In this document: positions 1 to 64,000 of the stretch, one piece after another
How the letters are laid out: each line of letters opens with the position of its first letter
Position numbering within the stretch: the stretch's first letter is position 1
IMG/VR virus record: IMGVR_UViG_3300036828_000667
Span: 1 to 64,000 of that record
Direction: 5' to 3' (one strand)
Origin: a virus
DNA length: 64,000 nt
Translations under genes and position numbers: made by a program
Notes under the pieces: generated by a model
The model's database searches: none
What the model was told of the DNA's origin: nothing
Seen by the model: the letters and a program-made list of their open reading frames with translations, nothing else

Positions 1-132
1 AAGCTTTGTTTAGAAAGCTAGAAGGACAGTCTATAATGAATCGCCATTGGGCTCTGTAGGACCTTGCACGCACCCTAGAAAAGTCAAAATTGCCGTTCAT
101 TGAGGAGTGATCCTAGTAGAAGAGGGGAACCC

Positions 133-774
133 ATGGGAAGAGCTAGAAGAGACTTCACAAACCAACGCTTTGGTAGACTGGTCGTAATCGAAGCGACTGA
201 TGAAAAAACCAGTAACGGTGCTGTTAAATGGCTATGCCTTTGCGACTGTGGCAACACTACACGAACTCGTAGTGACCAACTCTCATCTGGTAAGATACAA
301 TCATGTGGTTGCTTATACGTTAACGATCTTACCAACAAACGTTTCGGACAATTAATAGCTCTTTATCCTACAGACCAACGCGCAAGCAATAGGACAATCA
401 TATGGGAATGTATTTGTGATTGCGGAAATACAACCCTAGTTCCTACTGACAGCTTATTATCTGGGAACACACAGTCATGTGGATGCTTTCTACCATCTAC
501 TATACACGGCAGGTGCTATACATCTGAGTATAGCAGCTGGAAAAACATGATCCAACGATGCTCAAATCCAAATTCCATAAACTACAAAGATTATGGAGGT
601 AGAGGCATCGTGGTATGCCAACGTTGGATGACCTTTGAGAATTTCTACGACGACATGGGAGACAAGCCAACACCAGAGCATACCATAGAGCGTAACGATA
701 ATGATGGCAATTATGAGAAATCAAACTGTCGCTGGGCTACGCCGTGGGAACAAGCACAAAACAGAAGGTCTTAG
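133..774 (+). CDS. HNH homing endonuclease with repeated N-terminal CxCDCG modules
   Basis: Two RFG.L..CxCDCGN..SCGC repeats plus YGGRGI..C..W and IER.DNDGNY..NCRWAT; ATG 133 follows GAGGGG. Confidence 0.85.
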   Translation: MGRARRDFTNQRFGRLVVIEATDEKTSNGAVKWLCLCDCGNTTRTRSDQLSSGKIQSCGCLYVNDLTNKRFGQLIALYPTDQRASNRTIIWECICDCGNTTLVPTDSLLSGNTQSCGCFLPSTIHGRCYTSEYSSWKNMIQRCSNPNSINYKDYGGRGIVVCQRWMTFENFYDDMGDKPTPEHTIERNDNDGNYEKSNCRWATPWEQAQNRRS

Positions 775-1247
775 ATCATATCTCTATTCAGATGATGCTG
801 AGAGATTACATCTTCTATCTTCATATATTCTAAACCAGCAAGGTGTCTATCCAATGACTCTTTGTCCATTTGTCGCAAGTCATCGAGGACGGTCTTGAAT
901 AGCTCCTCAATGCCATTGATATACGTATGTTTCGGAATGTAGATACCTAAACTGTTCATATCAGTATAATCAACTACGACTACTCTTTGCTGAAGTAGCT
1001 TGTCCCGTAATCTCTCATAAGTGTCTCTATTACGAATGTACAGTTGCCATATCTTGTCAACTGCCCAGTAACTTGCAGCGTAGGAAAGATCATTCCCATA
1101 CTCAGTTATCAATACAAGCTCTGGTGAAAAGTATTCGTGACTAAGAATACCTTTAGGCTCATAGGGGCCTTCTTTTAAGGTAGTCTGAGCAACGCCATCT
1201 ATATTTCTAGGAGGAATAGGCCTTAAGCCACCTTCTCCAGTGGTCAT
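771..1247 (-). CDS. hypothetical protein
   Basis: 158 aa ORF coupled to portal stop. Confidence 0.7.
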   Translation of the reverse strand: MTTGEGGLRPIPPRNIDGVAQTTLKEGPYEPKGILSHEYFSPELVLITEYGNDLSYAASYWAVDKIWQLYIRNRDTYERLRDKLLQQRVVVVDYTDMNSLGIYIPKHTYINGIEELFKTVLDDLRQMDKESLDRHLAGLEYMKIEDVISQHHLNRDMI

Positions 1248-2944
1248 GCGGCAAACCTCTCCAGTCTACGGAAGCCTTTCTCACTATCCGAACGACGTAG
1301 ATTTTCAGCTAGCACTCTAAGCTTTGACTTCAAGGGGTAGAAGTCTAAGTCTCTCGAAGAACGAAGTACTACATAATCCTGACTCGCTCCAGGCACTGCT
1401 CCTATACCACTAGCGCTAAACATCTTAGCTACATTACGGGGCATACCTAGAGTCACTAGTAAGTTGGCGTACAAATCTCCTTGGGCAGCTGGCATAACAG
1501 GTTGGCCACTCTGCGGATCTGTCGTAGCACTACTGGTTCTCCACGTGTTGATAAGAAGACCAGCCGTTTCAGCAATTTTGGCGTAACCATCAATCATCGT
1601 AAGAGCTAGTTGCGGAGGCTTCTTTATTCCTACAGTAACTTCAAAGTTTGATATGTCAGCTTTAGCGACATAGGTGGCAATAACTAGACATAACCTAACT
1701 AGACCCTCAGACCAAGCATTCTGATAATGAATTAATTTCCTGGCGAACACGACATCCTGAGCTTGTAGTGCTGAACCTCTATCAGTTGCAGTTCTATCGG
1801 CTAGAAGATATCCTTTTGGAATACCCGATGATTGGATAGCTTTATCTCTGAAGTACTCAACATCCTCCACACTACTAAGATCAACGTTTGAAGATAACTT
1901 TTCCGCCGCAAAGCCCTGGTCTGAGGGCATGAACAAGACATCTGTTAGACCTGGAGTTTTACCATAAGTCTTCGTACCAAGAGAGGTATCCTTAAATATG
2001 ATATTTTTGAATTGTGCCTTTAGAGCCTGTATTTTCTGTGCCGCCTGGACAGGGTTCGTACTGCCAGTAGGAATCTTTAGCACAAGTCGTTCTACTCGAC
2101 TCGCTCTGGAAAGAGCTAGTAGTGCTTCCAATGTAACTAGATGGTCAAAGTCAATTCTCATACCTTCCAAAAGTGATCTTCCGTACGGTCTGAAGTCTTG
2201 ATCAAATACGGTCATCTGGACAAATTCCCAGGGCTGTAATATCTTCTTACGTCTACCAGATGATGTTGGATTTTTCACCCATCTATTAAACTTGTCGTCT
2301 AGCCTATACCCTACCGCCAGATGGCCTCCGTCCTTAGGAATAACAGCTTCCCATTGGAGGGGATCAATGTATTCCAATCCTATATCAGTAACGTCGGTCT
2401 CTGGCTCTGGACGAGGTAATTCTATCTTGATACCAAGATCACCGTATTTGATTTGGTTTCTAATATAAGACCGACTACGCTTGATAATCTCATTCTTATC
2501 AAGCACAGCCATAACTTGAGCACCAACTGCTCTATCGTTAAATTTAATTGCTATAGGATCTTCGACAAAGCCAACTGCTAGACATTCATCGGCGTAAGTA
2601 TCTAAAGAAATACAAGCCTCGGCCATCGCATCGTCCATAATCTTATAGGTCTGAACACGTCTGTTTCTTTCGTTCTCAACTCGGGACTTACCAACTGTTT
2701 CCTCTAACCAGTGGTCAATGAACTGAAGCTTGATCTCGCCTTGTTGATTACTCAGGTCTATGTTCGGAGGAAGAGAAACATAGCTTCCATCGTCAGCCTG
2801 GACAACCTGAAGACCTAAGCGACCCGCTAATCCGGCAATACGATCTGGAGAGAGAGTGACCGTCTCCATAATGCTTGTCCCTGGAGTCCTCTGTACATTA
2901 GGTCCAGGTCCTAGCTGTGGTACAATTTCGTCATACCAGGGCAT
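1244..2944 (-). CDS. portal protein, T4 gp20-like
   Basis: Motifs YGRSLLE, R.SR..ER.V.KI..G, VEDVEYFR.K...GIPK.YL, AQDV.FAR; AGGAGA before ATG 2944. Confidence 0.88.
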   Translation of the reverse strand: MPWYDEIVPQLGPGPNVQRTPGTSIMETVTLSPDRIAGLAGRLGLQVVQADDGSYVSLPPNIDLSNQQGEIKLQFIDHWLEETVGKSRVENERNRRVQTYKIMDDAMAEACISLDTYADECLAVGFVEDPIAIKFNDRAVGAQVMAVLDKNEIIKRSRSYIRNQIKYGDLGIKIELPRPEPETDVTDIGLEYIDPLQWEAVIPKDGGHLAVGYRLDDKFNRWVKNPTSSGRRKKILQPWEFVQMTVFDQDFRPYGRSLLEGMRIDFDHLVTLEALLALSRASRVERLVLKIPTGSTNPVQAAQKIQALKAQFKNIIFKDTSLGTKTYGKTPGLTDVLFMPSDQGFAAEKLSSNVDLSSVEDVEYFRDKAIQSSGIPKGYLLADRTATDRGSALQAQDVVFARKLIHYQNAWSEGLVRLCLVIATYVAKADISNFEVTVGIKKPPQLALTMIDGYAKIAETAGLLINTWRTSSATTDPQSGQPVMPAAQGDLYANLLVTLGMPRNVAKMFSASGIGAVPGASQDYVVLRSSRDLDFYPLKSKLRVLAENLRRSDSEKGFRRLERFAA

Positions 2945-2952
2945 TATATCTC

Positions 2953-3438
2953 CTATCGGGCATAGCGATGGGGAGAATCCTTGTCGCTTATATACCACTC
3001 GAATTTCACTTTTGAAACAGGATCTTGTGCGATGATGTGAGCTTCAGAACCTGTAACCAATGCAGCTACCGCATATATCTTATTGTGATCCTGCTGTACT
3101 CCTTCAAACGCTAATATACGTGCGTTGATACAGCTAGTTATCGCATACTCTGAGAACTTTGAAAGATATATTCTACTGGATAGAAACAACAAGGTAGGTA
3201 TTTCTATCCTATTAGATACATTAAATTGACCTGAATTGATCCTTGGGTCACCAAGAACCTTGACGTTTATACGAAACTCACCACGACTTTCTTTCTTATA
3301 ATCTGTAATCTGGACTACGTCATTCCGAGAGAACGGTTTATCTGCAAGAATGCAAAAAGTATGATTTACAAACCCGTATTCATAGCTATGTAATCCATGG
3401 AAGTTCTTGCTACTGGAATAAATTAGGAAAGCGTACAT
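2953..3438 (-). CDS. hypothetical protein
   Basis: 161 aa, packed in operon. Confidence 0.65.
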   Translation of the reverse strand: MYAFLIYSSSKNFHGLHSYEYGFVNHTFCILADKPFSRNDVVQITDYKKESRGEFRINVKVLGDPRINSGQFNVSNRIEIPTLLFLSSRIYLSKFSEYAITSCINARILAFEGVQQDHNKIYAVAALVTGSEAHIIAQDPVSKVKFEWYISDKDSPHRYAR

Positions 3439-4547
3439 CAGATATTTTGAGTCATTCTGGCGTGGATTAAACCAGATGTCTCAACAAAATACTCTATCAT
3501 ACTTGAAGTATTAGCGACTGCGTATATTAATGTTTGAGTAGTCCCTGGCGCGTGTGCATAAGGCATATAATTAAACGGTGGCTGAGGAATACTTAACGTA
3601 TGAGGAGTTGGGCCTTGCTTCACGATAATAAATCCTGTCTGTCCAGGTTTAGCGTTAATAATAGAAGATACAGTAGAATTACCTGAAGCCACACTATAGG
3701 TGGCATTTTTAAATAAATTGAAGTCCCATACAACAGAAGATGCCCAATTTATAGCAACGGGAGTCATAGAATTCCAAAACACGTCGGTTGATATAAGTTT
3801 CTGTGCAGTAGCATTAAGCAGCTGTTGTAAATTAGCAATTGCTGAAGGATCAATATTGCCATATGCCAAGCTATTGAGAACGGCCAGAATACCTAGACCT
3901 AAGTTACCTCTTGCAACGGATGCTGTACTATAAAGCTCGGACAAGTTATTAGTTGGAATTAGGAAATTATTAGTATTCTGTGTAGCAGCTGATCCTAATC
4001 CCAGGTTTGATCTAGCTGCTGACTGACTAGATAAATCACCAAGGTTGTTACCTGCGATCAGCGCAGGCCCTTGCTCGACAATAGTCCAGTTACGCGCACC
4101 GTCACTCTCGACAACCAAATAACTGAAACGTTTATTTAACATCACAGCTGAGTTTAAACCATCAATAAAATCAGAACCGGCTGGAGCCACTGCTATAGGA
4201 AACTGACCAATCACACCAGCTAAATCAACTATCCTCCGACGCTGCCCTGGTGCCACAGAGTTAGCTTGGGTTAATGTCCAGGTCCTACCAGTTGAAAGCG
4301 CAGCTTGACTTACTAACTCAAAATCACTAGGCTTCATATTTATATTGATATCACCAACATAAGTAATGAGGCCTGTGCCTGATTTCGTTAATAGATAAGT
4401 TACTAGATCGCTAAAAGTCCCACCAAAAGTATTCCATGGGCCAATAGGATTCCCATTGACATCTAGAGGTCCATACCCCATACCAAAACGGTCTGTATCT
4501 TGGTATGGAGCCCTAGCTCTGGTGAAACCGTCAATGGTTTGTCCCAT
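3438..4547 (-). CDS. tail fibre-like structural protein
   Basis: NNL.DL...AARSNLGLG fibre motif twice; SDGA.NW.I motif. Confidence 0.7.
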   Translation of the reverse strand: MGQTIDGFTRARAPYQDTDRFGMGYGPLDVNGNPIGPWNTFGGTFSDLVTYLLTKSGTGLITYVGDININMKPSDFELVSQAALSTGRTWTLTQANSVAPGQRRRIVDLAGVIGQFPIAVAPAGSDFIDGLNSAVMLNKRFSYLVVESDGARNWTIVEQGPALIAGNNLGDLSSQSAARSNLGLGSAATQNTNNFLIPTNNLSELYSTASVARGNLGLGILAVLNSLAYGNIDPSAIANLQQLLNATAQKLISTDVFWNSMTPVAINWASSVVWDFNLFKNATYSVASGNSTVSSIINAKPGQTGFIIVKQGPTPHTLSIPQPPFNYMPYAHAPGTTQTLIYAVANTSSMIEYFVETSGLIHARMTQNI

Positions 4548-4550
4548 TCC

Positions 4551-7500
4551 TTAAGCTCCGGTCAAGAGGATAACAGCCCTCTGTATAAGACTACGAACTT
4601 TTCTAAAAACACTGATAACTGAATCTTGTACTATAATAAACGTCTTACCATAACGAGTAGAAGCAGTAGCAATTACTGGAGTTACCCAACTCATAGCTCG
4701 ATGGTATATTATACCCTGTTGTACCTTATTACGAACGACAAATCCAATACGCTTAAGCGTAGTACGAGGAACTGTCAAACGACTAGTAATTCTAACTCTG
4801 ATCGATTTCAAAGAAGTCTTACTAACAAACAACGTCTCAAACCAATGAATGGCTACAGACTTATGGTACCCAAAGCTTCTAGTGATCTTCTGGGGGGAAT
4901 AAAACACGCGGACAAAATAATAGGTTACATTTCTACTTAGCTTCTCAGAAACTGTGATCCTAATATGTTTTAGTACTGCCTTTCCTAACATAAACAGCTG
5001 AGCCGATCGAACAATAATTGATTTAGCCTTTCTAGTAGAAATTACATAAGCAAGATGAACATCAGTTACAATCCGCACAGGCTTTAGCATAGTACGACGC
5101 AAACTCGACAGCATATGCTGTGTAAATATTACAGGCTTACCAATAAGGCTTTTAACTATCTCATGGATAGAAATCCGAATTGTCTTTTGCAACGCCTTAG
5201 CTAGGCTAATACGTTCAATGAACCTGATCCCAAGAGACCTGTTGGTGACTCTGGTCAGAGTAATAGGTACAATAGTAACGATACGTAAAACCCTACTTGT
5301 AAAGGAACGTGATATAGTTATAATTTGTTCTTGGAATCCAATTATCTTTGACGCAACTCTTGATAAGGTTAATCTCTCTGGAGTACGAACCAGCGTGCGC
5401 CAATTCGCAGACTTGATCAAATCTAATGTTTGATCTATGTCTATGAATAGCTTACCTTTACTAGTTCTTACGAACTGTAATAACTCGTGTATCGTTACCT
5501 TCAACGTCTTCGAGATAACAACAGTAAAACTATACAACTGACTAGACGCAAACAACACCAAATGTGACGTTCTTACTACAATGAGAACGTTTTCAACAGT
5601 TGATAGATTAAATACCTTATAGACTGCTGGTCTAAATACCGTAGTACGCGAACTCTGTATAAACGCGAAATACTTAGACCCAACTCTAGAGAACGACATC
5701 ACAGGCCGCGTAATGAAAGAGAATAGCTTATTAGTAGCTTTGGTAAAGTCTAGCCTATAACTTGATATCAGAGTAATGTATTTGACTATCAGATTCGTAG
5801 AAGTAGTAACTTCGTTAGTTATATAAGAGAAGACCTTAATACTACTCTTAACCAAGCGAAGCTGTTCAACAGACTGTATATTAAATATCCTGTAAAACAG
5901 TTTGATCAGTTTGACAGGTTGATTAGTGACTAGTCCGAAGATCTTAGTATATGATCTAATTATAGAAGATACAACAGACAGACTAAAGGAAAACGACGAT
6001 TTAAATATCATTTTCGTTGAAGTAAACGTACTTACTGAAGTAATCTGGATGATCTTAACGGCTCTCTCAGTGGCTTTCCATAACTGAGAGTGTTGTATGA
6101 CCAATCTAAACTGAGCAGCTGGCTGCTTAGCTACCAACGAGAGTGTCTGGCCCATAGAGACTAGGTTCTGAAATGATGTGAACTGTATCGATGTAGTCGT
6201 TGCAACAATCTCACTCGAAAAATCAAGAATAATTCTAGCGATAATCTTTCCAGTAGAAATGATCTGATTTGTAATAACAAGTATCGAACCAGGTAGAGCT
6301 TTCGCTATCAAGAAAACCTGACCAGTAATAAGCGAAGGAGTCTTGATATAGATTCTTAGAACAGATAACACTTCAGAAGACCCGAACAAAAACTGGGGAA
6401 AGTAACTTAGCCTAGCTCTAGTTAGTAACATAGAGATAGAGGATGTAATTAGAGTCAATCTATTGAGCACTCTTATGTAAATAATACTTTCTCTTGTAGC
6501 AAAGTTGATAGAACTAGACGGCACGCGTATGATAGAAATAGCCTCAGATACTGTAAGTGCCAATGTTCTGAAGAAGGAGCTTACCCGAGTAGTCGAGATG
6601 ATTTGACTAGATAAGACTGGAAATACTCTACCTCTTTGGAAAAAGAGAACGAGTGAGAGAGCACTAGACATAGTTGCAACAATTGGAGCTATAAACTTGA
6701 ATAGAGCCGTCCTAACTGTGACTGCTTCTTTAGATATGTACGAGAACACAAGATCATACTGCTTAGGCTTTGTAACACGGGTATATAGAAGAATAATTTT
6801 ATTGGTGACCTTGCTAGTAGTAGCTGTAGCAGATACAAAAAATGTAGAAACCACTTGACGAACACGCGTTATGCCGAGATGTTGAGAAAGGACAACACCC
6901 ACACGTGCTGGGATAGCCCTTGTGATTCCCATCAACTCGGACAAGACAATCCCGAAAATCTTGTATGGGTTCTTAGAAATACTAAGAGACTGGACCATAG
7001 AAAATGCAGACAATCTACCAGAAAACTTGATACTAGAAATGGTCTCCTGACTTAGAAAATTTCTTACTACAATAAGACTTTTGGTAAACCTGAAATTCTC
7101 TGAGTTGATAATAACAACGTTTTTCGAAACATATGAAGCATAGCTGACAACCTGACTACTAAAAACCTGAATTATCGCTACCGGAAGTGTATGCAAGCCC
7201 TTGACAGCAGATACTACTAAAAGACTTCCGGTCTGGACAGTTCGCATTAAGCGAAGAGTCATATATCCTTTAGCAGTTAGCAGATTATTAGTAACAAACG
7301 ACGCCTGATATTTATAGATAGGAGCTAGCTCGGTAACTATCGAAGATATGCTAAATATAATCTTTGATCGAAGTGATTTAAAGAATTTGATCACCTGACC
7401 TATAGTGACGCTAATACTACGAGACACATACTTTATGAGAGACACTAGACTAGAGCTAGAAACATTAACAAATTTCAACAAAGAAATACGTCTAGTTATT

Positions 7501-9284
7501 ATCTCTAGTGTGGAGAAGAGCACTACCCTAACAGGACTAGTTCCCTTTGTGACACTCTCACCAACTTTGAACAAAAACGGCTTACTGGGACCTCGAATAA
7601 CTACTAACAAAACCGAGATGGCGTAGGGTAAAATCCTACTAATATATCTAATAAAAGAGATTACTTGGGACGACGTCAGCACAGTAGTTTTCGATACAAT
7701 AGCAGTTCTAGTGACTTTTTCTGGTGAAGAGAAAAGTCTAGTAAGAGATGGACTAGATAGCCTTGTAACAGATTCATGGACTGAGAATAAAATTGTTCTT
7801 CTTAAGCTTCTAGTAACTGCCAGCACAACAGAAATCGGGTTAACAACGACAGGTATCTTTTTAGTAGATAACTTGATACCAGTTACAAGCTGGGCAGACT
7901 TAATAGATAGCTTACCTGTAACGTTCTTCGTTACGAAGTTAGCCCCAGTGAGTGTAGAGTACGTAGATAGCGTCGATCTCAGTGCAATATTTGATTTAAA
8001 AGTCTGAACAGTAGCTATGCTGGTTTCAAATACTGAACTCAGCTTAGCTAAACCTTTAGCGATTCTAATAGTCTCATTAGAGTATATTGAAATCAGCTTA
8101 GCAGTCATTCCTCCAATGAACTTTTGAGAAACAACAGACACAGTCATACTAGGTATTGCTGTCGTTACTGTACCGGTACTAAAATCACTAGAAAAGTCTT
8201 TGTTGAAATCGCCTCCAGCGGTATCAACCATAAAGTCGGCAGAGTTAAAATCAATAGAGCTAAAATCAACAACACTACCGCCAGCACTACCGGCATTAGT
8301 AAACGATATTAGCTTAGAGAGCACTACCTTAATAGCTCTGATAGTCAATACACTAGTCTCGGTTATCGAAACTTGTTTCTGTCTAGCTAACATCCTAGCA
8401 GTTTGAAGTATTTCAGATGTAGCTATTGAAAGCTGTCTTTGTGTAACTGAGGCTATTATACGTTGAACAGTCAAGACTTCACGAGACTGTATCAGCAACT
8501 GCTTAATAGTAGATGTTCCAGTAAGTTTAGCGTAAATAATAGATACAGCCATACTAGGTATTACTGTCGTCGCTGTACCAGTACTAAAATCACTAGAAAA
8601 GTCTTTGTTGAAATCGCCTCCAGTACTAGACGTACCACTAGCACCAGCATTAGTAAATGATATTAGCTTAGGTAACTTCCTAATAGCTTGAAATATTTCA
8701 GACGTAGCTATTGAAAGCTGTCTCTGTGTAACCAAGGCTCTTATACGTTGGACAGTTAAGACTTCGCCAGAATACAACAACAGTTGTCTTACATTAGGTA
8801 TTCCGGTAAATTTAGCAGGAATAATAGATATAGTCATACTAGGTATAGTTGCTGTACCAGTACTAAAATCACTAGAAAAGTCTTTGTTGAAATCACCTCC
8901 AGTACTAGAAGCACCACCACCAGAATTGAGGAAGGATATCAGCTTTGATGTAGATGCTCCTACTACCTTAGCAGCTTGGACAGTAAACCTAACAGGTTGA
9001 GCAATCGAGATCAGCTTCGGTACATTAGCAGCTGTTCGCTTGACAGTTTGAACAGTTAATACACTTGAATGAGCAACCGAGATTAGCTTTGGTGTAACTA
9101 ACGCTTTTATTCGTTGGACAGTTAATACTGCACTAGAGTGTAACGAGACCAGCTTAGGAGTAGATGCCCCAGCACTGATCCTAGTGGCAGTGATAGATAC
9201 AATGCTTGACTCAGTAACCGCCAGTTTACCAGTTACATTTTTTGTTACTTGACTAGCCCCAGTGACTACCTGTCCAATGGGCAT
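4551..9284 (-). CDS. giant low-complexity S/T/I/V/K/R-rich repeat protein, probably virion-associated
   Basis: 1577 aa open frame, about 19-21 aa pseudo-period, three GGDFNKDFSSDFSTG motifs. Confidence 0.7.
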   Translation of the reverse strand: MPIGQVVTGASQVTKNVTGKLAVTESSIVSITATRISAGASTPKLVSLHSSAVLTVQRIKALVTPKLISVAHSSVLTVQTVKRTAANVPKLISIAQPVRFTVQAAKVVGASTSKLISFLNSGGGASSTGGDFNKDFSSDFSTGTATIPSMTISIIPAKFTGIPNVRQLLLYSGEVLTVQRIRALVTQRQLSIATSEIFQAIRKLPKLISFTNAGASGTSSTGGDFNKDFSSDFSTGTATTVIPSMAVSIIYAKLTGTSTIKQLLIQSREVLTVQRIIASVTQRQLSIATSEILQTARMLARQKQVSITETSVLTIRAIKVVLSKLISFTNAGSAGGSVVDFSSIDFNSADFMVDTAGGDFNKDFSSDFSTGTVTTAIPSMTVSVVSQKFIGGMTAKLISIYSNETIRIAKGLAKLSSVFETSIATVQTFKSNIALRSTLSTYSTLTGANFVTKNVTGKLSIKSAQLVTGIKLSTKKIPVVVNPISVVLAVTRSLRRTILFSVHESVTRLSSPSLTRLFSSPEKVTRTAIVSKTTVLTSSQVISFIRYISRILPYAISVLLVVIRGPSKPFLFKVGESVTKGTSPVRVVLFSTLEIITRRISLLKFVNVSSSSLVSLIKYVSRSISVTIGQVIKFFKSLRSKIIFSISSIVTELAPIYKYQASFVTNNLLTAKGYMTLRLMRTVQTGSLLVVSAVKGLHTLPVAIIQVFSSQVVSYASYVSKNVVIINSENFRFTKSLIVVRNFLSQETISSIKFSGRLSAFSMVQSLSISKNPYKIFGIVLSELMGITRAIPARVGVVLSQHLGITRVRQVVSTFFVSATATTSKVTNKIILLYTRVTKPKQYDLVFSYISKEAVTVRTALFKFIAPIVATMSSALSLVLFFQRGRVFPVLSSQIISTTRVSSFFRTLALTVSEAISIIRVPSSSINFATRESIIYIRVLNRLTLITSSISMLLTRARLSYFPQFLFGSSEVLSVLRIYIKTPSLITGQVFLIAKALPGSILVITNQIISTGKIIARIILDFSSEIVATTTSIQFTSFQNLVSMGQTLSLVAKQPAAQFRLVIQHSQLWKATERAVKIIQITSVSTFTSTKMIFKSSFSFSLSVVSSIIRSYTKIFGLVTNQPVKLIKLFYRIFNIQSVEQLRLVKSSIKVFSYITNEVTTSTNLIVKYITLISSYRLDFTKATNKLFSFITRPVMSFSRVGSKYFAFIQSSRTTVFRPAVYKVFNLSTVENVLIVVRTSHLVLFASSQLYSFTVVISKTLKVTIHELLQFVRTSKGKLFIDIDQTLDLIKSANWRTLVRTPERLTLSRVASKIIGFQEQIITISRSFTSRVLRIVTIVPITLTRVTNRSLGIRFIERISLAKALQKTIRISIHEIVKSLIGKPVIFTQHMLSSLRRTMLKPVRIVTDVHLAYVISTRKAKSIIVRSAQLFMLGKAVLKHIRITVSEKLSRNVTYYFVRVFYSPQKITRSFGYHKSVAIHWFETLFVSKTSLKSIRVRITSRLTVPRTTLKRIGFVVRNKVQQGIIYHRAMSWVTPVIATASTRYGKTFIIVQDSVISVFRKVRSLIQRAVILLTGA
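8176..8900. repeat. three copies of a 41-bp repeat encoding GGDFNKDFSSDFST
   Basis: gtactaaaatcactagaaaagtctttgttgaaatc(g/a)cctcc at 8176, 8581, 8860. Confidence 0.9.
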
Positions 9285-10096
9285 TAAAGTATTATCACTT
9301 TATTGATTGTCTTTGGGACACTCACTGACTCAGTAGACTGCATAGGCAATACCCTCCCCAGCTGAGCAGCCTTACTAAGGCTGACAAACTCAGGTGACGT
9401 AGAGCCTATAGTCTTATTAAGTCCCAAACGCTTTGATATAATCTCTGGCGAAGTAAAGTCATACTCACGTTGATAGGCAACAGCCGCAGGTTTGAACGAA
9501 ACCAGCATTACCGTAAAAGTCCGAGAAGTAATCGTTGGATTATAGGTAACTGAATTGGTAGAAGAAACAACAATAGATCCGCCTCTAACCGATACACTAT
9601 TATTTGCTGCTACTATACTATCAAATGGTATAGCCCAACCACTAGGTTGATTAAAAGTATCAGATGTCCCTGTAGTACCCGTATATACACAACCAAATAA
9701 AGCTTCATTAGATGAAGTTAGGGGTCCAGATGAAACCGATGGAGTAGTAGAAGTCCCGCCAACCAAAGCAGGGTTTGCATCAGTTAGAAAAGGACCACCT
9801 GTAACGGACCCGATAGCTAATGCAAGAGCACTAGCAGAAGAAGCTCTTGTCCAAGTTATCTTCTGACCAGCGTTTATTGCTATACAATTGTGACATACCC
9901 AAAGGTAAGCCCCACTACCCGAATTAAGTAACTGATAAGTATTTCCTACATCATCACCAAGAGAAACAGACGCTTGCCCTGAAATACCAGCAGCACAAAT
10001 CGAAGCCCCTGCTGGAATATTATTTGGTAACGTCCTAGATATAGTCAGTCCTGATAAAGCACTTGCACCTCCTTGGTCTGCAATTACTATCGCCAT
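9284..10096 (-). CDS. virion structural protein (beta-rich)
   Basis: S/T/G-rich, D..GNTY motif; C-terminus carries the S.E repeat style of its neighbour. Confidence 0.6.
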   Translation of the reverse strand: MAIVIADQGGASALSGLTISRTLPNNIPAGASICAAGISGQASVSLGDDVGNTYQLLNSGSGAYLWVCHNCIAINAGQKITWTRASSASALALAIGSVTGGPFLTDANPALVGGTSTTPSVSSGPLTSSNEALFGCVYTGTTGTSDTFNQPSGWAIPFDSIVAANNSVSVRGGSIVVSSTNSVTYNPTITSRTFTVMLVSFKPAAVAYQREYDFTSPEIISKRLGLNKTIGSTSPEFVSLSKAAQLGRVLPMQSTESVSVPKTINKVIIL

Positions 10097-10761
10097 ACAT
10101 ACAATCCCCAGAAGGTCGCTTCACTTAAAGCCCTAGGCACTACCTCTGGGTCCAAACTACCTATCTCCAATTCTTCGAAACCAACGTCCTTGATCAGTTT
10201 TTGAATGTCAATACCATCATTAGCCCATCCCCTCTCTAGAGTAGGAACAACTCTAGTTACATTGTTGACGACAAACATCTTGGCACCTGGGAAGAGGGAA
10301 TCCCTTATAGTCCTGAGATCTTCTTCAGGATCGAGACAATGCTGTAGAACCCATACAACGACAGCAAGATCAAACTTCATATGTTTCCTAATCATATCAA
10401 ATGATTTCGGAGAACAAGCGAAGAAGCTATCGTCATCTACATGATGGGCTGCAAAGCCTCTCATACTAGAACTTATGTCAACCCCTATGGCTGTGCAGTT
10501 ACTCTTGCTTATCAGTTCCTTGGAGATCCTTCCTATCCCACAACCATAGTCCAAAACAAACCTTTCTCCGGCGTCGAGTTTGACCTTAGAAAGGATCAGG
10601 TCGGTCAGGTATGGAGTTTCCCTAATCCACCTTTCTTTAGAGCTTTGATCAAACTCTGTAGTAAGGATAACATTTCTAGCCTGTTCCATACTAGGAACGT
10701 TGAAAACACCAGGATAATAAGTAGCCTCATCGTAAGCAGGCATAGTCATGTTGGTTTCCAT
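10087..10761 (-). CDS. class I SAM-dependent methyltransferase
   Basis: VLDYGCGIGR motif I, GVDISSSM, FDLAV...VLQH. Confidence 0.88.
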   Translation of the reverse strand: METNMTMPAYDEATYYPGVFNVPSMEQARNVILTTEFDQSSKERWIRETPYLTDLILSKVKLDAGERFVLDYGCGIGRISKELISKSNCTAIGVDISSSMRGFAAHHVDDDSFFACSPKSFDMIRKHMKFDLAVVVWVLQHCLDPEEDLRTIRDSLFPGAKMFVVNNVTRVVPTLERGWANDGIDIQKLIKDVGFEELEIGSLDPEVVPRALSEATFWGLYVWR

Positions 10762-11549
10762 AGTGCTAACCTAGGTGACGCTATCCCCATAACAACCTTA
10801 CCTTCCTTTTCTAATTGTTTTAACGCTAAATAAGCATTGTCACGACCAAATGGACATTTATCAGCAATTTGCTGAGTAGTTTCCCACTCTCCTGACATAA
10901 CAGCTAAAACAGCCTTAGCTCTAGTCCCACGATTCTGAGCTTTCTTGGAAGCAGAAATTCTCTTACCGATCTCGACAAATTCACCTGAAGCTTTCTTCTC
11001 AGCTATTACTCTATTACGAGCATCGCTCATTTTAGCTAGAGTCTCGTCAGAGTGCTTAGTACCTATACGATGGTGAGGTACCCAACCAGATTTGTTGGCC
11101 GGACTACTCTCACGGGCTACTGCAGCATTTCCTTTCCAAACTTCTTTTTGCGCCTCTGTTGGCAAAGGATTATTAATCCAATGCTCACGCATTGTTTGAC
11201 TAATTTTATCCTGGACTTCTGGAGTAAGACCAGGATGTACAGTCATATGAACATTATACCTAGGACTTAGAGTATCTATATAAAACTGTTCTCTTACAAA
11301 TCTATCCCTAACCTTACACTCTTCCAAAAATCTAATCTTAAATCCTACTCCTTCAAACTCATTCCAGGATTTCTGAAACTCAGGACTGGAATGGTCATTT
11401 CTTTTTAGTGTATTTGTATGTAATCGAAACCTTTCCTCTAAGGTCATAGTAGTTGAACCTACATAGCATTCTCCTCTCGGGGCATTATCTCGTGAGATCT
11501 TGTAGATAAAAGCAGTAGTTCTTACTCTTTTCTTACTGTTATCAACCAT
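10746..11549 (-). CDS. GIY-YIG homing endonuclease with NUMOD3 motif
   Basis: FIYKI..YVGST..R...H, REQFYID..YN, GTKHSDETLAKMS. Confidence 0.85.
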   Translation of the reverse strand: MVDNSKKRVRTTAFIYKISRDNAPRGECYVGSTTMTLEERFRLHTNTLKRNDHSSPEFQKSWNEFEGVGFKIRFLEECKVRDRFVREQFYIDTLSPRYNVHMTVHPGLTPEVQDKISQTMREHWINNPLPTEAQKEVWKGNAAVARESSPANKSGWVPHHRIGTKHSDETLAKMSDARNRVIAEKKASGEFVEIGKRISASKKAQNRGTRAKAVLAVMSGEWETTQQIADKCPFGRDNAYLALKQLEKEGKVVMGIASPRLALWKPT

Positions 11550-11679
11550 TTGGGTACTCCTTGCATCAGACTCTCTGCAAGCGTACCCATAGCCAAATCA
11601 CGCACCGGCTGTCTACTGATCCCCGATTGTTATCGGGTTGTACTACAGCCTCAACAACCCTAGCTAACCCCTTGATTTC

Positions 11680-12369
11680 TCAATTGAATTGGTCCTTAAA
11701 AGTAAAATTGATACTATCGCCAATACTGACTGCGATACCAGCAAAGTCAGCATGAGCAAACATCGACCCACCTCCAGGCAAAGTAGCTGGCCAAGGCGAG
11801 GCAGTGGCACCTCCTAAGCCAGGGCCATACTGATAAGCACCACCATCACCACCCGGAGTAAACGACGTACCTACAGGCCAGCCAGAAGCAGTTGATCCAA
11901 GCTGTGCTCTAACAACAGTGACAACCGCAGCAGTCTGACCCGCAGTGACCAGAACAACTTCGTTGCCTATCTGAGCATAGTAGTTAAGAGCAGTTGGACC
12001 TGTCTGTGCACCAAGACTTATAGACGTGGTACCAGATGCAATGGAGACAGCAAGAGTCGTGGTTGGTGAGTTAGTACCAGAGTCGAACAAGCCAGCTTCC
12101 GAGATGGTTTTAATAGCAGCTGCTGTTATCGATCCAGTTACCTGATAAGTATCAGCCAACTGAGCGGTAGTGATTTGCACAGACGTACCAGTCGCCCTAG
12201 CCTCAGATGCAGGAAGGAAAAGGTTCACATCCGAGTTAGTTGAACCCGTTATAGTAGGAGCAGCATTCGCACCACCCCAGCCAATGAATTTTGGCTCAGT
12301 GCCATTACCCTTCAGCTTGTTGGTGATGATCGACCGGCCACTGTAGGTCGCAGTTGCGTTATTCGTCAT
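11680..12369 (-). CDS. virion structural protein
   Basis: TISEAGLFD and F..I....GDSINFTF motifs typical of tail/fibre-attachment proteins. Confidence 0.6.
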   Translation of the reverse strand: MTNNATATYSGRSIITNKLKGNGTEPKFIGWGGANAAPTITGSTNSDVNLFLPASEARATGTSVQITTAQLADTYQVTGSITAAAIKTISEAGLFDSGTNSPTTTLAVSIASGTTSISLGAQTGPTALNYYAQIGNEVVLVTAGQTAAVVTVVRAQLGSTASGWPVGTSFTPGGDGGAYQYGPGLGGATASPWPATLPGGGSMFAHADFAGIAVSIGDSINFTFKDQFN

Positions 12370-12375
12370 GGAGTG

Positions 12376-13767
12376 TCATCCTTGTTTCTCCAGAAAGGAC
12401 CGAGAATACTTTTTCAATTCTGACTTTACTTGTTCCAGTGGGGGAATCCAGTTACCTGGGGAAGATTGACGGAATATTCTAACTGAAGGATACCAACACG
12501 ATGTATCTCCCTCATGAAGCCATATCCAGTACGGATTTGTAGATAGTAGAAGCCAAGTCGGGACTCCCATTGATCCCGCCAAATGAGCAATCGAGGTACA
12601 TGTTGTGACAACGAGATCCAAGTTTAAGAGAGTCATAGCCGTTCCAATATATCCTTTAGAAGCCATAACATTTCCAATATCTAAACATAACTCCTCTGCG
12701 CCATTATCTCTAATAGCTTGACTACCTTCCCCGACTTGTAAACTATATAACGAAATATCGGGATTTTCAGCTAGTTCAAGTAAGAACTCAAAAGGTATCC
12801 TTCTATCATTATCGGAATCATTCTCAGGATTACCAGACCACCTGATCCCTACCTTAAGGGACTTGGTTTTAGGACAGAGAACGCCGCCTTTCCTAAACGC
12901 CAGGACTAGGTCTTTATCCGGCTCTACTCTTGCTCTAATGAAACCAGGATCTGGCGGTACATTATCAGGCATTGACTTATGAAACTTCGCTAGGCTCATT
13001 AGAAACAAAGCATAATCAGCTTTAACATCTCTATATGGAGTTTCCATTTCAAGGAATTCAATATGATGTCTGTAGCACCACATCAGCTTCTGGCAGTCAG
13101 GTAGAGTGACGTGCAAAATCCTACAGTCTGGATAAGTCTCCTTCAGCCACACAAGATATCTAGAAAAAAGGATTCTGTCTCCCGTTCCTTGCTCACCATG
13201 AATGAGAATGGTCTTTCCATTCAAGTCTTCGCCGTTCCACATAGGAAATAGTAACTTGGGGTATTGATAAATCCCCGTGGCATGCATTCTGCATTCGTAG
13301 TATTCAAATCCCTTATCCCATTGCCCTGTCTTTAGGTAAAACAGTGCAAGACTCCACTTAGCCAACATATACTCTGGATTCAACCGGATGGATTCTTTAA
13401 ACTGTAACTCTGCCTCGTCAAGCATGCCCATAGAAGACATAACAAGTCCCATATTGCCATGACAGACAACAGTAGGTCTCATAGACAATGATCTTTGAAG
13501 AACATCATATGCTAGCTTATAGTCTCCATAGTTCCAAAGACTAGCACCTAAGTCACACCAAATATCAGGATCATCCGGTAGTAACTCAGCTGACCTCTTC
13601 AGAGCAATAACTGCCGATAAAAAATGTTTTCTACTTTTACAGTTGTTTCCGTAATTATGCAGAGTAGAAGCGATCTCAGAGATAAGAACACTCTCAGATC
13701 CCTTTACCTTCTGAATAAGCTCCGGCTTTTTGATTCTGACTTGAGGAACGGAAGGCAGCTGTCTCAT
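12376..13767 (-). CDS. TPR-containing glycosyltransferase (GT-B, GT9-like)
   Basis: N-terminal TPRs; EQGTGD.I.F.RY; LDLVVT..TSIAHLAGSMG.PTWLLL. Confidence 0.85.
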   Translation of the reverse strand: MRQLPSVPQVRIKKPELIQKVKGSESVLISEIASTLHNYGNNCKSRKHFLSAVIALKRSAELLPDDPDIWCDLGASLWNYGDYKLAYDVLQRSLSMRPTVVCHGNMGLVMSSMGMLDEAELQFKESIRLNPEYMLAKWSLALFYLKTGQWDKGFEYYECRMHATGIYQYPKLLFPMWNGEDLNGKTILIHGEQGTGDRILFSRYLVWLKETYPDCRILHVTLPDCQKLMWCYRHHIEFLEMETPYRDVKADYALFLMSLAKFHKSMPDNVPPDPGFIRARVEPDKDLVLAFRKGGVLCPKTKSLKVGIRWSGNPENDSDNDRRIPFEFLLELAENPDISLYSLQVGEGSQAIRDNGAEELCLDIGNVMASKGYIGTAMTLLNLDLVVTTCTSIAHLAGSMGVPTWLLLSTNPYWIWLHEGDTSCWYPSVRIFRQSSPGNWIPPLEQVKSELKKYSRSFLEKQG

Positions 13768-13772
13768 AGTGT

Positions 13773-14063
13773 TTAAGCTGCCTTAGGTGTTTCCGTATTA
13801 GCAGTCTCTTCAAGCTCCACCGTAACGAGTATCTTAGCACCCTGCTTGAATAACTGTTCTGCTACAGCAACTTCCTCCCCAACAAATCGGAAAGTTGGAG
13901 TTCCGTGTCTCGGATTAGCGCTAACCAGTTCTATCTCCATGCAATCCACCATAGCGTTGATGGGCTTGCCCTCGAACTCAACCCTGACCGGGGCGGATGT
14001 CATGCTGACGCTGTGAACATGGAATGGGACTTTCAAAGCCATGATTAACCCTCTCTCTCTCAC
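13773..14063 (-). CDS. hypothetical protein
   Basis: ORF in operon. Confidence 0.6.
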   Translation of the reverse strand: MRERGLIMALKVPFHVHSVSMTSAPVRVEFEGKPINAMVDCMEIELVSANPRHGTPTFRFVGEEVAVAEQLFKQGAKILVTVELEETANTETPKAA

Positions 14064-14362
14064 TTCTTGATTAGACTTTTCACTTTTTCAACCAACCGTC
14101 GGAATGATCCCTGAAGTTTCCACTCCCTGGACCATATTTCACCTAAGTCTGTAGTCTCCGGTCTTAAAGCACCACAACAAGGACATACAGGTCCTACACT
14201 CCTACCAGCCCAAAGTGGCTTAAAAACCTGAGGATAATTTTTGGCAAAAGATTCATTATTCTGGTAAACTCCCGGAGCGTGACACTTCTGGCAAGCTCTG
14301 GATACTGACGCTGAAAGAGACTGACGACGTATAATAGCGTTAGTTACATATTGAGTAGTCAT
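14060..14362 (-). CDS. hypothetical protein with two CxxC motifs
   Basis: CQKC and CPCC. Confidence 0.6.
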   Translation of the reverse strand: MTTQYVTNAIIRRQSLSASVSRACQKCHAPGVYQNNESFAKNYPQVFKPLWAGRSVGPVCPCCGALRPETTDLGEIWSREWKLQGSFRRLVEKVKSLIKK

Positions 14363-14386
14363 AGTCTTATTCCCCTTGTAGTCATA

Positions 14387-14806
14387 TTACGTTAGACCAG
14401 CGGCTAGAGAGCTAGGTTGGAACTGCAGCGTATCCCCATCCTGGATAAGCTTAGGATTAGCCAGCGGACCCATCGCCCAGCAGTTACCCAAAGTCAGCCC
14501 ATCCCAAATGAGCCCATAAATAACAGTTCCCCAGTCCCCACCATTTGCTGTAAACTGTATGAGCGTTGTATTAACACACTGTCCAGGATTACCTGACGCA
14601 GGTGAGAACGTAACTGATTTCCTAGAGTATCCTTTACCAACAGGTTCTGTGACCCCGCCAGCCGTAGAGGTAGGTACTGTAGTAGACAATCCTATAAACC
14701 AAGTCGTAGGTCTGGTATTTGGTCCTGACATAGAAACAGTCGTATACGCCCAATTTAAAATCGCTAACTGTGCAAAATTAGAGAACTGAGATATATTTGT
14801 TGGCAC
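14387..14806 (-). CDS. phage tail-associated protein
   Basis: GYSRKSVTF..N...I.F....WGT..DGDTL.F pattern. Confidence 0.65.
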   Translation of the reverse strand: MPTNISQFSNFAQLAILNWAYTTVSMSGPNTRPTTWFIGLSTTVPTSTAGGVTEPVGKGYSRKSVTFSPASGNPGQCVNTTLIQFTANGGDWGTVIYGLIWDGLTLGNCWAMGPLANPKLIQDGDTLQFQPSSLAAGLT

Positions 14807-15288
14807 TAGAACTCTCCATATTGCAATAGCTGGTAGTCAGGACTAACTACGCTGATCTTCACACTTGCTCCACCGTCGATCGTAGTAAGGATGATGAAGT
14901 CATTGCCAAAAGCAGTTAACTGGGGGGCGACCCCATATGGTGTAGTCGAGTTAGCAGGCCAGTGTTGAATTACAAACGTTCCTTGATTGTAGATATCTAA
15001 ATGTACCCTTCCAAGATAAGGTGGAGGAGGCCAGTTATGAACAACAAAGGAGGTGATATCGTCTTGAAGAATAAGTCTGACGTACTCACCGAGGCTCCTA
15101 TCTATAACGAGATCAGGACCCTGAGAAAGAACCTGCTGAGAAAGTATAGATACCGTATTAAAGACCGCTACCGGTGGTACAATCCCTGCCGGACCTAAAG
15201 GTATAACATTGATCTCTTCATTATCAAGCGTAATCTCTATGAGAGTAAGAGTATCGCTTATATCAATAACAGTTACATCATCGGACAT
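14806..15288 (-). CDS. tail-associated hypothetical protein
   Basis: coupled ORF, T.DGG motif. Confidence 0.55.
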   Translation of the reverse strand: MSDDVTVIDISDTLTLIEITLDNEEINVIPLGPAGIVPPVAVFNTVSILSQQVLSQGPDLVIDRSLGEYVRLILQDDITSFVVHNWPPPPYLGRVHLDIYNQGTFVIQHWPANSTTPYGVAPQLTAFGNDFIILTTIDGGASVKISVVSPDYQLLQYGEF

Positions 15289-15658
15289 ATAAATTCCGGA
15301 CTGGCTGTACCAGCAACCCTGTCGCTACCCCGTCATTATTATCAATGTAAAACTTCAAGATCGGTCGCTGAGGAAGCGGGCTAACCCTAAGTACTTCGAA
15401 TACGATCCTACCTACACCCAAAAAATCTGTATCCGCAGGAGTCAAAGAAATAGACAACTGACTGGTATCAGCCATGAGATGCATTCGCGACGTAAGATCA
15501 AGGTTATTATTTGGTAGATTAACCCTTTGAACCCTACCATTCAAAGTCCAAGTTGCAAGTGACTGGGGAACTGGAGGATCACCTACTACAAATTGGAATA
15601 TCGAAGACCAAGCAGCATTTATTTGCATCTTTTGGGCGACATATCTACGAGTACCCAC
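15278..15658 (-). CDS. baseplate/fibre adaptor-like protein
   Basis: ISLTPADT..L motif, coupled ORF. Confidence 0.5.
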   Translation of the reverse strand: MGTRRYVAQKMQINAAWSSIFQFVVGDPPVPQSLATWTLNGRVQRVNLPNNNLDLTSRMHLMADTSQLSISLTPADTDFLGVGRIVFEVLRVSPLPQRPILKFYIDNNDGVATGLLVQPVRNLYVR

Positions 15659-15912
15659 TATATAGAATCCTTTACGAAATAAAAAATCTTGCCATCATAG
15701 TATAACATACCTCCACCATCGGTAATATCCACACCAAATTCATGACCATTTATCATAGCACGCTGTCCGTGAGTGTCCGGGAAAAATACAAACGGGTCAC
15801 ATACCCCATTATTTATGTTACCAACAAATATTACAGTACTAGGGTGATTAGGAGCCTGTATTTGCTGAAGGTAAGCACACGTCATAAATGCGATCGTAGT
15901 AAACATCGTCAC
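15658..15912 (-). CDS. hypothetical protein
   Basis: coupled ORF. Confidence 0.45.
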   Translation of the reverse strand: MTMFTTIAFMTCAYLQQIQAPNHPSTVIFVGNINNGVCDPFVFFPDTHGQRAMINGHEFGVDITDGGGMLYYDGKIFYFVKDSI

Positions 15913-16099
15913 GGGTTTATCCTTATACGTACATTTGCTTGGGATGACGCCCCTCTCATAATATCAGCTATAGACTTATCAAAATCAATATAGAGAAAAC
16001 CATCCCTAGAAGTATATCTGACTTGATTGCCAGACACAGTAAGGCTTCCCCCTGTAAACGATTCATACTCTTGTAGTAGTCTTAGAACGTGACTATCCA

Positions 16100-16618
16100 T
16101 TAGATATGGACTGTCGCTTTTACAACACAAGTATGAGTAGTCGCATGAGTCGCAGGATCTTCATGATACTGAACAGAGACCATATTAAACCCACGCTCTT
16201 TCAAAGCAGCATTAATAGCGTGTTGTGTCTTTTGAAAATCAACCTGACTAAGTCCCGTACAGGTGATGATGAAACTATCTCCGGTTTTACCGTTGGGCAC
16301 GCCCACGGCATTCGCACAGCCACTAGCATGGAATGCACTGATAGCATCAGCCAATGTAGCCGCTTCTTTAATACCCTGGATACTTTCCCGAATAATCTTT
16401 TTCGCTGGAGTCAACAACATGGACATGCTTTCATCTCCTATCCATTTTGAGTCGTGTACCTTCCAAGGACCATACTTTTTATTTCCCGCAGCATTTACTT
16501 CTTTTTCAGCACGACTTCGCAACTGATGTTCAGTATCAGAATTTCTTACACTAGCTGTCTTATGAAGAGTCATTTTGTGCCCTTGTGGGGTCTTAAGAAC
16601 AATCCACAATTGGGCCAT
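16100..16618 (-). CDS. hypothetical protein
   Basis: GGAG RBS, 172 aa. Confidence 0.65.
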   Translation of the reverse strand: MAQLWIVLKTPQGHKMTLHKTASVRNSDTEHQLRSRAEKEVNAAGNKKYGPWKVHDSKWIGDESMSMLLTPAKKIIRESIQGIKEAATLADAISAFHASGCANAVGVPNGKTGDSFIITCTGLSQVDFQKTQHAINAALKERGFNMVSVQYHEDPATHATTHTCVVKATVHI

Positions 16619-16675
16619 GGTTACTCCAGAACAAGACGCTTGACATTGGGTCTAGGCATGGTACCGTGGCGATGT

Positions 16676-16760
16676 GCACACCGAACCGGAGCATACCTAC
16701 CCACGCCTTCCCGCGCCATTCCAAACCATACCCAACCTACCCTCACCACACCGCACCATA
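16676..16760 (+). ncRNA. pentamer element E1, 17 units
   Basis: (C/G)C-NNN x17; TTGACA 16640; ends CCACA CCGCA CCATA. Confidence 0.85.
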
Positions 16761-16777
16761 CTATTACCTAGTACATA

Positions 16778-17578
16778 CTACCCACTGTGAGGCAGGCTCA
16801 CCCCAACATTTGGAAGAACGGGCGAGACATCCGATGGACGCACCACACCAGCAGTCGCATTTGGCTGGACGTTCACGGGTGCGGTAACTGGCACTAAACC
16901 ACCAGCGTTCGGCCCTGTATAGTTGACTTGCTCGATATCAAGAATCGATACATTACTATAATCTTTTTCCTGTGCGACTCTCATAGCAATAGACTTGGCC
17001 TCTTCTGGAGAAGAAGCTCTAATCGATAGGTGCTCCGTTCGTGGCGTTTCTGTCTCCGGAGTCGAATACTGAATTTTCACGGCGAACGTATAGAGCCCTC
17101 CCGGAGCAGTGAGAGTAGGATCGTGACCTGCGAAGTCTTCACCAAACACAGCCACATGCACTGAACGCCTCATGGCATTTTCACTTATTTTCATGACTTG
17201 GGTTCCTGTCGTTACGATACAAGAATCACTGTAATGCGGTGACAGTTCCCAAGGAACATTAACACCGATATAGTTCAACGCTCTGGTGAGAATATCCCTA
17301 GGATTGTCTACACCGTATTGTTTAGCTAAAGTCCTAACCAAACTCCCTTGTGAGGTGTCATTGACCAAGGCCATGACATCCTCGACTGGCAAGTGATCTC
17401 CTCTTGCAATAGCATCAGTACTCGGATCACTAGGATCAGTATCAGGAGTACCAGGACGCTTAGACATCAGATGAATAGGGAGTGCATCTGAAAATGCGCA
17501 TATAAACTGGAAATCTCTTCGCGAGAAGTCATCTCCTAACATTCTTAATCTATCCCACACACGTAATGTCGTCACCAT
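16778..17578 (-). CDS. hypothetical protein (contains E1 match)
   Basis: 266 aa, GGAGA RBS. Confidence 0.75.
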   Translation of the reverse strand: MVTTLRVWDRLRMLGDDFSRRDFQFICAFSDALPIHLMSKRPGTPDTDPSDPSTDAIARGDHLPVEDVMALVNDTSQGSLVRTLAKQYGVDNPRDILTRALNYIGVNVPWELSPHYSDSCIVTTGTQVMKISENAMRRSVHVAVFGEDFAGHDPTLTAPGGLYTFAVKIQYSTPETETPRTEHLSIRASSPEEAKSIAMRVAQEKDYSNVSILDIEQVNYTGPNAGGLVPVTAPVNVQPNATAGVVRPSDVSPVLPNVGVSLPHSG

Positions 17579-17606
17579 GACGTTTTCTCCAAAAATGAGA
17601 CGTACA

Positions 17607-18134
17607 CTACTCTACCCAGTTTTTACCACTCCGAATATAAGAAATCATAACATGACTAACTCCAAATTCTGCTGCTAAACTCGTATTAATACCCCAATAG
17701 TGAGAACGAGACCTAATATCATCAACTTGTGATCGCGTAAGCTTTGAATTGCCGTTGCGTTGACCTTTCCCACTAGTTCCGTGTTCAATCTGGTCTTTCA
17801 CATTTTTTTCATGAGTATCCCATTTAATATTTTCAGGCCAGCGGTTATCAGAAGGATTTCCATTAAGATGACGACATTCTTGCCCAGGTGGACAAGGACC
17901 ATAAAACGCATTCAGGATAAGAGCATGAACTCTATATGTCTCCAACTTCCTTTCTTCGCCCTTCCACCGTCCAACTGTCATATACCCATCAGAGTTAGAT
18001 GTTAATTTTCTAAACTCAATCTCTTTTATAGTACGATTCTTAAACCTTCCTCCAGGAAGTACCCTAACACGACCACGATTTGAGACCTGATGGAACGGCC
18101 AACTCTCGATATCTTTCCAAATCTCTTCAGTCAC
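17607..18134 (-). CDS. NUMOD4-HNH homing endonuclease
   Basis: EIWKDI..QVSNRGRVR; RVH.LI..AF; CRHLNGNPSDN; GTG start after AGGAGG. Confidence 0.88.
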   Translation of the reverse strand: MTEEIWKDIESWPFHQVSNRGRVRVLPGGRFKNRTIKEIEFRKLTSNSDGYMTVGRWKGEERKLETYRVHALILNAFYGPCPPGQECRHLNGNPSDNRWPENIKWDTHEKNVKDQIEHGTSGKGQRNGNSKLTRSQVDDIRSRSHYWGINTSLAAEFGVSHVMISYIRSGKNWVE

Positions 18135-18281
18135 TGTGATCCCTCCTAGTTTTACAGTCGTAGTTTTACAAACAGAAAAATCGGCGGCTGGCGGGAGACC
18201 GCCTTCCTCCGTCAAATAACCGCCAATCCATGGAGATTTAGTCCAACGTACTCCTGTTGTACGATCGACGCAAGAGGGAAT

Positions 18282-18767
18282 TCACTTCTCAGGCTTGGGT
18301 TTTGGCTTGGGGTTATAGTGCGGCTCGATAAGCTTCAGTATTTTGTGCAATCTGACTATAGCTCTATCTAACTCTTCATCCTTATCTTCTTTGATCCCTC
18401 TCAATTCCTTCAACTTACCGACTGCATGAGTTAGAGCAGCGTGAGCTAAAGTCTTACTGATACTAAGACTTGTACCAAGATGTTCAATCTGATGATGCAA
18501 ATGTGTCTCTACATCCCCAGGCGCAATATCTATATGAGCGGCATGCGTAATCCCCGTAATTACTGCACTGGCAAGAACTGATTTATGATGTTCCTTTACA
18601 GTTCCAAGAACCTTGCTAGCAGCACTGTGAACTGCCTGCTGTCCCTTACCGTTAACAAAACCGTTTATTCTAGATTTAATATCAGGTGACTTTGGACGAT
18701 CCCCCATTGTACCAAACATATATTGATCTTTTTCTATGAAGTCCAAAACACTAAGAACATAGCTCAT
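18282..18767 (-). CDS. hypothetical protein
   Basis: 161 aa coupled ORF. Confidence 0.65.
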   Translation of the reverse strand: MSYVLSVLDFIEKDQYMFGTMGDRPKSPDIKSRINGFVNGKGQQAVHSAASKVLGTVKEHHKSVLASAVITGITHAAHIDIAPGDVETHLHHQIEHLGTSLSISKTLAHAALTHAVGKLKELRGIKEDKDEELDRAIVRLHKILKLIEPHYNPKPKPKPEK

Positions 18768-19411
18768 TGAGATCCACCGTTCTTGGCCAGCATGTTGGAA
18801 AGTTCACGTGGACTCTTGCTTAGGTCACTAGTGCCAGCATCAGTAGTATCAGGTGCAGACATCTGATTTTGTATTCCTGTTGTCCCTAGAAGGCTAGTAG
18901 CACCTGTAGTGAGAGAAGATTGGGGCGTTGTCGTAGGAGGGTTGATACCTATAGATGATTGATCTAAGCCAGGACTAATAGGAGGCCTATTCAGGTTATT
19001 GGGACCGACATCGCCGGTCTGATGTTGACCCGTCAAGGACGGTTGACGTAAGCCCGTAGGTGGCTCACTGGATACAGAATTCGTTGTAGTCGTAGATCGA
19101 CTAGAAATATTCCCTAGGTCAGTCGTAGGATTATCATCAGAATAAGTCTTACCAATAAGCTCTCTGAGAACGGAAGAAACTGGGGAAGAGAAACTGGTCA
19201 AGGACTCACCTCGCTTCCTGCTATAAAACGCCGCGAGAGCTTGTTGTCTACGCTTAGCCTTGGACTTTCCCTTAAATCTGGGATCATCGCTGTTAACGAA
19301 GTCCTTTATCCAGGCACCAGCACCACTAGACACTGATAAGGGCATATCTTTACTCCTAGTCACATTACTACGTTGACCAACCATATTAATTGTATTGAGA
19401 ATATAACGCAC
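18764..19411 (-). CDS. hypothetical protein, S/T/P-rich tail
   Basis: WIKDF..SD.P.FKGKSK..RR..ALAAFY motif. Confidence 0.7.
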   Translation of the reverse strand: MRYILNTINMVGQRSNVTRSKDMPLSVSSGAGAWIKDFVNSDDPRFKGKSKAKRRQQALAAFYSRKRGESLTSFSSPVSSVLRELIGKTYSDDNPTTDLGNISSRSTTTTNSVSSEPPTGLRQPSLTGQHQTGDVGPNNLNRPPISPGLDQSSIGINPPTTTPQSSLTTGATSLLGTTGIQNQMSAPDTTDAGTSDLSKSPRELSNMLAKNGGSQ

Positions 19412-19437
19412 TTAAACATACCTCATTTTCCAGAATG

Positions 19438-19724
19438 TCTCGGGCAAGAGGTATAAGGCAGCGCTGTCTCTAGTTGCCTCTACCTCTTGCCCGCCGTGGG
19501 TCCTTTAGAGGATATGCACTAGGAGCTTCTCGGGTTTATCCTCCAAAGGCACGGGAGTGATCTCGGACAAAGCAGCACAAGGTACAGATACCTTTCCAGA
19601 TGATTCCTTCCTTGTACTACTTTGTCCGCCGTGGTCCCGAAACTAGTATGCGAAAAACGATCACTTAGCACTACGAGCACTGCGAGTACCTTGTGAAATC
19701 GATTTCTAATTTCAGGCACGGGAG
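19438..19724 (-). ncRNA. candidate structured RNA with two tandem units
   Basis: CTCCCGTGCC-stem-GGAC(C)CACGGCGG-stem-CCGAGA twice; most stem mismatches are G-U on minus strand. Confidence 0.6.
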
Positions 19725-19726
19725 CT

Positions 19727-19918
19727 TCATTTAATAATCCGTTTCAAGTCAGGAACTTTCCTCTTATTTCGCAATCTCAATTCACTCAACCGGTTCATTA
19801 CCGCCCTTTCGTTACGTCCCCTTGAATTAAGAGACATAGCCAAACAGGCAGGATCTACCTTGACTTTGTCATTATGCCACTGCTTAAGAAATTCATCGTC
19901 CTCTTTAGACCACTTCAT
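19727..19918 (-). CDS. small HTH/Myb-like protein
   Basis: KWSKEDDEFL...R.ERAV..RL..L. Confidence 0.5.
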   Translation of the reverse strand: MKWSKEDDEFLKQWHNDKVKVDPACLAMSLNSRGRNERAVMNRLSELRLRNKRKVPDLKRIIK

Positions 19919-19919
19919 T

Positions 19920-20213
19920 TCACTTGGTCTCAGACTCCAGTGGACGTAATGGAGGTAATGGTACTGTTTCGGTTTCGTCCGATTGTAATCCGAAAGTGGT
20001 ATTACTTCTATTACCACTTATACATTGCGACAGTAATGTGTGAATTGACGCAAGATCACGACTACGTACATCAGCTTGCTTTACCAACGCAAAATAGATC
20101 AAGCCCAATAGAGCCATGTTCATGACTACTAGAGCAAGGGATAATGGCTGCGATTTAAGAGAATCCATGAAACTGGCAGCAGCCTTACCAGCCTCTTCAA
20201 CAGGACCAGTCAT
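19920..20213 (-). CDS. single-TM membrane protein
   Basis: hydrophobic LSLALVVMNMALLGLIYFAL. Confidence 0.6.
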   Translation of the reverse strand: MTGPVEEAGKAAASFMDSLKSQPLSLALVVMNMALLGLIYFALVKQADVRSRDLASIHTLLSQCISGNRSNTTFGLQSDETETVPLPPLRPLESETK

Positions 20214-20219
20214 TGGTTA

Positions 20220-20492
20220 TCATCCTGTAGGATGCTTAGAAGCATCTTCAGGTGTCTTTGCCTTATGGTGTTCTTCAGGTGCTTTTGCTTTATGGTCTTC
20301 AGGCTTCTTTGCCTTTACAGGCTCCTCGGGCGGGGGAGGCTCAACATGAACCGGGTAGACCGGCTGATCGTCAACGCCCTCGGGCTGATCGCCGAGCGTG
20401 TGGATCACGGGCCTAATCATCTCGTCCCGAGAATGACGATATTCTGGGAACCCACCATCAGCACCCACGATCTTTTCAACGTATTGAGCCAT
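20220..20492 (-). CDS. P/E/K-rich hypothetical protein (contains E2 match)
   Basis: AGGAGA RBS. Confidence 0.7.
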   Translation of the reverse strand: MAQYVEKIVGADGGFPEYRHSRDEMIRPVIHTLGDQPEGVDDQPVYPVHVEPPPPEEPVKAKKPEDHKAKAPEEHHKAKTPEDASKHPTG

Positions 20493-20546
20493 TGGTCATC
20501 TCCTTTGTTGACAAGACTACCTCAATAGGTGTTAAAAGCTTCTTCT

Positions 20547-20611
20547 ACGGACCATTCCGATCCGAAGCCAGCCCCACCGTGCCTATCCCCTCCCCAGCGA
20601 ACCGAACCACA
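20547..20611 (+). ncRNA. pentamer element E2, 12-13 units
   Basis: TTGACA 20508; CC-NNN register; ends CCGAA CCACA. Confidence 0.82.
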
Positions 20612-20846
20612 CACACTTTATCACGATCACACACTATCCTGGGGCACGTCTCTAACTCTAGTCCAAGAATCACTACTCTTGGTATAGAACCAAACGCTAG
20701 CGTCGTCACACAAAGCGACTATCGGATTAACTTCGGACCCCTGTGAAACCTGGACAACTTTTCTAGTCTTACCAGGAGGATTAGGTTGCTGAGGTGCCAT
20801 GTTCATCCAACCTTCTATCCATACGCGTGTCATCATGACCTTGTCC

Positions 20847-21083
20847 TTAGATGGTGTGGCGTATTAAATACTTTCCAACTAGAAAACATAGTTCATTTAC
20901 TATCAGACAGGTAACAATCACTGTAATGCCAGTAAGAGTACCAACACCCGCTTTCTGCAATAGAACGGCAGCAACAATTGCAAGTACCAACCCAAGGAGG
21001 ACAAGTACTACCAATGAGCGCTGAAGTCCTTGTAGAAAGCCCGTGACTCCGCTTATCCCTAGTAACGTAAAGGTAAGTTTCAT
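20847..21083 (-). CDS. small membrane protein
   Basis: two or three hydrophobic segments. Confidence 0.55.
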   Translation of the reverse strand: MKLTFTLLGISGVTGFLQGLQRSLVVLVLLGLVLAIVAAVLLQKAGVGTLTGITVIVTCLIVNELCFLVGKYLIRHTI

Positions 21084-21104
21084 ATTGTTTCCCCATTGTT
21101 ACAG

Positions 21105-24100
21105 TCACGCAGCCATTTTAGTTTTAAAGGTGTACTCAATACGCCCTTTAACTGTAATATAAGCAGATGGATCAGCTGACCTAATCCATACGATCTCACG
21201 ATCGGCTATCAAGTGTATATCGCCTTGATTGTCTACCGAGTATGGCATAGTCGGAGTGATATCAAGTGATGGAGTATATGCTATGAAACACTCACCACGT
21301 CTGACTTCAAGAACTATGCCTATTGCAATATCTTGAACTAATCCAGACGCTATAGGTATCCAATCGCCCTTGACGTTGATCCACTCAAACGACAACATTC
21401 CCCCAGGCTGGAGGAAGTTTGGAAGATACCAGAATTTATTGGTAACGTATCCCCAGACTTGAGAAGTCTTAATATAAGCTAGAACACCACGTAGCTTACC
21501 AGCAATCGTAGTAACCAACGATCTACTATATAGAGATAGAGTTAGATAGACTGATCTAGATCCTTGGACAACCTGTGTCTGAGAAAGACGGATTAGTACC
21601 TCAATAGCAGTTTTAAGGAAATTCTGATTGATAACGATATTGACAATATGAGCCACAGTACCCTTAACTAATAAAATAGAAGAGTCGTATATCAATACGA
21701 TCTTAGCACGGTTCGGCCTGGGAAGCAAGAGGATTTCCCCTGAGACAAGGCCTACCCTCTTGACGACCGAAACAAGTCGCTGCACACTCTCAGCCTGAAT
21801 AAACGACACCAGCCTTCTGGCAATAGAGCTTCTCGTTATAATCTGAGACTGGAAGAGTAAGAACTGGCGAAGAGACGATCTGAGAGAGACCAACGTCTCT
21901 GGACTTACTACAGACAAAGACCTTGTAAATAGCTTACCAAAAGAACTGGTTAACACCCCATGACTAACAAACGTAGCTAGCCTGGACAACAGCTTAACAG
22001 CAGACACCAACTCAGATTGAGTCACAGCAATGATTCGACTTGGTATCTTTCCTATCGCAACGACACTAGAGTTTATAAAAGAGAGTGTCCTGTAGAATGA
22101 GACCATAGCAACTCTAGTAACAATCTCAGGATGCAATATGGATACGGTTTTTAGAAATGCTCTTTGGTTAAACTGAGTAACCACTTCGTGGCTAACGAAG
22201 GAAGCCAGTCTACCTGTCAGTCTAATCAATGAGTAGAGTTGAGACTGAGTGAGTGTTGTAAGCCGACCGACAACCCTAGAGACCGAAGCGACCTGCGACT
22301 GAGCAAATACTGCTAGCTCTGGACGCGTAACCTGACGAGTAATCAGTTGTCCAATCAGTGTAGACAAGGTCTTAAAAAATGCCTTCTGATTGAACTGAGT
22401 TACAATCTCGGGACTAGAGAACTGTTTGATCCTACTAAATACCTTAACTAGACTAATAGCTTCACTTGAAACCAGAGACCTTATACTAGTAATCGCTCTA
22501 GCGGACGACAGTATCTGAGACTGTTGAAATATCCCGTAAGCTGTATTCCTGGTAGACATAAGTATGGATATAGCTGTATGAACTATTATAGTTCTACTTG
22601 TCAAAGTTATATGTGTAATGAATTCTCCAGTCGAGAAGGTAAAGGTTTTGGTAGTTGAAATTGCCCTAGTGAAAATTTGTGGATTCGTAGTTAGAATCGA
22701 CTGTAGTTTAGTTCTGATAGCTGAATAAGTCAGAACTTCTGCGAGTGTAGTCTTGACGATCTTAACAGCCTGACGTACGGCTGTAAGAGCTTCACTGCTG
22801 GTAGCGACGATCGACCGAGTGACAACCCTAACTAAGAAGACGGCTTCAGAGCTAGCCAACGTCAACATACGCGAAGACAGCCTAACCAGAGACAAGAATT
22901 CAGAACTGGTTAAGGTAACAGTCCTAAAGAACGTTTTGATTTGACTTAAAGACAAACTCTCACTAATCGATAGGGTAACTACTCTAAACCTACTAGAGAC
23001 CCTGGCTAATGTCAGAGACTCAGGACTTGCAGTAGTTATAACATGAGAAACACTACCTATAACATCTGCATACAATTCAGAACTAGTAATAGATATTGTA
23101 CGTAGTAAGCTCTTGACTCTAGTCAGGGTTAATACTTCATTGGTAATCACTGTTATAATACGGGAAATACTACCTATTACGTCTGCATACAATTGAGAGC
23201 TAACAAGAGATATGAGTTTTTGGTTTACTACTACACCGGACTGAAACTGCGTAACTGCAGTTACTAGTTCTCCAATCGAGAATACCCTGAATCTACCAGG
23301 AATCTTAGCTAGTGTAAGTGTTTCTCCACTAACGACAGCTACGATATGTGAAATGCTACGTATTATACCAGCATACAATTCAGAGCTAGTAAGAGTTATG
23401 GTACGTAGTAAGCTCTTGACTCTAGTCAGGGTTAATACTTCACTGCTAGTAACTATTATAATATGAGAAATACTACCTATAACATCTGCATACAATTGAG
23501 AGCTAGTAAGATATATCGTGCGTAGTAGACTCTTAATTCTAGTCAGAGTCAGTACTTCATTGCTAGTCACTGTTATGATATGAGAAACACTATCTATTAC
23601 ATCAGAGTAGAATTCGGAACTGGTAATAGATACGATATGAATATACTGTCTAACTGTAGTTATCGTCTCGACTATCGACAACGTGATTGTTCTAAACTTA
23701 CTTGAAATCCTAGCGAGTGTAAGTATCTCTGGACTAGAAATCTGTAAGAACTTGGCAGTAATCTTTGCAGTAACTCTAGAGACTAATTCAGGATCGACGA
23801 AGACCAGCATCTTAGTAACTGATCTAATAAGATACACAGCCGAAGAATTGAAGAAAACCGTAACTCTCGATATGCTCATAACAAATTTTGATAGACTAGG
23901 TTGAATAACAAGTAACTTACCTGTTACGTTCTTATTAACGAAGTTAGCCCCAGTAATCATAGAAAGCATAGGGTTAATCGTAACAAGCTTTCGAGTACCA
24001 AAGGTTTGATACGTTGGAATAGCAGTTAGTGTCTCCGCAATCGACAACGTAACCGTCCTAAACCTACTAGAAATGCTGAATAGCGTAAACGCCTCTGGAT

Positions 24101-25025
24101 TAAATACGCCTAAAACTCTAGATATATTCGATATCCTAGTAAGACTCTCAGAACTCGTTAAAGTTATTGTCCTAAAACTCTGTACAGATCGTATACCAGT
24201 AACTACCTGATGTGAAGTTATAGTAGTAATTGCTTTCTGACGTAGAATAGATCGTATACCAGTAACTGCCGGATGTGAAGTTATAGTAGTAATTGCTTTC
24301 TGACGTAGAATAGATCGTATACCAGTAACTGCCAGATGCAAAGGTGCAACTGTTATCGGCAGTTGGGTTACAACTGGACCACCACCACCAGAAAAATCAG
24401 GTGTAACAATAGTAGCTGTACCAATTCTAAATAGTACGTCAGAGCTACCGTTAGCACTTGCTGTAGTCAGTACCCATTCAAGCTGAATGAACAAATACTC
24501 ATTACTCAATACTATAGGAGATCCGCTGTTCATAACAATCGTTATACTAGAATTAGTGTCTACAGTAGTTGATAAGGTAATATTCGCACATTGAAAAGTT
24601 GCTTGTAACTTAGTAGCTGCAGAACCATCGGCATTTGCCGATTTCCATACCTGGGCAGCAATATTCCCAATAGCGCCAGCTACAGTAGCACGCATATTAA
24701 AATTAAAAGTCCAAGCTGTGCCTGCAAAAGTACCTGTATATGCCGGAGTTATAAAACTATCACCAGCCCCAGCATTAGTAGCATCACTACCTTTTGTTGG
24801 ACCGGAAGAAAAAATACCAATTGGATCAGTAAAAGCAGAAGCTGAAGAAGTAGATGATGCGCCTAACCTAGAAGCAAAATATGGCGTACTAGTAGAAGTA
24901 GTACCTACAAGCCAGCCATAGGTGGAGTTGGCTGCAGTCGGAGCAGTACCGCCATCTTGTAATTGACCAAAGAAATTAGGTGACGGAGCAGCCGTACCAA
25001 GGATATACAGTGTTTTAATAGCCAC
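21105..25025 (-). CDS. second giant S/T/I/V/R-rich repeat protein with globular N-domain
   Basis: 1306 aa; T.TSSE.LT repeats; shares TGANFV.KNVTGKL with 4551-9284. Confidence 0.72.
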   Translation of the reverse strand: MAIKTLYILGTAAPSPNFFGQLQDGGTAPTAANSTYGWLVGTTSTSTPYFASRLGASSTSSASAFTDPIGIFSSGPTKGSDATNAGAGDSFITPAYTGTFAGTAWTFNFNMRATVAGAIGNIAAQVWKSANADGSAATKLQATFQCANITLSTTVDTNSSITIVMNSGSPIVLSNEYLFIQLEWVLTTASANGSSDVLFRIGTATIVTPDFSGGGGPVVTQLPITVAPLHLAVTGIRSILRQKAITTITSHPAVTGIRSILRQKAITTITSHQVVTGIRSVQSFRTITLTSSESLTRISNISRVLGVFNPEAFTLFSISSRFRTVTLSIAETLTAIPTYQTFGTRKLVTINPMLSMITGANFVNKNVTGKLLVIQPSLSKFVMSISRVTVFFNSSAVYLIRSVTKMLVFVDPELVSRVTAKITAKFLQISSPEILTLARISSKFRTITLSIVETITTVRQYIHIVSITSSEFYSDVIDSVSHIITVTSNEVLTLTRIKSLLRTIYLTSSQLYADVIGSISHIIIVTSSEVLTLTRVKSLLRTITLTSSELYAGIIRSISHIVAVVSGETLTLAKIPGRFRVFSIGELVTAVTQFQSGVVVNQKLISLVSSQLYADVIGSISRIITVITNEVLTLTRVKSLLRTISITSSELYADVIGSVSHVITTASPESLTLARVSSRFRVVTLSISESLSLSQIKTFFRTVTLTSSEFLSLVRLSSRMLTLASSEAVFLVRVVTRSIVATSSEALTAVRQAVKIVKTTLAEVLTYSAIRTKLQSILTTNPQIFTRAISTTKTFTFSTGEFITHITLTSRTIIVHTAISILMSTRNTAYGIFQQSQILSSARAITSIRSLVSSEAISLVKVFSRIKQFSSPEIVTQFNQKAFFKTLSTLIGQLITRQVTRPELAVFAQSQVASVSRVVGRLTTLTQSQLYSLIRLTGRLASFVSHEVVTQFNQRAFLKTVSILHPEIVTRVAMVSFYRTLSFINSSVVAIGKIPSRIIAVTQSELVSAVKLLSRLATFVSHGVLTSSFGKLFTRSLSVVSPETLVSLRSSLRQFLLFQSQIITRSSIARRLVSFIQAESVQRLVSVVKRVGLVSGEILLLPRPNRAKIVLIYDSSILLVKGTVAHIVNIVINQNFLKTAIEVLIRLSQTQVVQGSRSVYLTLSLYSRSLVTTIAGKLRGVLAYIKTSQVWGYVTNKFWYLPNFLQPGGMLSFEWINVKGDWIPIASGLVQDIAIGIVLEVRRGECFIAYTPSLDITPTMPYSVDNQGDIHLIADREIVWIRSADPSAYITVKGRIEYTFKTKMAA
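24186..24330. repeat. 63-bp in-frame tandem repeat, about 2.3 copies
   Basis: agatcgtataccagtaact at 24186, 24249, 24312. Confidence 0.9.
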
Positions 25026-25081
25026 TTAGTCAATCCAAGTAAAACTATATGTAGACCTTACCCAAGGCATTACACATCTCT

Positions 25082-25783
25082 CTAAGACACGTTCCACTGA
25101 GTCTGAGTAGGCCAGCTGTATACGAGAGGCCATGGTAATGTTGGAGGAGTAAACCCACCTACAGGAAATATCGCTGTATTTGATATTCTGAGTTCGTCAA
25201 TGTAACCATTAAAAGGAGAGCCAGCAGTAGGGAAGACACTATTTCCTATTCCTACGCTAGCGGTTGCAGTACCAATATTCTGAGTGCTAACACCACTCCC
25301 GCTTGCTGACGGTACGCCATTAAGAAACCCAGTTACGTTATTAGAACTGTCTCTTTGCCATGCGACGTGATACCACGTACCTGTAACAGGTGTAAAATCA
25401 ATATGAAAAAAGTGAGTACCGGGTTGATCACTGAAATACAAATTAAGACCACCCCCTGTAATCCAATTGATAATATTAGTACCCATACCTAACATACATA
25501 TATTACCAGCTGTTGAATTCCAATTAACCCAAAAATCAAAAGTAAAAGGCGAACCAGACGGGAAATAGAAATCAGGACTAGGATCTATGGCTAAACCATC
25601 ATAATTACCACCTGTAGTGCAATTTAGTGATCCACTACCAAAGTAAGCGTTACTAGATATTGTACCGACACCTCCCTGAACACTGTATGGCGCTACATTG
25701 TGTCCATTACCAGAGACATCAGTAAAGGTGCTAGAACCTGGGGGACCATCGAAATGGCAAACGAACAGAGGATTAGTAGCCAT
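25082..25783 (-). CDS. LamG/concanavalin-A-like domain virion protein
   Basis: FT.DFW, WYHVA..R, FNGYIDELRIS. Confidence 0.82.
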   Translation of the reverse strand: MATNPLFVCHFDGPPGSSTFTDVSGNGHNVAPYSVQGGVGTISSNAYFGSGSLNCTTGGNYDGLAIDPSPDFYFPSGSPFTFDFWVNWNSTAGNICMLGMGTNIINWITGGGLNLYFSDQPGTHFFHIDFTPVTGTWYHVAWQRDSSNNVTGFLNGVPSASGSGVSTQNIGTATASVGIGNSVFPTAGSPFNGYIDELRISNTAIFPVGGFTPPTLPWPLVYSWPTQTQWNVS

Positions 25784-28700
25784 TATGAAGCATAACCATA
25801 GGACGAGCCATCGGCTATGATCTTAGAATGATCATCAGTAGTCCCCAACCATTGCCAGCAGTTAAACTTTGTGATCCCTTGGTCAGTTTTAAGAAAAACA
25901 TCTACGATTGGAGTCTGGGATAGAGGACCGCCTTGGCCTCCTCCAGTTGCTCCAGTCATACTGAACGAAACAACATCAGATAACCAATTAGCAAAACCTG
26001 AAAAGGAGTCAGCACCAACCCCACCACTCGGACCAGTTCTAGTAATAGTTCTTAACCCAGCCTGAGTTAGATCAATAGTAGCTGTAAAGTTGTTCTGGAT
26101 TAAATTGGAATCAAAAGCATTTGATGTTATACTAAAACGAAGACTGCTTGAACCTGTATAGATTGCTGGTCTGAGCACGTTTATGAGAAACGTATCAACG
26201 TTTCCCCACAAAATCATAGCATCAACGTAACCTGCGATAGACTCTTGCCAACCAAAGAATTCACGACGGCCTCGACTGAACAAAGGATCTTCAATAGAGC
26301 CATTTAGATCAGCAATCATACGTCCGCCTGTATTTCCAAATGCTGTCAACCTAGGCATTGGATGAGGACGGAATTTCAGAGCATTAGACACAGCAGTAAC
26401 AGTACCAGTAGCCGCAGAAAGATTAACTGGAGAACCGCCTTTCGAGGTGGCTACTTGAAATTGTCCCGTTGTCATACCAGCTGATAACACATAAAATGTC
26501 GTACTTTGATCAACAGGAAAAGTGCCGGTTGTTGTAAAATGGACAGGAGTATCAACAGATAAACTATGACCTGACCACAAAACAAAATTACCAGAAAATG
26601 TAACTGTAGATTTAGTACTGTTTCCAACAGGCTTTGATGTTAGAGTCGTCTCGAAACAGAAGTTGTTACTACCATCAGTAAAGATATTACCAACCATAAA
26701 TGGAGCACCCATATTCGCATGGACGCCTGCCATATCAGTAACAAACATTTTATGACCAGGAATAGCCCATTGGTTTATATTAGCCATTGAAGTGAGCGGA
26801 ATACGGAATGTACCATTGTCCCACGTGAACCTCTCGATCATATTATAAATCGCGGTAGGGCCGTTAGCATCGTCGAAGCGAGTAACAATATCAACTTTGT
26901 TAATTTCATTACCAAGCAATAAACAACTCTCTGTCACACCAAAAGTAGGACCAAATACCATATTTTGAATTTTACTTTCTTTGAACACGTTTCTTTTGAC
27001 AGTACCATACATACCAGCAAATTTGCAACCTTGTACACTAAGAACATTAGTAGCAGCACTAGCAAGATTAAGGCTAATATTTGTACCCTCGCAATGTTTA
27101 TATTCTAAATATTCTATGTTCTTATCTACCTCAATCCCGGTATTATCACCACAAACTCGACATCGTTCGAAGATCACACGTTTAGAGGTGCTAGGTTGTA
27201 ACCCCTGGCCATCTAAGGCACAGTCCTCAAATTTGACGAATCTGCCAGTCGCTATACTAGGTCCCCAGGGCTCTAAGGCACGAAAACCTCTAAATATTTG
27301 CTCTTGATCCCAGCCTGCACCCAACGCATAAATACCAGCTGGTCCTATTGGAGCATATTGATTTCCTCCGTCATTAGTACCAGGAAAAATCATAGGCCAT
27401 TTAGCTGAGAAGCTACAATACGTAGGTTCACTAATAGTGACAGCACCAGAAGAGTTAATCGCTATGATCTTGACATACTGACACACACCAAAATTAGGTG
27501 GGTTTGAGGCATTTACAACACTAGGATCAACAGGATTAGCTACATAGAAATTTTGTGTGTCTATCCCAGCAACTCGAATCCATTGACCAACATAAAAAAG
27601 ATTATATCTAGTAGGATCTTTAAGCTGGAGAACTGTAGAACCATGCTGGACTGAGTTGATAAGAGCCCACTGTCCAAAAGCAGCAGCATCAGTATTACCA
27701 CAGGATAACTGATCAAATACCGCACCATAAGCCTCTATAAGCATTTTCCTCTGAGAACCACTTCCTGGAACATAAGCGATTTCGTGAGGAAATCTATAAT
27801 ATCCAGGAGGAATAACAGTCTTCACCCACTCTCTATTCAGTGGAGTAACAAACAATGGATTAGAGAAACCAGTGTGATTACCCTGACCACCATCTGAAAA
27901 TGTAATAACTGATCCACCTGGAGTAGTTGATATCTTGAACGAAGTCCCAGGAACAAGCCCAGTTGCTGAAGCATAGAATAATGTAAGCTTGCATGGTTGA
28001 GTAGGTGAAATAAGGTTTTGAGGTAATGCTTGATCTGATACAAAGCAAACTGGAGTATTAGCTGTGATGTTATGACCGCTCCATTGTACGTCTGAGCCTG
28101 AGAACGTCACAGGACCATAAATGCCTGAAGCACCTCCGCTAGTGCTGACTGGCACGTTAGGAGGACTAGGAAGGACACCTCCGACTTGCCATGCATTATC
28201 AGCTGAGAATGAAAACGTATCCTTCGTGAAGTGTTGTCCAGGAGTACCTTGTGTGTAGTCGAGTACATAGTATGGCTGAAGAAGAGTTATTCCTGATGGG
28301 GCTGGCATACCTCCAGGTATGAAACAAAAACAGTCATTGCGTCTCATATCATGGTTAGGCCAATGAACGACAGTCGTACCGCCGCTATCGATAGTTACAG
28401 GATAACTACCACTTCTAACTTGCCGAGAGATCGAAGATGCCCAATCCCACCAAGGACCAGAAGTACCATCTATCACTTGATTCCATGTGACACCGTCCCC
28501 ATGAACCCCATAATCTCCAACATTCAATACAGGTAACTGTCCGGTAACTCTTTCCCAGTATTTACCGTCAGCAGACTGGACATTGTTAAACATTGGTCCT
28601 TGTGTTGTAGCTGGTTTCCAGAAACAGAAACCTTCCTTGTCACCAATCCCCAATGTGACTACGAAGCTCATACCAGGGTCTAATGTAGCTGCCTGTAACT

Positions 28701-28815
28701 GAGCAATAGAATCAAATGGGATAATCATACTAAGCAAAGTCCGCATAGTAGCGGCACTAATAGCTCCAGTACCAGTCGTCGGCAGACTTGAGTTTATGAC
28801 ATCACGAACTGTCAT
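25783..28815 (-). CDS. tailspike/receptor-binding protein, paralogue B
   Basis: YGVHGDGVT, beta-helix-like core, colinear with 28831-31884. Confidence 0.75.
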   Translation of the reverse strand: MTVRDVINSSLPTTGTGAISAATMRTLLSMIIPFDSIAQLQAATLDPGMSFVVTLGIGDKEGFCFWKPATTQGPMFNNVQSADGKYWERVTGQLPVLNVGDYGVHGDGVTWNQVIDGTSGPWWDWASSISRQVRSGSYPVTIDSGGTTVVHWPNHDMRRNDCFCFIPGGMPAPSGITLLQPYYVLDYTQGTPGQHFTKDTFSFSADNAWQVGGVLPSPPNVPVSTSGGASGIYGPVTFSGSDVQWSGHNITANTPVCFVSDQALPQNLISPTQPCKLTLFYASATGLVPGTSFKISTTPGGSVITFSDGGQGNHTGFSNPLFVTPLNREWVKTVIPPGYYRFPHEIAYVPGSGSQRKMLIEAYGAVFDQLSCGNTDAAAFGQWALINSVQHGSTVLQLKDPTRYNLFYVGQWIRVAGIDTQNFYVANPVDPSVVNASNPPNFGVCQYVKIIAINSSGAVTISEPTYCSFSAKWPMIFPGTNDGGNQYAPIGPAGIYALGAGWDQEQIFRGFRALEPWGPSIATGRFVKFEDCALDGQGLQPSTSKRVIFERCRVCGDNTGIEVDKNIEYLEYKHCEGTNISLNLASAATNVLSVQGCKFAGMYGTVKRNVFKESKIQNMVFGPTFGVTESCLLLGNEINKVDIVTRFDDANGPTAIYNMIERFTWDNGTFRIPLTSMANINQWAIPGHKMFVTDMAGVHANMGAPFMVGNIFTDGSNNFCFETTLTSKPVGNSTKSTVTFSGNFVLWSGHSLSVDTPVHFTTTGTFPVDQSTTFYVLSAGMTTGQFQVATSKGGSPVNLSAATGTVTAVSNALKFRPHPMPRLTAFGNTGGRMIADLNGSIEDPLFSRGRREFFGWQESIAGYVDAMILWGNVDTFLINVLRPAIYTGSSSLRFSITSNAFDSNLIQNNFTATIDLTQAGLRTITRTGPSGGVGADSFSGFANWLSDVVSFSMTGATGGGQGGPLSQTPIVDVFLKTDQGITKFNCWQWLGTTDDHSKIIADGSSYGYAS

Positions 28816-28830
28816 CAGAGATTTTCCTGG

Positions 28831-31800
28831 TTAAGAGGCATACCCGTAGCAAGCGCCGTCGGCTATGATCTTAGAATGATCGTCCACAGTCCCTAACCAT
28901 TGCCAACAGTTAAGCTTAGTGATTCCTTGGTCAGTTTTAAGAAAAACATCTACGATTGGAGTGGCGTTAAGAGGACCACCCTGACCTCCTCCAGATGCTC
29001 CAATCTGCCATATCCCTATGTAATCAGATAACCAATTAGCAAAACCTGGGAAAGGAAGTGAGTCTGCTCCGATTGGAGTACTTGTAGTAGTTCTAGTAAT
29101 AGTTCTAAGTCCTGGTTGGGTTAGATCAATCGTGGCTGTGAAATTGTTCTGGATCAGAAGAGAGTCAAAAGCATTAGCTGACATATTCAAACGAAGACCG
29201 CTTGAACCTACATAAGTCGCTGGTCTGATCACGTTTATAAGGAAAGTATCTACGTTTCCCCAAAGTTGAATTCCATCAGTATATTGACCAGTATTTCCAT
29301 CTGACCAACCAAAGATCTGACGACGACCTCTACTGAATAGCGGCTCTTCGATAAGAGAGCCACACATATCACTAATCCCTCGTCCGCCTGTATTTGCAAG
29401 TGCTGTTAGTCGAGACGTGGGATGAGGACGGAATTTAAGAGCGTTAGATACCCCTGTATGAGTACCAGAACCTCCAGTGAAAGTAACAGGTGAACCTCCC
29501 TTGGAAGTGGCTACTTGGAAAGTTCCTGTAGTTAAGCCAGCTGATAATACATAGAGAGGAAAGCTTTGATTAAACCCAGAAGGCAAAGTTCCTGTCGTAA
29601 GGAAAAAGACCGGAGTATTAACAGGCAAGTTATGATTTGCCCATTGAACATTCGTACCAGAAAACGTAACTGTAGCTTTAGTAGTGTTCCCTACAGGCTT
29701 GGAAGAAAGAGTCGTCTCAAAACAGAAGTTACCACTACCATCGTTATAAACATTTCCAATTACAAATGGCATACCCATATTTTGAAATGCACCTGCCATA
29801 TCAGTGACAAAACACTTATTACCAGGAACACACCACTGATTTATAGGCCCCATCGCGGTAAACGGAATACTAAATGTGCCGTTATTGTACGTAAATCTTT
29901 CAATCATATTAACAATAGGATTTACCATACCAGCATCATCGAAACGATTAACAGTATCAATATAACGTATTTCGTTACCAAACAACAAACAGTTATCTGA
30001 CATTCCAAATGTAGGGCCAAAAACCATGGTACCGAGTTTACTATCTTTAACAATAGTTCTTTTTACTGTACCTCCTACGGTATAAAATTTAGAACCTTGT
30101 ATACTGAGAATATTATTACAAGCACTAGCAATATTTAGAGAAATTTTATCACCTTCAATATGAGTATATTCATCATGCTCAGAGAGTTTGTCCACTTCAA
30201 TCCCGGTATTGTAACCACAAACTTGACCACGTTCAAAAACTGTACGTCTAGATGACCCTGGTTGAACTCCTTGACCTTCCATTCTAACATCAAAAATATG
30301 CATAGTCCTCCCGTTAGAACTCTGAGGACCCCATGGTTCTAGCGAACGCATGCCAAAAGATACAATATCACAATCCCATCCTGGACCCATACCATAAATA
30401 CATGCTGGACCACTCCCAGGTATACTATCATCTGACATACCCGGATAAATCAAAGGCCATTTAGCTGAATAAGTATAAGCTGTAGGCTCGCTAATACCAA
30501 TGGCTCCAGATGAATTAACTGACGTGATCTTGACGTATTGAAAAACCTGTAGATTGATCGGCCATGAGTCAGGCCCTTGACTCGTAGGCGGAGCTTGATA
30601 ATGATTCTGTAAGTCCAAACCACCAATAAAAATCCATTGACCAACATAAAAACGATTATACCTAGTAGGATCTTTTAGCTGAAGTGTCGTAGCACCATTC
30701 TGGACTGAATTGATAAAACCCCAAGCTTTAGGATTCTGCATAATAACAGAACTACCATCAGTATTACCAACACCAGTAGAATCAAATATAGCACCATAGC
30801 TTTCCATAACCATTTTTCTCTGAGAACCACTCCCAGACTGTGCAGCAGACTCATGAGGCATTCTATAGTATCCAGGAGGAATAACGCTCTTCACCCACTC
30901 CCTATTCAGTGGGGTAATAAACACAGGATTAGAGTAACCAGTAGCATTACCAGAGCCACCATCTGTAAACGTAATAGGAGACCCACCTGGAGTAGACGAG
31001 ATTTTAAATGAAGTCCCTGCAACAAGTCCTGTCGATAAGGCATAGAAAAGCTGAAGTTTGCATGGTTGATTAGGTGGAATTAAAATCTGAGGTAATGCTG
31101 CATCTGAAGTAAAGCACACAGGTGTATTAGCTATGATATTATGTCCACTCCATTGCACATCTGATCCTGAGAACGTCACAGGACCAAAGATGCCCGAAGC
31201 ACCTCCAGTAGTACTAACAGGTACATTAGGAGGACTAGGCAAAAGACCACCGACTTGCCATGCATTGTCAGCAGAAAAGGCAAAGCTATCTCTGGTAAAG
31301 TATTGTCCAGGAGTACCTTGTCCCAGATCGAGTACAAAATATGGTTTGAGAAGAGTAAGTCCAGTTGGGAGTGTCATCCCTCCTGGTATGAAGCAAAAGC
31401 AATCGTTACGCCTCATATCATGCTTGGGCCAGTGAATGACCGTAGTACCTCCACTGTCAATAGTAGCTGGGAAACTCCCTCCTCTGTTCCGTCGAGTGAT
31501 TGTAGCTGAAAAATCCCACCATGGACCCGACGAACCATCATCTACTTGATTCCATGTAACACCATCACCATGAATTCCGTATTGTCCAACATTCAAAACT
31601 GGTAATTGACCTGTAACTCTTTCCCAGTATTTACCATCGGCAGACTGGATGTTATTGAACATTGGACCTTGGGTAGTAGCTGGTTTCCAGAAAGAGAAAC
31701 CTTGCTTATCACCTATCCCTAATGTTACTACGAAGCTAATCCCTGAATCTAAGGTTGCTTGTTGTAGTAGAGTAACAGAATCAAACTGAACGATCATACT

Positions 31801-31884
31801 AAGCAAGTTACGCATAACAGCAGCAGTAATAGCTCCAGCACCACTACTTGGAAGATACGAATTTATGACATCACGTGTTGTCAT
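28831..31884 (-). CDS. tailspike/receptor-binding protein, paralogue A
   Basis: YGIHGDGVT, beta-helix-like core. Confidence 0.75.
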   Translation of the reverse strand: MTTRDVINSYLPSSGAGAITAAVMRNLLSMIVQFDSVTLLQQATLDSGISFVVTLGIGDKQGFSFWKPATTQGPMFNNIQSADGKYWERVTGQLPVLNVGQYGIHGDGVTWNQVDDGSSGPWWDFSATITRRNRGGSFPATIDSGGTTVIHWPKHDMRRNDCFCFIPGGMTLPTGLTLLKPYFVLDLGQGTPGQYFTRDSFAFSADNAWQVGGLLPSPPNVPVSTTGGASGIFGPVTFSGSDVQWSGHNIIANTPVCFTSDAALPQILIPPNQPCKLQLFYALSTGLVAGTSFKISSTPGGSPITFTDGGSGNATGYSNPVFITPLNREWVKSVIPPGYYRMPHESAAQSGSGSQRKMVMESYGAIFDSTGVGNTDGSSVIMQNPKAWGFINSVQNGATTLQLKDPTRYNRFYVGQWIFIGGLDLQNHYQAPPTSQGPDSWPINLQVFQYVKITSVNSSGAIGISEPTAYTYSAKWPLIYPGMSDDSIPGSGPACIYGMGPGWDCDIVSFGMRSLEPWGPQSSNGRTMHIFDVRMEGQGVQPGSSRRTVFERGQVCGYNTGIEVDKLSEHDEYTHIEGDKISLNIASACNNILSIQGSKFYTVGGTVKRTIVKDSKLGTMVFGPTFGMSDNCLLFGNEIRYIDTVNRFDDAGMVNPIVNMIERFTYNNGTFSIPFTAMGPINQWCVPGNKCFVTDMAGAFQNMGMPFVIGNVYNDGSGNFCFETTLSSKPVGNTTKATVTFSGTNVQWANHNLPVNTPVFFLTTGTLPSGFNQSFPLYVLSAGLTTGTFQVATSKGGSPVTFTGGSGTHTGVSNALKFRPHPTSRLTALANTGGRGISDMCGSLIEEPLFSRGRRQIFGWSDGNTGQYTDGIQLWGNVDTFLINVIRPATYVGSSGLRLNMSANAFDSLLIQNNFTATIDLTQPGLRTITRTTTSTPIGADSLPFPGFANWLSDYIGIWQIGASGGGQGGPLNATPIVDVFLKTDQGITKLNCWQWLGTVDDHSKIIADGACYGYAS

Positions 31885-32204
31885 CAGACCATCCTGATTT
31901 CACCGTGCTCTACAAAGAAGTGAGCACGACATCCACTGAGTAGTAGTATTGAACTAGAGTTTGCTTTTAACGAGAGATCGTAGAAGCTATGTCCTACGAA
32001 CTCCCACCGACCGGGCTTAGGATGAATAGTCAAAGGGACATGAGTTCGCCAGCAAATGACGATATGAGTATTATTCGTAGTGAAACATTTAGGACACTTG
32101 AAAAGAATGCCATCACTATCGACTACCAACGTACTTGAAATACAACGCCAAGCCTCCTCGGATTCCAACTTTATAAATTCCGGCTCTAAATCAGTTAGTT
32201 TCAC
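31884..32204 (-). CDS. conserved small Cys/His protein
   Basis: F.CPKC..H..W......SL...SI....C..HFFV..G.I. Confidence 0.6.
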   Translation of the reverse strand: MKLTDLEPEFIKLESEEAWRCISSTLVVDSDGILFKCPKCFTTNNTHIVICWRTHVPLTIHPKPGRWEFVGHSFYDLSLKANSSSILLLSGCRAHFFVEHGEIRMV

Positions 32205-32212
32205 AGCTTAAC

Positions 32213-33670
32213 CTAGTGATACCGCCAACTAGCGCCGTCACACAAAACAGATGATATCGTCGATCCAGTCGTACCTACCGCTGCATTATATGTAGGTGAT
32301 GCAACTCCATTAGAAATCTTGACAGCTTGTCCAATAAGAGCCGCCGAAGGTGTTGGCAAAGATGCTATCGTATATAGATACTCTGGATAATTTCCATATA
32401 TTAAATGATTTGTACCACTATTAACGATATTATTACCAAGGTTCGAAAACGTATTACCAGTGATCAAGACCTTAGTTGAACCCGACTGTAGAAATATACC
32501 TGTCCCCGCTGGCGTAGAATCTGAATTATAGAATACATTTCCTGATATCACACTTGACCATGTAACTGCTTCCTGCACAGCTACTCCATTATTGGTACTG
32601 CCATTATGAAGTATAACGAAAACATTGTTGATGATTGAGAACCCCCCTATTCCTACCTCCAGAGCAATTCCAACTGAATTGGCAGGGTCCATATAAAACG
32701 TACTTCCGTTAATAGTTACTTGCGACATAGATGATTCTAAACGAACACCACCTCCATTACTACCACCAGCATTAAATTGACAGCCGACAACAGCTAGCTC
32801 GGCTTGGTTTACTAACCCGGGTGGCGCACGAATACCGTAAGTAACGCCTGTAAAATTACAGGAAGTAAACGCAAGTCCTTGGGTATAATTTCCGTATACT
32901 ACTCCAGTACCTAGTAAGTTAAAGGTTGATCCAATAAAGTTATGAGCAACTGGAAACGTTGATGAAGTACCTTGTACGATAACACCCGTGCCGAGAGTCT
33001 GCCATAAACTAGGCGGCCCTGGTCCGTGGAAAATATCCCCTATCCAATTGATATTATTCAATCCATTAATGATTACACCTGTAGTCCAATAGTTAGGACC
33101 AATCGAGTAGCCACCATTACCACGTACAGCAATTCCAGATATCTCACTTACCGGACCATAGCCAGGAGTCGAAGTAGCCTGTCCCTGATTCACCTGGATA
33201 GCGTATCCTCCAGATGCTCCAGCAGTACCAGTGGTAATCGAGAAATCCTTGAAGTGAATACTATTCTGTTGGCTTTGCAGATTGATATTAAATCCAATCC
33301 CAACAGTTGGGAATGTCAACTCAGTTGCTTCGGCTCCATCACCAACAATCACCAAGCTATCTGTAGATGAAGTAGTAGACCAAGTATTCGGTGTTGTTGA
33401 GAACAGATACTTTCCAGCTGGAAAGTAGATACACTTACCTGTAGTAGAAGCAGGAAATCCAGCTATGGCAGCATTATATGCTGGAGTATTGTCCGTTAAG
33501 TTATCTCCTTTACCTCCATAAGCAGTAATATCTACACGTTTTTGATCAAGCAAGATAGCCGAAGAGTTCACTATATCATGCAGAATACCTCTAACAGCAA
33601 CAGCGGTGTTAGCTTGACCAGAAGGAAGATTAGTGTCAATCTCAGAATTAAGCGCTGATTGTGACTTCAC
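32213..33670 (-). CDS. tailspike with pectin-lyase-like beta-helix
   Basis: YGGKGD..TDNT.A...AI, IYFPAGKY, I.GN.F repeats. Confidence 0.82.
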   Translation of the reverse strand: MKSQSALNSEIDTNLPSGQANTAVAVRGILHDIVNSSAILLDQKRVDITAYGGKGDNLTDNTPAYNAAIAGFPASTTGKCIYFPAGKYLFSTTPNTWSTTSSTDSLVIVGDGAEATELTFPTVGIGFNINLQSQQNSIHFKDFSITTGTAGASGGYAIQVNQGQATSTPGYGPVSEISGIAVRGNGGYSIGPNYWTTGVIINGLNNINWIGDIFHGPGPPSLWQTLGTGVIVQGTSSTFPVAHNFIGSTFNLLGTGVVYGNYTQGLAFTSCNFTGVTYGIRAPPGLVNQAELAVVGCQFNAGGSNGGGVRLESSMSQVTINGSTFYMDPANSVGIALEVGIGGFSIINNVFVILHNGSTNNGVAVQEAVTWSSVISGNVFYNSDSTPAGTGIFLQSGSTKVLITGNTFSNLGNNIVNSGTNHLIYGNYPEYLYTIASLPTPSAALIGQAVKISNGVASPTYNAAVGTTGSTISSVLCDGASWRYH

Positions 33671-33714
33671 TGCATAAGCTCATTAGACCTGTACCTGTGA
33701 CTTCGATAGGAGTT

Positions 33715-34278
33715 TCAAGGTGCGGCTTCATATACGCCAGAAGCCACAAATTCATATGGAGGAATAATATTAAACATAAGACCAATAGCAGACGGACTCG
33801 TCAAACCAGGAACAATCGCTATCGCAGTAGCATTAGCTCTAGCTATTCCAAACAACGCATTCCATTGAGAGTCGTCAGCACTGCCTGTAGCATGATAAAC
33901 TGCACTCGTAGAAAACATGAAGTTAGTCTTAACAGGCAAATCTACATACGCGTTGCTAACCCAGTTAGCACTTCGAGGTCCACTAACCTGGACTACAAAT
34001 TCAAAGCATATTGTAGTACCTAGCTTTCTATATCTGCCAATAGCCGTATAGATTATACCAGTAGCTAATGTACCTGTACCAGCAGAATTCCTATATCCAA
34101 ACATCGTAGGAGTATACGATTGCCAAGGAGCAAAGTTACCATCAATTGTAAGATCACCGTGTATGTGTACATTCTTTCGAACTAGTAAGTTTCGATTTAC
34201 ATTGAGATCCAGGAAAGGATGTGTCTGCTCGCTAGCCCCTGGTTGGGTCCATGAGGGTCGCCAACCCTTAGTTGACAT
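33715..34278 (-). CDS. tail fibre-associated protein
   Basis: WQSYTPT, GRYRKLG, SGVYE motifs. Confidence 0.65.
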   Translation of the reverse strand: MSTKGWRPSWTQPGASEQTHPFLDLNVNRNLLVRKNVHIHGDLTIDGNFAPWQSYTPTMFGYRNSAGTGTLATGIIYTAIGRYRKLGTTICFEFVVQVSGPRSANWVSNAYVDLPVKTNFMFSTSAVYHATGSADDSQWNALFGIARANATAIAIVPGLTSPSAIGLMFNIIPPYEFVASGVYEAAP

Positions 34279-34436
34279 AACCGCTCACCACACCTAACCC
34301 CAAGGGGAGGCTCTGGACGGGCTTTCCCGTGGCCCTGTGGGGGGTAGCTGGGGAGCCGGAAATCTGCACTGGCGGGCTTCTAAGCAGAGCCTGGACCCAC
34401 TTGCCATCCAATAGATCCATGGGGTAAGAACAATAT

Positions 34437-34511
34437 GCATACCGCCCCTCTCCAGGCCGCTGCACGGCATACCGAACCGCCCCTGCCCTGACCAAAGCAC
34501 ACCGCACCATA
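34437..34511 (+). ncRNA. pentamer element E3, 15 units
   Basis: TTGCCA 34401; ends GCACA CCGCA CCATA CTTT. Confidence 0.85.
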
Positions 34512-34537
34512 CTTTCTCCCTTTTTCATCACCCAACT

Positions 34538-34906
34538 TTATTCCTTTTTATTGAGACAAGCCTTGTCATCAGGGTATCGGCCACAGAAAGCTTTTGCTTG
34601 TTCCATGATCCAATCACGTCCCTGGTCTTGTGACATATCTTTCCAGCTTTTAGTAACTGTCACGGTCTTAGTTCTGTATTGAATAGTAGGTTTAGGAGTA
34701 GGCTTAGGTTCACGGTATTCACGCTCACGATGATGAACTATCGGTCTGGTAGTATGGTGTCTTGGTTCAGATGTTGGCTGTCGTTCCCGATACTCAGGTT
34801 GCTGAAACGACTGCCAGCAGCCCCACATCCACTGTGGACAGTTCTGGGCGTGAACTGGGCTGACCCCAAACAGGATGAAGACAATAGCTCCGATGACTAC
34901 TTTCAT
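34538..34906 (-). CDS. secreted hypothetical protein
   Basis: signal peptide ending VHA. Confidence 0.65.
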   Translation of the reverse strand: MKVVIGAIVFILFGVSPVHAQNCPQWMWGCWQSFQQPEYRERQPTSEPRHHTTRPIVHHREREYREPKPTPKPTIQYRTKTVTVTKSWKDMSQDQGRDWIMEQAKAFCGRYPDDKACLNKKE

Positions 34907-35014
34907 TTACTCACCAATCTGTCTTCAACCAAAGAAAAAGTAGATAAGCAAAAGAGCCAACACCACAAAAAACAATATAGGAAAAAAAATCGGATTATAG
35001 TTCATCTTATAATC

Positions 35015-35308
35015 CTAGCTCCCTATGATCTTCCACGCGGTTCCGTTATAATAAACTAAAACATGGTTTGACCCACCACCAACCACAACAGTCGAAACAG
35101 TAGTAACTGTCGCATCGGTCACAGGCATGACCATGCCCTCACTTGGTCCTACAGGTAAACCTGACACTAACCCAGCTACAGGAAAATCACATGTATTCAT
35201 ATTATGAAGAGTAGCTTTAAGCCCAGTAACATTAGTACTGGCGTAAATGTTTGGCGTAACGTTAGCTTCGATTTGTCCATCGATATCAGACTTTAGAAAA
35301 GCAGCCAT
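35015..35308 (-). CDS. small fibre-like virion protein
   Basis: VTDAT....V.GGGS..V.V.YNGTAW; related to 42462-42659. Confidence 0.65.
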   Translation of the reverse strand: MAAFLKSDIDGQIEANVTPNIYASTNVTGLKATLHNMNTCDFPVAGLVSGLPVGPSEGMVMPVTDATVTTVSTVVVGGGSNHVLVYYNGTAWKIIGS

Positions 35309-35509
35309 CTAGGTCTCCTTTTGTTGAGTCACGATCTTGGTGATTTCTCTAACAATCGAATGGTATGGACTACCATCATATTCTTCATTGAACTGATTAC
35401 TCAGTCCAACTGCCTCTTCTTTCGAATACGGTCCCTGACAGTTCATCACAGGTTTACTATCAGTATCATGATCAATAATGAGAATAACAAAAGCTGTTTC
35501 CAGTTTCAT
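35309..35509 (-). CDS. hypothetical protein
   Basis: coupled ORF. Confidence 0.5.
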   Translation of the reverse strand: MKLETAFVILIIDHDTDSKPVMNCQGPYSKEEAVGLSNQFNEEYDGSPYHSIVREITKIVTQQKET

Positions 35510-35512
35510 GAT

Positions 35513-35953
35513 TTAGAAGTCCGCCCCCTGACACTCAATATCTATTTCTTTACCAGTACTTACAGCAGCAATCATACATCTGACCTGGAGAAGATCAGTT
35601 GGATTGAGAAACACAAAAGCCTGGCCAGTTTCGTCTAGTGGCAATGCTGATATGGAATTGAGTAGACTTACCGAAGGTACTGTGCCAATATATCCAGCAT
35701 TGGCTGGGACAGTCACAGTCCCAAGAGGTGTGAAGCCTACTGAGGAGGAGCCTTGATCTGTGATCCCAATCTGAATATCGTGTGCAGACGTATCGTTGTT
35801 GGACGCAATCACAGCATATACTTTGGTAGGGGCTGTACTTCCATTGGTAATTCCACCTAGAGCAACAGTAACTAGATTAAGAGCACTGGTGGGAAGTATC
35901 TTCCCTTTCTGACTCCAAGGAGTCTGTAACGCTGTTGGGACCATATTAACCAT
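35513..35953 (-). CDS. virion structural protein
   Basis: beta-rich, GGAGA RBS. Confidence 0.6.
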   Translation of the reverse strand: MVNMVPTALQTPWSQKGKILPTSALNLVTVALGGITNGSTAPTKVYAVIASNNDTSAHDIQIGITDQGSSSVGFTPLGTVTVPANAGYIGTVPSVSLLNSISALPLDETGQAFVFLNPTDLLQVRCMIAAVSTGKEIDIECQGADF

Positions 35954-35997
35954 TAAAGTATCTCCATCTGTTTCAATTTACAGTTGGACTTTTTCAA

Positions 35998-36285
35998 TCA
36001 TGCGAGCCAAATCTCACTCCTATTGTCTAAGGTAATAAGCCCGCTATTAGAGATTGCTTCAATACGATGATATCCAAAAGAATACTTATCGTTTATTGGA
36101 TAACTGGGACAATCAATCTGATTAGAAGTAATCGTAATCCAGTCTCCGGCGTTGAAACCAGACGGAAGAACTGGTACCTTGTCTAGAACTATCTTCTTTA
36201 CAGGCATCAGGGAGCTTGCCCTGACAATAGCAGGAGCTACGAAGAGAGATCCCAATCCAATAAGAAGAGAACGACGAGCAATCAT
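35998..36285 (-). CDS. twin-arginine-signal small protein
   Basis: RRSLLIGLGSLFVAPAIVRA. Confidence 0.65.
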   Translation of the reverse strand: MIARRSLLIGLGSLFVAPAIVRASSLMPVKKIVLDKVPVLPSGFNAGDWITITSNQIDCPSYPINDKYSFGYHRIEAISNSGLITLDNRSEIWLA

Positions 36286-36327
36286 GGCCTTTCCTTACAA
36301 CATTAGAAGAACCTTACCGGCATAACG

Positions 36328-36900
36328 TCATGCGCCTAAGACTTTACGCATTCGTTTTTTAAACTCAGGTTGTTTCAATCTAGCCTGATAATGCGTTATT
36401 GCATTTGGATTTTCAAAAGTATGAACACGATGAAGATTTTCAGGGTCATAAATAATATGAGAGAAGGAGCCTACATCCTCTTCCTGATTTTTATAACGTA
36501 CCGAAGATATCCCTTTATTCTTAAGCAACCTTCCAACAATAGAGTCATGATCATGAGGATGATTTTTAAGACTAGCCTGAAGATTCTCATGTTCATTCTT
36601 GGTAATCGTACCCATAGAGTGTAATTTTTTGACAATATGAGGAGCAGGAGATTCATCTCCCCAGGTGTCTTCAACGTCAATAGACTTACCTGACGGTTTA
36701 TATTTGTAAGCACGAATCTCAGTATCATGCCTACTCCCAACACCTTGGATTATATTTTTTGCTGCATCAATCGATCCAAAATGTGATCCAGGATTGGGAG
36801 CACCAAACTTCTTATATGTCCCGTGATAAAGGAGGGTGTCCCAAGAAGATTCGGCTAGTCTAGCATCTACTAAACTACGAATGATGTCTATCGTTCCCAT
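36328..36900 (-). CDS. putative ADP-ribosyltransferase-fold protein
   Basis: LYHGT, GSHFG..AA, GI..V.Y.N..ED.GS.S.II.DP. Confidence 0.55.
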   Translation of the reverse strand: MGTIDIIRSLVDARLAESSWDTLLYHGTYKKFGAPNPGSHFGSIDAAKNIIQGVGSRHDTEIRAYKYKPSGKSIDVEDTWGDESPAPHIVKKLHSMGTITKNEHENLQASLKNHPHDHDSIVGRLLKNKGISSVRYKNQEEDVGSFSHIIYDPENLHRVHTFENPNAITHYQARLKQPEFKKRMRKVLGA

Positions 36901-37636
36901 TTACCGCTCCTGTCAACTTAGGACCGATGGAGATCTTGGTAACTCTATGTTATGTTACCTTCCCCAGTTTCTTACTGTAATACAGAACGATATGACAGCC
37001 AATGCAATGGCTAGACAGATTTTGTATACAGTCCAATCCAGATTGGTGTCGCGGACTACATCCAACATACTAGAAAAGCAGAATGCGAGAGCGAGGATCA
37101 TACCTATGACTGCTACACGCTCTCTATACAGAATGACACTATCCTGCCTTGTCATATACGAGTCTGACTGTTCCATGGCCAATCAACCTATGATAATTGA
37201 TCAAACCCTCTCTTACTAACTCTAACTTATCGAAGGATAGTATCTGTTCGGCAATCACCAGTTTCTTCCCAAAGTCAACGTATATAACATCCGAGGTAGA
37301 TACGAATGGTTTTTGATCACACACTTTCGTCGTCCAGAAATTTGAGCTTTGGTAATGTTGGTTTCTTCTTATTCCTTCTCCCAGATGAGAGCCCTTCATT
37401 CGCACGAAGAATTTTAAGAACATAAAGATCTTTTTTTGATATGAATCCATAGTCAGGGTAGATCCCATGTCTTTCTCGAAATGCATTAATCCTATTCATT
37501 CCGTCCTGAGATACATACTTATTGCGATGACGCCTGTGAATACTAAGCGTTGACTCTGTTGGCTTTAAAAAAGGAACTGAGCACTTCCTAGGACCAATCT
37601 GGTCCAGACCAGCTTTAAGGTTCTTAGACATGGGGA

Positions 37637-37849
37637 TCACACACTTTCATTGAAATCCTTCTGCGGTCCTCTCTGTCTTTTCGGCTGACCATATTGCCGT
37701 ATAGCAATATCACTAACTGTAGCTATATTGGTGTTGTGTATCCTAGCAATATTCCTAAGAAGTTCCTTGTTAGAATACCTTTTGACTATATCGTGTTTTT
37801 CACTATCAGTGAATTTACGCACTCGTCTGAACTTCTTGACGTAAGGCAT
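37637..37849 (-). CDS. small HTH protein
   Basis: LRNIARIHNTNIATVSDI. Confidence 0.5.
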   Translation of the reverse strand: MPYVKKFRRVRKFTDSEKHDIVKRYSNKELLRNIARIHNTNIATVSDIAIRQYGQPKRQRGPQKDFNESV

Positions 37850-38055
37850 GCTAGCTCTCGTCTGGTAGTTTAAGCTTGTCCCTTCTGGCCATCACTTTGA
37901 TTGTTTTAGCGATAAGAGGTACATCCTCAGGCGAACAGTTCAGTTTCTCTAATGCTCTTCTGAAATAATGATCGAAGTGACTGTGGTGAATACCAGTTAG
38001 CCTACATATTCTCGCTTTGTAAGCTTTGTTGAGATTAAGGGACATTGTTACAGCC

Positions 38056-38571
38056 TTATTGAGACCGGTAGCCCAGCTGATCAAGTCTACTCGATATGTT
38101 ACTGTAGACAAGATTGTCGATACCCGTAATATAGTCCAGCGTTTTGTTATGACAGTTGAAAGCGAACACACGCCATGTAACCTTATTAGTTAAGGCTAAT
38201 AGATCGGTCCCGAAGACCTCGACAAAGGATAGGAACAGACTAGCGTTATCAGACTTAGCACTATAGTATTGGCTTAAGACAAACTCATCAAACTCCTCCG
38301 AAAAAGCGGAGAACACCTTCAGAGCAAAACTAGAAATATCAGGAGTGTTATCAGGAACACGGATATCGACTGGGATATCTAGCTTATAGATAAGAGGTGC
38401 AGCCTTATCAAGACCATCTATCTCAGCTTCTTTGAGAGAGATACCACGAGAAACTGGGGAAAGGAATAACCTGCAATCAGCCTTGTCAAGGATCAAAGAG
38501 AGTTCATCGATCTCGGTGTAATCTGTAATTACAGTACCATCAGAAAACTGTACGACTTTATTACAACTCAT
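38056..38571 (-). CDS. hypothetical protein
   Basis: 171 aa. Confidence 0.6.
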   Translation of the reverse strand: MSCNKVVQFSDGTVITDYTEIDELSLILDKADCRLFLSPVSRGISLKEAEIDGLDKAAPLIYKLDIPVDIRVPDNTPDISSFALKVFSAFSEEFDEFVLSQYYSAKSDNASLFLSFVEVFGTDLLALTNKVTWRVFAFNCHNKTLDYITGIDNLVYSNISSRLDQLGYRSQ

Positions 38572-39077
38572 TCCGATCTAGTCTCAGTACAAGCATAAGG
38601 TCCAGCTATACGATTAGCTGCCTCAACATAAGCTTGATGCGCTTCGTCTGGCGTATTAAATGTACCAAGACAAATGTATTTATTATCACGCTTGATTCTA
38701 GCCTGCCATCTATTACCGTTAGCCACTACACCTTTCAGTCCACTGGTAGTATTCTTACGCACACTGTTATAACGATTTTGCGAAGTAGTTGCTGGACGTA
38801 GGTTTGTCCAAATATTATTTGCCTTATTCCTATCTTTGTGATCAATTTCATCTTCTGGCCATTCTCCTTTCATCCACAACCAGATGATACGATGTACCTT
38901 ATAATCCTGTCCTTGATATCTAACTACCACATATCCGAACTTATGAATACGACCTGCCTTAGATCCTATAGGAGTGTTCTTCCTAGGCCTTATTGTCCAG
39001 ATCAGATCACCGGTCAATGGATTGTAATGAAAAATCTCTCTGACAGTATCTGCTGTCAGATCATTTACATATTCCAT
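38568..39077 (-). CDS. HNH-AP2 endonuclease
   Basis: HRIIW, IDHKDRNKANN..NLR, SGLKGV..WQARI..LGTF. Confidence 0.88.
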   Translation of the reverse strand: MEYVNDLTADTVREIFHYNPLTGDLIWTIRPRKNTPIGSKAGRIHKFGYVVVRYQGQDYKVHRIIWLWMKGEWPEDEIDHKDRNKANNIWTNLRPATTSQNRYNSVRKNTTSGLKGVVANGNRWQARIKRDNKYICLGTFNTPDEAHQAYVEAANRIAGPYACTETRSE

Positions 39078-39098
39078 ATTCTGTTTTTCCTCTGATGG

Positions 39099-39269
39099 TC
39101 AATCACGGATGAAACGCTGGATGACAAGTTGATTATTTGACAAGGATGCTTTATACCTACCGTCATCGCCAATCTTTTCACAGATTTGACGAGCCTCAGA
39201 ATCAGTAACACTGTCCTCCTTGATCCCAAGTTGAACTTTAGTCACGTGATCCGCTGACACTAGCACCAT
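39099..39269 (-). CDS. 56-aa protein paralogous to C-terminus of 39402-39920 (not in ORF track)
   Basis: MVLVSADHVTKVQLGIKEDSVTDSEARQICEKIGDDGRYKASLSNNQLVIQRFIRD. Confidence 0.7.
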   Translation of the reverse strand: MVLVSADHVTKVQLGIKEDSVTDSEARQICEKIGDDGRYKASLSNNQLVIQRFIRD

Positions 39270-39315
39270 GACCTAACATCCCTCTTGACTTTCAGACTGA
39301 CCTATGCTCACATCA

Positions 39316-39380
39316 CCACTTCACCCCGAACCGACCCGAACCATGCCACCCCGATCTGCACCCGTCCGCTCCATACCACA
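39316..39380 (+). ncRNA. pentamer element E4, 13 units
   Basis: TTGACT 39285; ends CCATA CCACA CTTTTT. Confidence 0.82.
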
Positions 39381-39401
39381 CTTTTTATATCACACATATA
39401 T

Positions 39402-39920
39402 TCATTCGGCGGACCACTGGATGATAAGCTTGTCGTTAGATAGACCAGCCTTGAAACTGCGATTATTGGCGATTTGTTCGACTATCTGTCTGGCACGAAC
39501 AATGGTCACTTCTTTTTCCATGATTCCTAAAGCTTCACGAATAGACTTACCTACCCGCACCTTAATCATACCACTACTCCTTGTCGTGCCATCCGAATTC
39601 AACCTACGTCTCCACTCAAGATTACTAGGACGGTTATCAAACCTAATATCATTCAGATGTTTAGCCATATACCCAGGTTTTTTAACCTGTCCAGTGAACG
39701 CAGATAATATAAACCAATGAGAAAGGTAACGACGATAGTGTTTTATAACTACCAAATAACCATCAGGGGTAAGAGTTTGTATTCTAAGTTCTGTCTTCTC
39801 TACGACTCTATGGCCAACGATACCACCCGGTAACACTCTAATACGACCATGATCAGAAGCTTGGTGATAAGGCCAATCTGGAATGTCTTTCCAGATCTCA
39901 CCCTTGTGTCCCCGAATCAT
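39402..39920 (-). CDS. NUMOD4-HNH protein fused to an extra C-terminal domain
   Basis: EIWKDI..QASDHGRIR; HLND...DNR.SNLEW. Confidence 0.75.
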   Translation of the reverse strand: MIRGHKGEIWKDIPDWPYHQASDHGRIRVLPGGIVGHRVVEKTELRIQTLTPDGYLVVIKHYRRYLSHWFILSAFTGQVKKPGYMAKHLNDIRFDNRPSNLEWRRRLNSDGTTRSSGMIKVRVGKSIREALGIMEKEVTIVRARQIVEQIANNRSFKAGLSNDKLIIQWSAE

Positions 39921-40137
39921 CTTTCATACTCATGGGGGGGGGTTCCGTATCACACCATTCGGAGTGAGCATGTAATAGATCACTCTCGGCTCGTGTGAAG
40001 AATATCGTCCCACCAAGGTCACGACCTAACAATTTCTCTGCTTCGTCCCGTGGAATGTAACCTATCGGCTTTTTGTCGTCATCGGTCGCAAAGACAGAGT
40101 TCTTCCAACTCTTTTCAATAACTAGCCATTCTCTCAT
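39898..40137 (-). CDS. hypothetical protein
   Basis: GGGG RBS. Confidence 0.55.
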   Translation of the reverse strand: MREWLVIEKSWKNSVFATDDDKKPIGYIPRDEAEKLLGRDLGGTIFFTRAESDLLHAHSEWCDTEPPPMSMKDDSGTQG

Positions 40138-40176
40138 CGGTCACCCCTTGACTTCCAAACCAACCCATGCTTACGT

Positions 40177-40258
40177 GACCGTCTATCCCATCCGAACCAG
40201 TCCAATCCTATCCTATGCACACCGCACAGAATGACCTAAGAGAAATCTTAGGTCATTC
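40177..40258 (+). ncRNA. pentamer element E5 (8-10 units) with GAAA-loop hairpin
   Basis: TTGACT 40148; GCACA CCGCA; 13-bp stem 40229-40258. Confidence 0.85.
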
Positions 40259-40263
40259 GCTTT

Positions 40264-40476
40264 TCAATCAGTGTCATAACCATCTGCGCTATAGTAGTTA
40301 TTTTCGTGGTACGGACACTCTTCTCTCATGAGAGCTAAGCAACGGCGAATAGATGCACTGCTTGTCCCATAGGACTCAACCACGTGGTCGCACCTTGAAC
40401 AAGTAACCTTGACACTGGGAACTTCCCCGTGATCACCTTCCAATTCGATTTCATCTATGGTACATTTTACCTTCAT
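40264..40476 (-). CDS. small Cys-rich protein (contains E5 match)
   Basis: CSRC, RRCL..MREECP. Confidence 0.7.
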   Translation of the reverse strand: MKVKCTIDEIELEGDHGEVPSVKVTCSRCDHVVESYGTSSASIRRCLALMREECPYHENNYYSADGYDTD

Positions 40477-40682
40477 GGCGCATCGTCAGGCCAGTATTTG
40501 AACTGGTTCCTAGATTGCCAATTATATATAGGTTGCCAGATCCCAATCTTCGCTAGTAGCTTCAAATACAATGGAGCGGCAGCATGACAAGCAACTAGCA
40601 TCTGATCGTAATGATCGTTGTGAGCCTTGATCCGGTCAAGAAAGGGAGTCTCTCCCTTCGTATGTTCACCGATTGATCCCAT
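40473..40682 (-). CDS. hypothetical protein (contains E6 match)
   Basis: ATG 40682 after GGAGG. Confidence 0.65.
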   Translation of the reverse strand: MGSIGEHTKGETPFLDRIKAHNDHYDQMLVACHAAAPLYLKLLAKIGIWQPIYNWQSRNQFKYWPDDAP

Positions 40683-40729
40683 ATCCCCCTCCACTTGACT
40701 CACAAAGATTATTTGGCTACTATCCAAAC

Positions 40730-40811
40730 GCGAGCCAAACCGGTCCACTCCACGCCCCTCCTTCGCTTACCGATCCACACAGAATGGCCTGAGAGAAATC
40801 TTGGGCCATTC
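40730..40811 (+). ncRNA. pentamer element E6 (10 units) with GAAA-loop hairpin
   Basis: TTGACT 40695-N17-TACTAT; stem 40782-40811 with two G-U pairs. Confidence 0.85.
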
Positions 40812-40920
40812 GCTATTCCATTGCCTTCACGGTAAAGATTTCGTCAACCTGACCACCACACGTGCAAGGCCAGTATCTCATAATTTAGCATTTGCGTTCA
40901 CCACAAACCTTCGTCATTGT

Positions 40921-41196
40921 CTAATTCACGTTTCTGTCCACCACAATCGGGACGTTATCCAGGTCACGAGTAAGTCTAATCGTATCGTAAAAATCTCGTT
41001 CCTCGTCATCCGTAAGTGTATTACCAAACTCTCCATGTGCCAAACCAAGCTCGAATGAGTCAAGTAGTTCTGTCTTACCAAACTTCTCTACTATGTGTGC
41101 AACAACACGGTCTTTCATAGCATCGCTACCTGAGGAAAGTCGGATGAACTTTTCCCAGGTTTCGAAAGATACCATATGGCCGTACAGGTGCATCAC
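40921..41196 (-). CDS. hypothetical protein
   Basis: 91 aa. Confidence 0.5.
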   Translation of the reverse strand: MMHLYGHMVSFETWEKFIRLSSGSDAMKDRVVAHIVEKFGKTELLDSFELGLAHGEFGNTLTDDEERDFYDTIRLTRDLDNVPIVVDRNVN

Positions 41197-41271
41197 TCAC
41201 TGTAGCACACAGCACAACCATGTCCAGAGACTTGACACCTAGCTATGGAATGCTTGAACTACGCACCGTCG

Positions 41272-42384
41272 TCATGGCGTCGAATAGGTCCAGGTGTTGA
41301 TCAGCAACGGCGAAATCCCAGAGATGCCGGTCGCCGCTACAATACCGACCCAAGCCATGGAACCGCCAACGGCCGTTGGAATATCGATACCGGTCCAGGT
41401 ATGCGTGTAACAAGTCTCTCCGGGACAGACACCGTCGGCCGTTACATCATACATGCTGAGCGTCAGCTTGCTACCATCGTAAACGGTCGTCGCCGAGTAG
41501 ACATGCCCAGTCGTGGTGTTTTGCTTATTGCTTGGCGAATTAAGGGCCACTGGACTTGTAGAAAGCTTGTCGACACCGACATAATGATAGTTGGTGCCAC
41601 CCTCACCAGGAATACACGGCGACTGTCCCGGTGCGACATTGCCGGGCGGTTGGGTGTCGGTGCGATAAATCTGCACCGACGAATAAACGAAATCCCAGGA
41701 ACTTGCGACCAGTGGGCTGTAACTATCAAGCTCAAGAGCAAATACACGATCCGGCGGCTCCGGCTGGCTCCAGCCCTGGAAAAATCCAGCCTCGCAACCT
41801 GCACCACCCGAAAAGTGCTTGCCGTTGAAACCCGCAGGATTGTTGGTCGAATTTTGCACGACGAACGCCACATTCTGGCCGTTCGGCACAAAAGTAAACG
41901 TAGATTTGAAGGCTCTCGCGTCTACCTGCGTTTGATAGATCAGACTGGCCCCAATATGCGATAGATTGGCAGGGATCAAATTAACCTGATTGCCCGACAA
42001 TCCCATGCCGTTGGAACCGCTTGCCCAGAATTTCTGCTCGCCACCGGCACTGGGAAATTGCACCCCGCACGAGCCGGACGAAGAGAAGCCAGCCGAGCAG
42101 TCGAATGCAACGACACCCGTGGGTGGCTCGATTGGTTCGATCGGCGGCCGTTCCGGTCGGACACACGGTACTGCTGCAACGTCTACCATGCACAACTGGA
42201 GCTTCTTACCGCCGACTGCAGCATCGGAAGGACACGGCACGGCCGTACCGCCGGTAATGCAAATATTGATGGTCTGGGCATGTGCTGGCCACAACCAAAG
42301 CATTCCGCATATCGCTAACAAGACAACAAAGATGAAAAAGCTCAAAAGACGTTTTTCTTTCTGCAGATTCATGGCAATCCCCAT
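41272..42384 (-). CDS. secreted legume-lectin-like (ConA fold) protein, GC-rich
   Basis: signal peptide; F.STFTF, AFVVQN, FALELDSY, AWVG..AATG. Confidence 0.7.
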   Translation of the reverse strand: MGIAMNLQKEKRLLSFFIFVVLLAICGMLWLWPAHAQTINICITGGTAVPCPSDAAVGGKKLQLCMVDVAAVPCVRPERPPIEPIEPPTGVVAFDCSAGFSSSGSCGVQFPSAGGEQKFWASGSNGMGLSGNQVNLIPANLSHIGASLIYQTQVDARAFKSTFTFVPNGQNVAFVVQNSTNNPAGFNGKHFSGGAGCEAGFFQGWSQPEPPDRVFALELDSYSPLVASSWDFVYSSVQIYRTDTQPPGNVAPGQSPCIPGEGGTNYHYVGVDKLSTSPVALNSPSNKQNTTTGHVYSATTVYDGSKLTLSMYDVTADGVCPGETCYTHTWTGIDIPTAVGGSMAWVGIVAATGISGISPLLINTWTYSTP

Positions 42385-42397
42385 TCGATTCCTTCAA

Positions 42398-42422
42398 CCA
42401 GTGCACAGCGCAGCATACCGCA
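42398..42422 (+). ncRNA. truncated pentamer element E7 (3' part)
   Basis: CCAGT GCACA GCGCA GCATA CCGCA CTTTTTATATCAC; same 3' flank as E4. Confidence 0.65.
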
Positions 42423-42461
42423 CTTTTTATATCACCTAGAGAACACTACTATCATTCAGAA

Positions 42462-42659
42462 CTATCCAACAACCCACGCCGTACCATTGAAAAACACAGG
42501 CACAACCACGGCACCTCCACCAGTAAGAACCGCACCAAATGCTGGTGTTGTGGCATCCGTCACGAAGGCTCGATCACCGGGTTGGAGATTGGTAGTCGGT
42601 ATAGCCTGCAACGCCGCAACCGTATACCGCTTTTCACCGCCAAGGATGTTGGTCGCCAT
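42462..42659 (-). CDS. small fibre-like virion protein
   Basis: G.RAFVTDAT...GGGA.VVPVFFNGTAW.VG. Confidence 0.7.
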   Translation of the reverse strand: MATNILGGEKRYTVAALQAIPTTNLQPGDRAFVTDATTPAFGAVLTGGGAVVVPVFFNGTAWVVG

Positions 42660-42711
42660 GGAGAACTCCTTTCATTTGACCTTTGAAGACTACTGTTTAA
42701 CTCTTTTTCTT

Positions 42712-43386
42712 TTATTCAAACCTAGCAAAGGAACCAGCTATACGATCAGCAGCTTCAGCATATGCCTTAGCCGCATCCTCAGGCTTATCGAAACAACCCA
42801 AGTGAATTGTTTTACCTGCGTGTCCAATACAAGCTCTCCATTTATCCTTATGACGCCAGACACCCTTAAAACCACTTGTGTTATTCTTCTGCTTTGAACG
42901 ATTATACTTATTCTGTATATCGGTTGCTGAACGGAGATTGTCCCATATATTATTAGCCCTATTTAAATCCTTATGATCAATCTCATCTTCTGGCCAGCTT
43001 CCTGTCATCCAAAGCCATATAATACGATGCACACGATAACTCTGTCCACAAATCTCAACTTGTATATACCCATCGCTGCAAAGACCACCTGCCTTGTCTC
43101 CAGCCATAGCATTACTTGATCGTCCAACTTTCCATGTAAGACAACCAGTCATTGGATCATAGTCAAATAATTGTCTGACTAACTCAAATGTCATACTTTC
43201 TTCAGGCATCTCCACGTCGTTAATAATACAGGAAAGCTCAGTCATGGTTCCAAACTTCCTAGTTTTACTATATAGTCTTATAACCCATGTTTTTAGATAG
43301 GTAAGCGTAGCTGACCTGTCATCAAAGCTGACCTGGACCCCGGCAGACCCCATCTGGCACCCTCCCGGAGCCCTCAGACTGGACAA
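42712..43386 (-). CDS. HNH-AP2 endonuclease (true start probably near 43200-43250)
   Basis: paralogue of 38568-39077. Confidence 0.82.
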   Translation of the reverse strand: MSSLRAPGGCQMGSAGVQVSFDDRSATLTYLKTWVIRLYSKTRKFGTMTELSCIINDVEMPEESMTFELVRQLFDYDPMTGCLTWKVGRSSNAMAGDKAGGLCSDGYIQVEICGQSYRVHRIIWLWMTGSWPEDEIDHKDLNRANNIWDNLRSATDIQNKYNRSKQKNNTSGFKGVWRHKDKWRACIGHAGKTIHLGCFDKPEDAAKAYAEAADRIAGSFARFE

Positions 43387-44010
43387 AGACTATAAAATAA
43401 AGTTACTTTACAACAGACAGCAAGATAGAAATCTCAACCAGAGTTTCTGATTGAGATCCCTCACATCAACTTTCTCACAGTCTCTGCAAGTTTCTCTCGT
43501 GGTACCGAAGCCAACTGCCGGAATATATCATCGACAGGAACCTTCTTCGCCATGGCAATCTCGTTGGAAATTTCGCTGATATGGGCCAAATATTCATAAT
43601 GCGACATCGTAGTAGTCTCCCTTAGTGTAAGGCCATGCATGGTCGATAGGAAACCCAGGAAGGTCTCCCTTGTTGCCAACTTCATGGTCCGTACGAGGTA
43701 GCTCACCCACGGTCTCCATTCACGACCTTTTACAAAAAAGGTCTTTGCAGTGGTCAATCGATCAATCGAGCCACTGGCTATTCTCTTTGCTGTCCCACGT
43801 CGTTCTTTTCTTTGTCTGTCTGTCACTCTACTTATCGATTGGCAAGACGCCAAACCTGAGTCTTGTAGGCAAACCGGTCAACACTCATGACCCTTCAAAG
43901 GCGTGAACCTTCTCTTTAGGTCCCACCTTCAGGTCCTCCCTAGGTCCGGCCTAGATCCCTCCTTACAACACATTGCACATCTCCGACAACCATGAAAACA
44001 ACAAAAAGTT

Positions 44011-44223
44011 TCAATTTTCCTCGACAGCCTCTCGGATGGCAAACTGTAGAGCTTCGATCGTAGGAATGATCTCCATTAGCTCCTCCAGGTTTGTATCAAC
44101 CAAGTCTTCATGCTGTCCGTCTTCAATCAATCTATAAGAAGTAGTCAAGGTACGTCTGAAAGAAGCGAACCTCTTGCATGTCTCAATATGGTTTTCAGCC
44201 AGTTCTATAGTTAGTTGTTTCAT
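44011..44223 (-). CDS. hypothetical protein
   Basis: last gene of the main minus block. Confidence 0.55.
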   Translation of the reverse strand: MKQLTIELAENHIETCKRFASFRRTLTTSYRLIEDGQHEDLVDTNLEELMEIIPTIEALQFAIREAVEEN

Positions 44224-44309
44224 GTAGTAGGTTTTCCTGTTGTGCTAGTTTAACTGAGATAAGGGCGGTAGGTCCCCTCGATCCCTCCCCAGCCCAGCCC
44301 CTCCCGGCA

Positions 44310-44379
44310 TTGTCAAGCCTGTACTGTGTATAACATGTGAAATTTGGCATTTGCAAGGCTTTGGGAACCATGCTACGGT
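44310..44379. promoter_or_regulatory. divergent sigma70-like promoters at the strand switch
   Basis: TTGACA on minus near 44311-44316; TTGCAA-N17-TACGGT on plus 44351-44379. Confidence 0.45.
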
Positions 44380-45203
44380 ATGTACCTGAAAATCGAGGTC
44401 AGACTTCCTCTGAGAAGCCTGAGTTATTACTATTGCCAAAGACCATAAGTCAAAACTACTACCAATTAACTATAGGAGATTTGCCGGTACAATTGTCCCA
44501 CCAAATCCGAATACAACTCAGAGGTGTAATTGCTTGTAATTGCTATCCTAGCCTGGGAGAGCGGTAGGGAGCCCTGTGGTTAATCCGACTCGCACCCCTA
44601 CCCTTGTCAGGCTGGTCACTGAAATCATCACCAGCGGCCTTCCCTGGAGCTTGACGGAGGGATCGAAATGAAACCGATGTGGTGTAGCTACTGCGGCTCT
44701 AAGAACCATACCTATCGGCTATGCCCATTATAGCATGTCCAAAGACCCATATCAGTACTGCTAACCGTGATCCAGACCATTATGTGAAGGATAAATCCTA
44801 ATGAACCATATGAGAAACTTTAGCACCGTTATCGATAATGGAAAAGTCCTATACATCTGGGGTAGTTCCAGGATAGTAGGATGGCTTCTGACCAACATCA
44901 TCGTAGCAATAATAGCATGGTTTGGAGTAGCTTGGATTACATAAGACAGCTGCGAAGGGGGAGGGGGTTATGGCTTATCAGTCCATCGAAAAGTGCATTC
45001 TAGACTGTTCTGATTTAGTCAAAAGAGGCATCACGATCCACCAGAAGTGGACGTGTCACGAGCCCTAATACAATTCACTACTCAGGACGATGTGAAAAGT
45101 GTAAGAAAGCGAGTCGTATCAAGGAATGCGGCTATATAACAAGTCGAACTCTGGTAGCTGATATATCCTTGGAAAAGATCAGAATTAAAGTTATCAAATA
45201 AAG

Positions 45204-45467
45204 ATGGACCGGGGAATGAAGATGGCGATGGCGAATAAAGAAGATGATGAAGAAATCAGATATGTCATCGAGCCACACAATGTCAGACCTAAACAGAAAG
45301 TCGTTACGGTCTATTGTGGTAACGAACTGATATGTTCGTTCTATATGCACTCATATGAGAATAGACAGTTCTGTGTATTTATGTCAAAGTATCTAGGCGA
45401 GGTTTACACTGATCTAAAGAATCCAATGGCACCAGGGCTTATCATTGAACTTTCCCAAAAGAAATGA
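45204..45467 (+). CDS. hypothetical protein
   Basis: 87 aa. Confidence 0.55.
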   Translation: MDRGMKMAMANKEDDEEIRYVIEPHNVRPKQKVVTVYCGNELICSFYMHSYENRQFCVFMSKYLGEVYTDLKNPMAPGLIIELSQKK

Positions 45468-45497
45468 CACTCAGATTCGAAAGGTCAATAGATAAAG

Positions 45498-45557
45498 TAT
45501 GGTGTGGTATGCTGCGGTGTGGTTCGAGGGGCCGCGGGCTGGTTTGGTTAGGGTTGC
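45498..45557 (-). ncRNA. pentamer element E8, 12 units
   Basis: NNN-GG/GC register on plus; tandem with E9. Confidence 0.8.
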
Positions 45558-45578
45558 AGAACACAGTATGAACTAAAG

Positions 45579-45633
45579 TATGGTGCGGTATGCTGAGGAT
45601 TGCGATGGTCTGCGCTGGGTCGCTGTGCTAGGC
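45579..45633 (-). ncRNA. pentamer element E9, 11 units
   Basis: TTGACT(-) 45663-45668 N17 TATGGC; ends GCATA CCGCA CCATA. Confidence 0.82.
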
Positions 45634-45674
45634 AGACAAGCCATACCAAACGGTGGATTCGGAGTCAAGGGAGA

Positions 45675-45962
45675 ATGACGATGATAATAGAGCTTCCTGT
45701 CACGATCGTTTGGGACTGGGAAGGCAACCGTTCCCTCGGTAAACATCGCAGGCTACGTCGGACATTCACAGTACGCATGAGCACCCAGGATGATGCTGGA
45801 CCACTAACTTATTGCACCGAATACCCACCTAGAGAGAATTCAAGATGGCAAGTCGACCATGGTGTACTATCGACATTGCTAAGCAATGAAGCTAATAGTG
45901 AAATATGCATGCGTGCGGTAGATGATCCAGAAGGCTATGAACCACAGTATCTAAAGGAGTAG
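45675..45962 (+). CDS. hypothetical protein
   Basis: ATG after GGGAGA. Confidence 0.55.
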   Translation: MTMIIELPVTIVWDWEGNRSLGKHRRLRRTFTVRMSTQDDAGPLTYCTEYPPRENSRWQVDHGVLSTLLSNEANSEICMRAVDDPEGYEPQYLKE

Positions 45963-46367
45963 TCAATGGGAACACGTAAGTCACCTAGTCGATTTGATGT
46001 GGATCTGTCAAAGTTGGACGAGGACGAACCTTTTTTTATACTCAGGGGCAATGACGAGTTGGCCGCAGAACTCGTTAGGGATGAATCACGATAAAGTTCT
46101 CGCGGCCTATCAATGTGCCGAAGACATGAGGAGGTGGAACAAGAGAAAGACACCAGACTAAACCTATTAATTTTTGGAGGGGAGAATGATTACTAGGAAA
46201 GAAGTGATTAAAAGACTACAGGATCAATTACAGTGGAGGTCCCACACCGGGAGATTGATGGGGCAAGTAATGGTACCAAGAGAGCATGCTGAGTTTATAA
46301 TAGAAAACTTGATCCATCTGACAGAGCTACATCCCAACGAGAAAACATTCTAAAATGGAGAGAACCA

Positions 46368-46877
46368 ATGCAAGCTACCTTCCACCAGTTCATCGATAAA
46401 ATCAGAGTCGAAACACTCCGAACGTTCAACGAAAATGGAAGTATACACCCAACATGGTTTTTACAAGAAGAGGATGGCCAGATCCTACTTGTGGCCACAC
46501 CATATACAGATGATCTGACAAAAGACATGGTAGACTTCGCCATTAGAGAAGCCATCAGAATTAAGCATATCCAACGCTACGCGTATATTTCAGAAGTTTG
46601 GATGGCATTTCAAAAAGATTTGACTTCACTAGAAGACTACAAGGGACTAAGACCAAGCCAAAGACCTGATCGGAAAGAAGCATTGATGTTTATAGCAGAA
46701 GACATTTCAGGAGACTATATAATGTCGTACTCTGATATCTACAGAGACTCCAAAACTGACCTTGCTATGATTGCTGAGATCAAGATAGACGGAAAAGAGG
46801 TAGACCCAGATACTCTTAAAGGACGTTTTGTAAAAATGTTCAAAGGAAGGAAGAAGCCCTCAGGCTCGCCACACTAG
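46368..46877 (+). CDS. conserved phage protein
   Basis: SEVWM..RPSQRPDRKEAL motif. Confidence 0.7.
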   Translation: MQATFHQFIDKIRVETLRTFNENGSIHPTWFLQEEDGQILLVATPYTDDLTKDMVDFAIREAIRIKHIQRYAYISEVWMAFQKDLTSLEDYKGLRPSQRPDRKEALMFIAEDISGDYIMSYSDIYRDSKTDLAMIAEIKIDGKEVDPDTLKGRFVKMFKGRKKPSGSPH

Positions 46878-47188
46878 CTAGATCAGCGCTAGAAGGTTAC
46901 TGCCGAGAGCTATAGTGAAAAGGCTTCACCTAATCTTCGTCCTCACAGGTTTCAGGAGTACATAGGTAGCACTCTGTCCGTCGGTGGTGAATAAACCAGC
47001 ACCTTCCGCAGTACCACTTACCGTCGTCCCCCTTCATGGGTTGAGGCTTCTCGCAGTCCCGCGGACAGTGGTAGTGATCAGCTTTCATACTCACCGCTCC
47101 GCAGAGTTCGTCTTTGACCATAATTTAGGACAGCTTTCTCCGAAGAGGACCATCCTTCCTTACCCCATATCTCCATTAAGTACAAAAG

Positions 47189-47268
47189 TATGGTGCGGTG
47201 TGCAGCGGTTAGGCATGGGATGGGCGGGCTGGCGACGGCGAGGCACGGGTTGCATTGGTGTGGGTTGG
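47189..47268 (-). ncRNA. pentamer element E10, 16 units
   Basis: follows hairpin 47281-47317; ends GCACA CCGCA CCATA CTTTT. Confidence 0.85.
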
Positions 47269-47325
47269 TAGGATAGAGGACAAAGGACCAGAAGATTAGA
47301 TATCCTCTGATCCTTTGAACAGATG

Positions 47326-47390
47326 TGCGGTTTGGTATGCTGTGGGCCGGCACGGCTGGGGGTGGCGCGGGAAGGCTTGGCATGGCTTGC
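47326..47390 (-). ncRNA. pentamer element E11, 13 units
   Basis: TTGACT(-) 47421-47426 N17 TAGTCT. Confidence 0.88.
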
Positions 47391-47433
47391 ACCAAAAAGA
47401 CTACTACCAAACTTACCGCTAGTCAACCACTAT

Positions 47434-47847
47434 TTACCTGATACGCTGCACTAAGCAACCTTCCGATTTTGCCTGCCACGTCCCACACCACTGGCCAGCT
47501 TCAACAGGTCGCAAGATCCACTTTCGTGAATATTCCCAGATCGGAACGACCTTTTTTTCCATGACCTTCTGGCCGTTCTCGTCTAAGACGAGTTTGTTCT
47601 TTTCACCCCGCTTAGACCGTGAGATTTCCTGTGTCCCGACTTGCGTGGCAAATTTCATTTTGACCGCGGACACAGCTGAACCCAAAGTTTTCATGGGATC
47701 GGGCATCTTCTCGGTCTTAGCTGCGAAGAAGCTCTGTCCGACGCCCAATTTATCAAGAGGATATTTGGCGACCCCATTACGGTTACCACGTTTCGACTTC
47801 GGCATTTCCACCGCGTCGATGATTTCAAACGTCACTTGCTCTTCCAT
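47434..47847 (-). CDS. putative DNA-binding phage protein (contains E10 and E11 matches)
   Basis: KYPLDKLGVGQSFF motif. Confidence 0.75.
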   Translation of the reverse strand: MEEQVTFEIIDAVEMPKSKRGNRNGVAKYPLDKLGVGQSFFAAKTEKMPDPMKTLGSAVSAVKMKFATQVGTQEISRSKRGEKNKLVLDENGQKVMEKKVVPIWEYSRKWILRPVEAGQWCGTWQAKSEGCLVQRIR

Positions 47848-48227
47848 TCTGTTCTCCGTCTTTTGTGAGACGGCTCTTGACCGTCCTCTGTCACCATTTT
47901 ATCTCGTCACGATCCCATTGGGACCGATTACACTCTACAAAAATAGGGTGCTCCATAGCCCTTGTCAATAGCCTAGACACTACAGGCCATTGGCTACAAA
48001 GTGCCTTGGCAGGCGTGATCTAGGCCTACTCATATCTTAAAAGCCACTAGACCAGAACATTTTAATTCCACTGGGGAGAGCCGCATTGGCCTTTTTTCCG
48101 ATGGCCCAGGCCAAGGCTCCCATGCTGCACTGCACAAAACGATTTCGAATCAACCTGCCGTCTTGACCCCCGGACCACACGGTCTACACTACCCCAAGTC
48201 GTTCCCTCTCGCAGATCGGTTGAAAAA

Positions 48228-48479
48228 ATGACGAACAACCGGAATGACTTCGTTGACCGTGTCATGCGCATGACTTGTGGTGAAATAGAGGACTATGCCA
48301 GCCAACATAACATGACTCTAGAAAGTTTCTTGGATATGGTTTGCGACTGTATAGTAGACATGATGGACCAAGAGGTTTCAGAGCTAGCTGATAAATACGG
48401 TATTGACTCCACTAAAATGGCAGATAGCATCAAAAATATCATAGAAAAGTACCTAGCTCATAGCAGCACTAAACACTAG
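48228..48479 (+). CDS. hypothetical protein
   Basis: upstream TTGACC..TACACT. Confidence 0.55.
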   Translation: MTNNRNDFVDRVMRMTCGEIEDYASQHNMTLESFLDMVCDCIVDMMDQEVSELADKYGIDSTKMADSIKNIIEKYLAHSSTKH

Positions 48480-48622
48480 TCCACCTCGACCGGTTTCACA
48501 TTTCTTAACAATGTCGAGTTCCATACACAAAACAGTTGATTGTAACAAGGGGCAAGTCTAAGATCAGAAAACTGCCTGTACAGTATAAAATCTGAATCAC
48601 CTAAATAAAGAGGGCCACAAAG

Positions 48623-49387
48623 ATGTCGGACCTTGCCCCAAAGCCAGCCGTTTATCCTCAACGAGAACCCATGGAAGACGAAATATCGGGGATTGGACTT
48701 ATCCTCGATGAAGCGATTACTTTCAAGAAGGTCCAGGATGACTTGGTAAGACTTCTGTCATCAGAATGCCCAGACGCAGGCATCTGTGCTATTCTGGACA
48801 TTTCCCAGGAACTTCTCGACAAGTTCAAGGTCAAGGTCAAAAGGAAGATCCGAAAGGTCAACGTCGACTTGGGGCTCTCCGTTAGCTCCGAGAGCAACGA
48901 AAGATCATTCTGGGAATTCGTAAAAGAGACAACTGGGGATATAGACTTACTGGGATGGCCCAGCTACTATAGTTGTATGGGCTGTGTAAGGAAAGAAGCG
49001 AACTCGATAGTCCACTCAGTAGACAAATCATTCCATCGGACCAGGGAAAGCCATGCTGGTGGAAGAGGCATCTTTTTCCAACACCCAGACCTGATCACTC
49101 TGTTAAGACTGAACTTCAGAAGAAAATACCATAGCGATATAGTCAAGTATGTAATAGACAATCAACTGAACGTATTCAAGATAACATGTAAGGAAGTTGA
49201 TAGAACCACCTTATTACCACCAGATCGGGTAAAAGGTGAACCTGTATTGATCAGAAGGATTAGGTTTATTCAGGTACAGGTTTTAGAAAACCTTTTCAGT
49301 GTTATAGTCGAAGCTCGTATGCATGCCAACCAAGTCGAACGGGATAGGCTATTGGAGATCACACCTGAAAACGTGTTTATCCTATAG
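48623..49387 (+). CDS. hypothetical protein
   Basis: 254 aa. Confidence 0.65.
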   Translation: MSDLAPKPAVYPQREPMEDEISGIGLILDEAITFKKVQDDLVRLLSSECPDAGICAILDISQELLDKFKVKVKRKIRKVNVDLGLSVSSESNERSFWEFVKETTGDIDLLGWPSYYSCMGCVRKEANSIVHSVDKSFHRTRESHAGGRGIFFQHPDLITLLRLNFRRKYHSDIVKYVIDNQLNVFKITCKEVDRTTLLPPDRVKGEPVLIRRIRFIQVQVLENLFSVIVEARMHANQVERDRLLEITPENVFIL

Positions 49388-49433
49388 TTTATGCCGACTG
49401 ATATCCCTAAAGGATTGATGTCGGTTCGGAAGG

Positions 49434-49805
49434 TTGGACTTGCGCCTAGGATGGAGAATACCCAGGAGGATTGGCAAGATCCTTGGTTACCTGGAAGGGT
49501 TCAAATCCCTACATCCCTTGCCCTTAAGAAAGTTCAACCTTCCACCAAAAATAGGGGAAAGACCTTTGAAGAAAGAAAAGAAGGAGAAGGAGAACAAGGC
49601 ATATACTATAGCCGACGAACTATCCAATTGGCTAACTAAAAACAAAGTAGATATAGGTGATGCTATCGATGCCATGGCTAGGTTAATAGGATTGGCTGTA
49701 GGTGTCAGCGTAGACTATGAGGAAATAGAAACCATACTACAGAATATCTACAAGGAAAGTCTCAAAGCGGCGTACTTTTCGTATAAAAAGAATCAAGCTA
49801 ACTAG
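49434..49805 (+). CDS. hypothetical protein (start probably internal; contains E12 match)
   Basis: helical C-terminal half looks coding. Confidence 0.6.
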   Translation: MDLRLGWRIPRRIGKILGYLEGFKSLHPLPLRKFNLPPKIGERPLKKEKKEKENKAYTIADELSNWLTKNKVDIGDAIDAMARLIGLAVGVSVDYEEIETILQNIYKESLKAAYFSYKKNQAN

Positions 49806-49913
49806 ACCAGTATAACAATGGGAGGCTACAATGAAAAAAAGTGTAAGTGGGGCTGGTGACTTACCACCAGCCCCTTTGGACTACGCTGTCTCTTATTCTC
49901 AGGGACTAAATTG

Positions 49914-49978
49914 TGCGGTTTGGCCTGCAGCGGAGCGGATAGGCTAGGTTCGGATAGGCAAGGAAAGGCGTGGTATGA
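49914..49978 (-). ncRNA. pentamer element E12, 12-13 units
   Basis: TTGACA(-) 50011-50016; ends CCAAA CCGCA. Confidence 0.85.
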
Positions 49979-50027
49979 ACAATCACTCCCTTAGCCTAGC
50001 TCACAAAAGCTGTCAAGGTTCTTTTCG

Positions 50028-50552
50028 ATGTACTTACCACCTTGGGTGAAGGTCGACATGATTGCACTGAAAAATAGAAAACGGTTATCACAGTTGGTCA
50101 GGATGCTAAGTTCTGGCCATCAAGGTGAAGCAATGGCAGCCAGAGACGCTGTTCAAAAAATCTGTTCTTTTAACGATCTAGCAGATTTGATCGAGAGTGG
50201 TAGTGATTTTAAAAAAGCAGAATTGCAGTTCGTGTACGACTCAGGACATGAGGATGGATTCAAAAAAGGTTTTGAAAAAGGGCTTCAAGAAGGAAAACTC
50301 GGTAGTAATAGCTCACGTCCTCCTCCCAGTTCTCATAAGAAGGGCGACATTTTCTTCGACATTGGCGATAAACCTGACATAATTAAAGAAAAGATACAAT
50401 TTTGTCAAAAGCATAAAGATAGACTCAGAAAAGATAGGGAAAAAGAATTCATCGCCAATATAGTTAATTGGACCACGGTTTTAAATAGACCTCTAACTCC
50501 AGGTCAAGAGAACTGGCTAAACGATATATACGCCAGACTAGGGGGTAAATAA
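50028..50552 (+). CDS. conserved phage hypothetical protein
   Basis: RMLSS.H.GE..AA; REKEFI; LTPGQENWL.DIY. Confidence 0.7.
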   Translation: MYLPPWVKVDMIALKNRKRLSQLVRMLSSGHQGEAMAARDAVQKICSFNDLADLIESGSDFKKAELQFVYDSGHEDGFKKGFEKGLQEGKLGSNSSRPPPSSHKKGDIFFDIGDKPDIIKEKIQFCQKHKDRLRKDREKEFIANIVNWTTVLNRPLTPGQENWLNDIYARLGGK

Positions 50553-50735
50553 TATGAAAACAATTACTACAAATGACGCACTTGATCTCACTCGTAAAAG
50601 AGCCTACGAGCTAATAGAAGAACACACACTTTCAATACCTTACAGTGAGCTTATACCCACAGAACAACTAGTAAGTCGTGTACTCATGGAACTAGTAGCT
50701 AAGTACTTAAAACAGGAACTGGGGAGGACTCCTAA

Positions 50736-51068
50736 ATGAAGCTAGAGAAAGTCATATCAGAAGCCGTCGAGAACATCCTTACCAATAACTTCGAAATTAT
50801 TGATAAGCAAATAGTCAGACTTGTAGAGAACGAAGTGATGAAGGCCCTAGAACAACTTCTTAAGGATAGGATAAGAACTAAGGTAATAGAGATCATCGAA
50901 GAACATAGCCAAAGGATCATTGAGAGGTCCCAAGAAATACTTCTAGTATACGAAGGTGGGGATTCTGATCTCAAAGAGGTAAATAACGTAGCCGAAAAAC
51001 ATCTAGACCAAGTTGAGGCTGATATGAGAAATAAAGTACAAAGAAAAAAGGGAACTACAGAGGAGTGA
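50736..51068 (+). CDS. coiled-coil hypothetical protein
   Basis: GGAGG RBS. Confidence 0.6.
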   Translation: MKLEKVISEAVENILTNNFEIIDKQIVRLVENEVMKALEQLLKDRIRTKVIEIIEEHSQRIIERSQEILLVYEGGDSDLKEVNNVAEKHLDQVEADMRNKVQRKKGTTEE

Positions 51069-51397
51069 CCCATGCCTATGGGACCTGACGACCATCTGGT
51101 TGAAACAATCAAGAACGTCCTCTGGAAAGATGAAGAATTACTGGATAGGGCTATTCATAAGATAATAGAAAAGAGAATACATTTCATACTAGAACAGCAC
51201 ATAAACAATGGTTTGTCATCTAGACATATTTCAGAAGTTCTAGATGAATACATAACTTACCATATCAAAAGAATTCTCAGTTCGACTTTGGAACTGGAGG
51301 GAAAGGAGTAGTGGTTCACGATTTGGTCTTTTTGCCATTATTTAAACAGTAGGGAGGTCTAGATGTTGGCCGGCCCCTTTGGTAGAGTAGAGGCGAT

Positions 51398-51871
51398 ATG
51401 ACTATTTACACTATCTACCATGTTCCTAATATAAAAGTAGGAGCAACCGATAATTTAAAAACTAGAATGGCTAGATACAAGTCTAGATACAAGGAGGTTG
51501 AGATAGAAATACTCTTGAAAATGAGATTCGAACAAGTACCAGAATATGCAAGATGGTATATAGTAGGAACTTATGAATGGATATTTGCTGATATGTATGG
51601 ATACCCTAGAGGTTTTCATTACTATATCAGCAGATATAGTAATAGAGTAAAACAAAGTCCATATAGCACTTTAGAACAAATTAAGTCTAATTACGGGAAA
51701 CAACATGCAAATGATTACTTTAATCAAATTACTGTAACAAACGAAACACTATGGAAATTCCTATCGTTGCTTTTAAATCAACAAAGTTACATAGAGAGAC
51801 TTGTCAAAGAGATATTCCCAAATTCTTCTCCTCAATCCTTTCCTCTGGCACTCTTTCTCTTCACCAGCTAG
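51398..51871 (+). CDS. GIY-YIG-like protein
   Basis: IY....KVGAT.NL..R...Y. Confidence 0.45.
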   Translation: MTIYTIYHVPNIKVGATDNLKTRMARYKSRYKEVEIEILLKMRFEQVPEYARWYIVGTYEWIFADMYGYPRGFHYYISRYSNRVKQSPYSTLEQIKSNYGKQHANDYFNQITVTNETLWKFLSLLLNQQSYIERLVKEIFPNSSPQSFPLALFLFTS

Positions 51872-52105
51872 TTAAATCACCAGTTAGTTAAGTCAGTAAA
51901 AGACGAGGGGAGTATGAGGGGAGTTTTTCAATAGTTTGTCAATTCTACTTAGGTATAGGTTTATATCACACTATGTTACAAACTGTAAGAATGGGATATA
52001 CTTTAGACACGACAAAAAGCCCCATTAGACTATGTCTAGGGGTTTATGGTCATTTGGGGGTTGTTTTTAGGATGTAAGGAGGTGCTGTTGTGGATAGCCT
52101 CTTGG

Positions 52106-52326
52106 TTTTATCAGGCGCCTGATAAAATTCCCTGGATTACCTGCGGTGCACCACCGTAACCCAGTATGGTTAGGAGAATAGCTTCCCCCTGGAATACAGG
52201 GGCCTGCTCGTCTATTAAAGATCCACGGGCCAGACCGTCAGTCGCTGGATTTTTCTCACCGTGGTAGCAGCCATGGCAGTCGCCGTTAGGTCGGCCCCAT
52301 GGCACCGCTGTAACTCGCGGGTAAAC
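52106..52326 (-). ncRNA. candidate structured RNA, about 220 nt
   Basis: TTGACT(-) 52356-52361 N17 TATGGA; several stems; palindrome 52106-52127. Confidence 0.5.
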
Positions 52327-52382
52327 GCATCTTCCATATTAGAAAACGAACTGCTAGTCAACATCACTTGGAGATAAAATTG

Positions 52383-52437
52383 TGCGGTATGGGATGCATG
52401 GGGCAGGTCCGGCAGGGTAAGCGTCGGGGTGGGGTGG
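52383..52437 (-). ncRNA. pentamer element E13, 11 units
   Basis: TTGACA(-) 52469-52474; ends CCATA CCGCA CAATTTT. Confidence 0.83.
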
Positions 52438-52711
52438 ACAAAGCTTCATTACTATCATTGCAATCCATTGTCAAGAAGTCTAAAATCAAGCCTCCCGTCC
52501 TCCCCTGGCTGGAGCATAGGATGAAAAAAGGCCCATATCGCAGAAGAACCCTTGTCAGAAAATACAGGTTTCATCCCTATGAGAATTTTGAGTCAGGTAA
52601 GGGATGGAACCTTCCCCATAACAGAAAAAGGGTAAAGAAACATCATGGTCCAGCACTAAATAAACTAGGTCAATTAAGACGTTTTTGGATTACTGTTACA
52701 AGAACATACAG

Positions 52712-53077
52712 ATGAAAGACCTTACCTATCTCGACAAATACAGAATGCCTATCCCTGAGGTCTGCCTTGTAGGAAGTGGTACAGTCGACCTAAAGTTCAA
52801 CGGAGCCTTTGCATTTGCCATAAAAGGTGTTAGTGTTGTGGTAATAGCAGGACGCGGTAAGGGATGGGATCACGTATCAGTCTCTTGTGAAAACAGAACT
52901 CCAACTTGGGAAGAAATGGAAACGGTCAAGAGGATGTTCTTCAAAGACGATGAAGTAGCCATGCAATTGCATGTAGCTGTTGAGGATCACATCAATATGC
53001 ACCCTTATTGTCTTCATTTATGGCGCAGTTACAATAAGCTTAGGCCAATTCCACTTCCACCAAAAGGATTCGTGTAA
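52712..53077 (+). CDS. conserved phage protein
   Basis: GWDHVSVS..RTPTWEEM..VK..FF..QLH..HPYCLHLW. Confidence 0.8.
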   Translation: MKDLTYLDKYRMPIPEVCLVGSGTVDLKFNGAFAFAIKGVSVVVIAGRGKGWDHVSVSCENRTPTWEEMETVKRMFFKDDEVAMQLHVAVEDHINMHPYCLHLWRSYNKLRPIPLPPKGFV

Positions 53078-53343
53078 TGAAACGAGCAGATTTCGTTAGA
53101 GCCTACGCAAATCGTTCTGGACTATCAGATAAGTGGGCAAACATAGGGTTGATAGATAGACATGATGGCTGGGTATTTGTAGCTCTGCCTTGTGTATGTG
53201 GTGAAGATGGTTGTCAGGGATGGGCCATGCTCTCAGCTGAGCAAGTCTTACACCACTTACAATTCAATGCTCCTGATGGGCTACGTGAAGCCTATATGAA
53301 ATCTGTTGAAGACGAGGAAGCAAAGACATAGGCATGAATTGAT

Positions 53344-53613
53344 ATGAAGTATAGGCATTACAAACTACCGCAAAGAGGATATAGACACGACTGGAATGAA
53401 GCCAGAAGAATTCACGTATTTCTTCTAAGATGTGAAGGATTGTCATATGGAGAAATTGCATTACGTCTTGGTGTAACCAGACAAGCAGCTAGAGAAATGT
53501 ATCGTAGAGCAGCCCATATGTTAATGTGGGCATGGCGACATATACTACAACCTCATACAATGATAGACCCAGAGTGTAGACTAGAGGCAGAGGAACATGA
53601 GAGCGACGAATAA
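53344..53613 (+). CDS. sigma70 region-4-like HTH protein
   Basis: LR.EGLSYGEIALRLGVTRQAAR. Confidence 0.7.
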   Translation: MKYRHYKLPQRGYRHDWNEARRIHVFLLRCEGLSYGEIALRLGVTRQAAREMYRRAAHMLMWAWRHILQPHTMIDPECRLEAEEHESDE

Positions 53614-54206
53614 CCGTGACTTCCACCCAGTACCGATTTTAGGTGGAGATCACTGTCCGAAGTGTGGTAACATCATGCAAAGGTACACTCATAACCCAAA
53701 GTGGAAGCCTCTCCCTGGCCGTGGCTTCTACAAACACTGGGATCGGTGCATAGACTGTCGGCGATATTACAATCCAGCTGATGCCTATGTTAAAGGAAGT
53801 AAAGATGAGTGATGATTGTAAAAAGCGTCAACTTGCAATGCTCATGATTGATGAAATAGAAAAATCATTGGCACGTGGCACTAAACATTACAACAAGAGT
53901 GGGAAGTTGCTAAAGACACCTAAGGCTGTCTTAGAATGCTTACTTAAAGACGGAAGTGTTGAACTCAAGTATAGGAAAGAGAAGGATGAATAGTGTAGTC
54001 AAATTACTGATAGAAATAGCTGGGGAGGTTGGAAGTGCTGTTGTGTTTGTAGCTGGTCTAAGAGCCTTAGCACTTTCTGTAGTTACAGAAGTAACCTCAA
54101 CTTCCCCAGAGGAACGTGGTAAGATAAATAATCTGATAATCAAAGCAATGGTGTTTATCGCAATTGCTTTTTCATTTCTCATACATACAAGACTATAGGA
54201 GTCGAA

Positions 54207-54587
54207 ATGAAGCTAGTTGGATGTGTGGTTCTCTTATCGGTAGTCTTCTCCCCAGTTGCCTATTCTGAATTTGTCCCTGGTAATGTGTTTATTGAAAGCT
54301 GTAACAACCCTAGTCCTGAACGTCAGGCAGCTTGTATAGGTTTTACGGCAGGGGTTACCGATAGCTATCTCAGGTCTGGTCAATTTTGCTTACCACCAAA
54401 TGTTACTCCAAAAGAGATTTCAGATTTCACGAAGTACTACATCAACAAAACTGTTTCAATCCGCAATCAATCAGCCCTCATGATGGTGCTGTATGCATTG
54501 AAATCACGGTGGCCGTGTGTTAATAGTGGACCACGGATGGTCTTCCAACTACCTCCCCAGTTCCAGTTTCAATTCCGTGGGTTCTAA
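54207..54587 (+). CDS. Rap1a/Tai-like secreted protein
   Basis: signal peptide; GN.F...C..C.GF..GV.D..FCLP..VT..WPC. Confidence 0.7.
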   Translation: MKLVGCVVLLSVVFSPVAYSEFVPGNVFIESCNNPSPERQAACIGFTAGVTDSYLRSGQFCLPPNVTPKEISDFTKYYINKTVSIRNQSALMMVLYALKSRWPCVNSGPRMVFQLPPQFQFQFRGF

Positions 54588-54798
54588 AGGAACAGTACGA
54601 TGATGACAAAAATCTACCTGATCGACCCGGGGGCATCAGACGGTTATCCTGGTCTTGTAAAAGAAATTGTCAGAGAGAACATCGAAGCGTTCGATATTGT
54701 CGAGTACACGAATTTATATGGAAAACATGGGTATTACGTGTTTGACGGCATGGTAAAAGATGATATCGTTTACAGACGGGTGATTCGCGTCGCTAGAA

Positions 54799-55062
54799 TT
54801 GCAGAAAAGAAGGAACAAAAGAATGGCCAAGGCGGTCAGACGACCTCCGAAGGGACACCATGATGGCAGTGGAATAAAACTTGCTGTCAAATTTACACCG
54901 AAGCTTTTTAAAAGAATAAACGAACGGGCAACCAAACATAACAAAAACTTTTCAGAAATCGTGAATGAGACTTGTGAATGTGGTCTATTATGCTTGGAAG
55001 AATCGGAGCGGGACGAGCCTAATTATAAGACAGTGGTGAGCCAACATGAAGATCGGGCCTAG
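54799..55062 (+). CDS. ribbon-helix-helix-like protein
   Basis: LAVKFTPKLFKRINERA....FSEIV. Confidence 0.5.
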   Translation: MQKRRNKRMAKAVRRPPKGHHDGSGIKLAVKFTPKLFKRINERATKHNKNFSEIVNETCECGLLCLEESERDEPNYKTVVSQHEDRA

Positions 55063-55212
55063 GTTCTAAAGCTTCCTGGACAGCCTAGGTCTGACGGTGG
55101 AGGAGTACAGGACTATACCTTAGTGCCCCCAGTACTCCTCCACTACACTATAAGGAATCCCATAGCAAATGACGAAGGGGGTTCCTAAACTGTAACACTA
55201 GGAGTAACTAAC

Positions 55213-55803
55213 ATGATGAAGCAAACCTCGTTGGCAAGGCATATAACCGTAGAGATTCCTAGTGAGAACTCAGCTGATGTTGACTTTCTTCATGAGCTAG
55301 AAGAAGCTCATGACCACGACAATTTGAAAGACGTAGGTGCTGGTGTCGAGAAAGCATTCAAGGACAGAGTTGAAAAAGAGTTCTCAGGACAAGACATTAC
55401 ACCAAAGACACGGGCGTCCATCACAGACTTCTGTATATATTTAATGTCGATTGCAAAATTTTACGGTTATGATCTTTTACTAGGTGGGTTTATTACTACT
55501 GTTCACGAAGACATGTTTTCTGTACGAACTCAACCTACCAAAGGGATTACGGCTCTCATAGAGTCAACGTTCACGTATTTTGACGATGAGGGAAACTATA
55601 AACTCACTGCCAATGGTTTCATGAGAAGGGATTGGGCAACTGCCCCAGACGATCCAGTCAGCCGACGTAATCAGATCCTGAGAGATAACAACGATATTTT
55701 TCCCGGATTGCAATACAGTAATGCCAACACCAATAAGCTCCATATTCATATAGAAATAACAGGACAGTTCCCGCTATTAATCCTCCCAGTTACCTACCAA
55801 TAA
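55213..55803 (+). CDS. hypothetical protein
   Basis: C-terminus paralogous to next ORF. Confidence 0.7.
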   Translation: MMKQTSLARHITVEIPSENSADVDFLHELEEAHDHDNLKDVGAGVEKAFKDRVEKEFSGQDITPKTRASITDFCIYLMSIAKFYGYDLLLGGFITTVHEDMFSVRTQPTKGITALIESTFTYFDDEGNYKLTANGFMRRDWATAPDDPVSRRNQILRDNNDIFPGLQYSNANTNKLHIHIEITGQFPLLILPVTYQ

Positions 55804-55837
55804 ATTATAGGGGCTGGGAAGATGGGGGGATTATTGT

Positions 55838-56098
55838 ATGTCCAATGTAATCAACTTACCTATAATGGTAAGAGCGAGATTCTCTTATTTTAATACCAAA
55901 GGTATATTTCAATTATCAGCAGACGGTCATATGAGGCAAGATTGGGCTACTCACTCCAATCTGCCACGGCCTAGACGTACCCAAATCATCCAAGACAATA
56001 AAGGAATGCCAGGAATGCCTGGAAGGGCTTCCGCGTATTTCATACATATTGTCACACAGGATAAGAAACGAACTCTCGTACTTCCGGAGACACCTTGA
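55838..56098 (+). CDS. hypothetical protein
   Basis: paralogue of preceding C-domain. Confidence 0.65.
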   Translation: MSNVINLPIMVRARFSYFNTKGIFQLSADGHMRQDWATHSNLPRPRRTQIIQDNKGMPGMPGRASAYFIHIVTQDKKRTLVLPETP

Positions 56099-56158
56099 AC
56101 AGGGAGGAAAATCAGAACTCAACATGAACAACAAGCAGAAAACCGTAATCACCTATAG

Positions 56159-56437
56159 ATGAAATACTCTAAGGATCGGAGACAAACCATGGATCACGCT
56201 GAACTTCTTGCTAACCTCAATACAGCACTAGACAACTTCGTGAACAGTAGTGATGGAACTAAGCAAGAACTGAAAGATGATCTCGAAGACTTTCGAGACG
56301 ATATAGACGGACGTATCATGGCCCTGGAAGAAGAAATCGAGGAGGAGCAAGGCGAAGATACAGATGAAGATGAAGGAGATGACGGTGAGGAAGCGCCGAT
56401 TGTAGAAACGGGAGAAATGGGAGAAGAGCCGAAGTAA
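56159..56437 (+). CDS. very acidic small protein (contains E14 match)
   Basis: D/E-rich; start probably 56189. Confidence 0.7.
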   Translation: MKYSKDRRQTMDHAELLANLNTALDNFVNSSDGTKQELKDDLEDFRDDIDGRIMALEEEIEEEQGEDTDEDEGDDGEEAPIVETGEMGEEPK

Positions 56438-56445
56438 TAGAGATT

Positions 56446-56544
56446 AAGTCATCCTCTGTTTTTGAAATGACAGAGGATGACTTGTGCGGTTTGGTTAGGA
56501 ATGCAGTGGCTCGGCAGGGTTCGCTTCGGTTTGGTATGGTTCGA
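56446..56544 (-). ncRNA. pentamer element E14 (11-12 units) with 3' hairpin
   Basis: TTGACA(-) 56576-56581 N17 TACGTC; stem 56446-56483. Confidence 0.85.
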
Positions 56545-56565
56545 ACATGCGGGACGTAGCAGAAC

Positions 56566-57183
56566 TTGACCGTCTTGTCAAATGGGTGCAAAATGTCCAA
56601 GAAGTTCTCAATATCAGTGGACCATAATGCATTAAGGCAATTTCCGTTTCTGGATCGACTCCAGAAACAACAATTCCCCATTTCAACCCTCAATGAAGTT
56701 ATGTACGTTCTTGAAAATAGACCTGAAGGATTCAAAATCGAGTTGGTTTATAGTGTATTGAAAGTGTCGTTAATTAACGTCAATAGAGACACCAATGACG
56801 ACTACTTGGGATTGCCGAAGATTGAAGGTCAGTTGAAAGACCTGTGTGATGTGATCAGAGAGACCACGTCATATGGAACACGTGGGGGAGTCGACCCAAG
56901 GACACAAATATATTATAGTAGGAAGTCGTCTATTCTACAGGGTAGTAACCTTAGTGATGATGCTCTGATAGCTCCTAATTATGTTTCTAATAGAGGTTTG
57001 AGAAAACGCCATCCTCTTGATCTTGTGTCCACAGAAGAGGTCGTTAAAAGAAGGGAACTTGCTAACCGACACTGGCAAGAACAGAAAAAAGAGCAACGAA
57101 GAAAACAACAGTCCAGTATCAACTCAAAAATCCGGAATGCTCAGGACTTTTTGACAAGAAGCAATTTTGACAAGAAGCAATAA
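56566..57183 (+). CDS. hypothetical protein (contains E15 match)
   Basis: start probably 56593. Confidence 0.7.
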   Translation: MTVLSNGCKMSKKFSISVDHNALRQFPFLDRLQKQQFPISTLNEVMYVLENRPEGFKIELVYSVLKVSLINVNRDTNDDYLGLPKIEGQLKDLCDVIRETTSYGTRGGVDPRTQIYYSRKSSILQGSNLSDDALIAPNYVSNRGLRKRHPLDLVSTEEVVKRRELANRHWQEQKKEQRRKQQSSINSKIRNAQDFLTRSNFDKKQ

Positions 57184-57201
57184 TAATGTTAACCTTCTTC
57201 G

Positions 57202-57299
57202 GCGAACCGGTCCAATCCGAACCGACCCTATCCCTACCGGACCCTTGCACAGCATACCGCACATCTACCCCTCAGGCTGTATTACACAGCCTGAGGGGT
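57202..57299 (+). ncRNA. pentamer element E15 (12 units) with 3' hairpin
   Basis: TTGACA 57167 N17 TAACCT; stem 57267-57299. Confidence 0.87.
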
Positions 57300-57321
57300 T
57301 ATTATTATTAGGAGGTTAGAG

Positions 57322-57918
57322 ATGGTGACCAAAGAAATGGTAGATGAGTTCTGTAAGCATCTGATTGATGAAGGAAAGATCGTAGAAGCTGGGTGGCTAG
57401 GCTTTAAAATCATGGTGCTTGAACCTGTTGATCTCTCGGAGAATCAAGTCGAAGATATGAAAATGGCATTCTTTGGTGGTGCTTATCATCTGTTCACGTC
57501 GATGACAAGGATGTTAGACCCTGGCAAAGAGCCGTCAGACAATGACATAAAGCGTATAGATCAAATCAATACAGAGCTTGAAGCATTCGTAGGAGTGTTT
57601 GAAGAAGAGCTAAGGAAACGTCAACAGAAACCACCTATATCAGAAGATCCAGCACCAACTCTAGGTGATGCGCCTATCGAACAAGAGTATCGTAGTAAAA
57701 TGCAAGCTGTTGCCATGACCTTAGATAAATTCTTCAATGGCGAGCTTGAAGGAAACGACAGACACACCGGATTTGTCCTACTAGTATTCCCCTTTGAAGA
57801 AAGGGAAGGACGGTGTAACTTCATTTCAAATGGTGCTGATCGAGAGGATGTAGTCACACTTTTCAAAGAAATGATCCAAAAATTTTCTGGCCAACCAGAT
57901 ATAGTTGGACATGCTTAA
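57322..57918 (+). CDS. two-domain conserved phage protein
   Basis: AFFGGA..LF domain plus GFVLLVFPF..CNFISN domain. Confidence 0.75.
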   Translation: MVTKEMVDEFCKHLIDEGKIVEAGWLGFKIMVLEPVDLSENQVEDMKMAFFGGAYHLFTSMTRMLDPGKEPSDNDIKRIDQINTELEAFVGVFEEELRKRQQKPPISEDPAPTLGDAPIEQEYRSKMQAVAMTLDKFFNGELEGNDRHTGFVLLVFPFEEREGRCNFISNGADREDVVTLFKEMIQKFSGQPDIVGHA

Positions 57919-57929
57919 GGAGGTTAACA

Positions 57930-58568
57930 ATGACCAAAAAGGGACCGCCTAACGTTTTTTGTCTACTATGCAATGAAGGATTTGGAAACAATGTTCATCT
58001 AGGTCGTCACGTACTGCAAATGCATGGAATTAACTTTGCCGATTATGATTGGTACAAAGTACAGAATAACATCGAACCACCTTGCTGTGCCAATTGTCAA
58101 GGTCCAGCAAAGATACACTCAGGTCGATATATAAAATTTTGCAGCACTGAGTGTAGTAGCGCCGGCCATATGATTTCTGACGAAGCTAGAGAAAGAGTTG
58201 CGAAGAGTGCGAAGCTAGTAGGTCTAGCAAATCGTACACATGGCGAAAGTAGTAAAGATAATCTGACACCTGAATATAGAGCGTATCACAGTATGCTCTC
58301 ACGATGCTTGAACTCAGCTGACGCACGCTATCCTAATTATGGCGGGAGAGGCATCAAAATCTGTGACCGTTGGCTTGGTGAAAATGGCTTCCGCCATTTT
58401 CTTGAAGATATGGGACGTAGACCGTCTAGCGACTTATCTCTTGATCGCTATCCCAACAATAATGGAAATTATGAGCCAAACAACTGCCGTTGGGCAACAC
58501 GTAGCCAGCAACAGCGTAATAAGAGTCGTGTAAAATCACTAGACAATCCTCCCGATATACTACCATGA
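57930..58568 (+). CDS. HNH endonuclease with N-terminal zinc fingers
   Basis: C2H2, YGGRGIKICDRW, SLDR..NNGNYEPNNCRWAT. Confidence 0.87.
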   Translation: MTKKGPPNVFCLLCNEGFGNNVHLGRHVLQMHGINFADYDWYKVQNNIEPPCCANCQGPAKIHSGRYIKFCSTECSSAGHMISDEARERVAKSAKLVGLANRTHGESSKDNLTPEYRAYHSMLSRCLNSADARYPNYGGRGIKICDRWLGENGFRHFLEDMGRRPSSDLSLDRYPNNNGNYEPNNCRWATRSQQQRNKSRVKSLDNPPDILP

Positions 58569-59140
58569 AATCAAAAACAATAAAACTTATCAGGAACCGT
58601 AACGTCCCCTTACCTGGGGACGTATATATTAAGAGGCTTGCTGTGTATCGTGTCGTCATGTACGATGAGACTAACGATACTACACTATTCGCTACCACTA
58701 ACGATATCATTACTATCTATGGTCAAATACCACGGTTGGAGATAAGAAAAAACGACTTTTACCCTTGTCCCTACCAGCTACTAGGTCCTGCCATTCAGGT
58801 ATTCGAACTAGATGAAAAATACAGTGAAAAGAGTCTAGTAAACCTACAAGACTATCGCTTACAGCATGTCAAAACATATGAGAGGATCGGCCTACCTGAA
58901 TTGTTTGAAGACATTGAAGACGCAAGGACTAGAGTTTACACAGTGCCAGACGAGCAAGGAGAACAATTTCCTGGACTGAAAGGAAAGTCGTTCCAGGTAT
59001 TGGTACCTTTCATGTGCATCTCAAAAGGGACATATAAAGAACGTTATCAGACACTTGACTTGCCAGCTGATAAGGGGTATTTCAAAGCAATGAGATATAC
59101 GGCATGGCCAATCTTCTACGTCCCCAGTAGATTTGAATAA
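58565..59140 (+). CDS. hypothetical protein
   Basis: 191 aa. Confidence 0.65.
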   Translation: MKSKTIKLIRNRNVPLPGDVYIKRLAVYRVVMYDETNDTTLFATTNDIITIYGQIPRLEIRKNDFYPCPYQLLGPAIQVFELDEKYSEKSLVNLQDYRLQHVKTYERIGLPELFEDIEDARTRVYTVPDEQGEQFPGLKGKSFQVLVPFMCISKGTYKERYQTLDLPADKGYFKAMRYTAWPIFYVPSRFE

Positions 59141-59418
59141 TCACTTGCGTCGTACCATCAGAGATGATAGGGAGCCAATCATGACATTCCTGGTGACGTG
59201 ATATGAGGTAATTATATGAGACGGTCAGATGATTTGCTGATACTTTTAATTCGAGAACACCATATACAACTATCACCAAGAACTGTGAAATCACTACTAA
59301 CTAGCATAGGTCTCTTGTCCAACAACAAATATCTAAGTGCAACTCAGGTGAAAAAGTTCAGAAAACCACGGATAAGTTCTAGTTCTAAAAAAGTAGCAGT
59401 AAAAAGAGGGAAAGTAAC

Positions 59419-59661
59419 ATGACGAAGCATGTAATGAATATTCTAGATCAAACTGGCCACACTACTATCGGATGGGATGCAGGCAACGAACAGGAAATAG
59501 CTATTGCTAAAGAAGCTTTCGATAGTGCTATAAAGAAAGGATACCATGCGTTTCACGTTATTGAAGAAAAGGGTGGAGAGACTAGACGTGGAGAACGTAT
59601 GACAAGATTTGATTCTGACGCAGAACGGATGATCCTGATGCCGCAATTACAAGGAGGTTGA
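59419..59661 (+). CDS. conserved small protein ending PQLQGG
   Basis: D.TGH....WD..A...F..FD..A...P...GG. Confidence 0.7.
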   Translation: MTKHVMNILDQTGHTTIGWDAGNEQEIAIAKEAFDSAIKKGYHAFHVIEEKGGETRRGERMTRFDSDAERMILMPQLQGG

Positions 59662-59662
59662 T

Positions 59663-60346
59663 ATGATATTTGCCGCCTATCAACGATCTATAGGCATCTC
59701 CACACCTCTCCCACAGTCTGTAATTTTTACAATGGCCGACTCTATGACAAATACCTGTAGCTCAACCTATCCAACCTATCCAGTCTGGCATAATAACATA
59801 ATAGTTTTTAACGACAGTACTCGTACATATAGTGTATATAACCCCACCACCTGTACCAACAACACGGTTGCAAGCACCTGTTTTCCTATTATACTCCAAT
59901 GGCCAGATTGGCATGATCACATTTCTATGCCAAACATTATCCAAGAAAGGATGGAGGCAGAGAACGCTAGGCTAGAACTCCAAAGACAAGCTATTGCGGA
60001 AGCTAATAGAATTGAAATGGAGAGAGCTAAGGAAAGAAGACTTAGCTCTGAGAAGGCCAAGCAGTTACTTCTAGAACACCTAACGTCTGAACAACGTGAA
60101 ACAGTTGAGAAGAATGGATGGTTTGTTATCGAAGGTGGTCGATCGAAGAAACGTTACCGGATAAGATCCAGTGGTGTTACTGGTAATGTTGAGGAGATGG
60201 ATGGAGAAAGAGTCATAGCCAAATATTGTTGTCACATATCACATAGTTATCCACGCTCGGACCATCATCTCACCCAAAAGCTCATGCTAGAATGGGATGA
60301 AGAAACCTTCTTACGACTAGCTAATAAAACTGCGATAGGCTCATAG
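59663..60346 (+). CDS. conserved phage protein
   Basis: KA..LL.EHL..EQ; C.H....P..D..L.QKL.LE.DE..FL. Confidence 0.7.
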   Translation: MIFAAYQRSIGISTPLPQSVIFTMADSMTNTCSSTYPTYPVWHNNIIVFNDSTRTYSVYNPTTCTNNTVASTCFPIILQWPDWHDHISMPNIIQERMEAENARLELQRQAIAEANRIEMERAKERRLSSEKAKQLLLEHLTSEQRETVEKNGWFVIEGGRSKKRYRIRSSGVTGNVEEMDGERVIAKYCCHISHSYPRSDHHLTQKLMLEWDEETFLRLANKTAIGS

Positions 60347-60902
60347 TCTCTCAAATGACAACCAGCAACCTGTACGGTTATGCTCGGCCTTGGTGGAGAC
60401 AAGCAAGCGTAGCCTTTGATCTTTGACCAGTTCAAGAAACTCCTCGCAGTGTGGTAGTCGCAAAAACTCATTGGTTGCTTCAGTAAGATCGTCTAGGGGA
60501 ACGAATGAATCCTGCCAGTGCGCACCAATGAGCAATGTGATCTGGACTGTCAGTTCGTCTTTTTGGGTAGTCATGTGCTCTCGCCTGTAATAAGGTGTGT
60601 AAAAAGGAATGTAACAATGAAAAAACGAATTATCAAGAAGGCCATGCGAAAAAATATGGTGTGGTGCACCCATGAAGTCTATGCCCCAAACATATTACCG
60701 TGTTCAGATCTTAACTGCCCCTTCAAGGAAGACAAAGCCCGCTTAGCCAAGCCAAAAGAACTCAAGCAATGCAGGTCATTTCAAATAACCAAGCCTACTG
60801 ACGAGTTCGAAAACTCGGTTAGCGTCCTCATAGCAAAGAGAAAAGCAGTACCTGAGATAATACCAGATAAAACCATTAGACGAAAGATAGCAGTCGCCTG
60901 AG

Positions 60903-61328
60903 ATGGTGAAGATACGTAATGTCGACCTGAGTGATCTAGTCGACCAATTCAAGGACTTCACAAAAGTCCTTGGACCCGAGGAGGTCAAAATCCTCTCTGA
61001 TGCTGATCTCCTCCTACATGTTACCATACCTCATGACGAACCTGGGAAGCTAGCCTACTTAAGCAAGAGCGCTCAAATCCAATCTAAGCTCAATAACCTT
61101 CTTTCACGACTATCCTATATTTTTAATATGACCACTATCGATAGAGATAGTTATTGGGGAAACTTGATAGAATCACAAGAAGTCGAAGGCCGAGAAAAAC
61201 GATACATAGCCTTAACACGTGATCCTAAATTCAGAGATTTAGAAGAGACCAAGTCAGCCTTGGAAGTCATACGGGATCACACTAGTAGTTTACTTTGGAT
61301 ACTCAAAACCATAGCCGGGAGGCTGTAA
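60903..61328 (+). CDS. helical protein, possibly UvsY-like
   Basis: size and coiled-coil pattern only. Confidence 0.4.
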   Translation: MVKIRNVDLSDLVDQFKDFTKVLGPEEVKILSDADLLLHVTIPHDEPGKLAYLSKSAQIQSKLNNLLSRLSYIFNMTTIDRDSYWGNLIESQEVEGREKRYIALTRDPKFRDLEETKSALEVIRDHTSSLLWILKTIAGRL

Positions 61329-61329
61329 A

Positions 61330-61611
61330 TTGGCAAAAGCAACAACGCGAGAACGTCAACCATTGACTAAGCGTGCGTTGCGTATTTATATAATAGTCAA
61401 ACAGTACGGTCCCCCAGTAGGACTTCCTATGTCCGTAGTGGACATACAGAAATATATTCCAGAAATAACCGTTGATTGTATCAGTCCACGTATGCCAGAG
61501 CTTCGTGAAAAAAGATGGCTTCTGCGTATTGGAAAAGCACCGCGTCCAAATCGAACTGGACGTTCGCAAAGCCAGTGGGTTTATAGAGTAATTAACGAGG
61601 ATGAACTTTGA
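61330..61611 (+). CDS. winged-helix-like protein
   Basis: SPRMPELREK..R....GR...W. Confidence 0.55.
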   Translation: MAKATTRERQPLTKRALRIYIIVKQYGPPVGLPMSVVDIQKYIPEITVDCISPRMPELREKRWLLRIGKAPRPNRTGRSQSQWVYRVINEDEL

Positions 61612-61623
61612 GTGGCAACAGAT

Positions 61624-61645
61624 GGACGTGTAGCTCAGCGGTAGC
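61624..61645 (+). pseudogene. tRNA 5' fragment
   Basis: GGACGTG TA GCTC AGCGGTAG; no T arm found. Confidence 0.4.
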
Positions 61646-61648
61646 ATC

Positions 61649-62176
61649 ATGGCAAAACACAATGAAGAAAATGATCTATGGTTCCTTAGCAAAATCGCAG
61701 ATGGAACCATTTCTGTATCCGAAGACGGAGAGGTCTTCAACAACAAGACAGGTAGATATATAGGCGCTCAACAAGGAGCAGGTTACCTTAAGATTTCTAT
61801 GGCAAAGAGAGTTGATGGAAAACTTGTTATTGTCCATATGCAAATCCATAGGTTAGTATGGCTACATTTCAAAGGACCTATTCCTCAGGGACTAGAAGTC
61901 AATCACAAAGATTTAAACAAATCGAACCCACGATTGTCAAATCTAGATTTACAAACACCCAAAGGGAATGCTGAACATGCCACCTTAAATGGTGTTGACC
62001 GACGCTCAAAAACAGGAGGCCATAAAAACGCTAATGCCAAATTTACACGTGAACAAGTCGAGATGCTACGGAGACAATTCAAATCGAAAGAAACCACAGT
62101 TAAAGAAATAATGATAAACTATAGTGTTTCTAAGCCAGTTGTGTATTGGATGCTGGAAGGAAGGACCTATAAATAG
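61649..62176 (+). CDS. HNH endonuclease
   Basis: IHRLVW..F.GPIP..EVNHKD.NK.N..L.NL. Confidence 0.88.
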   Translation: MAKHNEENDLWFLSKIADGTISVSEDGEVFNNKTGRYIGAQQGAGYLKISMAKRVDGKLVIVHMQIHRLVWLHFKGPIPQGLEVNHKDLNKSNPRLSNLDLQTPKGNAEHATLNGVDRRSKTGGHKNANAKFTREQVEMLRRQFKSKETTVKEIMINYSVSKPVVYWMLEGRTYK

Positions 62177-62201
62177 CTACTAACCTGTAGGATTTATAAC
62201 A

Positions 62202-62531
62202 ATGGTAGAATTTGGAGCGTTCATTCGCAAAGAACGAGAGGCCAGAGATATTAGCTTACGAAAGATGGCCAAGAAGATTGGTGTAAGTGCAACCTATCTA
62301 TCACAAGTGGAACTTGATAGGTTCCCACCACCAACTGAGGATAGGGTAAAGGCTATTGCCAAGATCATTGACTGTAATCCTGACTACCTACTGGCCAAAG
62401 CTGGACGGATCTCGACCGACATTTCCGACATCATTAAACGTCGTCCGATCGAGCTTTCGATGCTTATTCGAGCCGCCAAGTACTTGAGTAACGATGACAT
62501 TGCCCAATTGATTAATGCGGCGTCAGCGTAG
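62202..62531 (+). CDS. XRE-family HTH regulator
   Basis: SLRKMAKKIGVSATYLSQVE. Confidence 0.88.
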   Translation: MVEFGAFIRKEREARDISLRKMAKKIGVSATYLSQVELDRFPPPTEDRVKAIAKIIDCNPDYLLAKAGRISTDISDIIKRRPIELSMLIRAAKYLSNDDIAQLINAASA

Positions 62532-62625
62532 GAGCCTCACTGGTAAGTCTTTTAGGCCTGGAGGCCCTACCACCTGGCCTGTCCATAATTCGCGTCAGTG
62601 GGCTTCCAACAAAGAGGAGAGGGTA

Positions 62626-62811
62626 ATGCGTTGCGATCGGTGTCAGGGAACAGGCTGGGATCGGGCAGGAGTACACCCTGTACTTGGGCCGCTCTTCGAT
62701 TGCAACCATCCGTGTACTGAATGCGGCGGGTCAGGCATCGCCCACTGTTGCGACGGCATCTGCGAACAGCCTTCAATTGACAAGTCTATAGATGACAAGC
62801 TAACATCTTGA
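62626..62811 (+). CDS. small DnaJ-like zinc-finger protein
   Basis: CDRCQGTG, CTECGGSG. Confidence 0.6.
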   Translation: MRCDRCQGTGWDRAGVHPVLGPLFDCNHPCTECGGSGIAHCCDGICEQPSIDKSIDDKLTS

Positions 62812-62812
62812 C

Positions 62813-62877
62813 GCCTACCGTACCACTCCGACGCCAACCACACCGAGCCGGTCCATACCTTTCCAAACCAAACCACA
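62813..62877 (+). ncRNA. pentamer element E16, 13 units
   Basis: TTGACA 62777 N18 TAACAT; ends CCAAA CCACA CTTTTTT. Confidence 0.85.
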
Positions 62878-62932
62878 CTTTTTTATTACTACTAGATATT
62901 CAGGAAAGGCGAACATGAGAGGTTAGGTTAAA

Positions 62933-63085
62933 CTAACTTCGTTCTTCCTTTAGCTCAGCTACAAACTTCTTAATCAGAGTTGTTAAGGTTGGAGTGTGCT
63001 TAGCTGGAAAGTTACCAGCAAGTACCTTGGCAATAGCATACCGAATTACCTTAAACTCTTCCTCAGTTAGCTCCAACGTTATCAC
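62933..63085 (-). CDS. 50-aa hypothetical protein (not in ORF track)
   Basis: GTG start after GAGG; MITLELTEEEFKVIRYAI... Confidence 0.5.
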   Translation of the reverse strand: MITLELTEEEFKVIRYAIAKVLAGNFPAKHTPTLTTLIKKFVAELKEERS

Positions 63086-63314
63086 TAGGCACCTCGCCTT
63101 TCTTTATCACGCTAACCTTACTATCATCGATCTTCAGAGTAAACCTCTTATTATCCACAACTTCTCGCCATCTATTTTCCTCAATATAAGCACAGGCTTT
63201 AAGGTAGTCCGTCAAACAAAAAACATGAGTATGTATCTGTGACCAACACGGATGCTCACGGCATAAGTGTTCAATCTTGGCGGCTAACTCCCTGAGTGGT
63301 GATTGCATACCCAA
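63063..63314 (-). CDS. hypothetical protein
   Basis: GGAGG RBS. Confidence 0.55.
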   Translation of the reverse strand: MGMQSPLRELAAKIEHLCREHPCWSQIHTHVFCLTDYLKACAYIEENRWREVVDNKRFTLKIDDSKVSVIKKGEVPSDNVGAN

Positions 63315-63410
63315 CCTCCCTTTTGTGTGACCATAAAGTTACACTTAAATTGAATCTGATTCTGGGAATTGACCTGCCAAGGCTGATAGGCGAAAACTCA
63401 TATTGCAAGG

Positions 63411-63514
63411 TCGAACCGCTGCCTTGCTTGCCAAACCGGGCCAAGCCGGCGCGGACCAAACCTCCGCACACCGCACAATGGGAGTAGTCAAATGGCTTGC
63501 AGACTACTCCCATT
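63411..63514 (+). ncRNA. pentamer element E17 (13 units) with 3' hairpin
   Basis: TTGACC 63369; GCACA CCGCA; stem 63477-63514. Confidence 0.88.
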
Positions 63515-63533
63515 AACACAGGAGTAAAACAAC

Positions 63534-64000
63534 ATGCTAATTTCAGTCACGATCTCCGGAATCCGACCTTTAATCCTCGACGCGTTTTCCGAGGAAGCGT
63601 TGCTTAAGGGGAAGGGAGGAAAGAGTACAGCCCAGCCCAAGGAACTGAGTCCCTTGGATCAAGCCAAGCGTAGGTTATACTATAATGGAGATGGTACCGA
63701 CGTTCCTATATTCCCAGCAGACAACCTACTCAGCTGTATCATCGCTGCCGGGCGGTTTATCAAGGTCGGGAAAAGGCAACTAACTACTCGCGACAGTACG
63801 ACAGTAACTTCATTCCTACAGATATCAGAACTATATCTTCCCATTAGGTCGATAGATGGATGGCGAGTCGACTCCAGGAGCATCGTCAACCCGTCTACAA
63901 AAGGTCGTCACATATGCTACCGTCCCATCTTTGACGACTGGGAGTTAGATTTCACGCTCGACATCGATACGAATGAAGCGAGCGACAGCTTGGTTAGACA
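63534..64000 (+). CDS. RAMP/Cas7-like protein, truncated by the window end (not in ORF track)
   Basis: AGGAG RBS; MLISVTISGIRPLIL..., PIFPADNLLSCI, D.R.IV...GRH..YRPIFDDWELDFTL.ID; no stop to 64000. Confidence 0.7.
   Translation, partial: MLISVTISGIRPLILDAFSEEALLKGKGGKSTAQPKELSPLDQAKRRLYYNGDGTDVPIFPADNLLSCIIAAGRFIKVGKRQLTTRDSTTVTSFLQISELYLPIRSIDGWRVDSRSIVNPSTKGRHICYRPIFDDWELDFTLDIDTNEASDSLVR

What the first reader, a model, noticed from the sequence alone, without database searches (positions are those of the whole stretch)
16640..64000. Candidate RNA-guided system: 17 dispersed punctuated guides, (C/G)C + NNN, plus a Cas7/RAMP-like gene
Seen: 17 intergenic elements of 5-17 pentamers with a near-invariant C at position 2, C/G at position 1 and a variable triplet, sharing a 3' end like (C/G)CA(C/T/A)A CCGCA. 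Deleting the constant dinucleotides gives a codon-phased match to a neighbouring gene in 11 cases (E1, E2, E4, E5, E6, E10, E11, E12, E14, E15, E17). Established: Cas7/RAMP proteins polymerise on guide RNA with a fixed period. Inference: one protomer per pentamer, with the dinucleotide bound by protein and the triplet reading the target. From memory and unverified, this resembles recently reported phage VIPR systems (GGY-NN repeats). Here the apparent transcript is the CC strand, the third base carries target information, and guides sit singly or in pairs beside target homologues.
Basis: partly seen in the sequence, partly recalled or inferred. Interest (0 to 1): 0.97.

Follow-up and report, generated by a model that had tools for sequence, protein, structure and literature searches.

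The report
Divergent phage VIPR system, dispersed guides
A soil phage carries a variant of the recently described VIPR RNA-guided silencing system, with a changed repeat motif and about 30 guides, many placed singly beside the phage's own synonymously diverged copy of the gene they match.

Summary
The window holds 17 intergenic pentamer elements ([C/G]C+NNN). There are 14 runs of 8 or more units, against none in 200 simulations. The 113.8-kb genome holds about 30 elements, including a 10-guide array just past the window end.

The ORF at 63534 (213 aa, ends 64175) is a Vipr homologue (profile vs PDB 36pp SUSP1 Vipr, E=3e-15; Cas7/Csm3 fold). So this is a VIPR system, a kind first described in 2026 preprints.

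It is a distinct variant:
- The RNA strand is the vipr-sense "CC" strand.
- The repeat is N-(C/G)-C/NN in place of GGY/NN.
- The two G-reading G-loop residues (D-W) are V-M across this clade.

Masking shows that the two bases after CC carry the match and the fifth base falls on the wobble position. This is the published 1-nt-skip geometry.

For 10 of the 17 guides the best hit in the whole genome lies next door. Eight are strong, E4 moderate, E10 weak and E14 unsupported. NN identity to the phage's own gene is 80-100%.

The fifth base is not identical to the self codon but is synonymous with it in 48 of 52 informative codons. This is unexplained: it may be read, or it may be a relic of how the guide arose.

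Most likely role: silencing rival alleles in related phages, with the linked self allele as the immune copy. No RNA data or foreign targets were found.

The parts
63534..64000 (+). vipr gene (213 aa; runs on to 64175 beyond the window)
   Evidence: Profile of 22 homologues vs PDB 36pp 'SUSP1 Vipr protein': E=3.1e-15 over residues 16-184. Single sequence: E=4.7e-5. AlphaFold model pLDDT 80; top Foldseek hits are Csm3/Cas7 of type III and VII. PHROG 4652, function unknown.
16676..16760 (+). E1 guide, 17 units; TTGACA 36 nt upstream
   Evidence: Matches 17054-17104 (-) in ORF 16778-17578; NN 24/28 over the 14 variable units.
17054..17104 (-). Self segment matched by E1, sense and in codon phase
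20552..20611 (+). E2 guide, 12 units; TTGACA 44 nt upstream
   Evidence: Matches 20340-20375 (-) in ORF 20220-20492; NN 15/16 over 8 units.
34437..34511 (+). E3 guide, 15 units; no self match
39316..39380 (+). E4 guide, 13 units (2 imperfect), between two HNH endonuclease genes
   Evidence: Moderate match to 39192-39218 (-), NN 12/18.
40187..40226 (+). E5 guide, 8 units, followed by a terminator hairpin (-23 kcal/mol)
   Evidence: Matches 40285-40308 (-) in ORF 40264-40476; NN 11/12.
40730..40779 (+). E6 guide, 10 units, followed by a terminator hairpin homologous to that of E5
   Evidence: Matches 40635-40658 (-) in ORF 40473-40748; NN 13/16.
42398..42422 (+). E7, short element of 5 units, mostly the constant 3' end
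   Evidence: No promoter box, no match.
45498..45557 (-). E8 guide, second of a tandem pair with E9
45579..45633 (-). E9 guide, 11 units; TTGACT 35 nt upstream
47189..47268 (-). E10 guide, 16 units, second of a pair with E11
   Evidence: Only a weak match, to the tail of E11.
47326..47390 (-). E11 guide, 13 units; TTGACT 36 nt upstream; hairpin after it
   Evidence: Matches 47623-47661 (-) in ORF 47434-47847 (PHROG 7597); NN 20/20 over 10 variable units; fifth base the same in 2 of 10.
47623..47661 (-). Self segment matched by E11
49914..49973 (-). E12 guide, 12 units, with promoter box and a strong terminator
   Evidence: Matches 49763-49792. The fifth base falls on the wobble positions of the + strand ORF 49434-49805, so this is antisense-phase targeting.
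52383..52437 (-). E13 guide, 11 units; TTGACA 37 nt upstream; no self match
56485..56539 (-). E14 guide, 11 units, with promoter box and hairpin; no convincing self match
57202..57261 (+). E15 guide, 12 units, with promoter box and a -33 kcal/mol terminator
   Evidence: Matches 56794-56814 (+) in ORF 56566-57183; NN 12/14, with two Leu codon-family switches.
62813..62877 (+). E16 guide, 13 units; TTGACA 36 nt upstream; no self match
63416..63475 (+). E17 guide, 12 units, directly upstream of vipr; hairpin after it
   Evidence: Matches vipr codons 22-33 (63597-63632) and spells the identical peptide. The only NN mismatches are at two Leu codons and one Ser codon.
63597..63632 (+). Segment of vipr matched by E17

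Best explanation
This is a phage-encoded VIPR system of a divergent clade.

The Vipr protein (63534-64175) is inferred to polymerise, one protomer per pentamer, on small RNAs transcribed from the vipr-sense 'CC' strand. In each pentamer the trinucleotide N-(C/G)-C takes the place of the published GGY and is held by protein. The two bases that follow pair with DNA, and one target base is skipped per unit. That skipped base usually lies on a codon's wobble position.

Besides the usual layout (one guide upstream of vipr, an array downstream), about 19 guides are scattered over 50 kb. They stand as self-contained promoter-guide-terminator mini-genes, alone or in pairs. At least 11 of them lie within 60-400 bp of a gene of the phage itself that spells the same or nearly the same peptide as the guide, in either orientation.

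I read these as weapons against the corresponding alleles of closely related co-infecting phages, including the rival's vipr. The adjacent self allele is the linked, partly mismatched, immune copy. This is a poison-antidote arrangement that recombination cannot easily break.

Shown: the elements, the protein family, the register, the promoter and terminator polarity, and the local matches with their statistics.

Inferred: RNP formation, DNA silencing, the rival-allele targets, and immunity of the self alleles.
For: Protein:
- Profile vs PDB 36pp SUSP1 Vipr, E=3.1e-15 over nearly full length.
- Cas7/Csm3 fold.

Locus layout matches SUSP1, where the repeats are also co-directional with vipr.

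Strand and register:
- In 80 IMG/VR loci oriented on vipr, the vipr-sense strand reads GGY/NN at 27-36% identity to this protein, (g)GC/NN at 37-44%, and N-C-C/NN at 58-62% and here.
- The guide 3' ends are homologous in the same polarity. The last NN is AT, then two bases of the next trinucleotide, then a TTTAT-type tract.
- The G-loop dipeptide that reads G1 and G2 in SUSP1 (D177, W178; paper) is D-aromatic in the GGY and GGC classes. It is V-M in this clade, and in 82 of 95 homologue clusters.
- TTGAC[AT] lies 31-44 nt upstream of 13 guides on the CC strand, against 1 on the other strand; chance is 0.018 per element.
- Stable hairpins with T tracts follow the solo guides on the CC strand.

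Code: only the mask N-N-skip gives matches above shuffles.

Adjacency: the genome-wide best hit is local for 10 of 17 window guides, plus E18 and E30.

Both orientations occur (E12 and E30 are antisense), as expected for DNA targeting.

Allele-like divergence:
- 10 of 28 NN-mismatched units are synonymous Leu, Ser or Arg family switches.
- 10 of 14 conserved six-fold codons are switched.

The published systems also target rivals' vipr, both near its start and near its end.
Against: - No RNA data exist for this phage, and the only public runs are soil DNA. The strand, the RNA ends and expression itself are inferred.
- No foreign allele that matches a guide better than the self gene was found.
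- By the published criterion (80% or more NN identity) nine guides would hit the phage's own genes, and E11 does so at 20/20. Published types II, III and V showed no such self hits. Self-immunity is therefore assumed, not shown.
- No conserved vap accessory gene was found with relatives.
- The relatives whose flanks are held show no such self matches, so the dispersed arrangement is documented in one genome only.
Confidence: 0.62

Rival explanations
1. Same system, different code. In this clade the fifth base (the position that was G1) is also read, so each pentamer specifies a whole codon. The phage's own alleles are protected mainly by synonymous wobble differences.
For: - The fifth base is synonymous with the self codon in 48 of 52 non-four-fold boxes, against 25.8 expected (P<1e-6). 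It is therefore not free to drift.
- Its composition follows genome GC3: 82% G+C in the GC-rich relative L004.
- Residues that hold G1 in SUSP1 (H17, D177) are D and V here.
- E11 matches self at NN 20/20, in a peptide with no Leu, Ser or Arg. Only wobble differences (8 of 10) separate it from self.
- E18 has 0 of 13 identical wobble bases (P=0.004).
- E17 spells an identical peptide in a poorly conserved loop, yet differs at 8 of 12 wobble bases.
Against: - Overall identity of the fifth base to self is only marginally below the saturation expectation: 22 of 82 against 29 (P=0.05). Most guides taken singly are at expectation.
- In SUSP1 the thumb displaces one target base per unit. A zero-skip duplex would need a different geometry.
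- No true target is known against which to score the fifth base.
- Support from guides without a self match is weak: 28 of 30 are open in at least one orientation, against 24.5 expected (P=0.03).
Confidence: 0.35
2. Self-regulation. The dispersed guides silence the phage's own adjacent genes, for example as a timed shut-off, rather than rival alleles.
For: - NN identity to the phage's own genes is 80-100% for nine guides, above the published prediction threshold.
- Each guide lies next to the gene it matches.
- Two guides flank and match vipr itself.
Against: - A guide selected to match the self gene has no reason to mismatch it at exactly the codons where a synonymous NN change is possible (10 of 14 six-fold codons switched).
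- It would also have no reason to carry a codon-consistent but different fifth base.
- E1, E4 and E15 encode slightly different peptides from the self gene, as an allele would.
Confidence: 0.15
3. The transcript is the opposite (GG) strand, so these are the 'NNNGG' repeats already listed for some VIPR types, with nothing new in the motif.
For: - The reverse complement of CC-NN-N is N-NN-GG, which fits the published arrangement with a relaxed Y.
- The discovery paper mentions NNNGG repeats.
Against: - Promoter boxes favour the CC strand 13 to 1.
- Terminators have their T tracts on the CC strand only.
- The constant end would then lie at the 5' end, unlike all relatives.
- The arrays would be inverted relative to vipr, unlike SUSP1 and 80 relatives.
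- The G-reading residues are lost exactly in this clade.
Confidence: 0.07
4. The elements are DNA-level repeats (protein-binding sites, or recombination or replication signals) and are unrelated to the RAMP gene.
For: No RNA evidence is available.
Against: - The densest array abuts vipr, as in every relative.
- The elements have promoter-unit-terminator anatomy.
- They make codon-phased matches to genes.
- There is no Rfam family or other repeat class at these sites.
Confidence: 0.02

Closest known systems
VIPR systems, type II (Escherichia phage SUSP1, P. fulva prophage); bioRxiv 10.64898/2026.04.26.720920 and .720927
   Same: - Homologous single RAMP protein.
- Pentamer guides with a fixed trinucleotide and a variable dinucleotide.
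- One guide upstream of vipr and an array downstream, co-directional with it.
- A constant 3' end.
- Target period of 3 with the skipped base on the wobble position.
- Targets on either strand.
- Guides aimed at vipr genes.
   Different: - The trinucleotide is N-(C/G)-C, not GGY.
- G-loop D-W is replaced by V-M, and H17 by D.
- The 3' end is two or three constant units plus a plain hairpin or a TTTAT tract, not a pseudoknot.
- No conserved vap gene.
- About 19 guides are dispersed with their own promoters.
- NN identity to adjacent self genes is 80-100%, where the papers report no self hits.
- The fifth base is codon-consistent.
Solo/orphan vrRNAs of SUSP1-family phages and F5 satellites; bioRxiv 10.64898/2026.10.15.759431
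   Same: - Stand-alone guides outside an array.
- Some target rivals' vipr near its start and near its end.
- Self-match is lower than the match to rivals, as a way to avoid autoimmunity.
   Different: There, the solo guides sit at the former vipr locus of vipr-null phages, or in satellites. Here, a vipr-positive phage scatters them across its genome, each next to its own allele of the gene it matches.
Non-canonical VIPR repeat motifs (GAC/NN, CAC/NN, WGT/NN, TGH/NN); bioRxiv 10.64898/2026.10.21.760802
   Same: Divergent Vipr-like proteins with altered fixed trinucleotides.
   Different: N-C-C/NN is not named in the text I could read, and the figures are not held. That paper has no target analysis, no link from motif to residues, and no dispersed guides.
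Free-standing homing endonucleases of T-even phages (marker exclusion)
   Same: By analogy only: a selfish weapon placed next to a resistant allele of the gene that it attacks in related phages. HNH genes lie among the guides here.
   Different: RNA-guided binding or silencing, not a protein nuclease. No cleavage or homing is implied.
Class 1 CRISPR-Cas effector backbones (Cas7/Csm3)
   Same: RAMP fold, and one protomer per fixed guide period with flipped bases.
   Different: No CRISPR repeats or spacers, no cas1/cas2 seen, and no other cas genes seen near vipr or among the ORFs scanned. Period is 5 with 2 paired bases, rather than 6 with 5.

Membership tests
VIPR | Vipr protein: minimal RAMP (RRM core, G-loop, thumb) homologous to characterised Vipr | tested here: met
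   Profile vs PDB 36pp SUSP1 Vipr, E=3.1e-15, residues 16-184 vs 29-192. Foldseek top hits are Csm3/Cas7. R138 and R179 equivalents are conserved.
VIPR | Guides made of tandem pentamers with a fixed trinucleotide and a variable dinucleotide | tested here: met
   393 units. C at 98% in one column, C/G at 98% in the column before it, and the other three columns variable. 14 long runs against 0 expected.
VIPR | The fixed trinucleotide is GGY (canonical types) | tested here: not met
   Here it is N-(C/G)-C on the vipr-sense strand. The G-reading D-W is replaced by V-M. The literature allows 'related consensus' motifs, so this excludes the canonical types, not the family.
VIPR | Constant 3' tail after the variable units | tested here: met
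   The last 2-3 units are near-invariant, followed by a hairpin or a TTTAT tract. This end is homologous to the ends in relatives. No pseudoknot was sought.
VIPR | Target recognition by NN with one skipped base per unit | tested here: met
   In silico only, on self homologues. The N-N-skip mask gives 27/34, 20/24, 32/40, 21/26 and 14/16; the other masks give nothing.
VIPR | Guides flank vipr and are co-directional with it | tested here: met
   E17 lies upstream and the array 64188-65414 downstream, on the same strand. The layout is the same in SUSP1 and in 80 relatives.
VIPR | vap accessory gene next to vipr | tested here: inconclusive
   An HTH_3 protein lies at 62202-62531, but no neighbour is shared with clade relatives.
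VIPR | vrRNA co-purifies with Vipr; RNP binds dsDNA and silences transcription | not testable with these tools
   No RNA runs are available. Needs bench work.
CRISPR-Cas | Array of identical direct repeats with unique spacers, plus adaptation genes | tested here: not met
   No such repeats were found and there are no Rfam CRISPR hits. No cas1/cas2 were seen among the ORFs scanned.

The most novel reading that the evidence does not exclude
In this Vipr clade the former G1 position has been freed and is read together with NN, so that each protomer specifies a full codon. Closely related phages then fight allele against allele, and a phage protects its own genes purely by synonymous recoding (wobble changes and Leu, Ser or Arg family switches). 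Each guide with its adjacent recoded allele would behave as a poison-antidote cassette that can spread by recombination. If the fifth base is not read, its codon-consistency would instead point to an unknown templated route by which new guides are copied from target genes.
Probability: 0.35. Interest if true: 0.9.

Novelty: new variant of a known kind. Interest (0 to 1): 0.68.

Why it matters
VIPR was described only in 2026, and experiments cover one type. This phage adds four things.

1. A natural series links a change in the fixed RNA motif (GGY, then GGC, then NCC) to specific changes in the residues that read it. This makes the protein-RNA code directly testable and possibly re-engineerable.
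2. Guides are spread through the genome as independent mini-genes, each tied to the phage's own version of the gene it matches. This suggests RNA-guided allele warfare between sibling phages, with linked immunity.
3. Self matches reach levels that published criteria would call self-targeting. This raises the question of how self is spared.
4. The 'skipped' guide base keeps codon identity. Either the code is wider than thought, or the base records how guides are born, and guide origin is an open question for VIPR.

Tried and rejected
- Full-triplet (NNN) matching of whole guides against the genome was no better than shuffled unit order. The masks skip-N-N and N-skip-N gave nothing.
- Megablast of 60000-64000 against GenBank phages found no match. 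tblastn with the portal-like protein and with Vipr gave only distant hits at 25-30% identity.
- Exact NN-pattern scans of IMG/VR for targets of E11 and E18, and for the conserved 3' handle, gave 0 hits each.
- The metagenome scan gave 9 clade relatives and the species-genome scan 3 distant ones. None of their vipr alleles matches E17 or E18 better than the self gene does.
- Guides of relatives showed no convincing self matches in the flanks held.
- No RNA holder is listed for this DNA. The laid runs are contigs only.
- Rfam: no family on 62000-70000.
- The generic sigma-70 scan found only one of the guide promoters, because their -10 boxes are weak. I replaced it with a TTGAC[AT] position test.
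- Stop-codon depletion in sense triplets of unmatched guides was absent (7 observed, 7.2 expected). With both orientations allowed it is only weak (P=0.03).
- The C-rich run at 44274-44308 is not counted as a guide.
I redid it from coordinates.

Full report
**What is there**

Across 393 units, one column is C in 98% and the column before it is C (79%) or G (20%). The other three columns vary. The last two or three units are nearly constant.

Runs of eight or more units occur 14 times in the window and never in 200 composition-matched simulations. The window is the first 64 kb of a single 113,838-bp virus record.

Scanning the whole record shows what the window cuts off. The ORF at 63534 ends at 64175 (213 aa). 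It is followed at once by a tandem array of about ten more elements (64188-65414), and three further elements lie at 67031, 67703 and 68191. None occur beyond 68.3 kb.

**The protein**

Pfam gives nothing. The sequence alone does hit PDB entry 36pp, 'SUSP1 Vipr protein' (E=4.7e-5). A profile of 22 homologues hits it at E=3.1e-15 over almost the full length.

An AlphaFold model (pLDDT 80) finds Csm3/Cas7 subunits of type III and type VII CRISPR complexes first.

VIPR systems were described in three 2026 preprints. A single RAMP protein, Vipr, polymerises on vrRNAs made of 9-16 GGY/NN pentamers plus a 3' tail. The NN bases pair with DNA and every third target base is skipped. The complex silences transcription, and natural targets are satellites, prophages and rivals' VIPR loci. 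This locus belongs to that kind.

**Which strand, and which register**

In SUSP1 the GG strand is the vipr-sense strand. Here the vipr-sense strand carries CC. Four independent lines say the vipr-sense strand is still the RNA.

1. Among 80 IMG/VR loci oriented on their vipr gene, the motif on the vipr-sense strand changes stepwise with protein distance from this one:
 - GGY/NN at 27-36% identity;
 - (g)GC/NN at 37-44%;
 - N-C-C/NN at 58-62% and here.
2. The guide ends are homologous in the same polarity in all three classes. The last dinucleotide is AT, followed by two bases of the next trinucleotide and a TTTAT-type tract. This fixes the register: G1 becomes N, G2 becomes C or G, and Y3 becomes C.
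3. In SUSP1, D177 and W178 of the G-loop read G1 and G2. The GGY and GGC classes keep D-aromatic, whereas this clade has V-M and has D in place of H17. V-M is found in 82 of 95 homologue clusters.
4. TTGAC[AT] lies 31-44 nt upstream of 13 guides on the CC strand, against one on the other strand, with chance at 0.018 per element. Solo guides are followed on that strand by stable hairpins with T tracts.

The discovery paper lists 'NNNGG' among alternative repeats. That could be this class read on the other strand, but I could not check the figures. Another preprint reports other non-canonical trinucleotides.

**The code**

Stripping CC and matching whole triplets to the genome is no better than shuffled controls. 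Masking the fifth base gives matches far above shuffles: 27/34, 20/24, 32/40, 21/26 and 14/16. The other two masks give nothing. The informative bases are therefore the two after CC, with one skipped base per unit, as published.

**Where the matches lie**

For 10 of the 17 window guides, the best six-frame hit in the whole genome lies within about 1.5 kb of the guide, where chance is about 6% each. The same holds for E18 and E30 outside the window.

- Strong pairs: E1, E2, E5, E6, E11, E12, E15, E17, E18 and E30.
- Moderate: E4.
- Weak: E10, which hits only the tail of E11.
- Unsupported: E14.

E12 and E30 match in the antisense phase, with the skipped base on the wobble positions of the opposite-strand ORF. 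This fits DNA rather than mRNA recognition.

E17 and E18 flank vipr. They match its codons 22-33 and its G-loop.

NN identity to these self segments is 80-100%, and E11 reaches 20/20. The published survey found no self hit at or above 80%.

**The fifth base**

The fifth base is identical to the self codon's third base only about as often as in saturated synonymous divergence: 22 of 82 against 29 expected (P=0.05). Only E18 (0 of 13, P=0.004) and E6 stand out.

It is not random, however. In codon boxes that are not four-fold degenerate, the guide triplet encodes the same amino acid as the self codon in 48 of 52 cases, against 25.8 expected (P<1e-6).

Of the 28 units that mismatch at NN, 10 are synonymous Leu, Ser or Arg family switches. 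Ten of 14 conserved six-fold codons are switched, against 6.5 expected even at saturation (P=0.05).

The guide strings thus look like coding sequence of another allele of the adjacent gene. That allele would be the same or nearly the same in protein and saturated at silent sites.

No available relative carries such an allele. The self vipr remains the best match to E17 and E18 among 12 clade members, and pattern scans of IMG/VR found nothing.

**Interpretation**

The best reading is inter-phage conflict. Guides aim at alleles of close relatives, including their vipr, as the SUSP1 work reports for solo vrRNAs. Each guide is kept next to the phage's own mismatched allele, so that recombination does not separate the weapon from the immunity.

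Self-regulation is the main functional rival. It does not explain why mismatches fall on exactly the codons that can change silently, nor why the fifth base is codon-consistent.

The open point is that fifth base. It may contribute to recognition. The loss of the G1-holding residues, the unescapable peptide of E11 with 8 of 10 wobble differences, and E18 all point that way. Alternatively, it may be a relic of a templated origin of guides. The SUSP1 structure, in which the thumb displaces one target base per unit, argues against a simple zero-skip duplex. I put about 35% on the fifth base being read.

**Limits**

- There are no RNA data. The two runs that hold the DNA are soil metagenome DNA. 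Their contigs show co-occurring strains that differ at vipr wobble positions and at one Arg codon, and in which guides the array holds.
- The dispersed arrangement is so far seen in this one genome.
- Earlier notes of this scan on the same genome reached similar readings. They are not independent evidence.

Noticed in passing
beyond the window: genome 64949-65149 (+), inside the guide array (L001:2950-3150): A 66-aa ORF with a good ribosome-binding site is a paralogue of the C-terminal half of Vipr. It has the thumb-proximal RP-F-DW motif and a G-loop reading G-L-G-S-M-R-P. It may be a remnant of a second vipr, or a small capping or decoy protein.
   Followed up: partly
window 38568-39077 (-), 39402-39920 (-); genome 66253-66807 (-): Three free-standing HNH endonuclease genes (the last with HNH_3 plus an AP2 domain) lie among the guides. 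Two of them bracket E4. This region appears to collect selfish elements.
   Followed up: partly
window 47309-47332 (-): The only local match of E10 is to the end of the neighbouring guide E11 and its tail (about 5.5 of 8 units). It recalls the published vrRNA-targeting vrRNAs but is too weak to call.
   Followed up: partly
window 40227-40262 and 40780-40815 (+): The terminator hairpins after E5 and E6 are homologous and differ by paired changes in both arms. This suggests that the two guide cassettes are duplicates.
   Followed up: no
L001:1819-2045 and 2097-3721 (genome 63818-64044 and 64096-65720): Contigs from two soil metagenomes show co-occurring strains. They carry wobble changes and one CGG-to-AGG (Arg) change inside the G-loop segment that E18 matches. 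They also carry insertions, deletions and replacements of whole stretches of the guide array.
   Followed up: partly
window 62202-62531 (+) and 62515-62811 (+): A Cro/C1-type HTH protein and a small Cys-rich protein lie just upstream of E16 and vipr. They are possible accessory or regulatory genes, but neither is conserved next to vipr in relatives.
   Followed up: partly
whole genome: The phage is very poorly annotated. Only a portal-like protein and HNH genes hit PHROGs among 20 ORFs tested. The nearest GenBank phages (Xanthomonas phiXF1, Pseudomonas QdP_Psa3, both about 114 kb) share about 30% identity in one protein.
   Followed up: partly
window 44274-44308 (+): A C-rich run satisfies the loose pentamer pattern for 7 units but lacks the constant end, promoter and hairpin. 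It is probably not a guide.
   Followed up: no

What the first reader, a model, noticed from the sequence alone, without database searches (positions are those of the whole stretch)
16676..17098. E1 decodes to GIYTFAIKIQYST versus adjacent GLYTFAVKIQYST
11/13 aa with 17060-17098 of the convergent gene. The two differences are conservative (I/L, I/V), as expected if the guide records an orthologue under protein-level selection rather than drifting.
Basis: partly seen in the sequence, partly recalled or inferred. Interest (0 to 1): 0.78.

Follow-up and report, generated by a model that had tools for sequence, protein, structure and literature searches.

The report
Phage VIPR guide RNA gene, C-rich variant
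The "decodable" stretch is the gene for a guide RNA of a recently described phage system (VIPR) that reads only the first two bases of each codon of a target gene; here it fits rival phages' versions of the neighbouring gene better than the phage's own, and it belongs to an unusual sub-group whose guides carry CC where the published ones carry GG.

Summary
Window 16678-16757 (+) is a period-5 array (NNN+CC, 16 units) whose triplets read TEGIYTFAIKIQYSTA. The convergent gene 16778-17578 (-) reads PGGLYTFAVKIQYSTP at 17057-17104, far above shuffled controls.

It is not a peptide code. It is a VIPR guide (vrRNA) gene, a system described in 2026 preprints. A Cas7-like Vipr protein binds a pentamer-repeat RNA, and two bases per unit pair with target DNA while the codon wobble base is skipped. 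The phage encodes a Vipr homologue at 63534-64175 and about 28 such guides.

Under the published scoring, E1 matches the resident gene at 24/28 informative bases. It matches the orthologues of two related phages at 27/28, and one homologue (protein only) is compatible with 28/28. Only codon positions 1-2 are read, so Ile (ATA) equals Met (ATG).

What appears new:
- This Vipr sub-clade has CC where published guides have GG, and a changed G-loop (V-M instead of D-F/Y/W).
- Promoters, terminators and tail homology indicate that the C-rich strand is the guide.
- Guides are scattered as mini-genes beside the resident copy of their near-target.
- The unread third base keeps codon-class information.

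Other first-reader notes of this scan had already flagged the system on this same genome.

The parts
16640..16667 (+). Sigma-70-like promoter of guide E1: -35 TTGACA (16640-16645), 16-nt spacer, -10 TACCGT (16662-16667). Transcription would start at about the first pentamer.
   Evidence: Sequence. TTGAC[A/T] lies 28-35 nt upstream of 11 of 25 arrays in this orientation (about 0.2 expected by chance) and of none in the opposite orientation.
16673..16757 (+). Guide E1 repeat tract: 17 pentamers (TGTgc, then 16 x NNNcc). The first two bases of each unit are informative: AC GA GG AT TA AC TT GC AT AA AT CA TA TC (AC GC).
16748..16764 (+). Conserved end of the guide (ACACC GCACC ATACTAT). It is shared by many units of this genome and is homologous, in the same orientation, to the GG-ATACTTT tail of GG-type relatives.
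17058..17107 (-). Near-target of E1 in the resident gene (PGGLYTFAVKIQYS...): 24/28 informative bases. The mismatches include the two internal codons Leu (CT vs AT) and Val (GT vs AT).
16778..17578 (-). 266-aa gene of unknown function, convergent with E1. The matched segment lies in its most conserved block (Y163, F165, K168 and Q170 are invariant in 17 homologues).
63534..64000 (+). vipr gene (213 aa, P0019; it runs to genome position 64175, beyond the window). This is the Cas7/RAMP-like protein expected to bind the guides.
63413..63472 (+). Guide upstream of vipr. Its informative bases match codons 20-31 of vipr itself (EALLKGKGGKST) at 20/24. All the mismatches are Leu or Ser codon-box switches.
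20549..20608 (+). Guide with its own promoter. Its near-target is at 20344-20378 (-) in the adjacent 90-aa gene (19/24).
40184..40223 (+). Guide with promoter and a strong terminator hairpin (40229-40258, + strand). Its near-target is at 40289-40311 (-), 14/16.
40727..40776 (+). Guide with a scanned promoter (40695-40723, + strand) and a hairpin. It has a partial near-target at 40635-40661 (-).
47329..47393 (-). Guide with a promoter, followed by a second guide at 47192-47271 (-). Its near-target is at 47627-47664 (-), 22/26, with ten consecutive perfect units.
57199..57258 (+). Guide with promoter and a 14-bp terminator (57267-57299, + strand). It has a partial near-target at 56788-56820 (+) in the upstream gene.
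34434..34508 (+). One of the further guide-like arrays in the window that have no significant own-genome match. The others are 39313-39377 (+), 44271-44305 (+), 45531-45611 (-), 49902-49976 (-), 52386-52440 (-), 56488-56542 (-) and 62810-62874 (+).

Best explanation
E1 is the gene of a VIPR guide RNA (vrRNA).

A sigma-70-type promoter (16640-16667) starts transcription at a tract of 16-17 pentamers (16673-16757) that ends in a conserved tail. By analogy with the solved SUSP1 system, the phage's Vipr protein (213 aa, Cas7/RAMP fold, 63534-64175) polymerises along the RNA with one protomer per pentamer. It buries the constant part of each unit and presents two variable bases. These dinucleotides pair with target DNA while one target base is skipped between them. 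When the skip falls on the wobble position, the guide reads codon positions 1-2 of a coding segment. This is why deleting the CC spacers makes the array look like a synonymous, conservatively substituted copy of a gene.

E1 specifies T/[D,E]/G/[I,M]/Y/T/F/A/[I,M]/K/[I,M]/Q/Y/S, the most conserved block of the neighbouring 266-aa protein family. It fits alleles of related phages almost perfectly. It fits the resident allele less well, with two internal mismatched codons and two at the edge.

The most likely function is silencing of the orthologous gene of co-infecting relatives while sparing the phage's own copy.

Shown here: the array anatomy, the Vipr homology and fold, the NN/1-skip register, and the higher score on non-self than on self for E1.

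Inferred from the literature: expression of the guide, filament formation and transcriptional repression.

Specific to this sub-clade, and inferred from four sequence arguments: the guide is the C-rich strand, with units NN + nCC instead of GGY + NN.
For: - Period-5 anatomy and decoding.
- Codon positions 1 and 2 agree in 72/79 and 78/79 columns, position 3 in 19/79, with Ser, Arg and Leu codon-box switches.
- An antisense, out-of-phase guide (68198-68287) still puts its third base on wobble positions.
- P0019 matches PDB 36pp 'SUSP1 Vipr protein' at E=4.7e-5. hhalign against the SUSP2 Vipr gives 98.5% probability, E=2.9e-15.
- The AF2 model has pLDDT 85, and Foldseek top hits are Csm3/Cas7 at probability 1.0.
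- The published rule and biology come from bioRxiv 10.64898/2026.04.26.720920.720927 and 10.64898/2026.10.15.759431.
- E1 NN score: resident 24/28, L121 27/28, L122 27/28, shuffled maximum 19-21. P0011 is compatible with 28/28.
- Third bases match foreign alleles in only 3/14 and 2/14 units.
- Strand: TTGAC[AT] lies 28-35 nt upstream in 11/25 arrays versus 0 on the other strand. Terminators sit on the C-rich strand. The tail is homologous in the same orientation. The G-loop correlation is 2099 GG versus 19 CC units for D-[FYW] loci, and 0 GG versus 134 CC units for V-M loci.
- Natural DNA.
Against: - No RNA data exist, so expression and the transcribed strand are inferred.
- The resident gene still scores 0.86, above the 0.8 identity that the authors used to call candidate targets. 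Self-binding cannot be excluded, and no mismatch-tolerance data were available to me.
- For the two vipr-directed guides, the resident vipr is the best match among the DNA and proteins sampled. 'Non-self better than self' is therefore shown only for E1.
- The perfect-match allele (P0011) is known only as protein.
- No accessory (vap) gene was recognised next to vipr.
- The G-rich strand would give the canonical GG motif.
Confidence: 0.7

Rival explanations
1. Self-regulation. The dispersed guides are cis-linked repressors of the phage's own neighbouring genes, for example for temporal shut-off, with feedback on vipr by the two guides that flank it. Imperfect matches would set the strength of repression.
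For: Each matching guide lies within about 70-450 nt of its near-target. Self scores are 0.78-0.88, around the 0.8 cut-off used in the literature for calling targets. For the vipr-directed guides the resident gene is the best match found.
Against: E1 fits foreign alleles better (0.96 versus 0.86). Mismatches to resident genes are enriched in synonymous Leu/Ser/Arg box switches (10 of 14 six-fold residues, counted by hand), which looks like escape. There is a published precedent that self-match scores are lower than non-self scores. The roughly ten chained guides behind vipr have no own-genome match at all.
Confidence: 0.2
2. Canonical orientation. The functional guide is the G-rich strand (GGN+NN units, the published 'NNNGG' type), transcribed antisense to vipr. 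The promoters and terminators on the C-rich strand would serve something else.
For: All characterised VIPR guides carry GG. The discovery paper lists NNNGG repeats among alternative vrRNAs. In GG view the third base is 60% pyrimidine.
Against: The promoter sits at a fixed distance only on the C-rich strand, and terminators are on that strand. The conserved ATACTTT tail follows the tract on the vipr strand both here and in GG-type cousins, so the tract is not inverted. The residues aligned with SUSP1's guanine-contacting D177/W178 are V/M in exactly the loci that carry CC units. G·U pairs in two tail hairpins are valid only on the C-rich strand.
Confidence: 0.17
3. The arrays are decoded into peptides by a 5-nt reading step or by removal of CC, so the resemblance to the neighbouring protein reflects translation.
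For: The triplets are amino-acid-preserving, including six-fold codon switches, and stop triplets are depleted (6 versus 14 expected).
Against: Guide 68198-68287 matches its gene only in antisense, with the codons split by the CC spacers. There are no tRNA genes in the window. There are no start or stop signals in register. A known nucleic-acid mechanism explains the register.
Confidence: 0.01
4. Chance resemblance, or an artefact inserted into the record.
For: None beyond the oddity of the pattern.
Against: Scores are far above shuffled controls. The arrays are present in the contigs of two independent public runs. The same array type flanks vipr homologues in independent contigs L127, L128 and L202.
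Confidence: 0.01

Closest known systems
VIPR systems, type II of Escherichia phage SUSP1/SUSP2 (bioRxiv 10.64898/2026.04.26.720920; structures 10.64898/2026.04.26.720927)
   Same: - A small Cas7-like Vipr protein (hhalign 98.5%).
- Guides made of 9-20 tandem pentamers with two informative bases per unit.
- The 1-nt skip is aligned with codon wobble positions.
- There is one guide upstream and a chain of guides downstream of vipr.
- The guides have a conserved 3' end.
- Targets are conserved coding segments on either strand.
   Different: - The constant dinucleotide is CC on the vipr strand instead of GG.
- The third constant position is unconstrained (60% purine) instead of a strict pyrimidine.
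- The G-loop reads V-M where SUSP1 has D177-W178.
- No pseudoknot tail is recognised; there is a short ATACTTT or GCACA motif with or without a terminator hairpin.
- No vap gene is adjacent.
- About 17 guides are scattered over more than 50 kb as separate promoter-guide-terminator units.
GG-type Vipr cousins at about 40% identity (IMG/VR loci L129-L201, e.g. L153, L147; also Mycobacterium phage Quico)
   Same: They belong to the same protein family (hhalign 100%, E=1e-49). The locus layout is the same, and the tail motif (ATACTTT / ATATTTTATTGATT) follows the tract in the same orientation.
   Different: They carry GGC/GGT+NN units and a D-F or D-Y G-loop. Their arrays are long and chained next to vipr. 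No guide decoded to a neighbouring gene (0 of 331 arrays).
Solo vrRNAs and vipr-targeting vrRNAs of SUSP1-family phages (bioRxiv 10.64898/2026.10.15.759431)
   Same: Guides lie away from a vipr gene. Some guides are aimed at early codons and at the end of vipr. Self-match scores are lower than non-self scores. Targeting is wobble-aligned on invariant codon positions.
   Different: There the solo guides sit at the deleted vipr locus or on satellites. Here the phage keeps vipr, and the guides sit beside the resident homologue of each target.
Non-canonical VIPR-like arrays found by a genomic language model (bioRxiv 10.64898/2026.10.21.760802)
   Same: These are period-5 arrays with a constant motif other than GGY, found next to Vipr-like folds.
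   Different: The examples named there are GAC/NN, CAC/NN, WGT/NN and TGH/NN. A CC unit is not named in the text I could read, so I cannot tell whether it is among the 21 clusters.
Class 1 CRISPR Cas7 backbone (Csm3/Cmr4/Cas7)
   Same: The fold is the same (Foldseek probability 1.0), and the guide-target duplex is periodically interrupted by a thumb.
   Different: The period is 5 with 2 paired bases, instead of 6 with 5 paired bases. There is no repeat-spacer array, no other cas genes and no adaptation module.

Membership tests
VIPR | A Vipr protein: a small RAMP/Cas7-like protein with RRM core, thumb and glycine-rich loop, homologous to described Viprs | tested here: met
   phmmer against PDB 36pp 'SUSP1 Vipr protein' gives E=4.7e-5. 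hhalign of the family profile against the SUSP2 Vipr gives 98.5%, E=2.9e-15, over 166 columns. The AF2 model has pLDDT 85, and its top Foldseek hits are Csm3/Cas7 at probability 1.0. The thumb Arg (SUSP1 R138) aligns with the invariant R130.
VIPR | Guides are tandem pentanucleotide repeats (about 9-16 units) with a constant part and two hypervariable bases | tested here: met
   E1 has 16-17 units, and the genome has about 28 arrays of 6-20 units. Positions 4 and 5 are 86% and 97% C, and positions 1-3 are variable.
VIPR | The constant motif is GGY on the guide strand | tested here: not met
   On the strand that carries the promoters, terminators, vipr and the conserved tail, the units are NNN+CC. 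Read on the other strand they are GGN+NN, with only about 60% pyrimidine at the third position. The literature allows 'related consensus' motifs.
VIPR | Noncontiguous code: the NN of each unit pairs with the target, one target base is skipped, and the skip is usually on the codon wobble position | tested here: met
   Positions 1 and 2 agree in 72/79 and 78/79 columns versus 19/79 for position 3. E1 scores 27/28 on two foreign alleles while its third bases agree in 2-3 of 14 units. An antisense guide keeps the same register.
VIPR | An invariable 3' tail after the repeat tract | tested here: inconclusive
   Units end in a conserved ACACC/GCACC-ATACTTT or GCACA motif, often followed by a hairpin and a T-run. 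This tail is homologous to that of GG-type cousins. No pseudoknot was demonstrated.
VIPR | Guides flank the vipr gene in long intergenic regions | tested here: met
   There is one guide upstream (63413-63472) and about ten chained guides downstream (genome 64185-65340).
VIPR | An accessory gene (vap) next to vipr | tested here: inconclusive
   No recognisable neighbour was found. The nearest DNA-binding candidate is an HTH_3 protein at 62202-62531, and HNH endonucleases lie at 61649-62176 and genome 66253-66807.
VIPR | Guides are expressed, co-purify with Vipr and repress transcription of matching DNA | not testable with these tools
   No RNA run holds the region. This needs sRNA-seq, pull-down and reporter assays.
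CRISPR-Cas | An array of identical direct repeats separated by spacers, plus cas genes (Cas1/Cas2 or effector modules) | tested here: not met
   No such array was found, and PADLOC and NCBIfam gave no cas hits for P0019. The only shared feature is the Cas7-like fold.
Diversity-generating retroelement (TR/VR pair) | A template repeat of the same length as the variable repeat, differing at adenines, with a reverse transcriptase nearby | tested here: not met
   The array is 5/3 the length of the gene segment, the differences lie at third codon positions and not at adenines, and no RT was seen.

The most novel reading that the evidence does not exclude
This phage represents a Vipr sub-clade whose protein reads C-rich guides (units NN+nCC). 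The switch is coupled to replacement of the residues aligned with SUSP1's guanine-contacting G-loop pair D-[F/Y/W] by V-M.

Its guides are deployed as about 17 separate mini-genes, each physically linked to a resident allele that carries escape mismatches. Several of those mismatches are synonymous Leu/Ser/Arg codon-box switches. Such linked 'weapon plus immune allele' modules would favour their own inheritance in crosses between related phages.

In addition, the unread third base of each unit keeps the purine/pyrimidine class that preserves the amino acid (p=6e-8), while four-fold boxes show no positive association. This suggests that guides are born by copying a rival's coding DNA three bases at a time, which would be a first hint at how VIPR guides are acquired.
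Probability: 0.4. Interest if true: 0.78.

Novelty: new variant of a known kind. Interest (0 to 1): 0.58.

Why it matters
VIPR was described only in 2026 and is proposed as the ancestor of CRISPR effector backbones. All characterised guides use GGY.

A natural sub-clade with CC in place of GG, together with a matching change in the residues aligned to the guanine-contacting G-loop positions, would show that the constant part of the code is itself evolvable. It would also supply a second, possibly orthogonal guide scaffold for engineering.

The genome also offers two things that the SUSP1 model does not:
- A large set of guides sits next to the phage's own nearly matching genes. This is a direct view of how a phage aims at relatives without silencing itself, partly through synonymous recoding.
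- A free third base appears to preserve the codon of the source sequence. This bears on the open question of where new guides come from.

For the finding as given, the practical message is that the 'peptide' is an illusion created by a two-of-three-base nucleic acid code.

Tried and rejected
- **Planted or artefactual sequence.** Rejected: two public runs hold the region.
- **Translation in 5-nt steps.** Rejected: there is an antisense, out-of-phase guide and the window has no tRNA genes.
- **Known RNA families.** Rfam gave no family at gathering threshold in the window.
- **Similar phage records.** Megablast of 16100-17600 against phage records gave no match.
- **Exact E1 string in IMG/VR.** No match; the window's own record is left out of that collection.
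- **Periodic 2-4 nt deletions at 51868-51893 in run X2.** This is an alignment effect in an AT-rich intergenic stretch, not an array.
- **Arrays in other viruses.** 0 of 331 decode to a neighbouring peptide. They are ordinary GGY/NN VIPR arrays seen from the other strand.
- **Relatives of the 266-aa gene at 50-62% identity (L120-L124).** None has an array next to the gene.
- **RNA evidence.** No RNA holder was listed for the region.
- **Prokaryotic genomes.** The scan found no relative of this Vipr sub-clade, so the host is unknown.
- **Hairpin free energies of the two strands.** Not decisive overall.
- **Foreign vipr alleles.** None fits guides 63413 or 64185 better than the resident gene, at DNA or protein level.
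- **Self-scan of guides in L127, L128 and L202.** No significant near-targets within those 10-12 kb loci.
- **Wobble (G·U) pairing of the third base.** Checking the pairs by hand, it fails on either strand: TAT-versus-TAC and TAC-versus-TAT pairs both occur.
- **Pfam, PADLOC and NCBIfam for P0019.** Nothing significant.
- **PHROGs.** It gives only families of unknown function for P0019 and for the near-target genes.

Full report
**1. The observation**

Window 16678-16757 (+) lies in the gap between two minus-strand ORFs. It parses as sixteen pentamers of three variable bases plus CC, with one GC. The triplets read TEGIYTFAIKIQYSTA. The convergent gene 16778-17578 (-) reads PGGLYTFAVKIQYSTP at 17057-17104, so the claimed 11/13 match is exact.

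The match is not chance. The ungapped BLOSUM62 score against the six-frame translation of the whole genome is 63. Shuffled triplet orders give a mean of 32 and a maximum of 41.

**2. It is a family, and it is natural DNA**

The window is the first 64 kb of a 113,838-bp IMG/VR virus record. That genome holds about 25-28 such arrays on both strands. Nine of them decode in sense to a peptide found in a coding segment 70-450 nt away, for example 64190-64284 against 64029-64085 with a score of 91 versus a null maximum of 46. A tenth array matches only in antisense.

In columns where the amino acids agree, codon positions 1 and 2 are identical in 72/79 and 78/79 cases, but position 3 in only 19/79. 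Ser, Arg and Leu switch codon boxes.

Because this looked almost designed, I checked public reads. Two soil-metagenome runs from different studies hold every sampled 31-mer of 16560-16900. Their contigs cover seven other arrays with no difference. These runs may be the source samples, but the assemblies are independent of the record.

**3. What rules out a peptide code**

Array 68198-68287 (+) matches the minus-strand gene next to it (...QSLYDTPSNVY...) only as reverse complement, and shifted by one base. The CC spacers therefore split the codons. Even so, the base just before CC again falls on a wobble position. The relation is between nucleic acids, with two of every three target bases carrying the information. 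The window has no tRNA genes and no Rfam family.

**4. Identification**

Earlier first-reader notes on this genome proposed that the 213-aa ORF at 63534-64175 is RAMP/Cas7-like. I tested this.

- The protein (P0019) has no Pfam, PADLOC or NCBIfam hit.
- phmmer finds PDB 36pp, 'SUSP1 Vipr protein', at E=4.7e-5.
- That name led to three 2026 preprints on VIPR, Viral Interference Programmable Repeat.
- In VIPR, Vipr protomers coat a guide made of GGY+NN pentamers. The NN bases pair with DNA while one target base is skipped. Natural targets are coding sequences with the skip on the wobble position, on either strand.
- A profile of 38 homologues of P0019 aligns with the SUSP2 Vipr at 98.5% probability, E=2.9e-15, over its full length.
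- An AlphaFold model (pLDDT 85) hits Csm3, Cas7 and Cmr4 with probability 1.0.

The locus layout also fits. One guide lies upstream of vipr and about ten are chained downstream. E1 is thus a VIPR guide gene seen from its C-rich strand. 'Deleting the CC' reproduces codons because the code ignores the wobble base.

**5.

The score is the identity at the informative positions, using the pattern NN?NN?.... For the 14 variable units of E1 the results are:

| Sequence | Score | Segment |
|---|---|---|
| Resident gene | 24/28 (0.86) | PGGLYTFAVKIQYS |
| L121, related phage | 27/28 (0.96) | ADGMYTFAIKIQYS |
| L122, related phage | 27/28 (0.96) | TDGMYTFAVKIQYS |
| Shuffled guides | at most 19-21 | - |

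Homologue P0011, known only as protein, reads TDGMYTFAIKIQYS and is compatible with 28/28. Under this code Ile (ATA) and Met (ATG) are the same 'AT'.

The segment lies in the most conserved block of the protein family. The third bases of E1 agree with the two foreign alleles in only 3/14 and 2/14 units, so the skip rule holds.

The guide therefore does record an orthologous allele. It fits non-self better than self, as published for SUSP1-family solo guides.

**6. What differs from the published systems**

(a) *Strand and constant motif.*

- In SUSP2 and in Mycobacterium phage Quico the arrays read GGY+NN on the vipr strand. Here the vipr strand reads NNN+CC.
- TTGAC[A/T] lies 28-35 nt upstream of 11 of 25 arrays in the C-rich orientation, where about 0.2 is expected by chance. 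It lies upstream of none in the other orientation. A TAnnnT-like hexamer follows about 17 nt after it.
- Strong terminators follow arrays 40184 and 57204 on the C-rich strand.
- I compared 79 IMG/VR loci with vipr homologues. Those at 37-43% identity carry GGY units on the vipr strand. The closest ones (L127 and L128 at 58%, and L202) carry CC units, as here.
- Repeat type tracks the G-loop. Loci with D-F, D-Y or D-W hold 2099 GG and 19 CC units. The V-M loci hold 0 GG and 134 CC units.
- In SUSP1 the aligned residues D177 and W178 contact the two guanines.
- The tail is homologous in the same orientation: cousins end GG-ATACTTT or GG-ATATTTTATTGATT, and this phage ends CC-ATACTTTATCAATT. The tract is therefore not inverted; the constant dinucleotide has changed.
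- I put about 80% on the C-rich strand being the guide. There is no RNA evidence.
- A fourth preprint reports non-canonical VIPR units (GAC, CAC, WGT, TGH) but names no CC unit. The discovery paper mentions 'NNNGG' repeats, which could be this type read on the other strand.

(b) *Dispersal.*

- About 17 guides in the window are separate promoter-guide-(hairpin) units spread over 16.6-63.5 kb.
- Six guides have their best own-genome match within 600 nt and above every shuffle, with self scores of 0.78-0.88. A seventh ties its null maximum.
- Relatives at 50-62% identity have no array, and only 20-40 nt separate the orthologous gene from the next gene. Here that gap is about 350 nt.

(c) *Self-avoidance.*

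- The two guides that flank vipr match vipr itself: codons 20-31 at 20/24, and the G-loop region at 34/40.
- No foreign vipr, as DNA or protein, fits them better.
- Their mismatches to the resident gene are mostly synonymous Leu, Ser and Arg box switches. Over all pairs, 10 of 14 six-fold residues sit in the other box (my hand count).
- This fits guides aimed at very close relatives with a recoded resident copy. Self-regulation is not excluded.

(d) *The third base.*

- Although it is not matched to targets, the third base keeps the amino-acid-preserving purine/pyrimidine class in split codon boxes. The table is 18/2/1/19, Fisher p=6e-8, using only the pairs found by the third-base-blind scan.
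- Four-fold boxes show no positive association.
- Stop triplets are depleted, 6 observed against 14 expected.
- G·U-tolerant pairing does not explain this on either strand.
- The simplest reading is that guides derive from real coding sequence, three bases at a time. This is only a hint. No acquisition mechanism is described in the papers I read.

**7. Verdict**

The finding is real and is explained by a known, very recent system, so the 'peptide decoding' itself is not new biology.

This genome nevertheless looks like a new variant of VIPR. It has CC units with a V-M G-loop, guides dispersed next to nearly matching resident genes, and an informative but unread third base. These points deserve experimental follow-up.

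Limits of this analysis:
- There are no expression data.
- The host is unknown.
- The target genes have no known function.
- No data were available on how many mismatches the complex tolerates.

Noticed in passing
L002:2259-2458 (genome about 64950-65149, just beyond the window): A 66-aa ORF with its own AAGGAG ribosome-binding site is a C-terminal fragment of a second Vipr (…HRPTFEDWQLDF…GLGSMRPERHGPYGQF…). It lies inside the chain of guides downstream of vipr. It could be a remnant of a second VIPR locus, or a truncated protein with a role of its own.
   Followed up: partly
window 40637-40919: One contig of run X1 (depth 13 versus 32 for the main form) joins 40637 to 40919. The skipped span holds guide 40727-40776 with its promoter and hairpin, and starts inside its near-target (40635-40661). 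This may be a strain in which the guide-plus-allele module is absent or replaced. It rests on a single contig, and the letters between the two sides are unknown.
   Followed up: no
window 17607-18215 (-), 61649-62176 (+); genome 66253-66807 (-): Three free-standing HNH endonuclease genes (HNH_3 with NUMOD4 or AP2 domains). One lies directly beside the gene that E1 nearly matches, and two lie near the vipr locus. A phage with many homing-type nucleases and many guides against relatives suggests intense competition among related phages.
   Followed up: no
window 16425-16640: Between E1's promoter and the conserved start of the next gene (MSMLLTPAKK, about 16424) lie about 215 nt that are absent in relatives. 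On the minus strand they read as a 64-codon in-frame extension of ORF 16100-16618. It is unclear whether this is a real N-terminal extension, a small separate gene, or part of an inserted guide cassette.
   Followed up: no
L026:1900-2850, L153:4069-4997, L126:2560-2830 and many loci: A simple pattern of nine CC dinucleotides at period 5 retrieves more than 117 IMG/VR contigs. Where I looked, these are VIPR arrays of the GGC/NN type, up to about 1 kb long. Such a pattern is a cheap detector of VIPR loci in viral metagenomes.
   Followed up: partly
window 62202-62531 (+): An HTH_3 (Cro/C1-type) DNA-binding protein lies 1 kb upstream of vipr, followed by a small CXXC-rich ORF (62515-62811) and a guide (62810-62874). 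It is a possible counterpart of the DNA-binding accessory (vap) genes described for some VIPR types.
   Followed up: no
four-fold codon boxes of guide/near-target pairs: Where the guide's third base is a pyrimidine in a four-fold box, the resident wobble base was never a pyrimidine (0 of 9; p=0.03). In split boxes the third base is the transition partner more often than the identical base (28 versus 13). This is a weak sign that resident genes also avoid matching the guide at the skipped base. It remains unexplained.
   Followed up: partly

What the first reader, a model, noticed from the sequence alone, without database searches (positions are those of the whole stretch)
16676..63632. Hypothesis: RNA-guided homing or marker exclusion explains guide-next-to-target linkage
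Established: free-standing T4 seg/mob endonucleases cut a neighbouring gene in related phages while the self allele is protected by polymorphism, so both are co-inherited. Inference: a roughly 100-bp guide cassette within about 0.4 kb of a resistant allele would spread the same way using a shared effector. Alternatives are silencing of co-infecting phages or self-regulation. No linked nuclease is identified in the window.
Basis: inference. Interest (0 to 1): 0.78.

Follow-up and report, generated by a model that had tools for sequence, protein, structure and literature searches.

The report
Scattered VIPR guide RNAs beside look-alike genes
The "guide cassettes" are guide RNAs of VIPR, a phage RNA-guided gene-silencing system first described in 2026; what is unusual here is that they are scattered across the genome, each next to a resident gene it almost matches, which fits silencing of rival phages better than nuclease-driven homing.

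Summary
The elements are real. About 16 intergenic units of 45-90 nt lie in the window, and 13 more lie just beyond it. Each has a constant 5' head followed by 8-20 pentamers with invariant GG. They are vrRNA genes of a VIPR system (bioRxiv 10.64898/2026.04.26.720920). The effector gene vipr is ORF 63534-64175: it matches the solved SUSP1 Vipr at E=1.6e-14 and has a Cas7/Csm3-like fold.

The linkage is also real. Under the published 1-nt-skip rule, 7 of about 29 guides have their best genome-wide match within 500 nt (about 0.3 expected). Skips of 0, 2 or 3 give none.

"Resistant allele" is not shown. The six clear neighbours match at 80-95% of NN positions, above the 80% cut-off the preprints use to call a target. 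The preprints found no self-hit at that level.

An unexpected result concerns the guide's third base, which is only 58% pyrimidine here. It keeps the purine/pyrimidine class of the resident wobble base in 30 of 32 two-fold codons (p=2e-7), yet it is the same base in only 24% of units.

Homing has no support: no nuclease is tied to the system, and known VIPR silences transcription. Silencing of relatives' alleles, with the guide linked to a recoded resident allele, fits best. One guide matches relatives' alleles better than self, and three do not. This is a new variant of a known kind. Other first-stage notes of this scan on the same genome had already flagged these units.

The parts
16673..16757 (-). 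solo vrRNA (el16663): 2 constant head units plus 15 variable units
   Evidence: best genome-wide NN match is 17057-17107, 24/30
17057..17107 (-). near-cognate site of el16663 inside ORF 16778-17578 (266 aa, no known family)
   Evidence: relatives P0104, P0106, P0102 and P0096 can match the guide better than self
20549..20613 (-). solo vrRNA (el20539)
   Evidence: best NN match 20343-20378, 17/20
20343..20378 (-). near-cognate site of el20539 in ORF 20220-20492
34434..34508 (-). solo vrRNA with no significant match in its own genome
39298..39382 (-). solo vrRNA with no significant match in its own genome
40184..40228 (-). short solo vrRNA (el40174) directly preceded by a stem-loop
   Evidence: NN 11/12 to 40288-40311
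40288..40311 (-). near-cognate site of el40174 near the C-terminus of ORF 40264-40476
40727..40781 (-). solo vrRNA (el40717) with a near-identical stem-loop before it; weak peptide-level match to 40632-40670
   Evidence: score does not exceed shuffles, so the match is uncertain
45501..45560 (+). solo vrRNA, followed at 45583 by a degenerate second unit that keeps the head motif
47192..47271 (+). solo vrRNA, first of a tandem pair
47325..47393 (+). solo vrRNA (el47324), convergent with the DUF7303 gene
   Evidence: NN 21/22 with 10 consecutive perfect units
47626..47664 (-). near-perfect site of el47324 in the DUF7303 gene 47434-47847
   Evidence: Pfam PF23978 E=2e-24
49913..49976 (+). solo vrRNA; weak neighbour match at 49757-49801
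52382..52440 (+). solo vrRNA
56484..56542 (+). solo vrRNA preceded by a stem-loop
57199..57262 (-). solo vrRNA preceded by a stem-loop; weak peptide-level match to 56779-56823
62810..62878 (-). solo vrRNA
   Evidence: NN 18/20 to vipr codons 21-30, with all 10 virtual codons synonymous
63594..63629 (+). near-cognate site of E17 in the early codons of vipr
63534..64000 (+). vipr effector gene (213 aa; runs on to 64175 of the record). An array of 10 vrRNAs follows at 64185-65411, and its first unit near-matches the G-loop codons of vipr
   Evidence: PDB 36pp_D 'SUSP1 Vipr protein' E=1.6e-14; AlphaFold2 pLDDT 82 and Csm3/Cas7 top fold hits; 95 homologue clusters; gene plus array conserved in L129

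Best explanation
The cassettes are vrRNA genes of a VIPR (Viral Interference Programmable Repeat) system. Each is a short RNA with a constant 5' head (GUGCGGUNUGG) followed by 8-20 pentamers. The two G of each pentamer are held by one protomer of the RAMP protein Vipr (ORF 63534-64175). The variable bases pair with double-stranded DNA in steps of three, in phase with codon positions 1 and 2. This much rests on homology plus the published mechanism, and the period-3 rule is re-derived here from the phage's own sequence.

The rest is inferred. The scattered guides are aimed at the alleles that related, co-infecting phages carry for the neighbouring genes, including rival vipr genes. Vipr-vrRNA filaments would silence those alleles rather than cut them. 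The resident gene next to each guide would be a synonymously and conservatively recoded allele that escapes. Guide and escape allele stay adjacent because recombination among relatives that separates them would produce a genome that silences itself (poison-antidote linkage). If this clade also reads its relaxed third base, resident identity falls to 63-73% and self-immunity follows.
For: Identity. The gene-plus-array layout recurs in relatives of 43-66% GC. More than 118 viral contigs carry such pentamer tracts. The period-3 rule is recovered de novo: 7 neighbour hits against 0 for other spacings.

Literature. The preprints describe the GGY/NN code, wobble-aligned skipping and silencing. They also describe guides against the early codons and the gene end of rival vipr, with self-match lower than non-self match. 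That is the same layout as E17 and the first array unit here.

Allele logic. Every internal guide-self mismatch is either a Leu/Arg/Ser box switch (5 units) or a conservative exchange such as I/V, L/M or S/N. The guides therefore read like functional alleles. Alleles with exactly those residues exist in relatives for el16663.

Third base. It keeps the amino acid in 30 of 32 two-fold codons but shows no class signal in four-fold codons (10/23). It is the same base in only 17 of 70 units. Stop triplets are depleted (7 against 15.7 expected), and also in the closest clade members (L129: 0 against 3.9).

Co-occurrence. Variants of 85-99% identity are present in the same soil runs.
Against: No guide-perfect allele was found at the DNA level. 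For three of four guides tested, self is the best match known. Self NN identity of 0.80-0.95 would count as a target under the published 80% criterion. E17's site lies in a poorly conserved part of Vipr, so its target must be self or a very close relative. Silencing a rival allele whose product the resident supplies in trans does not obviously harm the rival. The third base being read is an inference; in SUSP1 Vipr that base is buried in a pocket and does not pair. Expression of these RNAs has not been shown.
Confidence: 0.5

Rival explanations
1. Autoregulation. The phage has co-opted VIPR to repress or tune its own genes. Each scattered guide would bind the neighbouring resident gene, and the two vipr-flanking guides would give negative feedback on vipr.
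For: Self is the best known match for E17, the first array unit and el47324. NN identity is 0.85-0.95, with 10 consecutive perfect units for el47324, which is above the 80% threshold the preprints use to call targets. Adjacency to the gene would suit local action.
Against: A trans-acting ribonucleoprotein does not need to be adjacent. Box switches and wobble differences are the opposite of what selection for pairing would keep. The preprints found no self-hit at 80% or above in the systems they examined and describe avoidance of autoimmunity. el16663 fits other phages' alleles better than self.
Confidence: 0.25
2. One reading: RNA-guided homing or marker exclusion. The guide directs damage to the sensitive allele in a co-infecting genome, and repair from the resistant allele copies the guide cassette across.
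For: Guide and near-cognate allele are tightly linked. Related strains co-occur. Variant contigs skip 47545-47713 and 40638-40918, stretches that contain target sites or a cassette (weak evidence, from contigs laid at 85% likeness). Some VIPR types carry nuclease or helicase accessory genes. HNH genes lie at 17607-18215 and 66253-66807.
Against: No nuclease is conserved beside vipr in 57 related loci. The HNH genes look like ordinary free-standing homing endonucleases, and only one sits near a guide. Characterised VIPR systems silence rather than cut. There are no data on inheritance.
Confidence: 0.08
3. Birth scar. Guides are made or captured from a copy of the neighbouring gene, or of a homologue that recombined in at that place, by an unknown templated process. 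Adjacency and codon-like triplets would then record origin rather than present function.
For: All three bases of the triplets look codon-derived. A fragment of a second vipr sits inside the array, which shows that recombination with other VIPR loci has occurred.
Against: No known process inserts two bases after every codon. An unselected third base would have lost its purine/pyrimidine signal over the time in which the wobble sites became saturated. Heads and promoters are well kept.
Confidence: 0.12

Closest known systems
Type II VIPR of Escherichia phage SUSP1 and a Pseudomonas fulva prophage (bioRxiv 10.64898/2026.04.26.720920 and .720927)
   Same: Both have a small RAMP protein and roughly 100-nt RNAs made of pentamer repeats with invariant GG. 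Targets are read two bases in every three, in codon phase and on either strand. One guide lies upstream of vipr and an array lies downstream.
   Different: This Vipr is distant (E=1.6e-14), and the G-loop residues that contact G1 and G2 in SUSP1 Vipr (D177, W178) are V and M here, with a four-residue insertion. The third unit base is only 58% pyrimidine, making this an NNNGG-type repeat, which the preprint lists as an alternative without giving a rule for it. The constant part is a 5' head rather than a 3' pseudoknot tail. No vap gene was recognised. At least 16 guides lie 0.1-47 kb from vipr. Self-hits reach 80% or more.
Solo or orphan vrRNAs of satellites and VIPR-null phages (bioRxiv 10.64898/2026.10.15.759431)
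   Same: Both involve stand-alone guides outside an array. Both include guides against the early codons and the end of rival vipr genes, and both show self-match lower than non-self match as a means of self-immunity.
   Different: Those solo guides sit at the former VIPR locus or on satellites that lack vipr. Here they are scattered through a vipr-carrying phage, each beside the resident homologue of its presumed target.
Class 1 CRISPR Cas7/Csm3 backbone with crRNA
   Same: The fold is shared (Foldseek probability 1.0, E about 1e-6). In both, one protomer binds each repeat step and guide bases are flipped out periodically.
   Different: There are no CRISPR repeats, no Cas1/Cas2 and no other cas genes. 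The step is 5 nt with 2 or 3 read bases, against 6 nt with 5 read bases. Specificity lies inside a repeat scaffold.
T4 seg/mob free-standing homing endonucleases and marker exclusion
   Same: In both, a selfish determinant lies next to an allele of a neighbouring gene that is insensitive to it, so the two are inherited together.
   Different: Those elements encode the nuclease themselves and act by cleavage and repair. Here the cassette is a roughly 100-nt RNA gene that uses a shared effector with no known nuclease activity.

Membership tests
VIPR system | Vipr protein: a minimal RAMP with RRM core, G-loop and thumb | tested here: met
   Profile match to PDB 36pp_D SUSP1 Vipr at E=1.6e-14 over residues 16-182; model pLDDT 82; top fold hits are Csm3/Cas7
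VIPR system | vrRNA: 9-16 tandem pentamers with invariant GG(Y) alternating with variable bases | tested here: met
   29 tracts of 7-26 units. GG positions are 96% and 80% (plus 18% GC) conserved. The Y position is relaxed to 58% pyrimidine, i.e. the NNNGG variant
VIPR system | Non-contiguous target rule: one target base skipped per unit, aligned with the codon wobble position | tested here: met
   Only the 1-nt skip gives neighbouring best hits (7, against 0 for skips of 0, 2 and 3). All six clear sites are in frame with codon positions 1-2
VIPR system | Invariable structured 3' tail on each vrRNA | tested here: inconclusive
   The constant part found here is a 5' head, preceded by an AT-rich -10-like box or by a stem-loop. 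Only a short recurrent GGTTCG motif is seen near the 3' ends. The preprint says architecture varies by type
VIPR system | vipr-accessory (vap) gene in the locus | tested here: inconclusive
   No ORF in 58-72 kb other than vipr is shared with 57 related vipr loci. Pfam and PHROGs name no neighbour except HNH-type ORFs
VIPR system | vrRNAs are expressed, bind Vipr and repress transcription of matching DNA | not testable with these tools
   Needs small-RNA sequencing, pull-down and reporter assays
Homing / marker-exclusion element | A site-specific nuclease acting on the sensitive allele | tested here: not met
   No nuclease domain in Vipr and none conserved beside it. The HNH ORF 17607-18215 neighbours one target gene only
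Homing / marker-exclusion element | Element-minus relatives carry the sensitive (guide-perfect) allele | tested here: inconclusive
   Possible for el16663 at the amino-acid level. Not so for E17, the first array unit and el47324. The element-minus relative L186 scores 19/28. DNA of the close relatives could not be fetched
Homing / marker-exclusion element | Biased inheritance of element plus flanking marker in mixed infection | not testable with these tools
   Needs crosses with an isolate

The most novel reading that the evidence does not exclude
In this NNNGG-type VIPR clade, all three variable bases of each unit are read. Guides can then tell apart alleles that encode the same protein. Each scattered guide, together with its synonymously recoded resident gene, would form a poison-antidote module that spreads by recombination among co-infecting relatives and drives fast synonymous turnover at target windows. 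This would be self/non-self discrimination written in codon choice.
Probability: 0.22. Interest if true: 0.85.

Novelty: new variant of a known kind. Interest (0 to 1): 0.6.

Why it matters
VIPR has been known for only a few months, and only from systems whose guides cluster at the vipr locus and show no self-hits. This phage has three features the three held preprints do not describe: guides scattered genome-wide, guide-to-neighbour near-matches at 80-95%, and a third guide base that is synonymous with the resident codon but rarely identical to it.

These features make two open questions directly testable. The first is how a VIPR-bearing phage avoids silencing itself. The second is whether NNNGG-type guides read two or three bases per unit. 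If guide and recoded allele prove to be linked as a selfish pair, that would be an RNA-guided counterpart of toxin-antidote and homing elements in phage populations.

Tried and rejected
Readings considered before the system was identified, all superseded by the Vipr match:
- A protein-sponge or leader RNA for a ring protein of the TRAP or CsrA kind.
- G-quadruplex tracts.
- Antisense Rho-loading sites.
- Five-base decoding by special tRNAs. No tRNA gene is present in the window or the whole record.

Searches that found nothing useful:
- Rfam gave no match.
- Megablast of 44-64 kb against cultured phages gave no match.
- The head motif searched in viral contigs gave only chance hits without tracts.
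- Decoding guides of 100+ other contigs into peptides gave no neighbour matches. By the NN rule, only 6 of 438 guides had one, three of them an upstream guide against the first vipr codons.
- Exact NN patterns of the first array unit (viral and metagenome contigs) and of el16663 (viral contigs) gave 0 hits.
- Locus searches with the el16663 target protein found nothing in viral or metagenome contigs. With an alignment, one distant relative, L186, was found.

Tools and data that were unavailable or limited:
- No RNA holder was listed among public runs.
- Read laying gave contigs only.
- The scan's own index had no look-alike windows.

Other points. The neighbour matches of el40717, el49912, el57189 and el68148 do not clearly beat shuffles, so I do not rely on them. 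Tracts at 43337-43371 and 44271-44305 lack the head and are doubtful.
Full report
**What is there.** The window is the first 64 kb of a 113,838-nt IMG/VR virus record. The phage occurs in soil metagenomes and has no close cultured relative. A scan for GG (or CC) recurring every 5 nt finds 29 tracts in the record and none in five shuffles. In the window they lie between 16673 and 63476, in intergenic positions.

Read in the G-rich sense, each tract starts with a constant head (GTGCGGTNTGG). The head is preceded either by an AT-rich -10-like box (TGATAAAGTAT) or directly by a stem-loop. It is followed by 8-20 pentamers in which the two G are 96% and 80% conserved and the other three bases vary. 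Just past the window end, ORF 63534-64175 is followed by ten such units in tandem.

**What it is.** The 213-aa ORF has 95 homologue clusters and no Pfam family. A profile of the family hits one solved structure, chain 36pp_D 'SUSP1 Vipr protein', at E=1.6e-14. The AlphaFold2 model (pLDDT 82) finds Csm3/Cas7 subunits as its best folds. Homologues in contigs of very different G+C content carry the same gene-plus-array layout. More than 118 other viral contigs carry comparable tracts.

This is the VIPR system described in three 2026 preprints. Vipr protomers polymerise on a vrRNA made of GGY/NN pentamers. They bury the GGY bases and present the NN bases, which pair with double-stranded DNA while skipping every third target base, usually the codon wobble position. 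The complex represses transcription. The first-stage notes of this scan had reached much of this architecture without naming it.

**The linkage.** I confirmed this and generalised it. Reading each unit in the C-rich sense as triplet plus CC, nine guides give peptides that match an ORF 60-400 nt away, five of them clearly above shuffled controls.

The unbiased test uses only the two published informative bases. With a target period of 3, seven of about 29 guides have their best genome-wide hit within 500 nt, against roughly 0.3 expected. With periods of 2, 4 or 5, none do. This re-derives the 1-nt-skip rule in a distant Vipr clade and shows that the guide-next-to-near-target linkage is real.

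Six pairs are clear: el16663, el20539, el40174, el47324, E17 (63413-63476, against vipr codons 21-30), and the first array unit (against the vipr G-loop codons). Guides against the early codons and the end of vipr are what the October 2026 preprint reports for rival-targeting guides.

**Is the resident allele resistant?** This is not shown. With the two constant head units removed, NN identity to self is 0.80, 0.85, 0.92, 0.95, 0.90 and 0.89, and el47324 has ten consecutive perfect units. The preprints call natural targets at 80% or above and found no self-hit at that level in the systems they examined. In this respect the phage departs from what is published.

Other complete VIPR phages keep their guides at the vipr locus. 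Only 6 of 438 guides in 140 other loci have a significant neighbour match. The scattering and adjacency are therefore a feature of this phage or its lineage, not of VIPR in general.

**The third base.** In SUSP1 Vipr the third unit base sits in a pocket that excludes purines and points away from the skipped target base. Here it is a pyrimidine in only 58% of units. In units whose NN bases match the resident gene, the third base is not free either.

- In two-fold codon boxes it keeps the purine/pyrimidine class of the resident wobble base in 30 of 32 units (51% expected, p=2e-7).
- In four-fold boxes there is no class signal (10 of 23).
- It is the same base in only 17 of 70 units.
- Five NN mismatches are Leu, Arg or Ser box switches, and the others are conservative exchanges.
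- Stop triplets are under-represented in all guides (7 against 15.7 expected), and TA-units carry a pyrimidine in 17 of 21 cases.
- The two closest clade members show the same depletion (L129: 0 against 3.9; L131: 2 against 3.5), whereas other loci taken together show no pyrimidine bias at TA units.

The guides of this clade therefore look like in-frame copies of functional coding sequence at all three positions, synonymous with the resident allele but saturated for synonymous differences. The published two-base rule does not predict this.

The simplest reading is that the third base matters in this clade. Resident identity would then drop to 63-73%, which would give self-immunity. This is an inference, not a result.

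- For the el16663 target protein, relatives at 60-93% identity exist. Four clusters carry residues that allow a better guide match than self, up to 15 consecutive perfect units, against four mismatches in self. This is an amino-acid-level upper bound, because their DNA could not be fetched.
- For E17 and the first array unit, no relative matches better than self, either among 57 vipr loci at the DNA level or among 94 proteins.
- For el47324, self and a 93% relative are the best matches.
- A distant relative of 147 kb without vipr or tracts has the two orthologous genes abutting. It scores 19/28.
- Exact-pattern scans found no perfect target.

The outcome is mixed, and it is limited by the absence of close relatives' DNA.

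**Mechanism.** Nuclease-type homing has no support. Vipr has no nuclease domain, and nothing but vipr is conserved across related loci. The HNH genes at 17607-18215, 65437-65682 (a fragment-like ORF) and 66253-66807 look like ordinary free-standing endonucleases.

I rate silencing of relatives' alleles with a linked, recoded resident allele as most likely (0.5). Autoregulation comes second (0.25), a birth scar of guide origin third (0.12), and homing last (0.08). Variants of 85-99% identity co-occur with this phage in two soil runs. Some variant contigs align on both sides of 47545-47713 and of 40638-40918 but not across them, and these stretches contain a target site or a cassette. This is a weak hint of local hypervariability.

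**Verdict.** The system itself is already known (VIPR). The scattered, gene-adjacent, near-self guides with a codon-like third base make this instance a new variant worth a bench test.

Noticed in passing
record 64949-65149 (+), 0.95 kb past the window end (L126:4949-5149): A 66-aa ORF with a good ribosome-binding site is the C-terminal third of a second Vipr. It is 49% identical to residues 129-186 of the resident Vipr and falls in the same PHROG. It sits inside the vrRNA array and splits it into 7 plus 3 units. It could be a remnant of recombination with another VIPR locus, or possibly an expressed fragment.
   Followed up: partly
window 17607-18215 (-); record 66253-66807 (-) and 65437-65682 (+): A free-standing HNH endonuclease gene lies directly upstream of the el16663 target gene. 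An HNH_3+AP2 gene and an 81-aa ORF matching an HNH-endonuclease family lie just after the vrRNA array. No link to VIPR is shown.
   Followed up: partly
window, e.g. 16640-16660, 40120-40140, 45680-45700, 56575-56590, 57140-57185: The motif TGTCAAG recurs 10-60 nt downstream of many vrRNAs and 10-25 nt before the ribosome-binding site of the next gene. It may be a phage promoter element. On the other strand it reads as a TTGACA -35 box pointing into the tract.
   Followed up: no
window 40229-40262 and 40782-40815 (-): Two vrRNAs 540 nt apart are each preceded by a nearly identical stem-loop directly abutting the head. The stem-loop may therefore belong to the element (a 5' handle or a processing site) rather than being just a terminator of the gene upstream.
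   Followed up: no
3' ends of many tracts, e.g. 16680, 34470, 49960, 56545, 57205, 63425: A short GGTTCG(A/G) motif recurs near the 3' end of the vrRNA tracts. It may be the counterpart of the 3' tail of published vrRNAs.
   Followed up: no
window 25783-28815 and 28831-31884 (-); 4551-9284; 21105-25025: Two adjacent paralogous genes of 1010 and 1017 aa are 73-84% identical at the nucleotide level. The 1577-aa and 1306-aa ORFs have extensive internal repeats, including a 63-nt tandem repeat at 24186-24374. They are probably tail fibre or host-recognition proteins.
   Followed up: no
window 47434-47847 (-): A DUF7303 gene lies on the minus strand among plus-strand genes, with two vrRNAs converging on its 3' end. 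One of them matches it over ten consecutive units.
   Followed up: partly
window 38001-58000 in soil runs X1 and X2: Both soil metagenome runs hold this phage together with variants of 85-99% identity. Assembly breaks fall at the shared vrRNA promoter and head sequences.
   Followed up: partly

Follow-up and report, generated by a model that had tools for sequence, protein, structure and literature searches.

A probable stand-alone VIPR guide RNA gene in a soil phage, matching rival alleles of the gene beside it

VIPR systems were described only in 2026, and what is known of their natural biology comes mainly from one E. coli phage and its satellite. According to the accessible text of two preprints (bioRxiv 10.64898/2026.04.26.720920, 10.64898/2026.04.26.720927), Vipr, a minimal RAMP protein with a G-loop and a thumb, forms polymers on guide RNAs (vrRNAs) made of GGY-NN units, in which the GGY is hidden and the NN is presented. 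The same source text reports that the NN pairs with double-stranded DNA and that every third target base is skipped, this base being the wobble position in natural targets (bioRxiv 10.64898/2026.04.26.720920). Binding silences transcription and is aimed at satellites and rival phages, as stated in the available sections of three 2026 preprints. The published cut-off for a VIPR target is a bioinformatic one, 0.8 NN identity. The satellite preprint, in its accessible part, admits decoy sites down to 0.72 identity, and the corresponding part of the discovery preprint gives no self hits at 80% or more (bioRxiv 10.64898/2026.04.26.720920). Solo or orphan vrRNAs, as far as the available text of a further preprint goes, target the vipr or vrRNAs of relatives and spare their own locus (bioRxiv 10.64898/2026.10.15.759431).

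The window analysed here is a stretch of 64,000 nucleotides, positions 1 to 64,000 of IMG/VR record IMGVR_UViG_3300036828_000667, and belongs to a soil phage genome of 113,838 bp. It contains most of a vipr gene (Table 1). The predicted protein matches phrog_4652 (E 2e-16), which itself matches SUSP1 vipr at 2e-98. It also matches PDB 36pp, the SUSP1 Vipr, with an E value of 4.7e-5 as a single sequence and of 2e-12 over nearly the full length when a 31-member clade profile is used. The YRPIF motif and the G-loop G-x-G-x-x-R-P are conserved. One array precedes vipr and a dense run of arrays follows; directly after vipr there are arrays and a 66-aa truncated Vipr paralog. Arrays of the same type as the one studied here in most detail (E2) number 17 in the window, compared to about 0.15 in shuffles. 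The whole genome has 27 arrays with 377 units, all located between 16.6 and 68.3 kb. Position 5 of these units is C in 97% and position 4 is C in 79% and G in 19%, while positions 1–3 are variable; only two scaffold positions are strongly fixed. On the basis of the Vipr homology, the 27 period-5 arrays where essentially none are expected, and a codon-phased skip of one nucleotide (described below), the system is identified as VIPR. No tRNA genes were found in the genome by ARAGORN and no Rfam families in the window, and no CRISPR-type identical repeats with unique spacers were seen, the units being 5 nt long and without identical repeats.

E2 consists of the pentamers GGAcc ATTcc GATcc GAAgc CAGcc CCAcc GTGcc TATcc CCTcc CCAgc GAAcc GAAcc. 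The leading triplets of these units read GIDEQPVYPPEE, and the dinucleotides presented would be GG AT GA GA CA CC GT TA CC CC GA GA. A reading of the arrays as 'codon + CC' peptide coding (by quintuplet decoding, editing or reverse translation) was considered and dropped, because the VIPR skip rule accounts for the apparent dinucleotide decoding as well as for the codon phase, and no exotic coding has to be assumed. None of the 12 units has lost its scaffold, and each has C at position 5. Upstream there is a −35-like hexamer, followed by a weak −10 (GTTAAA / TGTTAAAA at 20530–20537); a strict consensus promoter scan did not flag this promoter. Neither a hairpin nor a terminator is present downstream. 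Two soil-metagenome DNA runs carry the vipr/array locus at 97–99% of sampled words, and contigs of both runs span the E2 region with zero differences, so E2 is not an assembly artefact. On balance we consider E2 to be probably a stand-alone vrRNA gene of the VIPR system of this 113.8-kb phage, with which rival alleles would be silenced in co-infection.

Table 1. Coordinates of the arrays, genes and sites discussed (window numbering).
Feature	Position	Strand	Remarks
E1 array, 17 units	16673–16757	+	Replicate case
E1 resident near-target	17057–17107	−	In ORF 16778–17578; 27/34 bases
ORF with near-target of E2, 90 aa	20220–20492	−	Divergent from E2
Resident near-target of E2, codons 39–50 (GVDDQPVYPVHV)	20343–20378	−	19/24 bases, 8/12 units
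E2 −35-like hexamer TTGACA	20508–20513	+	41 nt before first pentamer
E2 array, 12 pentamers	20549–20608	+	vrRNA-type, NN-N-(C/G)-C
E2 unit 3′ end, ACACACAC + TTTAT	20609–20621	+	Fits family consensus R-Y-A-C followed by T-rich stretch
Array 40184	40184–40223	+	Promoter; clean intrinsic terminator 40229–40258 (+); near-match to neighbour at 40288–40311 (−)
Array 47329	47329–47393	−	Units 2–11 match resident neighbour 47626–47664 (−) at 10/10
Array 63413	63413–63472	+	vipr leader; TTGACC at 63369 before; hairpin and vipr RBS after
vipr, 213 aa	63534–64175 (window to 64000)	+	RAMP-family; expected to coat guides

The gene next to E2 has no Pfam or PHROG family matches. Its codons 39–57 read GVDDQPVYPVHVEPPPPEE. 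The initial annotation, made from the sequence alone, had noted that the first two codon bases agree with the guide at 8 of its first 9 units (20352–20378), and this count is correct. Over units 1–10 the resident near-target agrees at 17/20 bases. The site is the sole position with 17/24 or more in the 113,838-bp genome, both strands having been searched. Shuffled guides reach 19/24 at a rate of 4.4e-8 per position, which corresponds to about 9e-5 expected within ±500 nt.

The initial annotation went on to propose that E2 is aimed at an allele without the seven codons VHVEPPP (PVYP|PEE), so that an insertion would shield the resident copy, and pointed to a PEE in the resident gene seven codons after YP. 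The PEE is indeed there (codons 55–57), but it is unspecific, being one of four equivalent sites: in-frame CCn-GAn-GAn occurs at codons 55, 64, 72 and 81 of the Pro/Glu-rich tail, and the downstream PEE therefore carries no weight. Homologues of the gene were aligned, namely four close ones (P0002–P0005) and four distant ones (P0115, P0117, P0118 and L004). The distant search was exhaustive and profile-free over 1.8 billion representatives and gave three more homologues, to which one metagenome locus was added; IMG/VR DNA gave no homologues of the E2 target gene, and one metagenome scan gave two distant loci only. PVYPPEE occurs in none of the eight homologues, and the segment between YP and PPPEE is kept in all eight and also in a DNA variant that co-occurs with this phage (see below). 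In that variant GIEDQPVYPP is followed by HVEPPPPEEP, identical to the resident, and there is no deletion. Guide units 10–12 (P,E,E) align on the residues right after Y-P, which are P-H-V or P-H-I in the close relatives and P-D-E, P-D-Q or P-N-E in the distant ones. This makes the resident V-H-V a variant by substitution and not the start of an insertion. It is true that the Y-P-P-D-E of distant homologues equals units 8–12 under the code. However, it lies at the homologous position straight after YP and does not span a deletion, and an extra Thr in these proteins breaks the register with units 1–7 (17/24). Moreover, the full 12-unit skip-rule pattern has no exact match in IMG/VR, nor has the 10-unit pattern. 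An insertion as the basis of protection is consequently very improbable, and the resident differs from the guide by point substitutions. Self/non-self discrimination at E2 would come down to two or three of these. The other part of the proposal, namely a non-self allele as the better target and a resident copy that deviates from the guide, is borne out by the allele scores below.

The last two units of E2 deserve separate comment. The final unit is constrained across the 27 arrays: all 27 have a purine at position 1 and 26 of 27 have A at position 3, with only five NN types represented. Agreement with resident genes is 44% for the last two units and 79% for internal units. Given this constraint and the poor matching, the GAACC GAACC of E2 may be a conserved 3′ end instead of guide.

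Alleles can be scored from protein, because every residue involved fixes the first two codon bases; P0002–P0005 are known as proteins, and the single DNA-level read-out is 30 nt long. The resident allele, GVDDQPVYPV, scores 17/20 over units 1–10 and 19/24 over 12 units. The P0004 allele, GIEDQPVYPP, scores 20/20 and 22/24, the P0005 allele, GIDDQPVYPP, 20/20 and 21/24, and the P0002 allele 19/20 and 21/24. I and P are found at units 2 and 10, respectively, in three of the four close homologues, and the majority state is that of the guide. For the DNA-level check the two soil runs were mapped on 20100–20900 at 80% identity. One of them (X1), which also has this phage, yielded a 150-nt contig at a depth of 4.2 (10–12 for the resident) that is identical to the window over 20319–20348 and then diverges. 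The next 30 letters of this variant (record 3), reverse-complemented, are GGC ATT GAG GAT CAG CCC GTG TAC CCC CCG, which translates to GIEDQPVYPP. It agrees with E2 units 1–10 at 20/20 NN bases and at just 3/10 third bases, in line with the skip rule. Other short contigs that diverge stack on 20319–20398, indicating that several alleles coexist there. Two matches to the 10-unit pattern in 596 Gb of genomes fall in unrelated proteins, with about one expected by chance, and were rejected as targets. A megablast of 19000–23000 against phages gave no matches.

Unit 2 (I to V, A to G), unit 10 (P to V) and the 3′-terminal units 11–12 are where the resident and the guide disagree; units 11–12 are mismatched in the best non-self alleles as well. 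In SUSP1 the R-loop starts at the 3′-proximal units and runs 3′ to 5′, according to the accessible text of the preprint (bioRxiv 10.64898/2026.04.26.720927), and for this reason the 3′-proximal mismatches of the resident could be especially protective.

E2 might alternatively be a relic, that is, a guide whose former match to the local gene, or to an ancestor of that gene, has been eroded by drift and which now has no function. The weak −10 and the missing terminator would fit this, and so would the agreement of the guide with most homologues, which is expected of an ancestral copy. A decaying array would not be expected to retain its scaffold in 12/12 units, nor a −35 and a 3′ motif like those of the other arrays, and the co-occurrence of an exact 20/20 target in the same sample also speaks against decay. 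We regard a relic as improbable.

On the basis of these observations, the following mechanism is proposed. By homology with SUSP1, copies of Vipr would coat the E2 RNA, one protomer per 5-nt unit, each hiding three scaffold bases and presenting two. The presented dinucleotides would pair with double-stranded DNA while skipping every third base, which is the codon wobble, and transcription would be silenced. Read in this way E2 would spell G-I-(D/E)-(D/E)-(Q/H)-P-V-Y-P-P, an allele present in related phages, including one from the same soil sample. Since E2 spells a non-self allele from which the resident differs at units 2, 10 and 11–12, it is most likely that rival alleles would be silenced during co-infection and that the resident would be spared by point substitutions, with no indel involved. 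What the sequences show directly is the array with its statistics, the Vipr homology and the allele matches; for E2 itself we infer transcription and its strand, formation of the RNP, silencing and immunity of the resident. The resident gene may in fact not be immune, since its score of 0.79 overall, or 0.85 over units 1–10, sits at the published 0.8 cut-off.

When all arrays were decoded against every reading frame, several were found to spell a stretch of a gene 65–300 nt away, far more than in unit-shuffled controls. The guide and its near-target are separated by this distance in at least seven cases. All significant matches are codon-phased on positions 1–2, and the third bases are uncorrelated. 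The array E1 serves as a replicate. Its score against the resident gene is given in Table 1; the alleles of relatives score 29–31/34 (P0014), 28–30/34 (P0012) and 26–28 (P0006; 93% identical overall), and the resident mismatches E1 exactly where the alleles of relatives have M/I. At the level of sequence, E1 thus repeats the pattern of E2, in that non-self alleles fit better than the resident. One 42-kb contig has both P0005 and P0007, and so combines an E2-sensitive allele with an E1-resistant allele, a mix that is expected in a mosaic population. IMG/VR searches with the single sequences of the E1 and 47329 target genes found none.

Other arrays are closer to their own neighbours. The scores against resident genes are 0.85 for array 47329, 0.83 for 63413, 0.85 for 64185 and 0.88 for 40184, all above the published cut-off of 0.8. 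The near-self guides further include 40727 and 68198. With its 10/10 internal match, array 47329 is not an 'escaped' case. Array 63413 spells vipr codons 21–32, with mismatches only at Leu, Leu and Ser codon families (CTT/TTG, TCC/AGT), and for both vipr-directed guides, 63413 and 64185, the resident vipr is the best match among 95 homologues. These scores and the 10/10 match fit self-regulation better than rivalry; the best match of the vipr-directed guides, the short distance between guide and near-target, and the decoy sites of the satellite preprint would be compatible with it. Under self-regulation the next-door guides, E2 among them, would be programmable repressors with which the phage dampens or times expression of the adjacent resident gene through partial complementarity, and vipr would be autoregulated by its two flanking guides. 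E2 and E1, however, fit the alleles of other phages better, precisely where the resident differs, and a regulator that tracks its own gene should do the opposite. Similarly, the differences between array 63413 and the resident vipr are codon-family switches only, which resembles evasion and not tuning. Self-regulation as the general role is therefore doubtful, though it is the rival role to which we give most credit. For the near-self guides 47329, 63413 and 64185, either the closer rivals are unsampled or some of these guides regulate resident genes.

The layout was compared with that of two relatives. G001 is a complete 47.6-kb phage whose Vipr is 62% identical. Its guides are in one tandem array and match neither G001 itself nor the phage described here, and the E2 pattern is absent from G001. 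Among the phages examined, the dispersed arrangement of guides next door to their near-targets thus appears particular to this phage. G003, a relative of 147.5 kb, has no vipr and no arrays, and the E1 guide has no match to the G003 allele.

The grammar of the units cannot decide which strand is transcribed, because the two patterns are reverse complements of each other. SUSP1 has its published GGY-NN units on the vipr strand with a 3′ tail after them, a layout that was confirmed in the SUSP1 sequence. In the phage described here NN-N-(C/G)-C is read in the direction of vipr, which makes the G-rich strand the antisense one. On the C-scaffold strand, 14 of the 27 arrays have a TTGAC 32–44 nt upstream and a fifteenth has one at −68, whereas the expectation is 0.098 per 70-nt window, or about 2.6 by chance; the other strand has it in 3/27. 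The 15 arrays that bear it are essentially all those that are not internal to a tandem run. If TTGAC is followed by a 17-nt spacer and a −10, transcription is predicted to start on the first unit. Two arrays have textbook terminators behind them on the C-scaffold strand, and array 63413 has its promoter on one side and the vipr RBS on the other.

A survey of 80 Vipr-clade loci, sorted by unit composition and by flanks, provides a further comparison. A tally of array orientation by an NNN-(C/G)-C filter was discarded as confounded, since canonical NN-GG-C units pass the filter too. In Vipr relatives at 28–45% identity the arrays are canonical GG(C/T)-NN or G-relaxed NN-N-G-C, and most of them lie on the vipr strand. 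In locus L013 the order is promoter, array, RBS and vipr, as it is here. The NNN-(C/G)-C array of L014 ends 13 nt 5′ of the vipr ATG, and arrays abut the vipr RBS in this phage, in L007/L012 and in L014. The terminal units of the relatives, R-N-G-G-C / R-N-G-G, parallel the R-N-A-C-C / R-Y-A-C found here on the same strand, and the A/T-rich spacers between units are likewise parallel on the same strand. Taken together, the promoter and terminator geometry, the placement of array 63413 and the layout of the clade make it probable that the C-scaffold strand is the vrRNA.

In the opposite-strand reading the functional RNA would be G-rich, a canonical 'NNNGG'-type vrRNA with a conserved 5′ end, and TTGACA would serve some other purpose. 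All vrRNAs confirmed by sequencing are GGY-NN, and on that strand the units are G at 97% and G at 79%, giving G-(G>C)-N-N-N, which is close to the published 'NNNGG'. The units of L006 are near-canonical GGC-NN there, and the arrays would be co-directional with the flanking genes in the 16–41 kb region. The geometry of promoters and terminators is contrary to this reading, as are the abutment of arrays on the vipr RBS and the homology of the layout with canonical relatives on the C-scaffold strand; furthermore, the RNA would then be conserved at its 5′ end and hypervariable in its 3′ flank, the reverse of the published architecture. Hairpin energies and G-U asymmetry on the two strands were mixed. 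Transcription of the G-rich strand is considered unlikely.

If the C-scaffold strand is the vrRNA, the sequences suggest that the transcribed scaffold is N-(C>G)-C and not GGY. The accessible text of the discovery preprint gives the alternative repeats YNNNG, NNNGG and NNNNG, which share with the arrays described here a relaxed scaffold within a 5-nt frame. L013, L037 and others, with 37–45% Vipr identity, have NN-N-G-C, which is YNNNG. In this phage the retained G has mostly become C (79% C, 19% G), a state absent from the corresponding text of the discovery preprint. If the arrays were oriented by G content in that preprint, C-scaffold arrays would show there as 'NNNGG' on the opposite strand. 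The sequences would then point to a subclade in which both guanines have been replaced and the pyrimidine kept. The V and M found here at the positions of D177 and W178 (see below) are consistent with altered base reading.

The combination of a guide with a slightly mismatched resident gene leads us to propose, tentatively, that each pair could form a linked 'weapon plus resistant target' cassette, and that the whole might amount to an RNA-guided drive at the level of alleles, acting at many loci through one shared Vipr and a C-based scaffold. In co-infections the guide would silence rival versions of the gene beside it, and as the two elements are just 65–300 nt apart, recombinants would retain the guide and the resistant allele together. 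This is possible, but less probable than the role suggested above for E2 itself.

The VIPR class, the skip rule, the wobble logic, guides against the vipr of relatives, and self-matches that are weaker than non-self matches are all already published, as the accessible preprint text makes clear. Two features are absent from that text: a C-based scaffold, for which it offers NNNGG, YNNNG and NNNNG as the sole alternatives to GGY, and guides that adjoin a resident homologue of their target. The deployment seen here is one of many single-guide genes, scattered and each beside the phage's own version of the apparent target, with at least one exact rival allele in the same sample as the phage. If this interpretation is true, RNA-guided silencing would serve competition between alleles of ordinary phage genes, beyond satellites or rival VIPR loci, and the linkage of guide and resistant allele would be a simple route for variants to spread in mosaic phage populations. 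The apparent change from GGY to N-C-C in one Vipr clade would matter for motif searches and for the way in which Vipr reads RNA.

The closest described systems are the type II VIPR of SUSP1 and of a Pseudomonas fulva prophage. They share with this locus a lone RAMP-family Vipr, 5-nt units with two presented bases, a 1-nt skip at the codon wobble, targets in other phages, and one array upstream and several downstream of vipr. The identity to SUSP1 Vipr is only about 22%. The SUSP1 residues D177 and W178, reported to read guanine, are V and M here, whereas R138 and the G-loop Arg-Pro are conserved. The scaffold is GGY in SUSP1 and, on the inferred RNA strand, N-(C>G)-C here. The SUSP1 clade has a 3′ pseudoknot tail, in place of which the arrays here have R-N-A-C-C / R-Y-A-C and then a T-run or hairpin. 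Beside vipr, which is directly followed by arrays and the truncated paralog, no vap gene was recognised. Unlike in the SUSP1 system, most guides of this phage are spread over 50 kb as separate genes, apparently each with its own promoter.

The solo or orphan vrRNAs of VIPR-null SUSP1-like phages, as described in the available text (bioRxiv 10.64898/2026.10.15.759431), are likewise directed against close relatives, with a self-match lower than the non-self match, and include vipr-directed guides at early and late codons, like arrays 63413 and 64185. In the accessible part of that study (bioRxiv 10.64898/2026.10.15.759431) the candidate target regions are never covered by the phage's own homology, whereas here a resident homologue adjoins the guide. 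Class 1 CRISPR crRNA–Cas7 backbones resemble the system in that RAMP proteins form a filament on a guide, with bases flipped at regular intervals, and in that nucleic-acid recognition is programmable; the phage-encoded system described here differs in its 5-nt rather than 6-nt period and its gapped target, and appears to be without a repeat–spacer array or adaptation genes. Finally, toxin–antitoxin and homing-endonuclease cassettes offer an analogy only, in that a harmful agent is linked to a resistant version of its own target. Compared to such poison–antidote cassettes, the harmful agent in this phage would be an RNA guide that depends on a shared protein whose gene lies at a distance of 43 kb, with both toxicity and drive being hypothetical.

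Decoded, the guide in the vipr leader gives a peptide identical to residues 21-32 of Vipr, the RAMP-family protein encoded immediately downstream. Mismatches at codon positions 1 and 2 occur only at two Leu residues and one Ser, and each is a swap between the residue's two codon families. Synonymous evasion of a guide that skips the wobble base is possible only by such codon-family switches.

Two further guides lie near matching resident sequence (see table). In the guide close to the phrog_7597-family gene, all of the internal units match (10/10), and mismatches fall only at the opening unit and at the last two units of the 3' end. This guide could represent true self-targeting or self-regulation. 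The 18-unit guide has a near-match of 0.78 at a site 115 nt away, which is antisense inside a 518-aa minus-strand ORF; adjoining near-targets are therefore found on either gene strand.

An exact 10-unit match to E2, the 12-unit array at 20549-20608 (+), was found under the skip rule in a Solirubrobacterales MAG (L101, 2339-2367), where GIDDQPVYPP occurs in a 634-aa secreted protein. Beyond this peptide the protein shows no similarity, and its DNA is 63% GC. Chance alone would give about one exact match of this kind in the collection searched.

Features of the phage genome discussed here
Feature	Position (strand)	Associated site or remark
1306-aa ORF	window 21105-25025 (-)	adjoins E2 neighbourhood
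HNH-type homing-endonuclease-like ORFs	window 17607-18215 (-); genome 66253-66807 (-)	assigned by sequence motifs only
Paralogous terminator hairpins	window 40229-40258; 40782-40811	downstream of arrays 40184 and 40727, respectively
Guide	window 47329-47393 (-)	near resident gene, phrog_7597 family; site 47626-47664 (-)
vipr-leader guide	window 63413-63472	matching site 63594-63629, vipr residues 21-32 (EALLKGKGGKST)
66-aa ORF within array cluster	genome 64949-65149 (L001 2950-3150), outside window	phrog_4652, E 1.9e-9
18-unit guide	genome 68198-68287 (+), outside window	near-target 68402-68455 (+)

Degenerate internal repeats, each about 20-25 aa long (…SSE.LTL.R…SHI…), make up most of the 1306-aa ORF, which has no match in PHROG and probably encodes a fibre-like virion protein. 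The putative homing endonucleases sit between structural genes and close to the vipr locus. On the basis of its phrog_4652 match, the 66-aa ORF is a shortened Vipr paralogue corresponding to the C-terminal half, which bears the G-loop. The second terminator hairpin differs from its paralogue by two A-to-G changes, after which pairing on the + strand is kept only as G-U; this counts slightly in favour of + strand transcription.

In a related phage of 47.6 kb (IMGVR_UViG_3300036791_000741, 8733-9986), about 13 guides form a single tandem array immediately after vipr, each starting with CAGCC and separated by a constant ACAGGCGA. None of them matches that genome or the present one. Many of 80 further loci (L011-L090) carry arrays on both strands relative to vipr, which implies that arrays act as independent units. 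These 80 loci belong to a single Vipr clade, yet their scaffold shifts from the published GG(C/T) through N-G-C to the N-(C>G)-C of the present phage.
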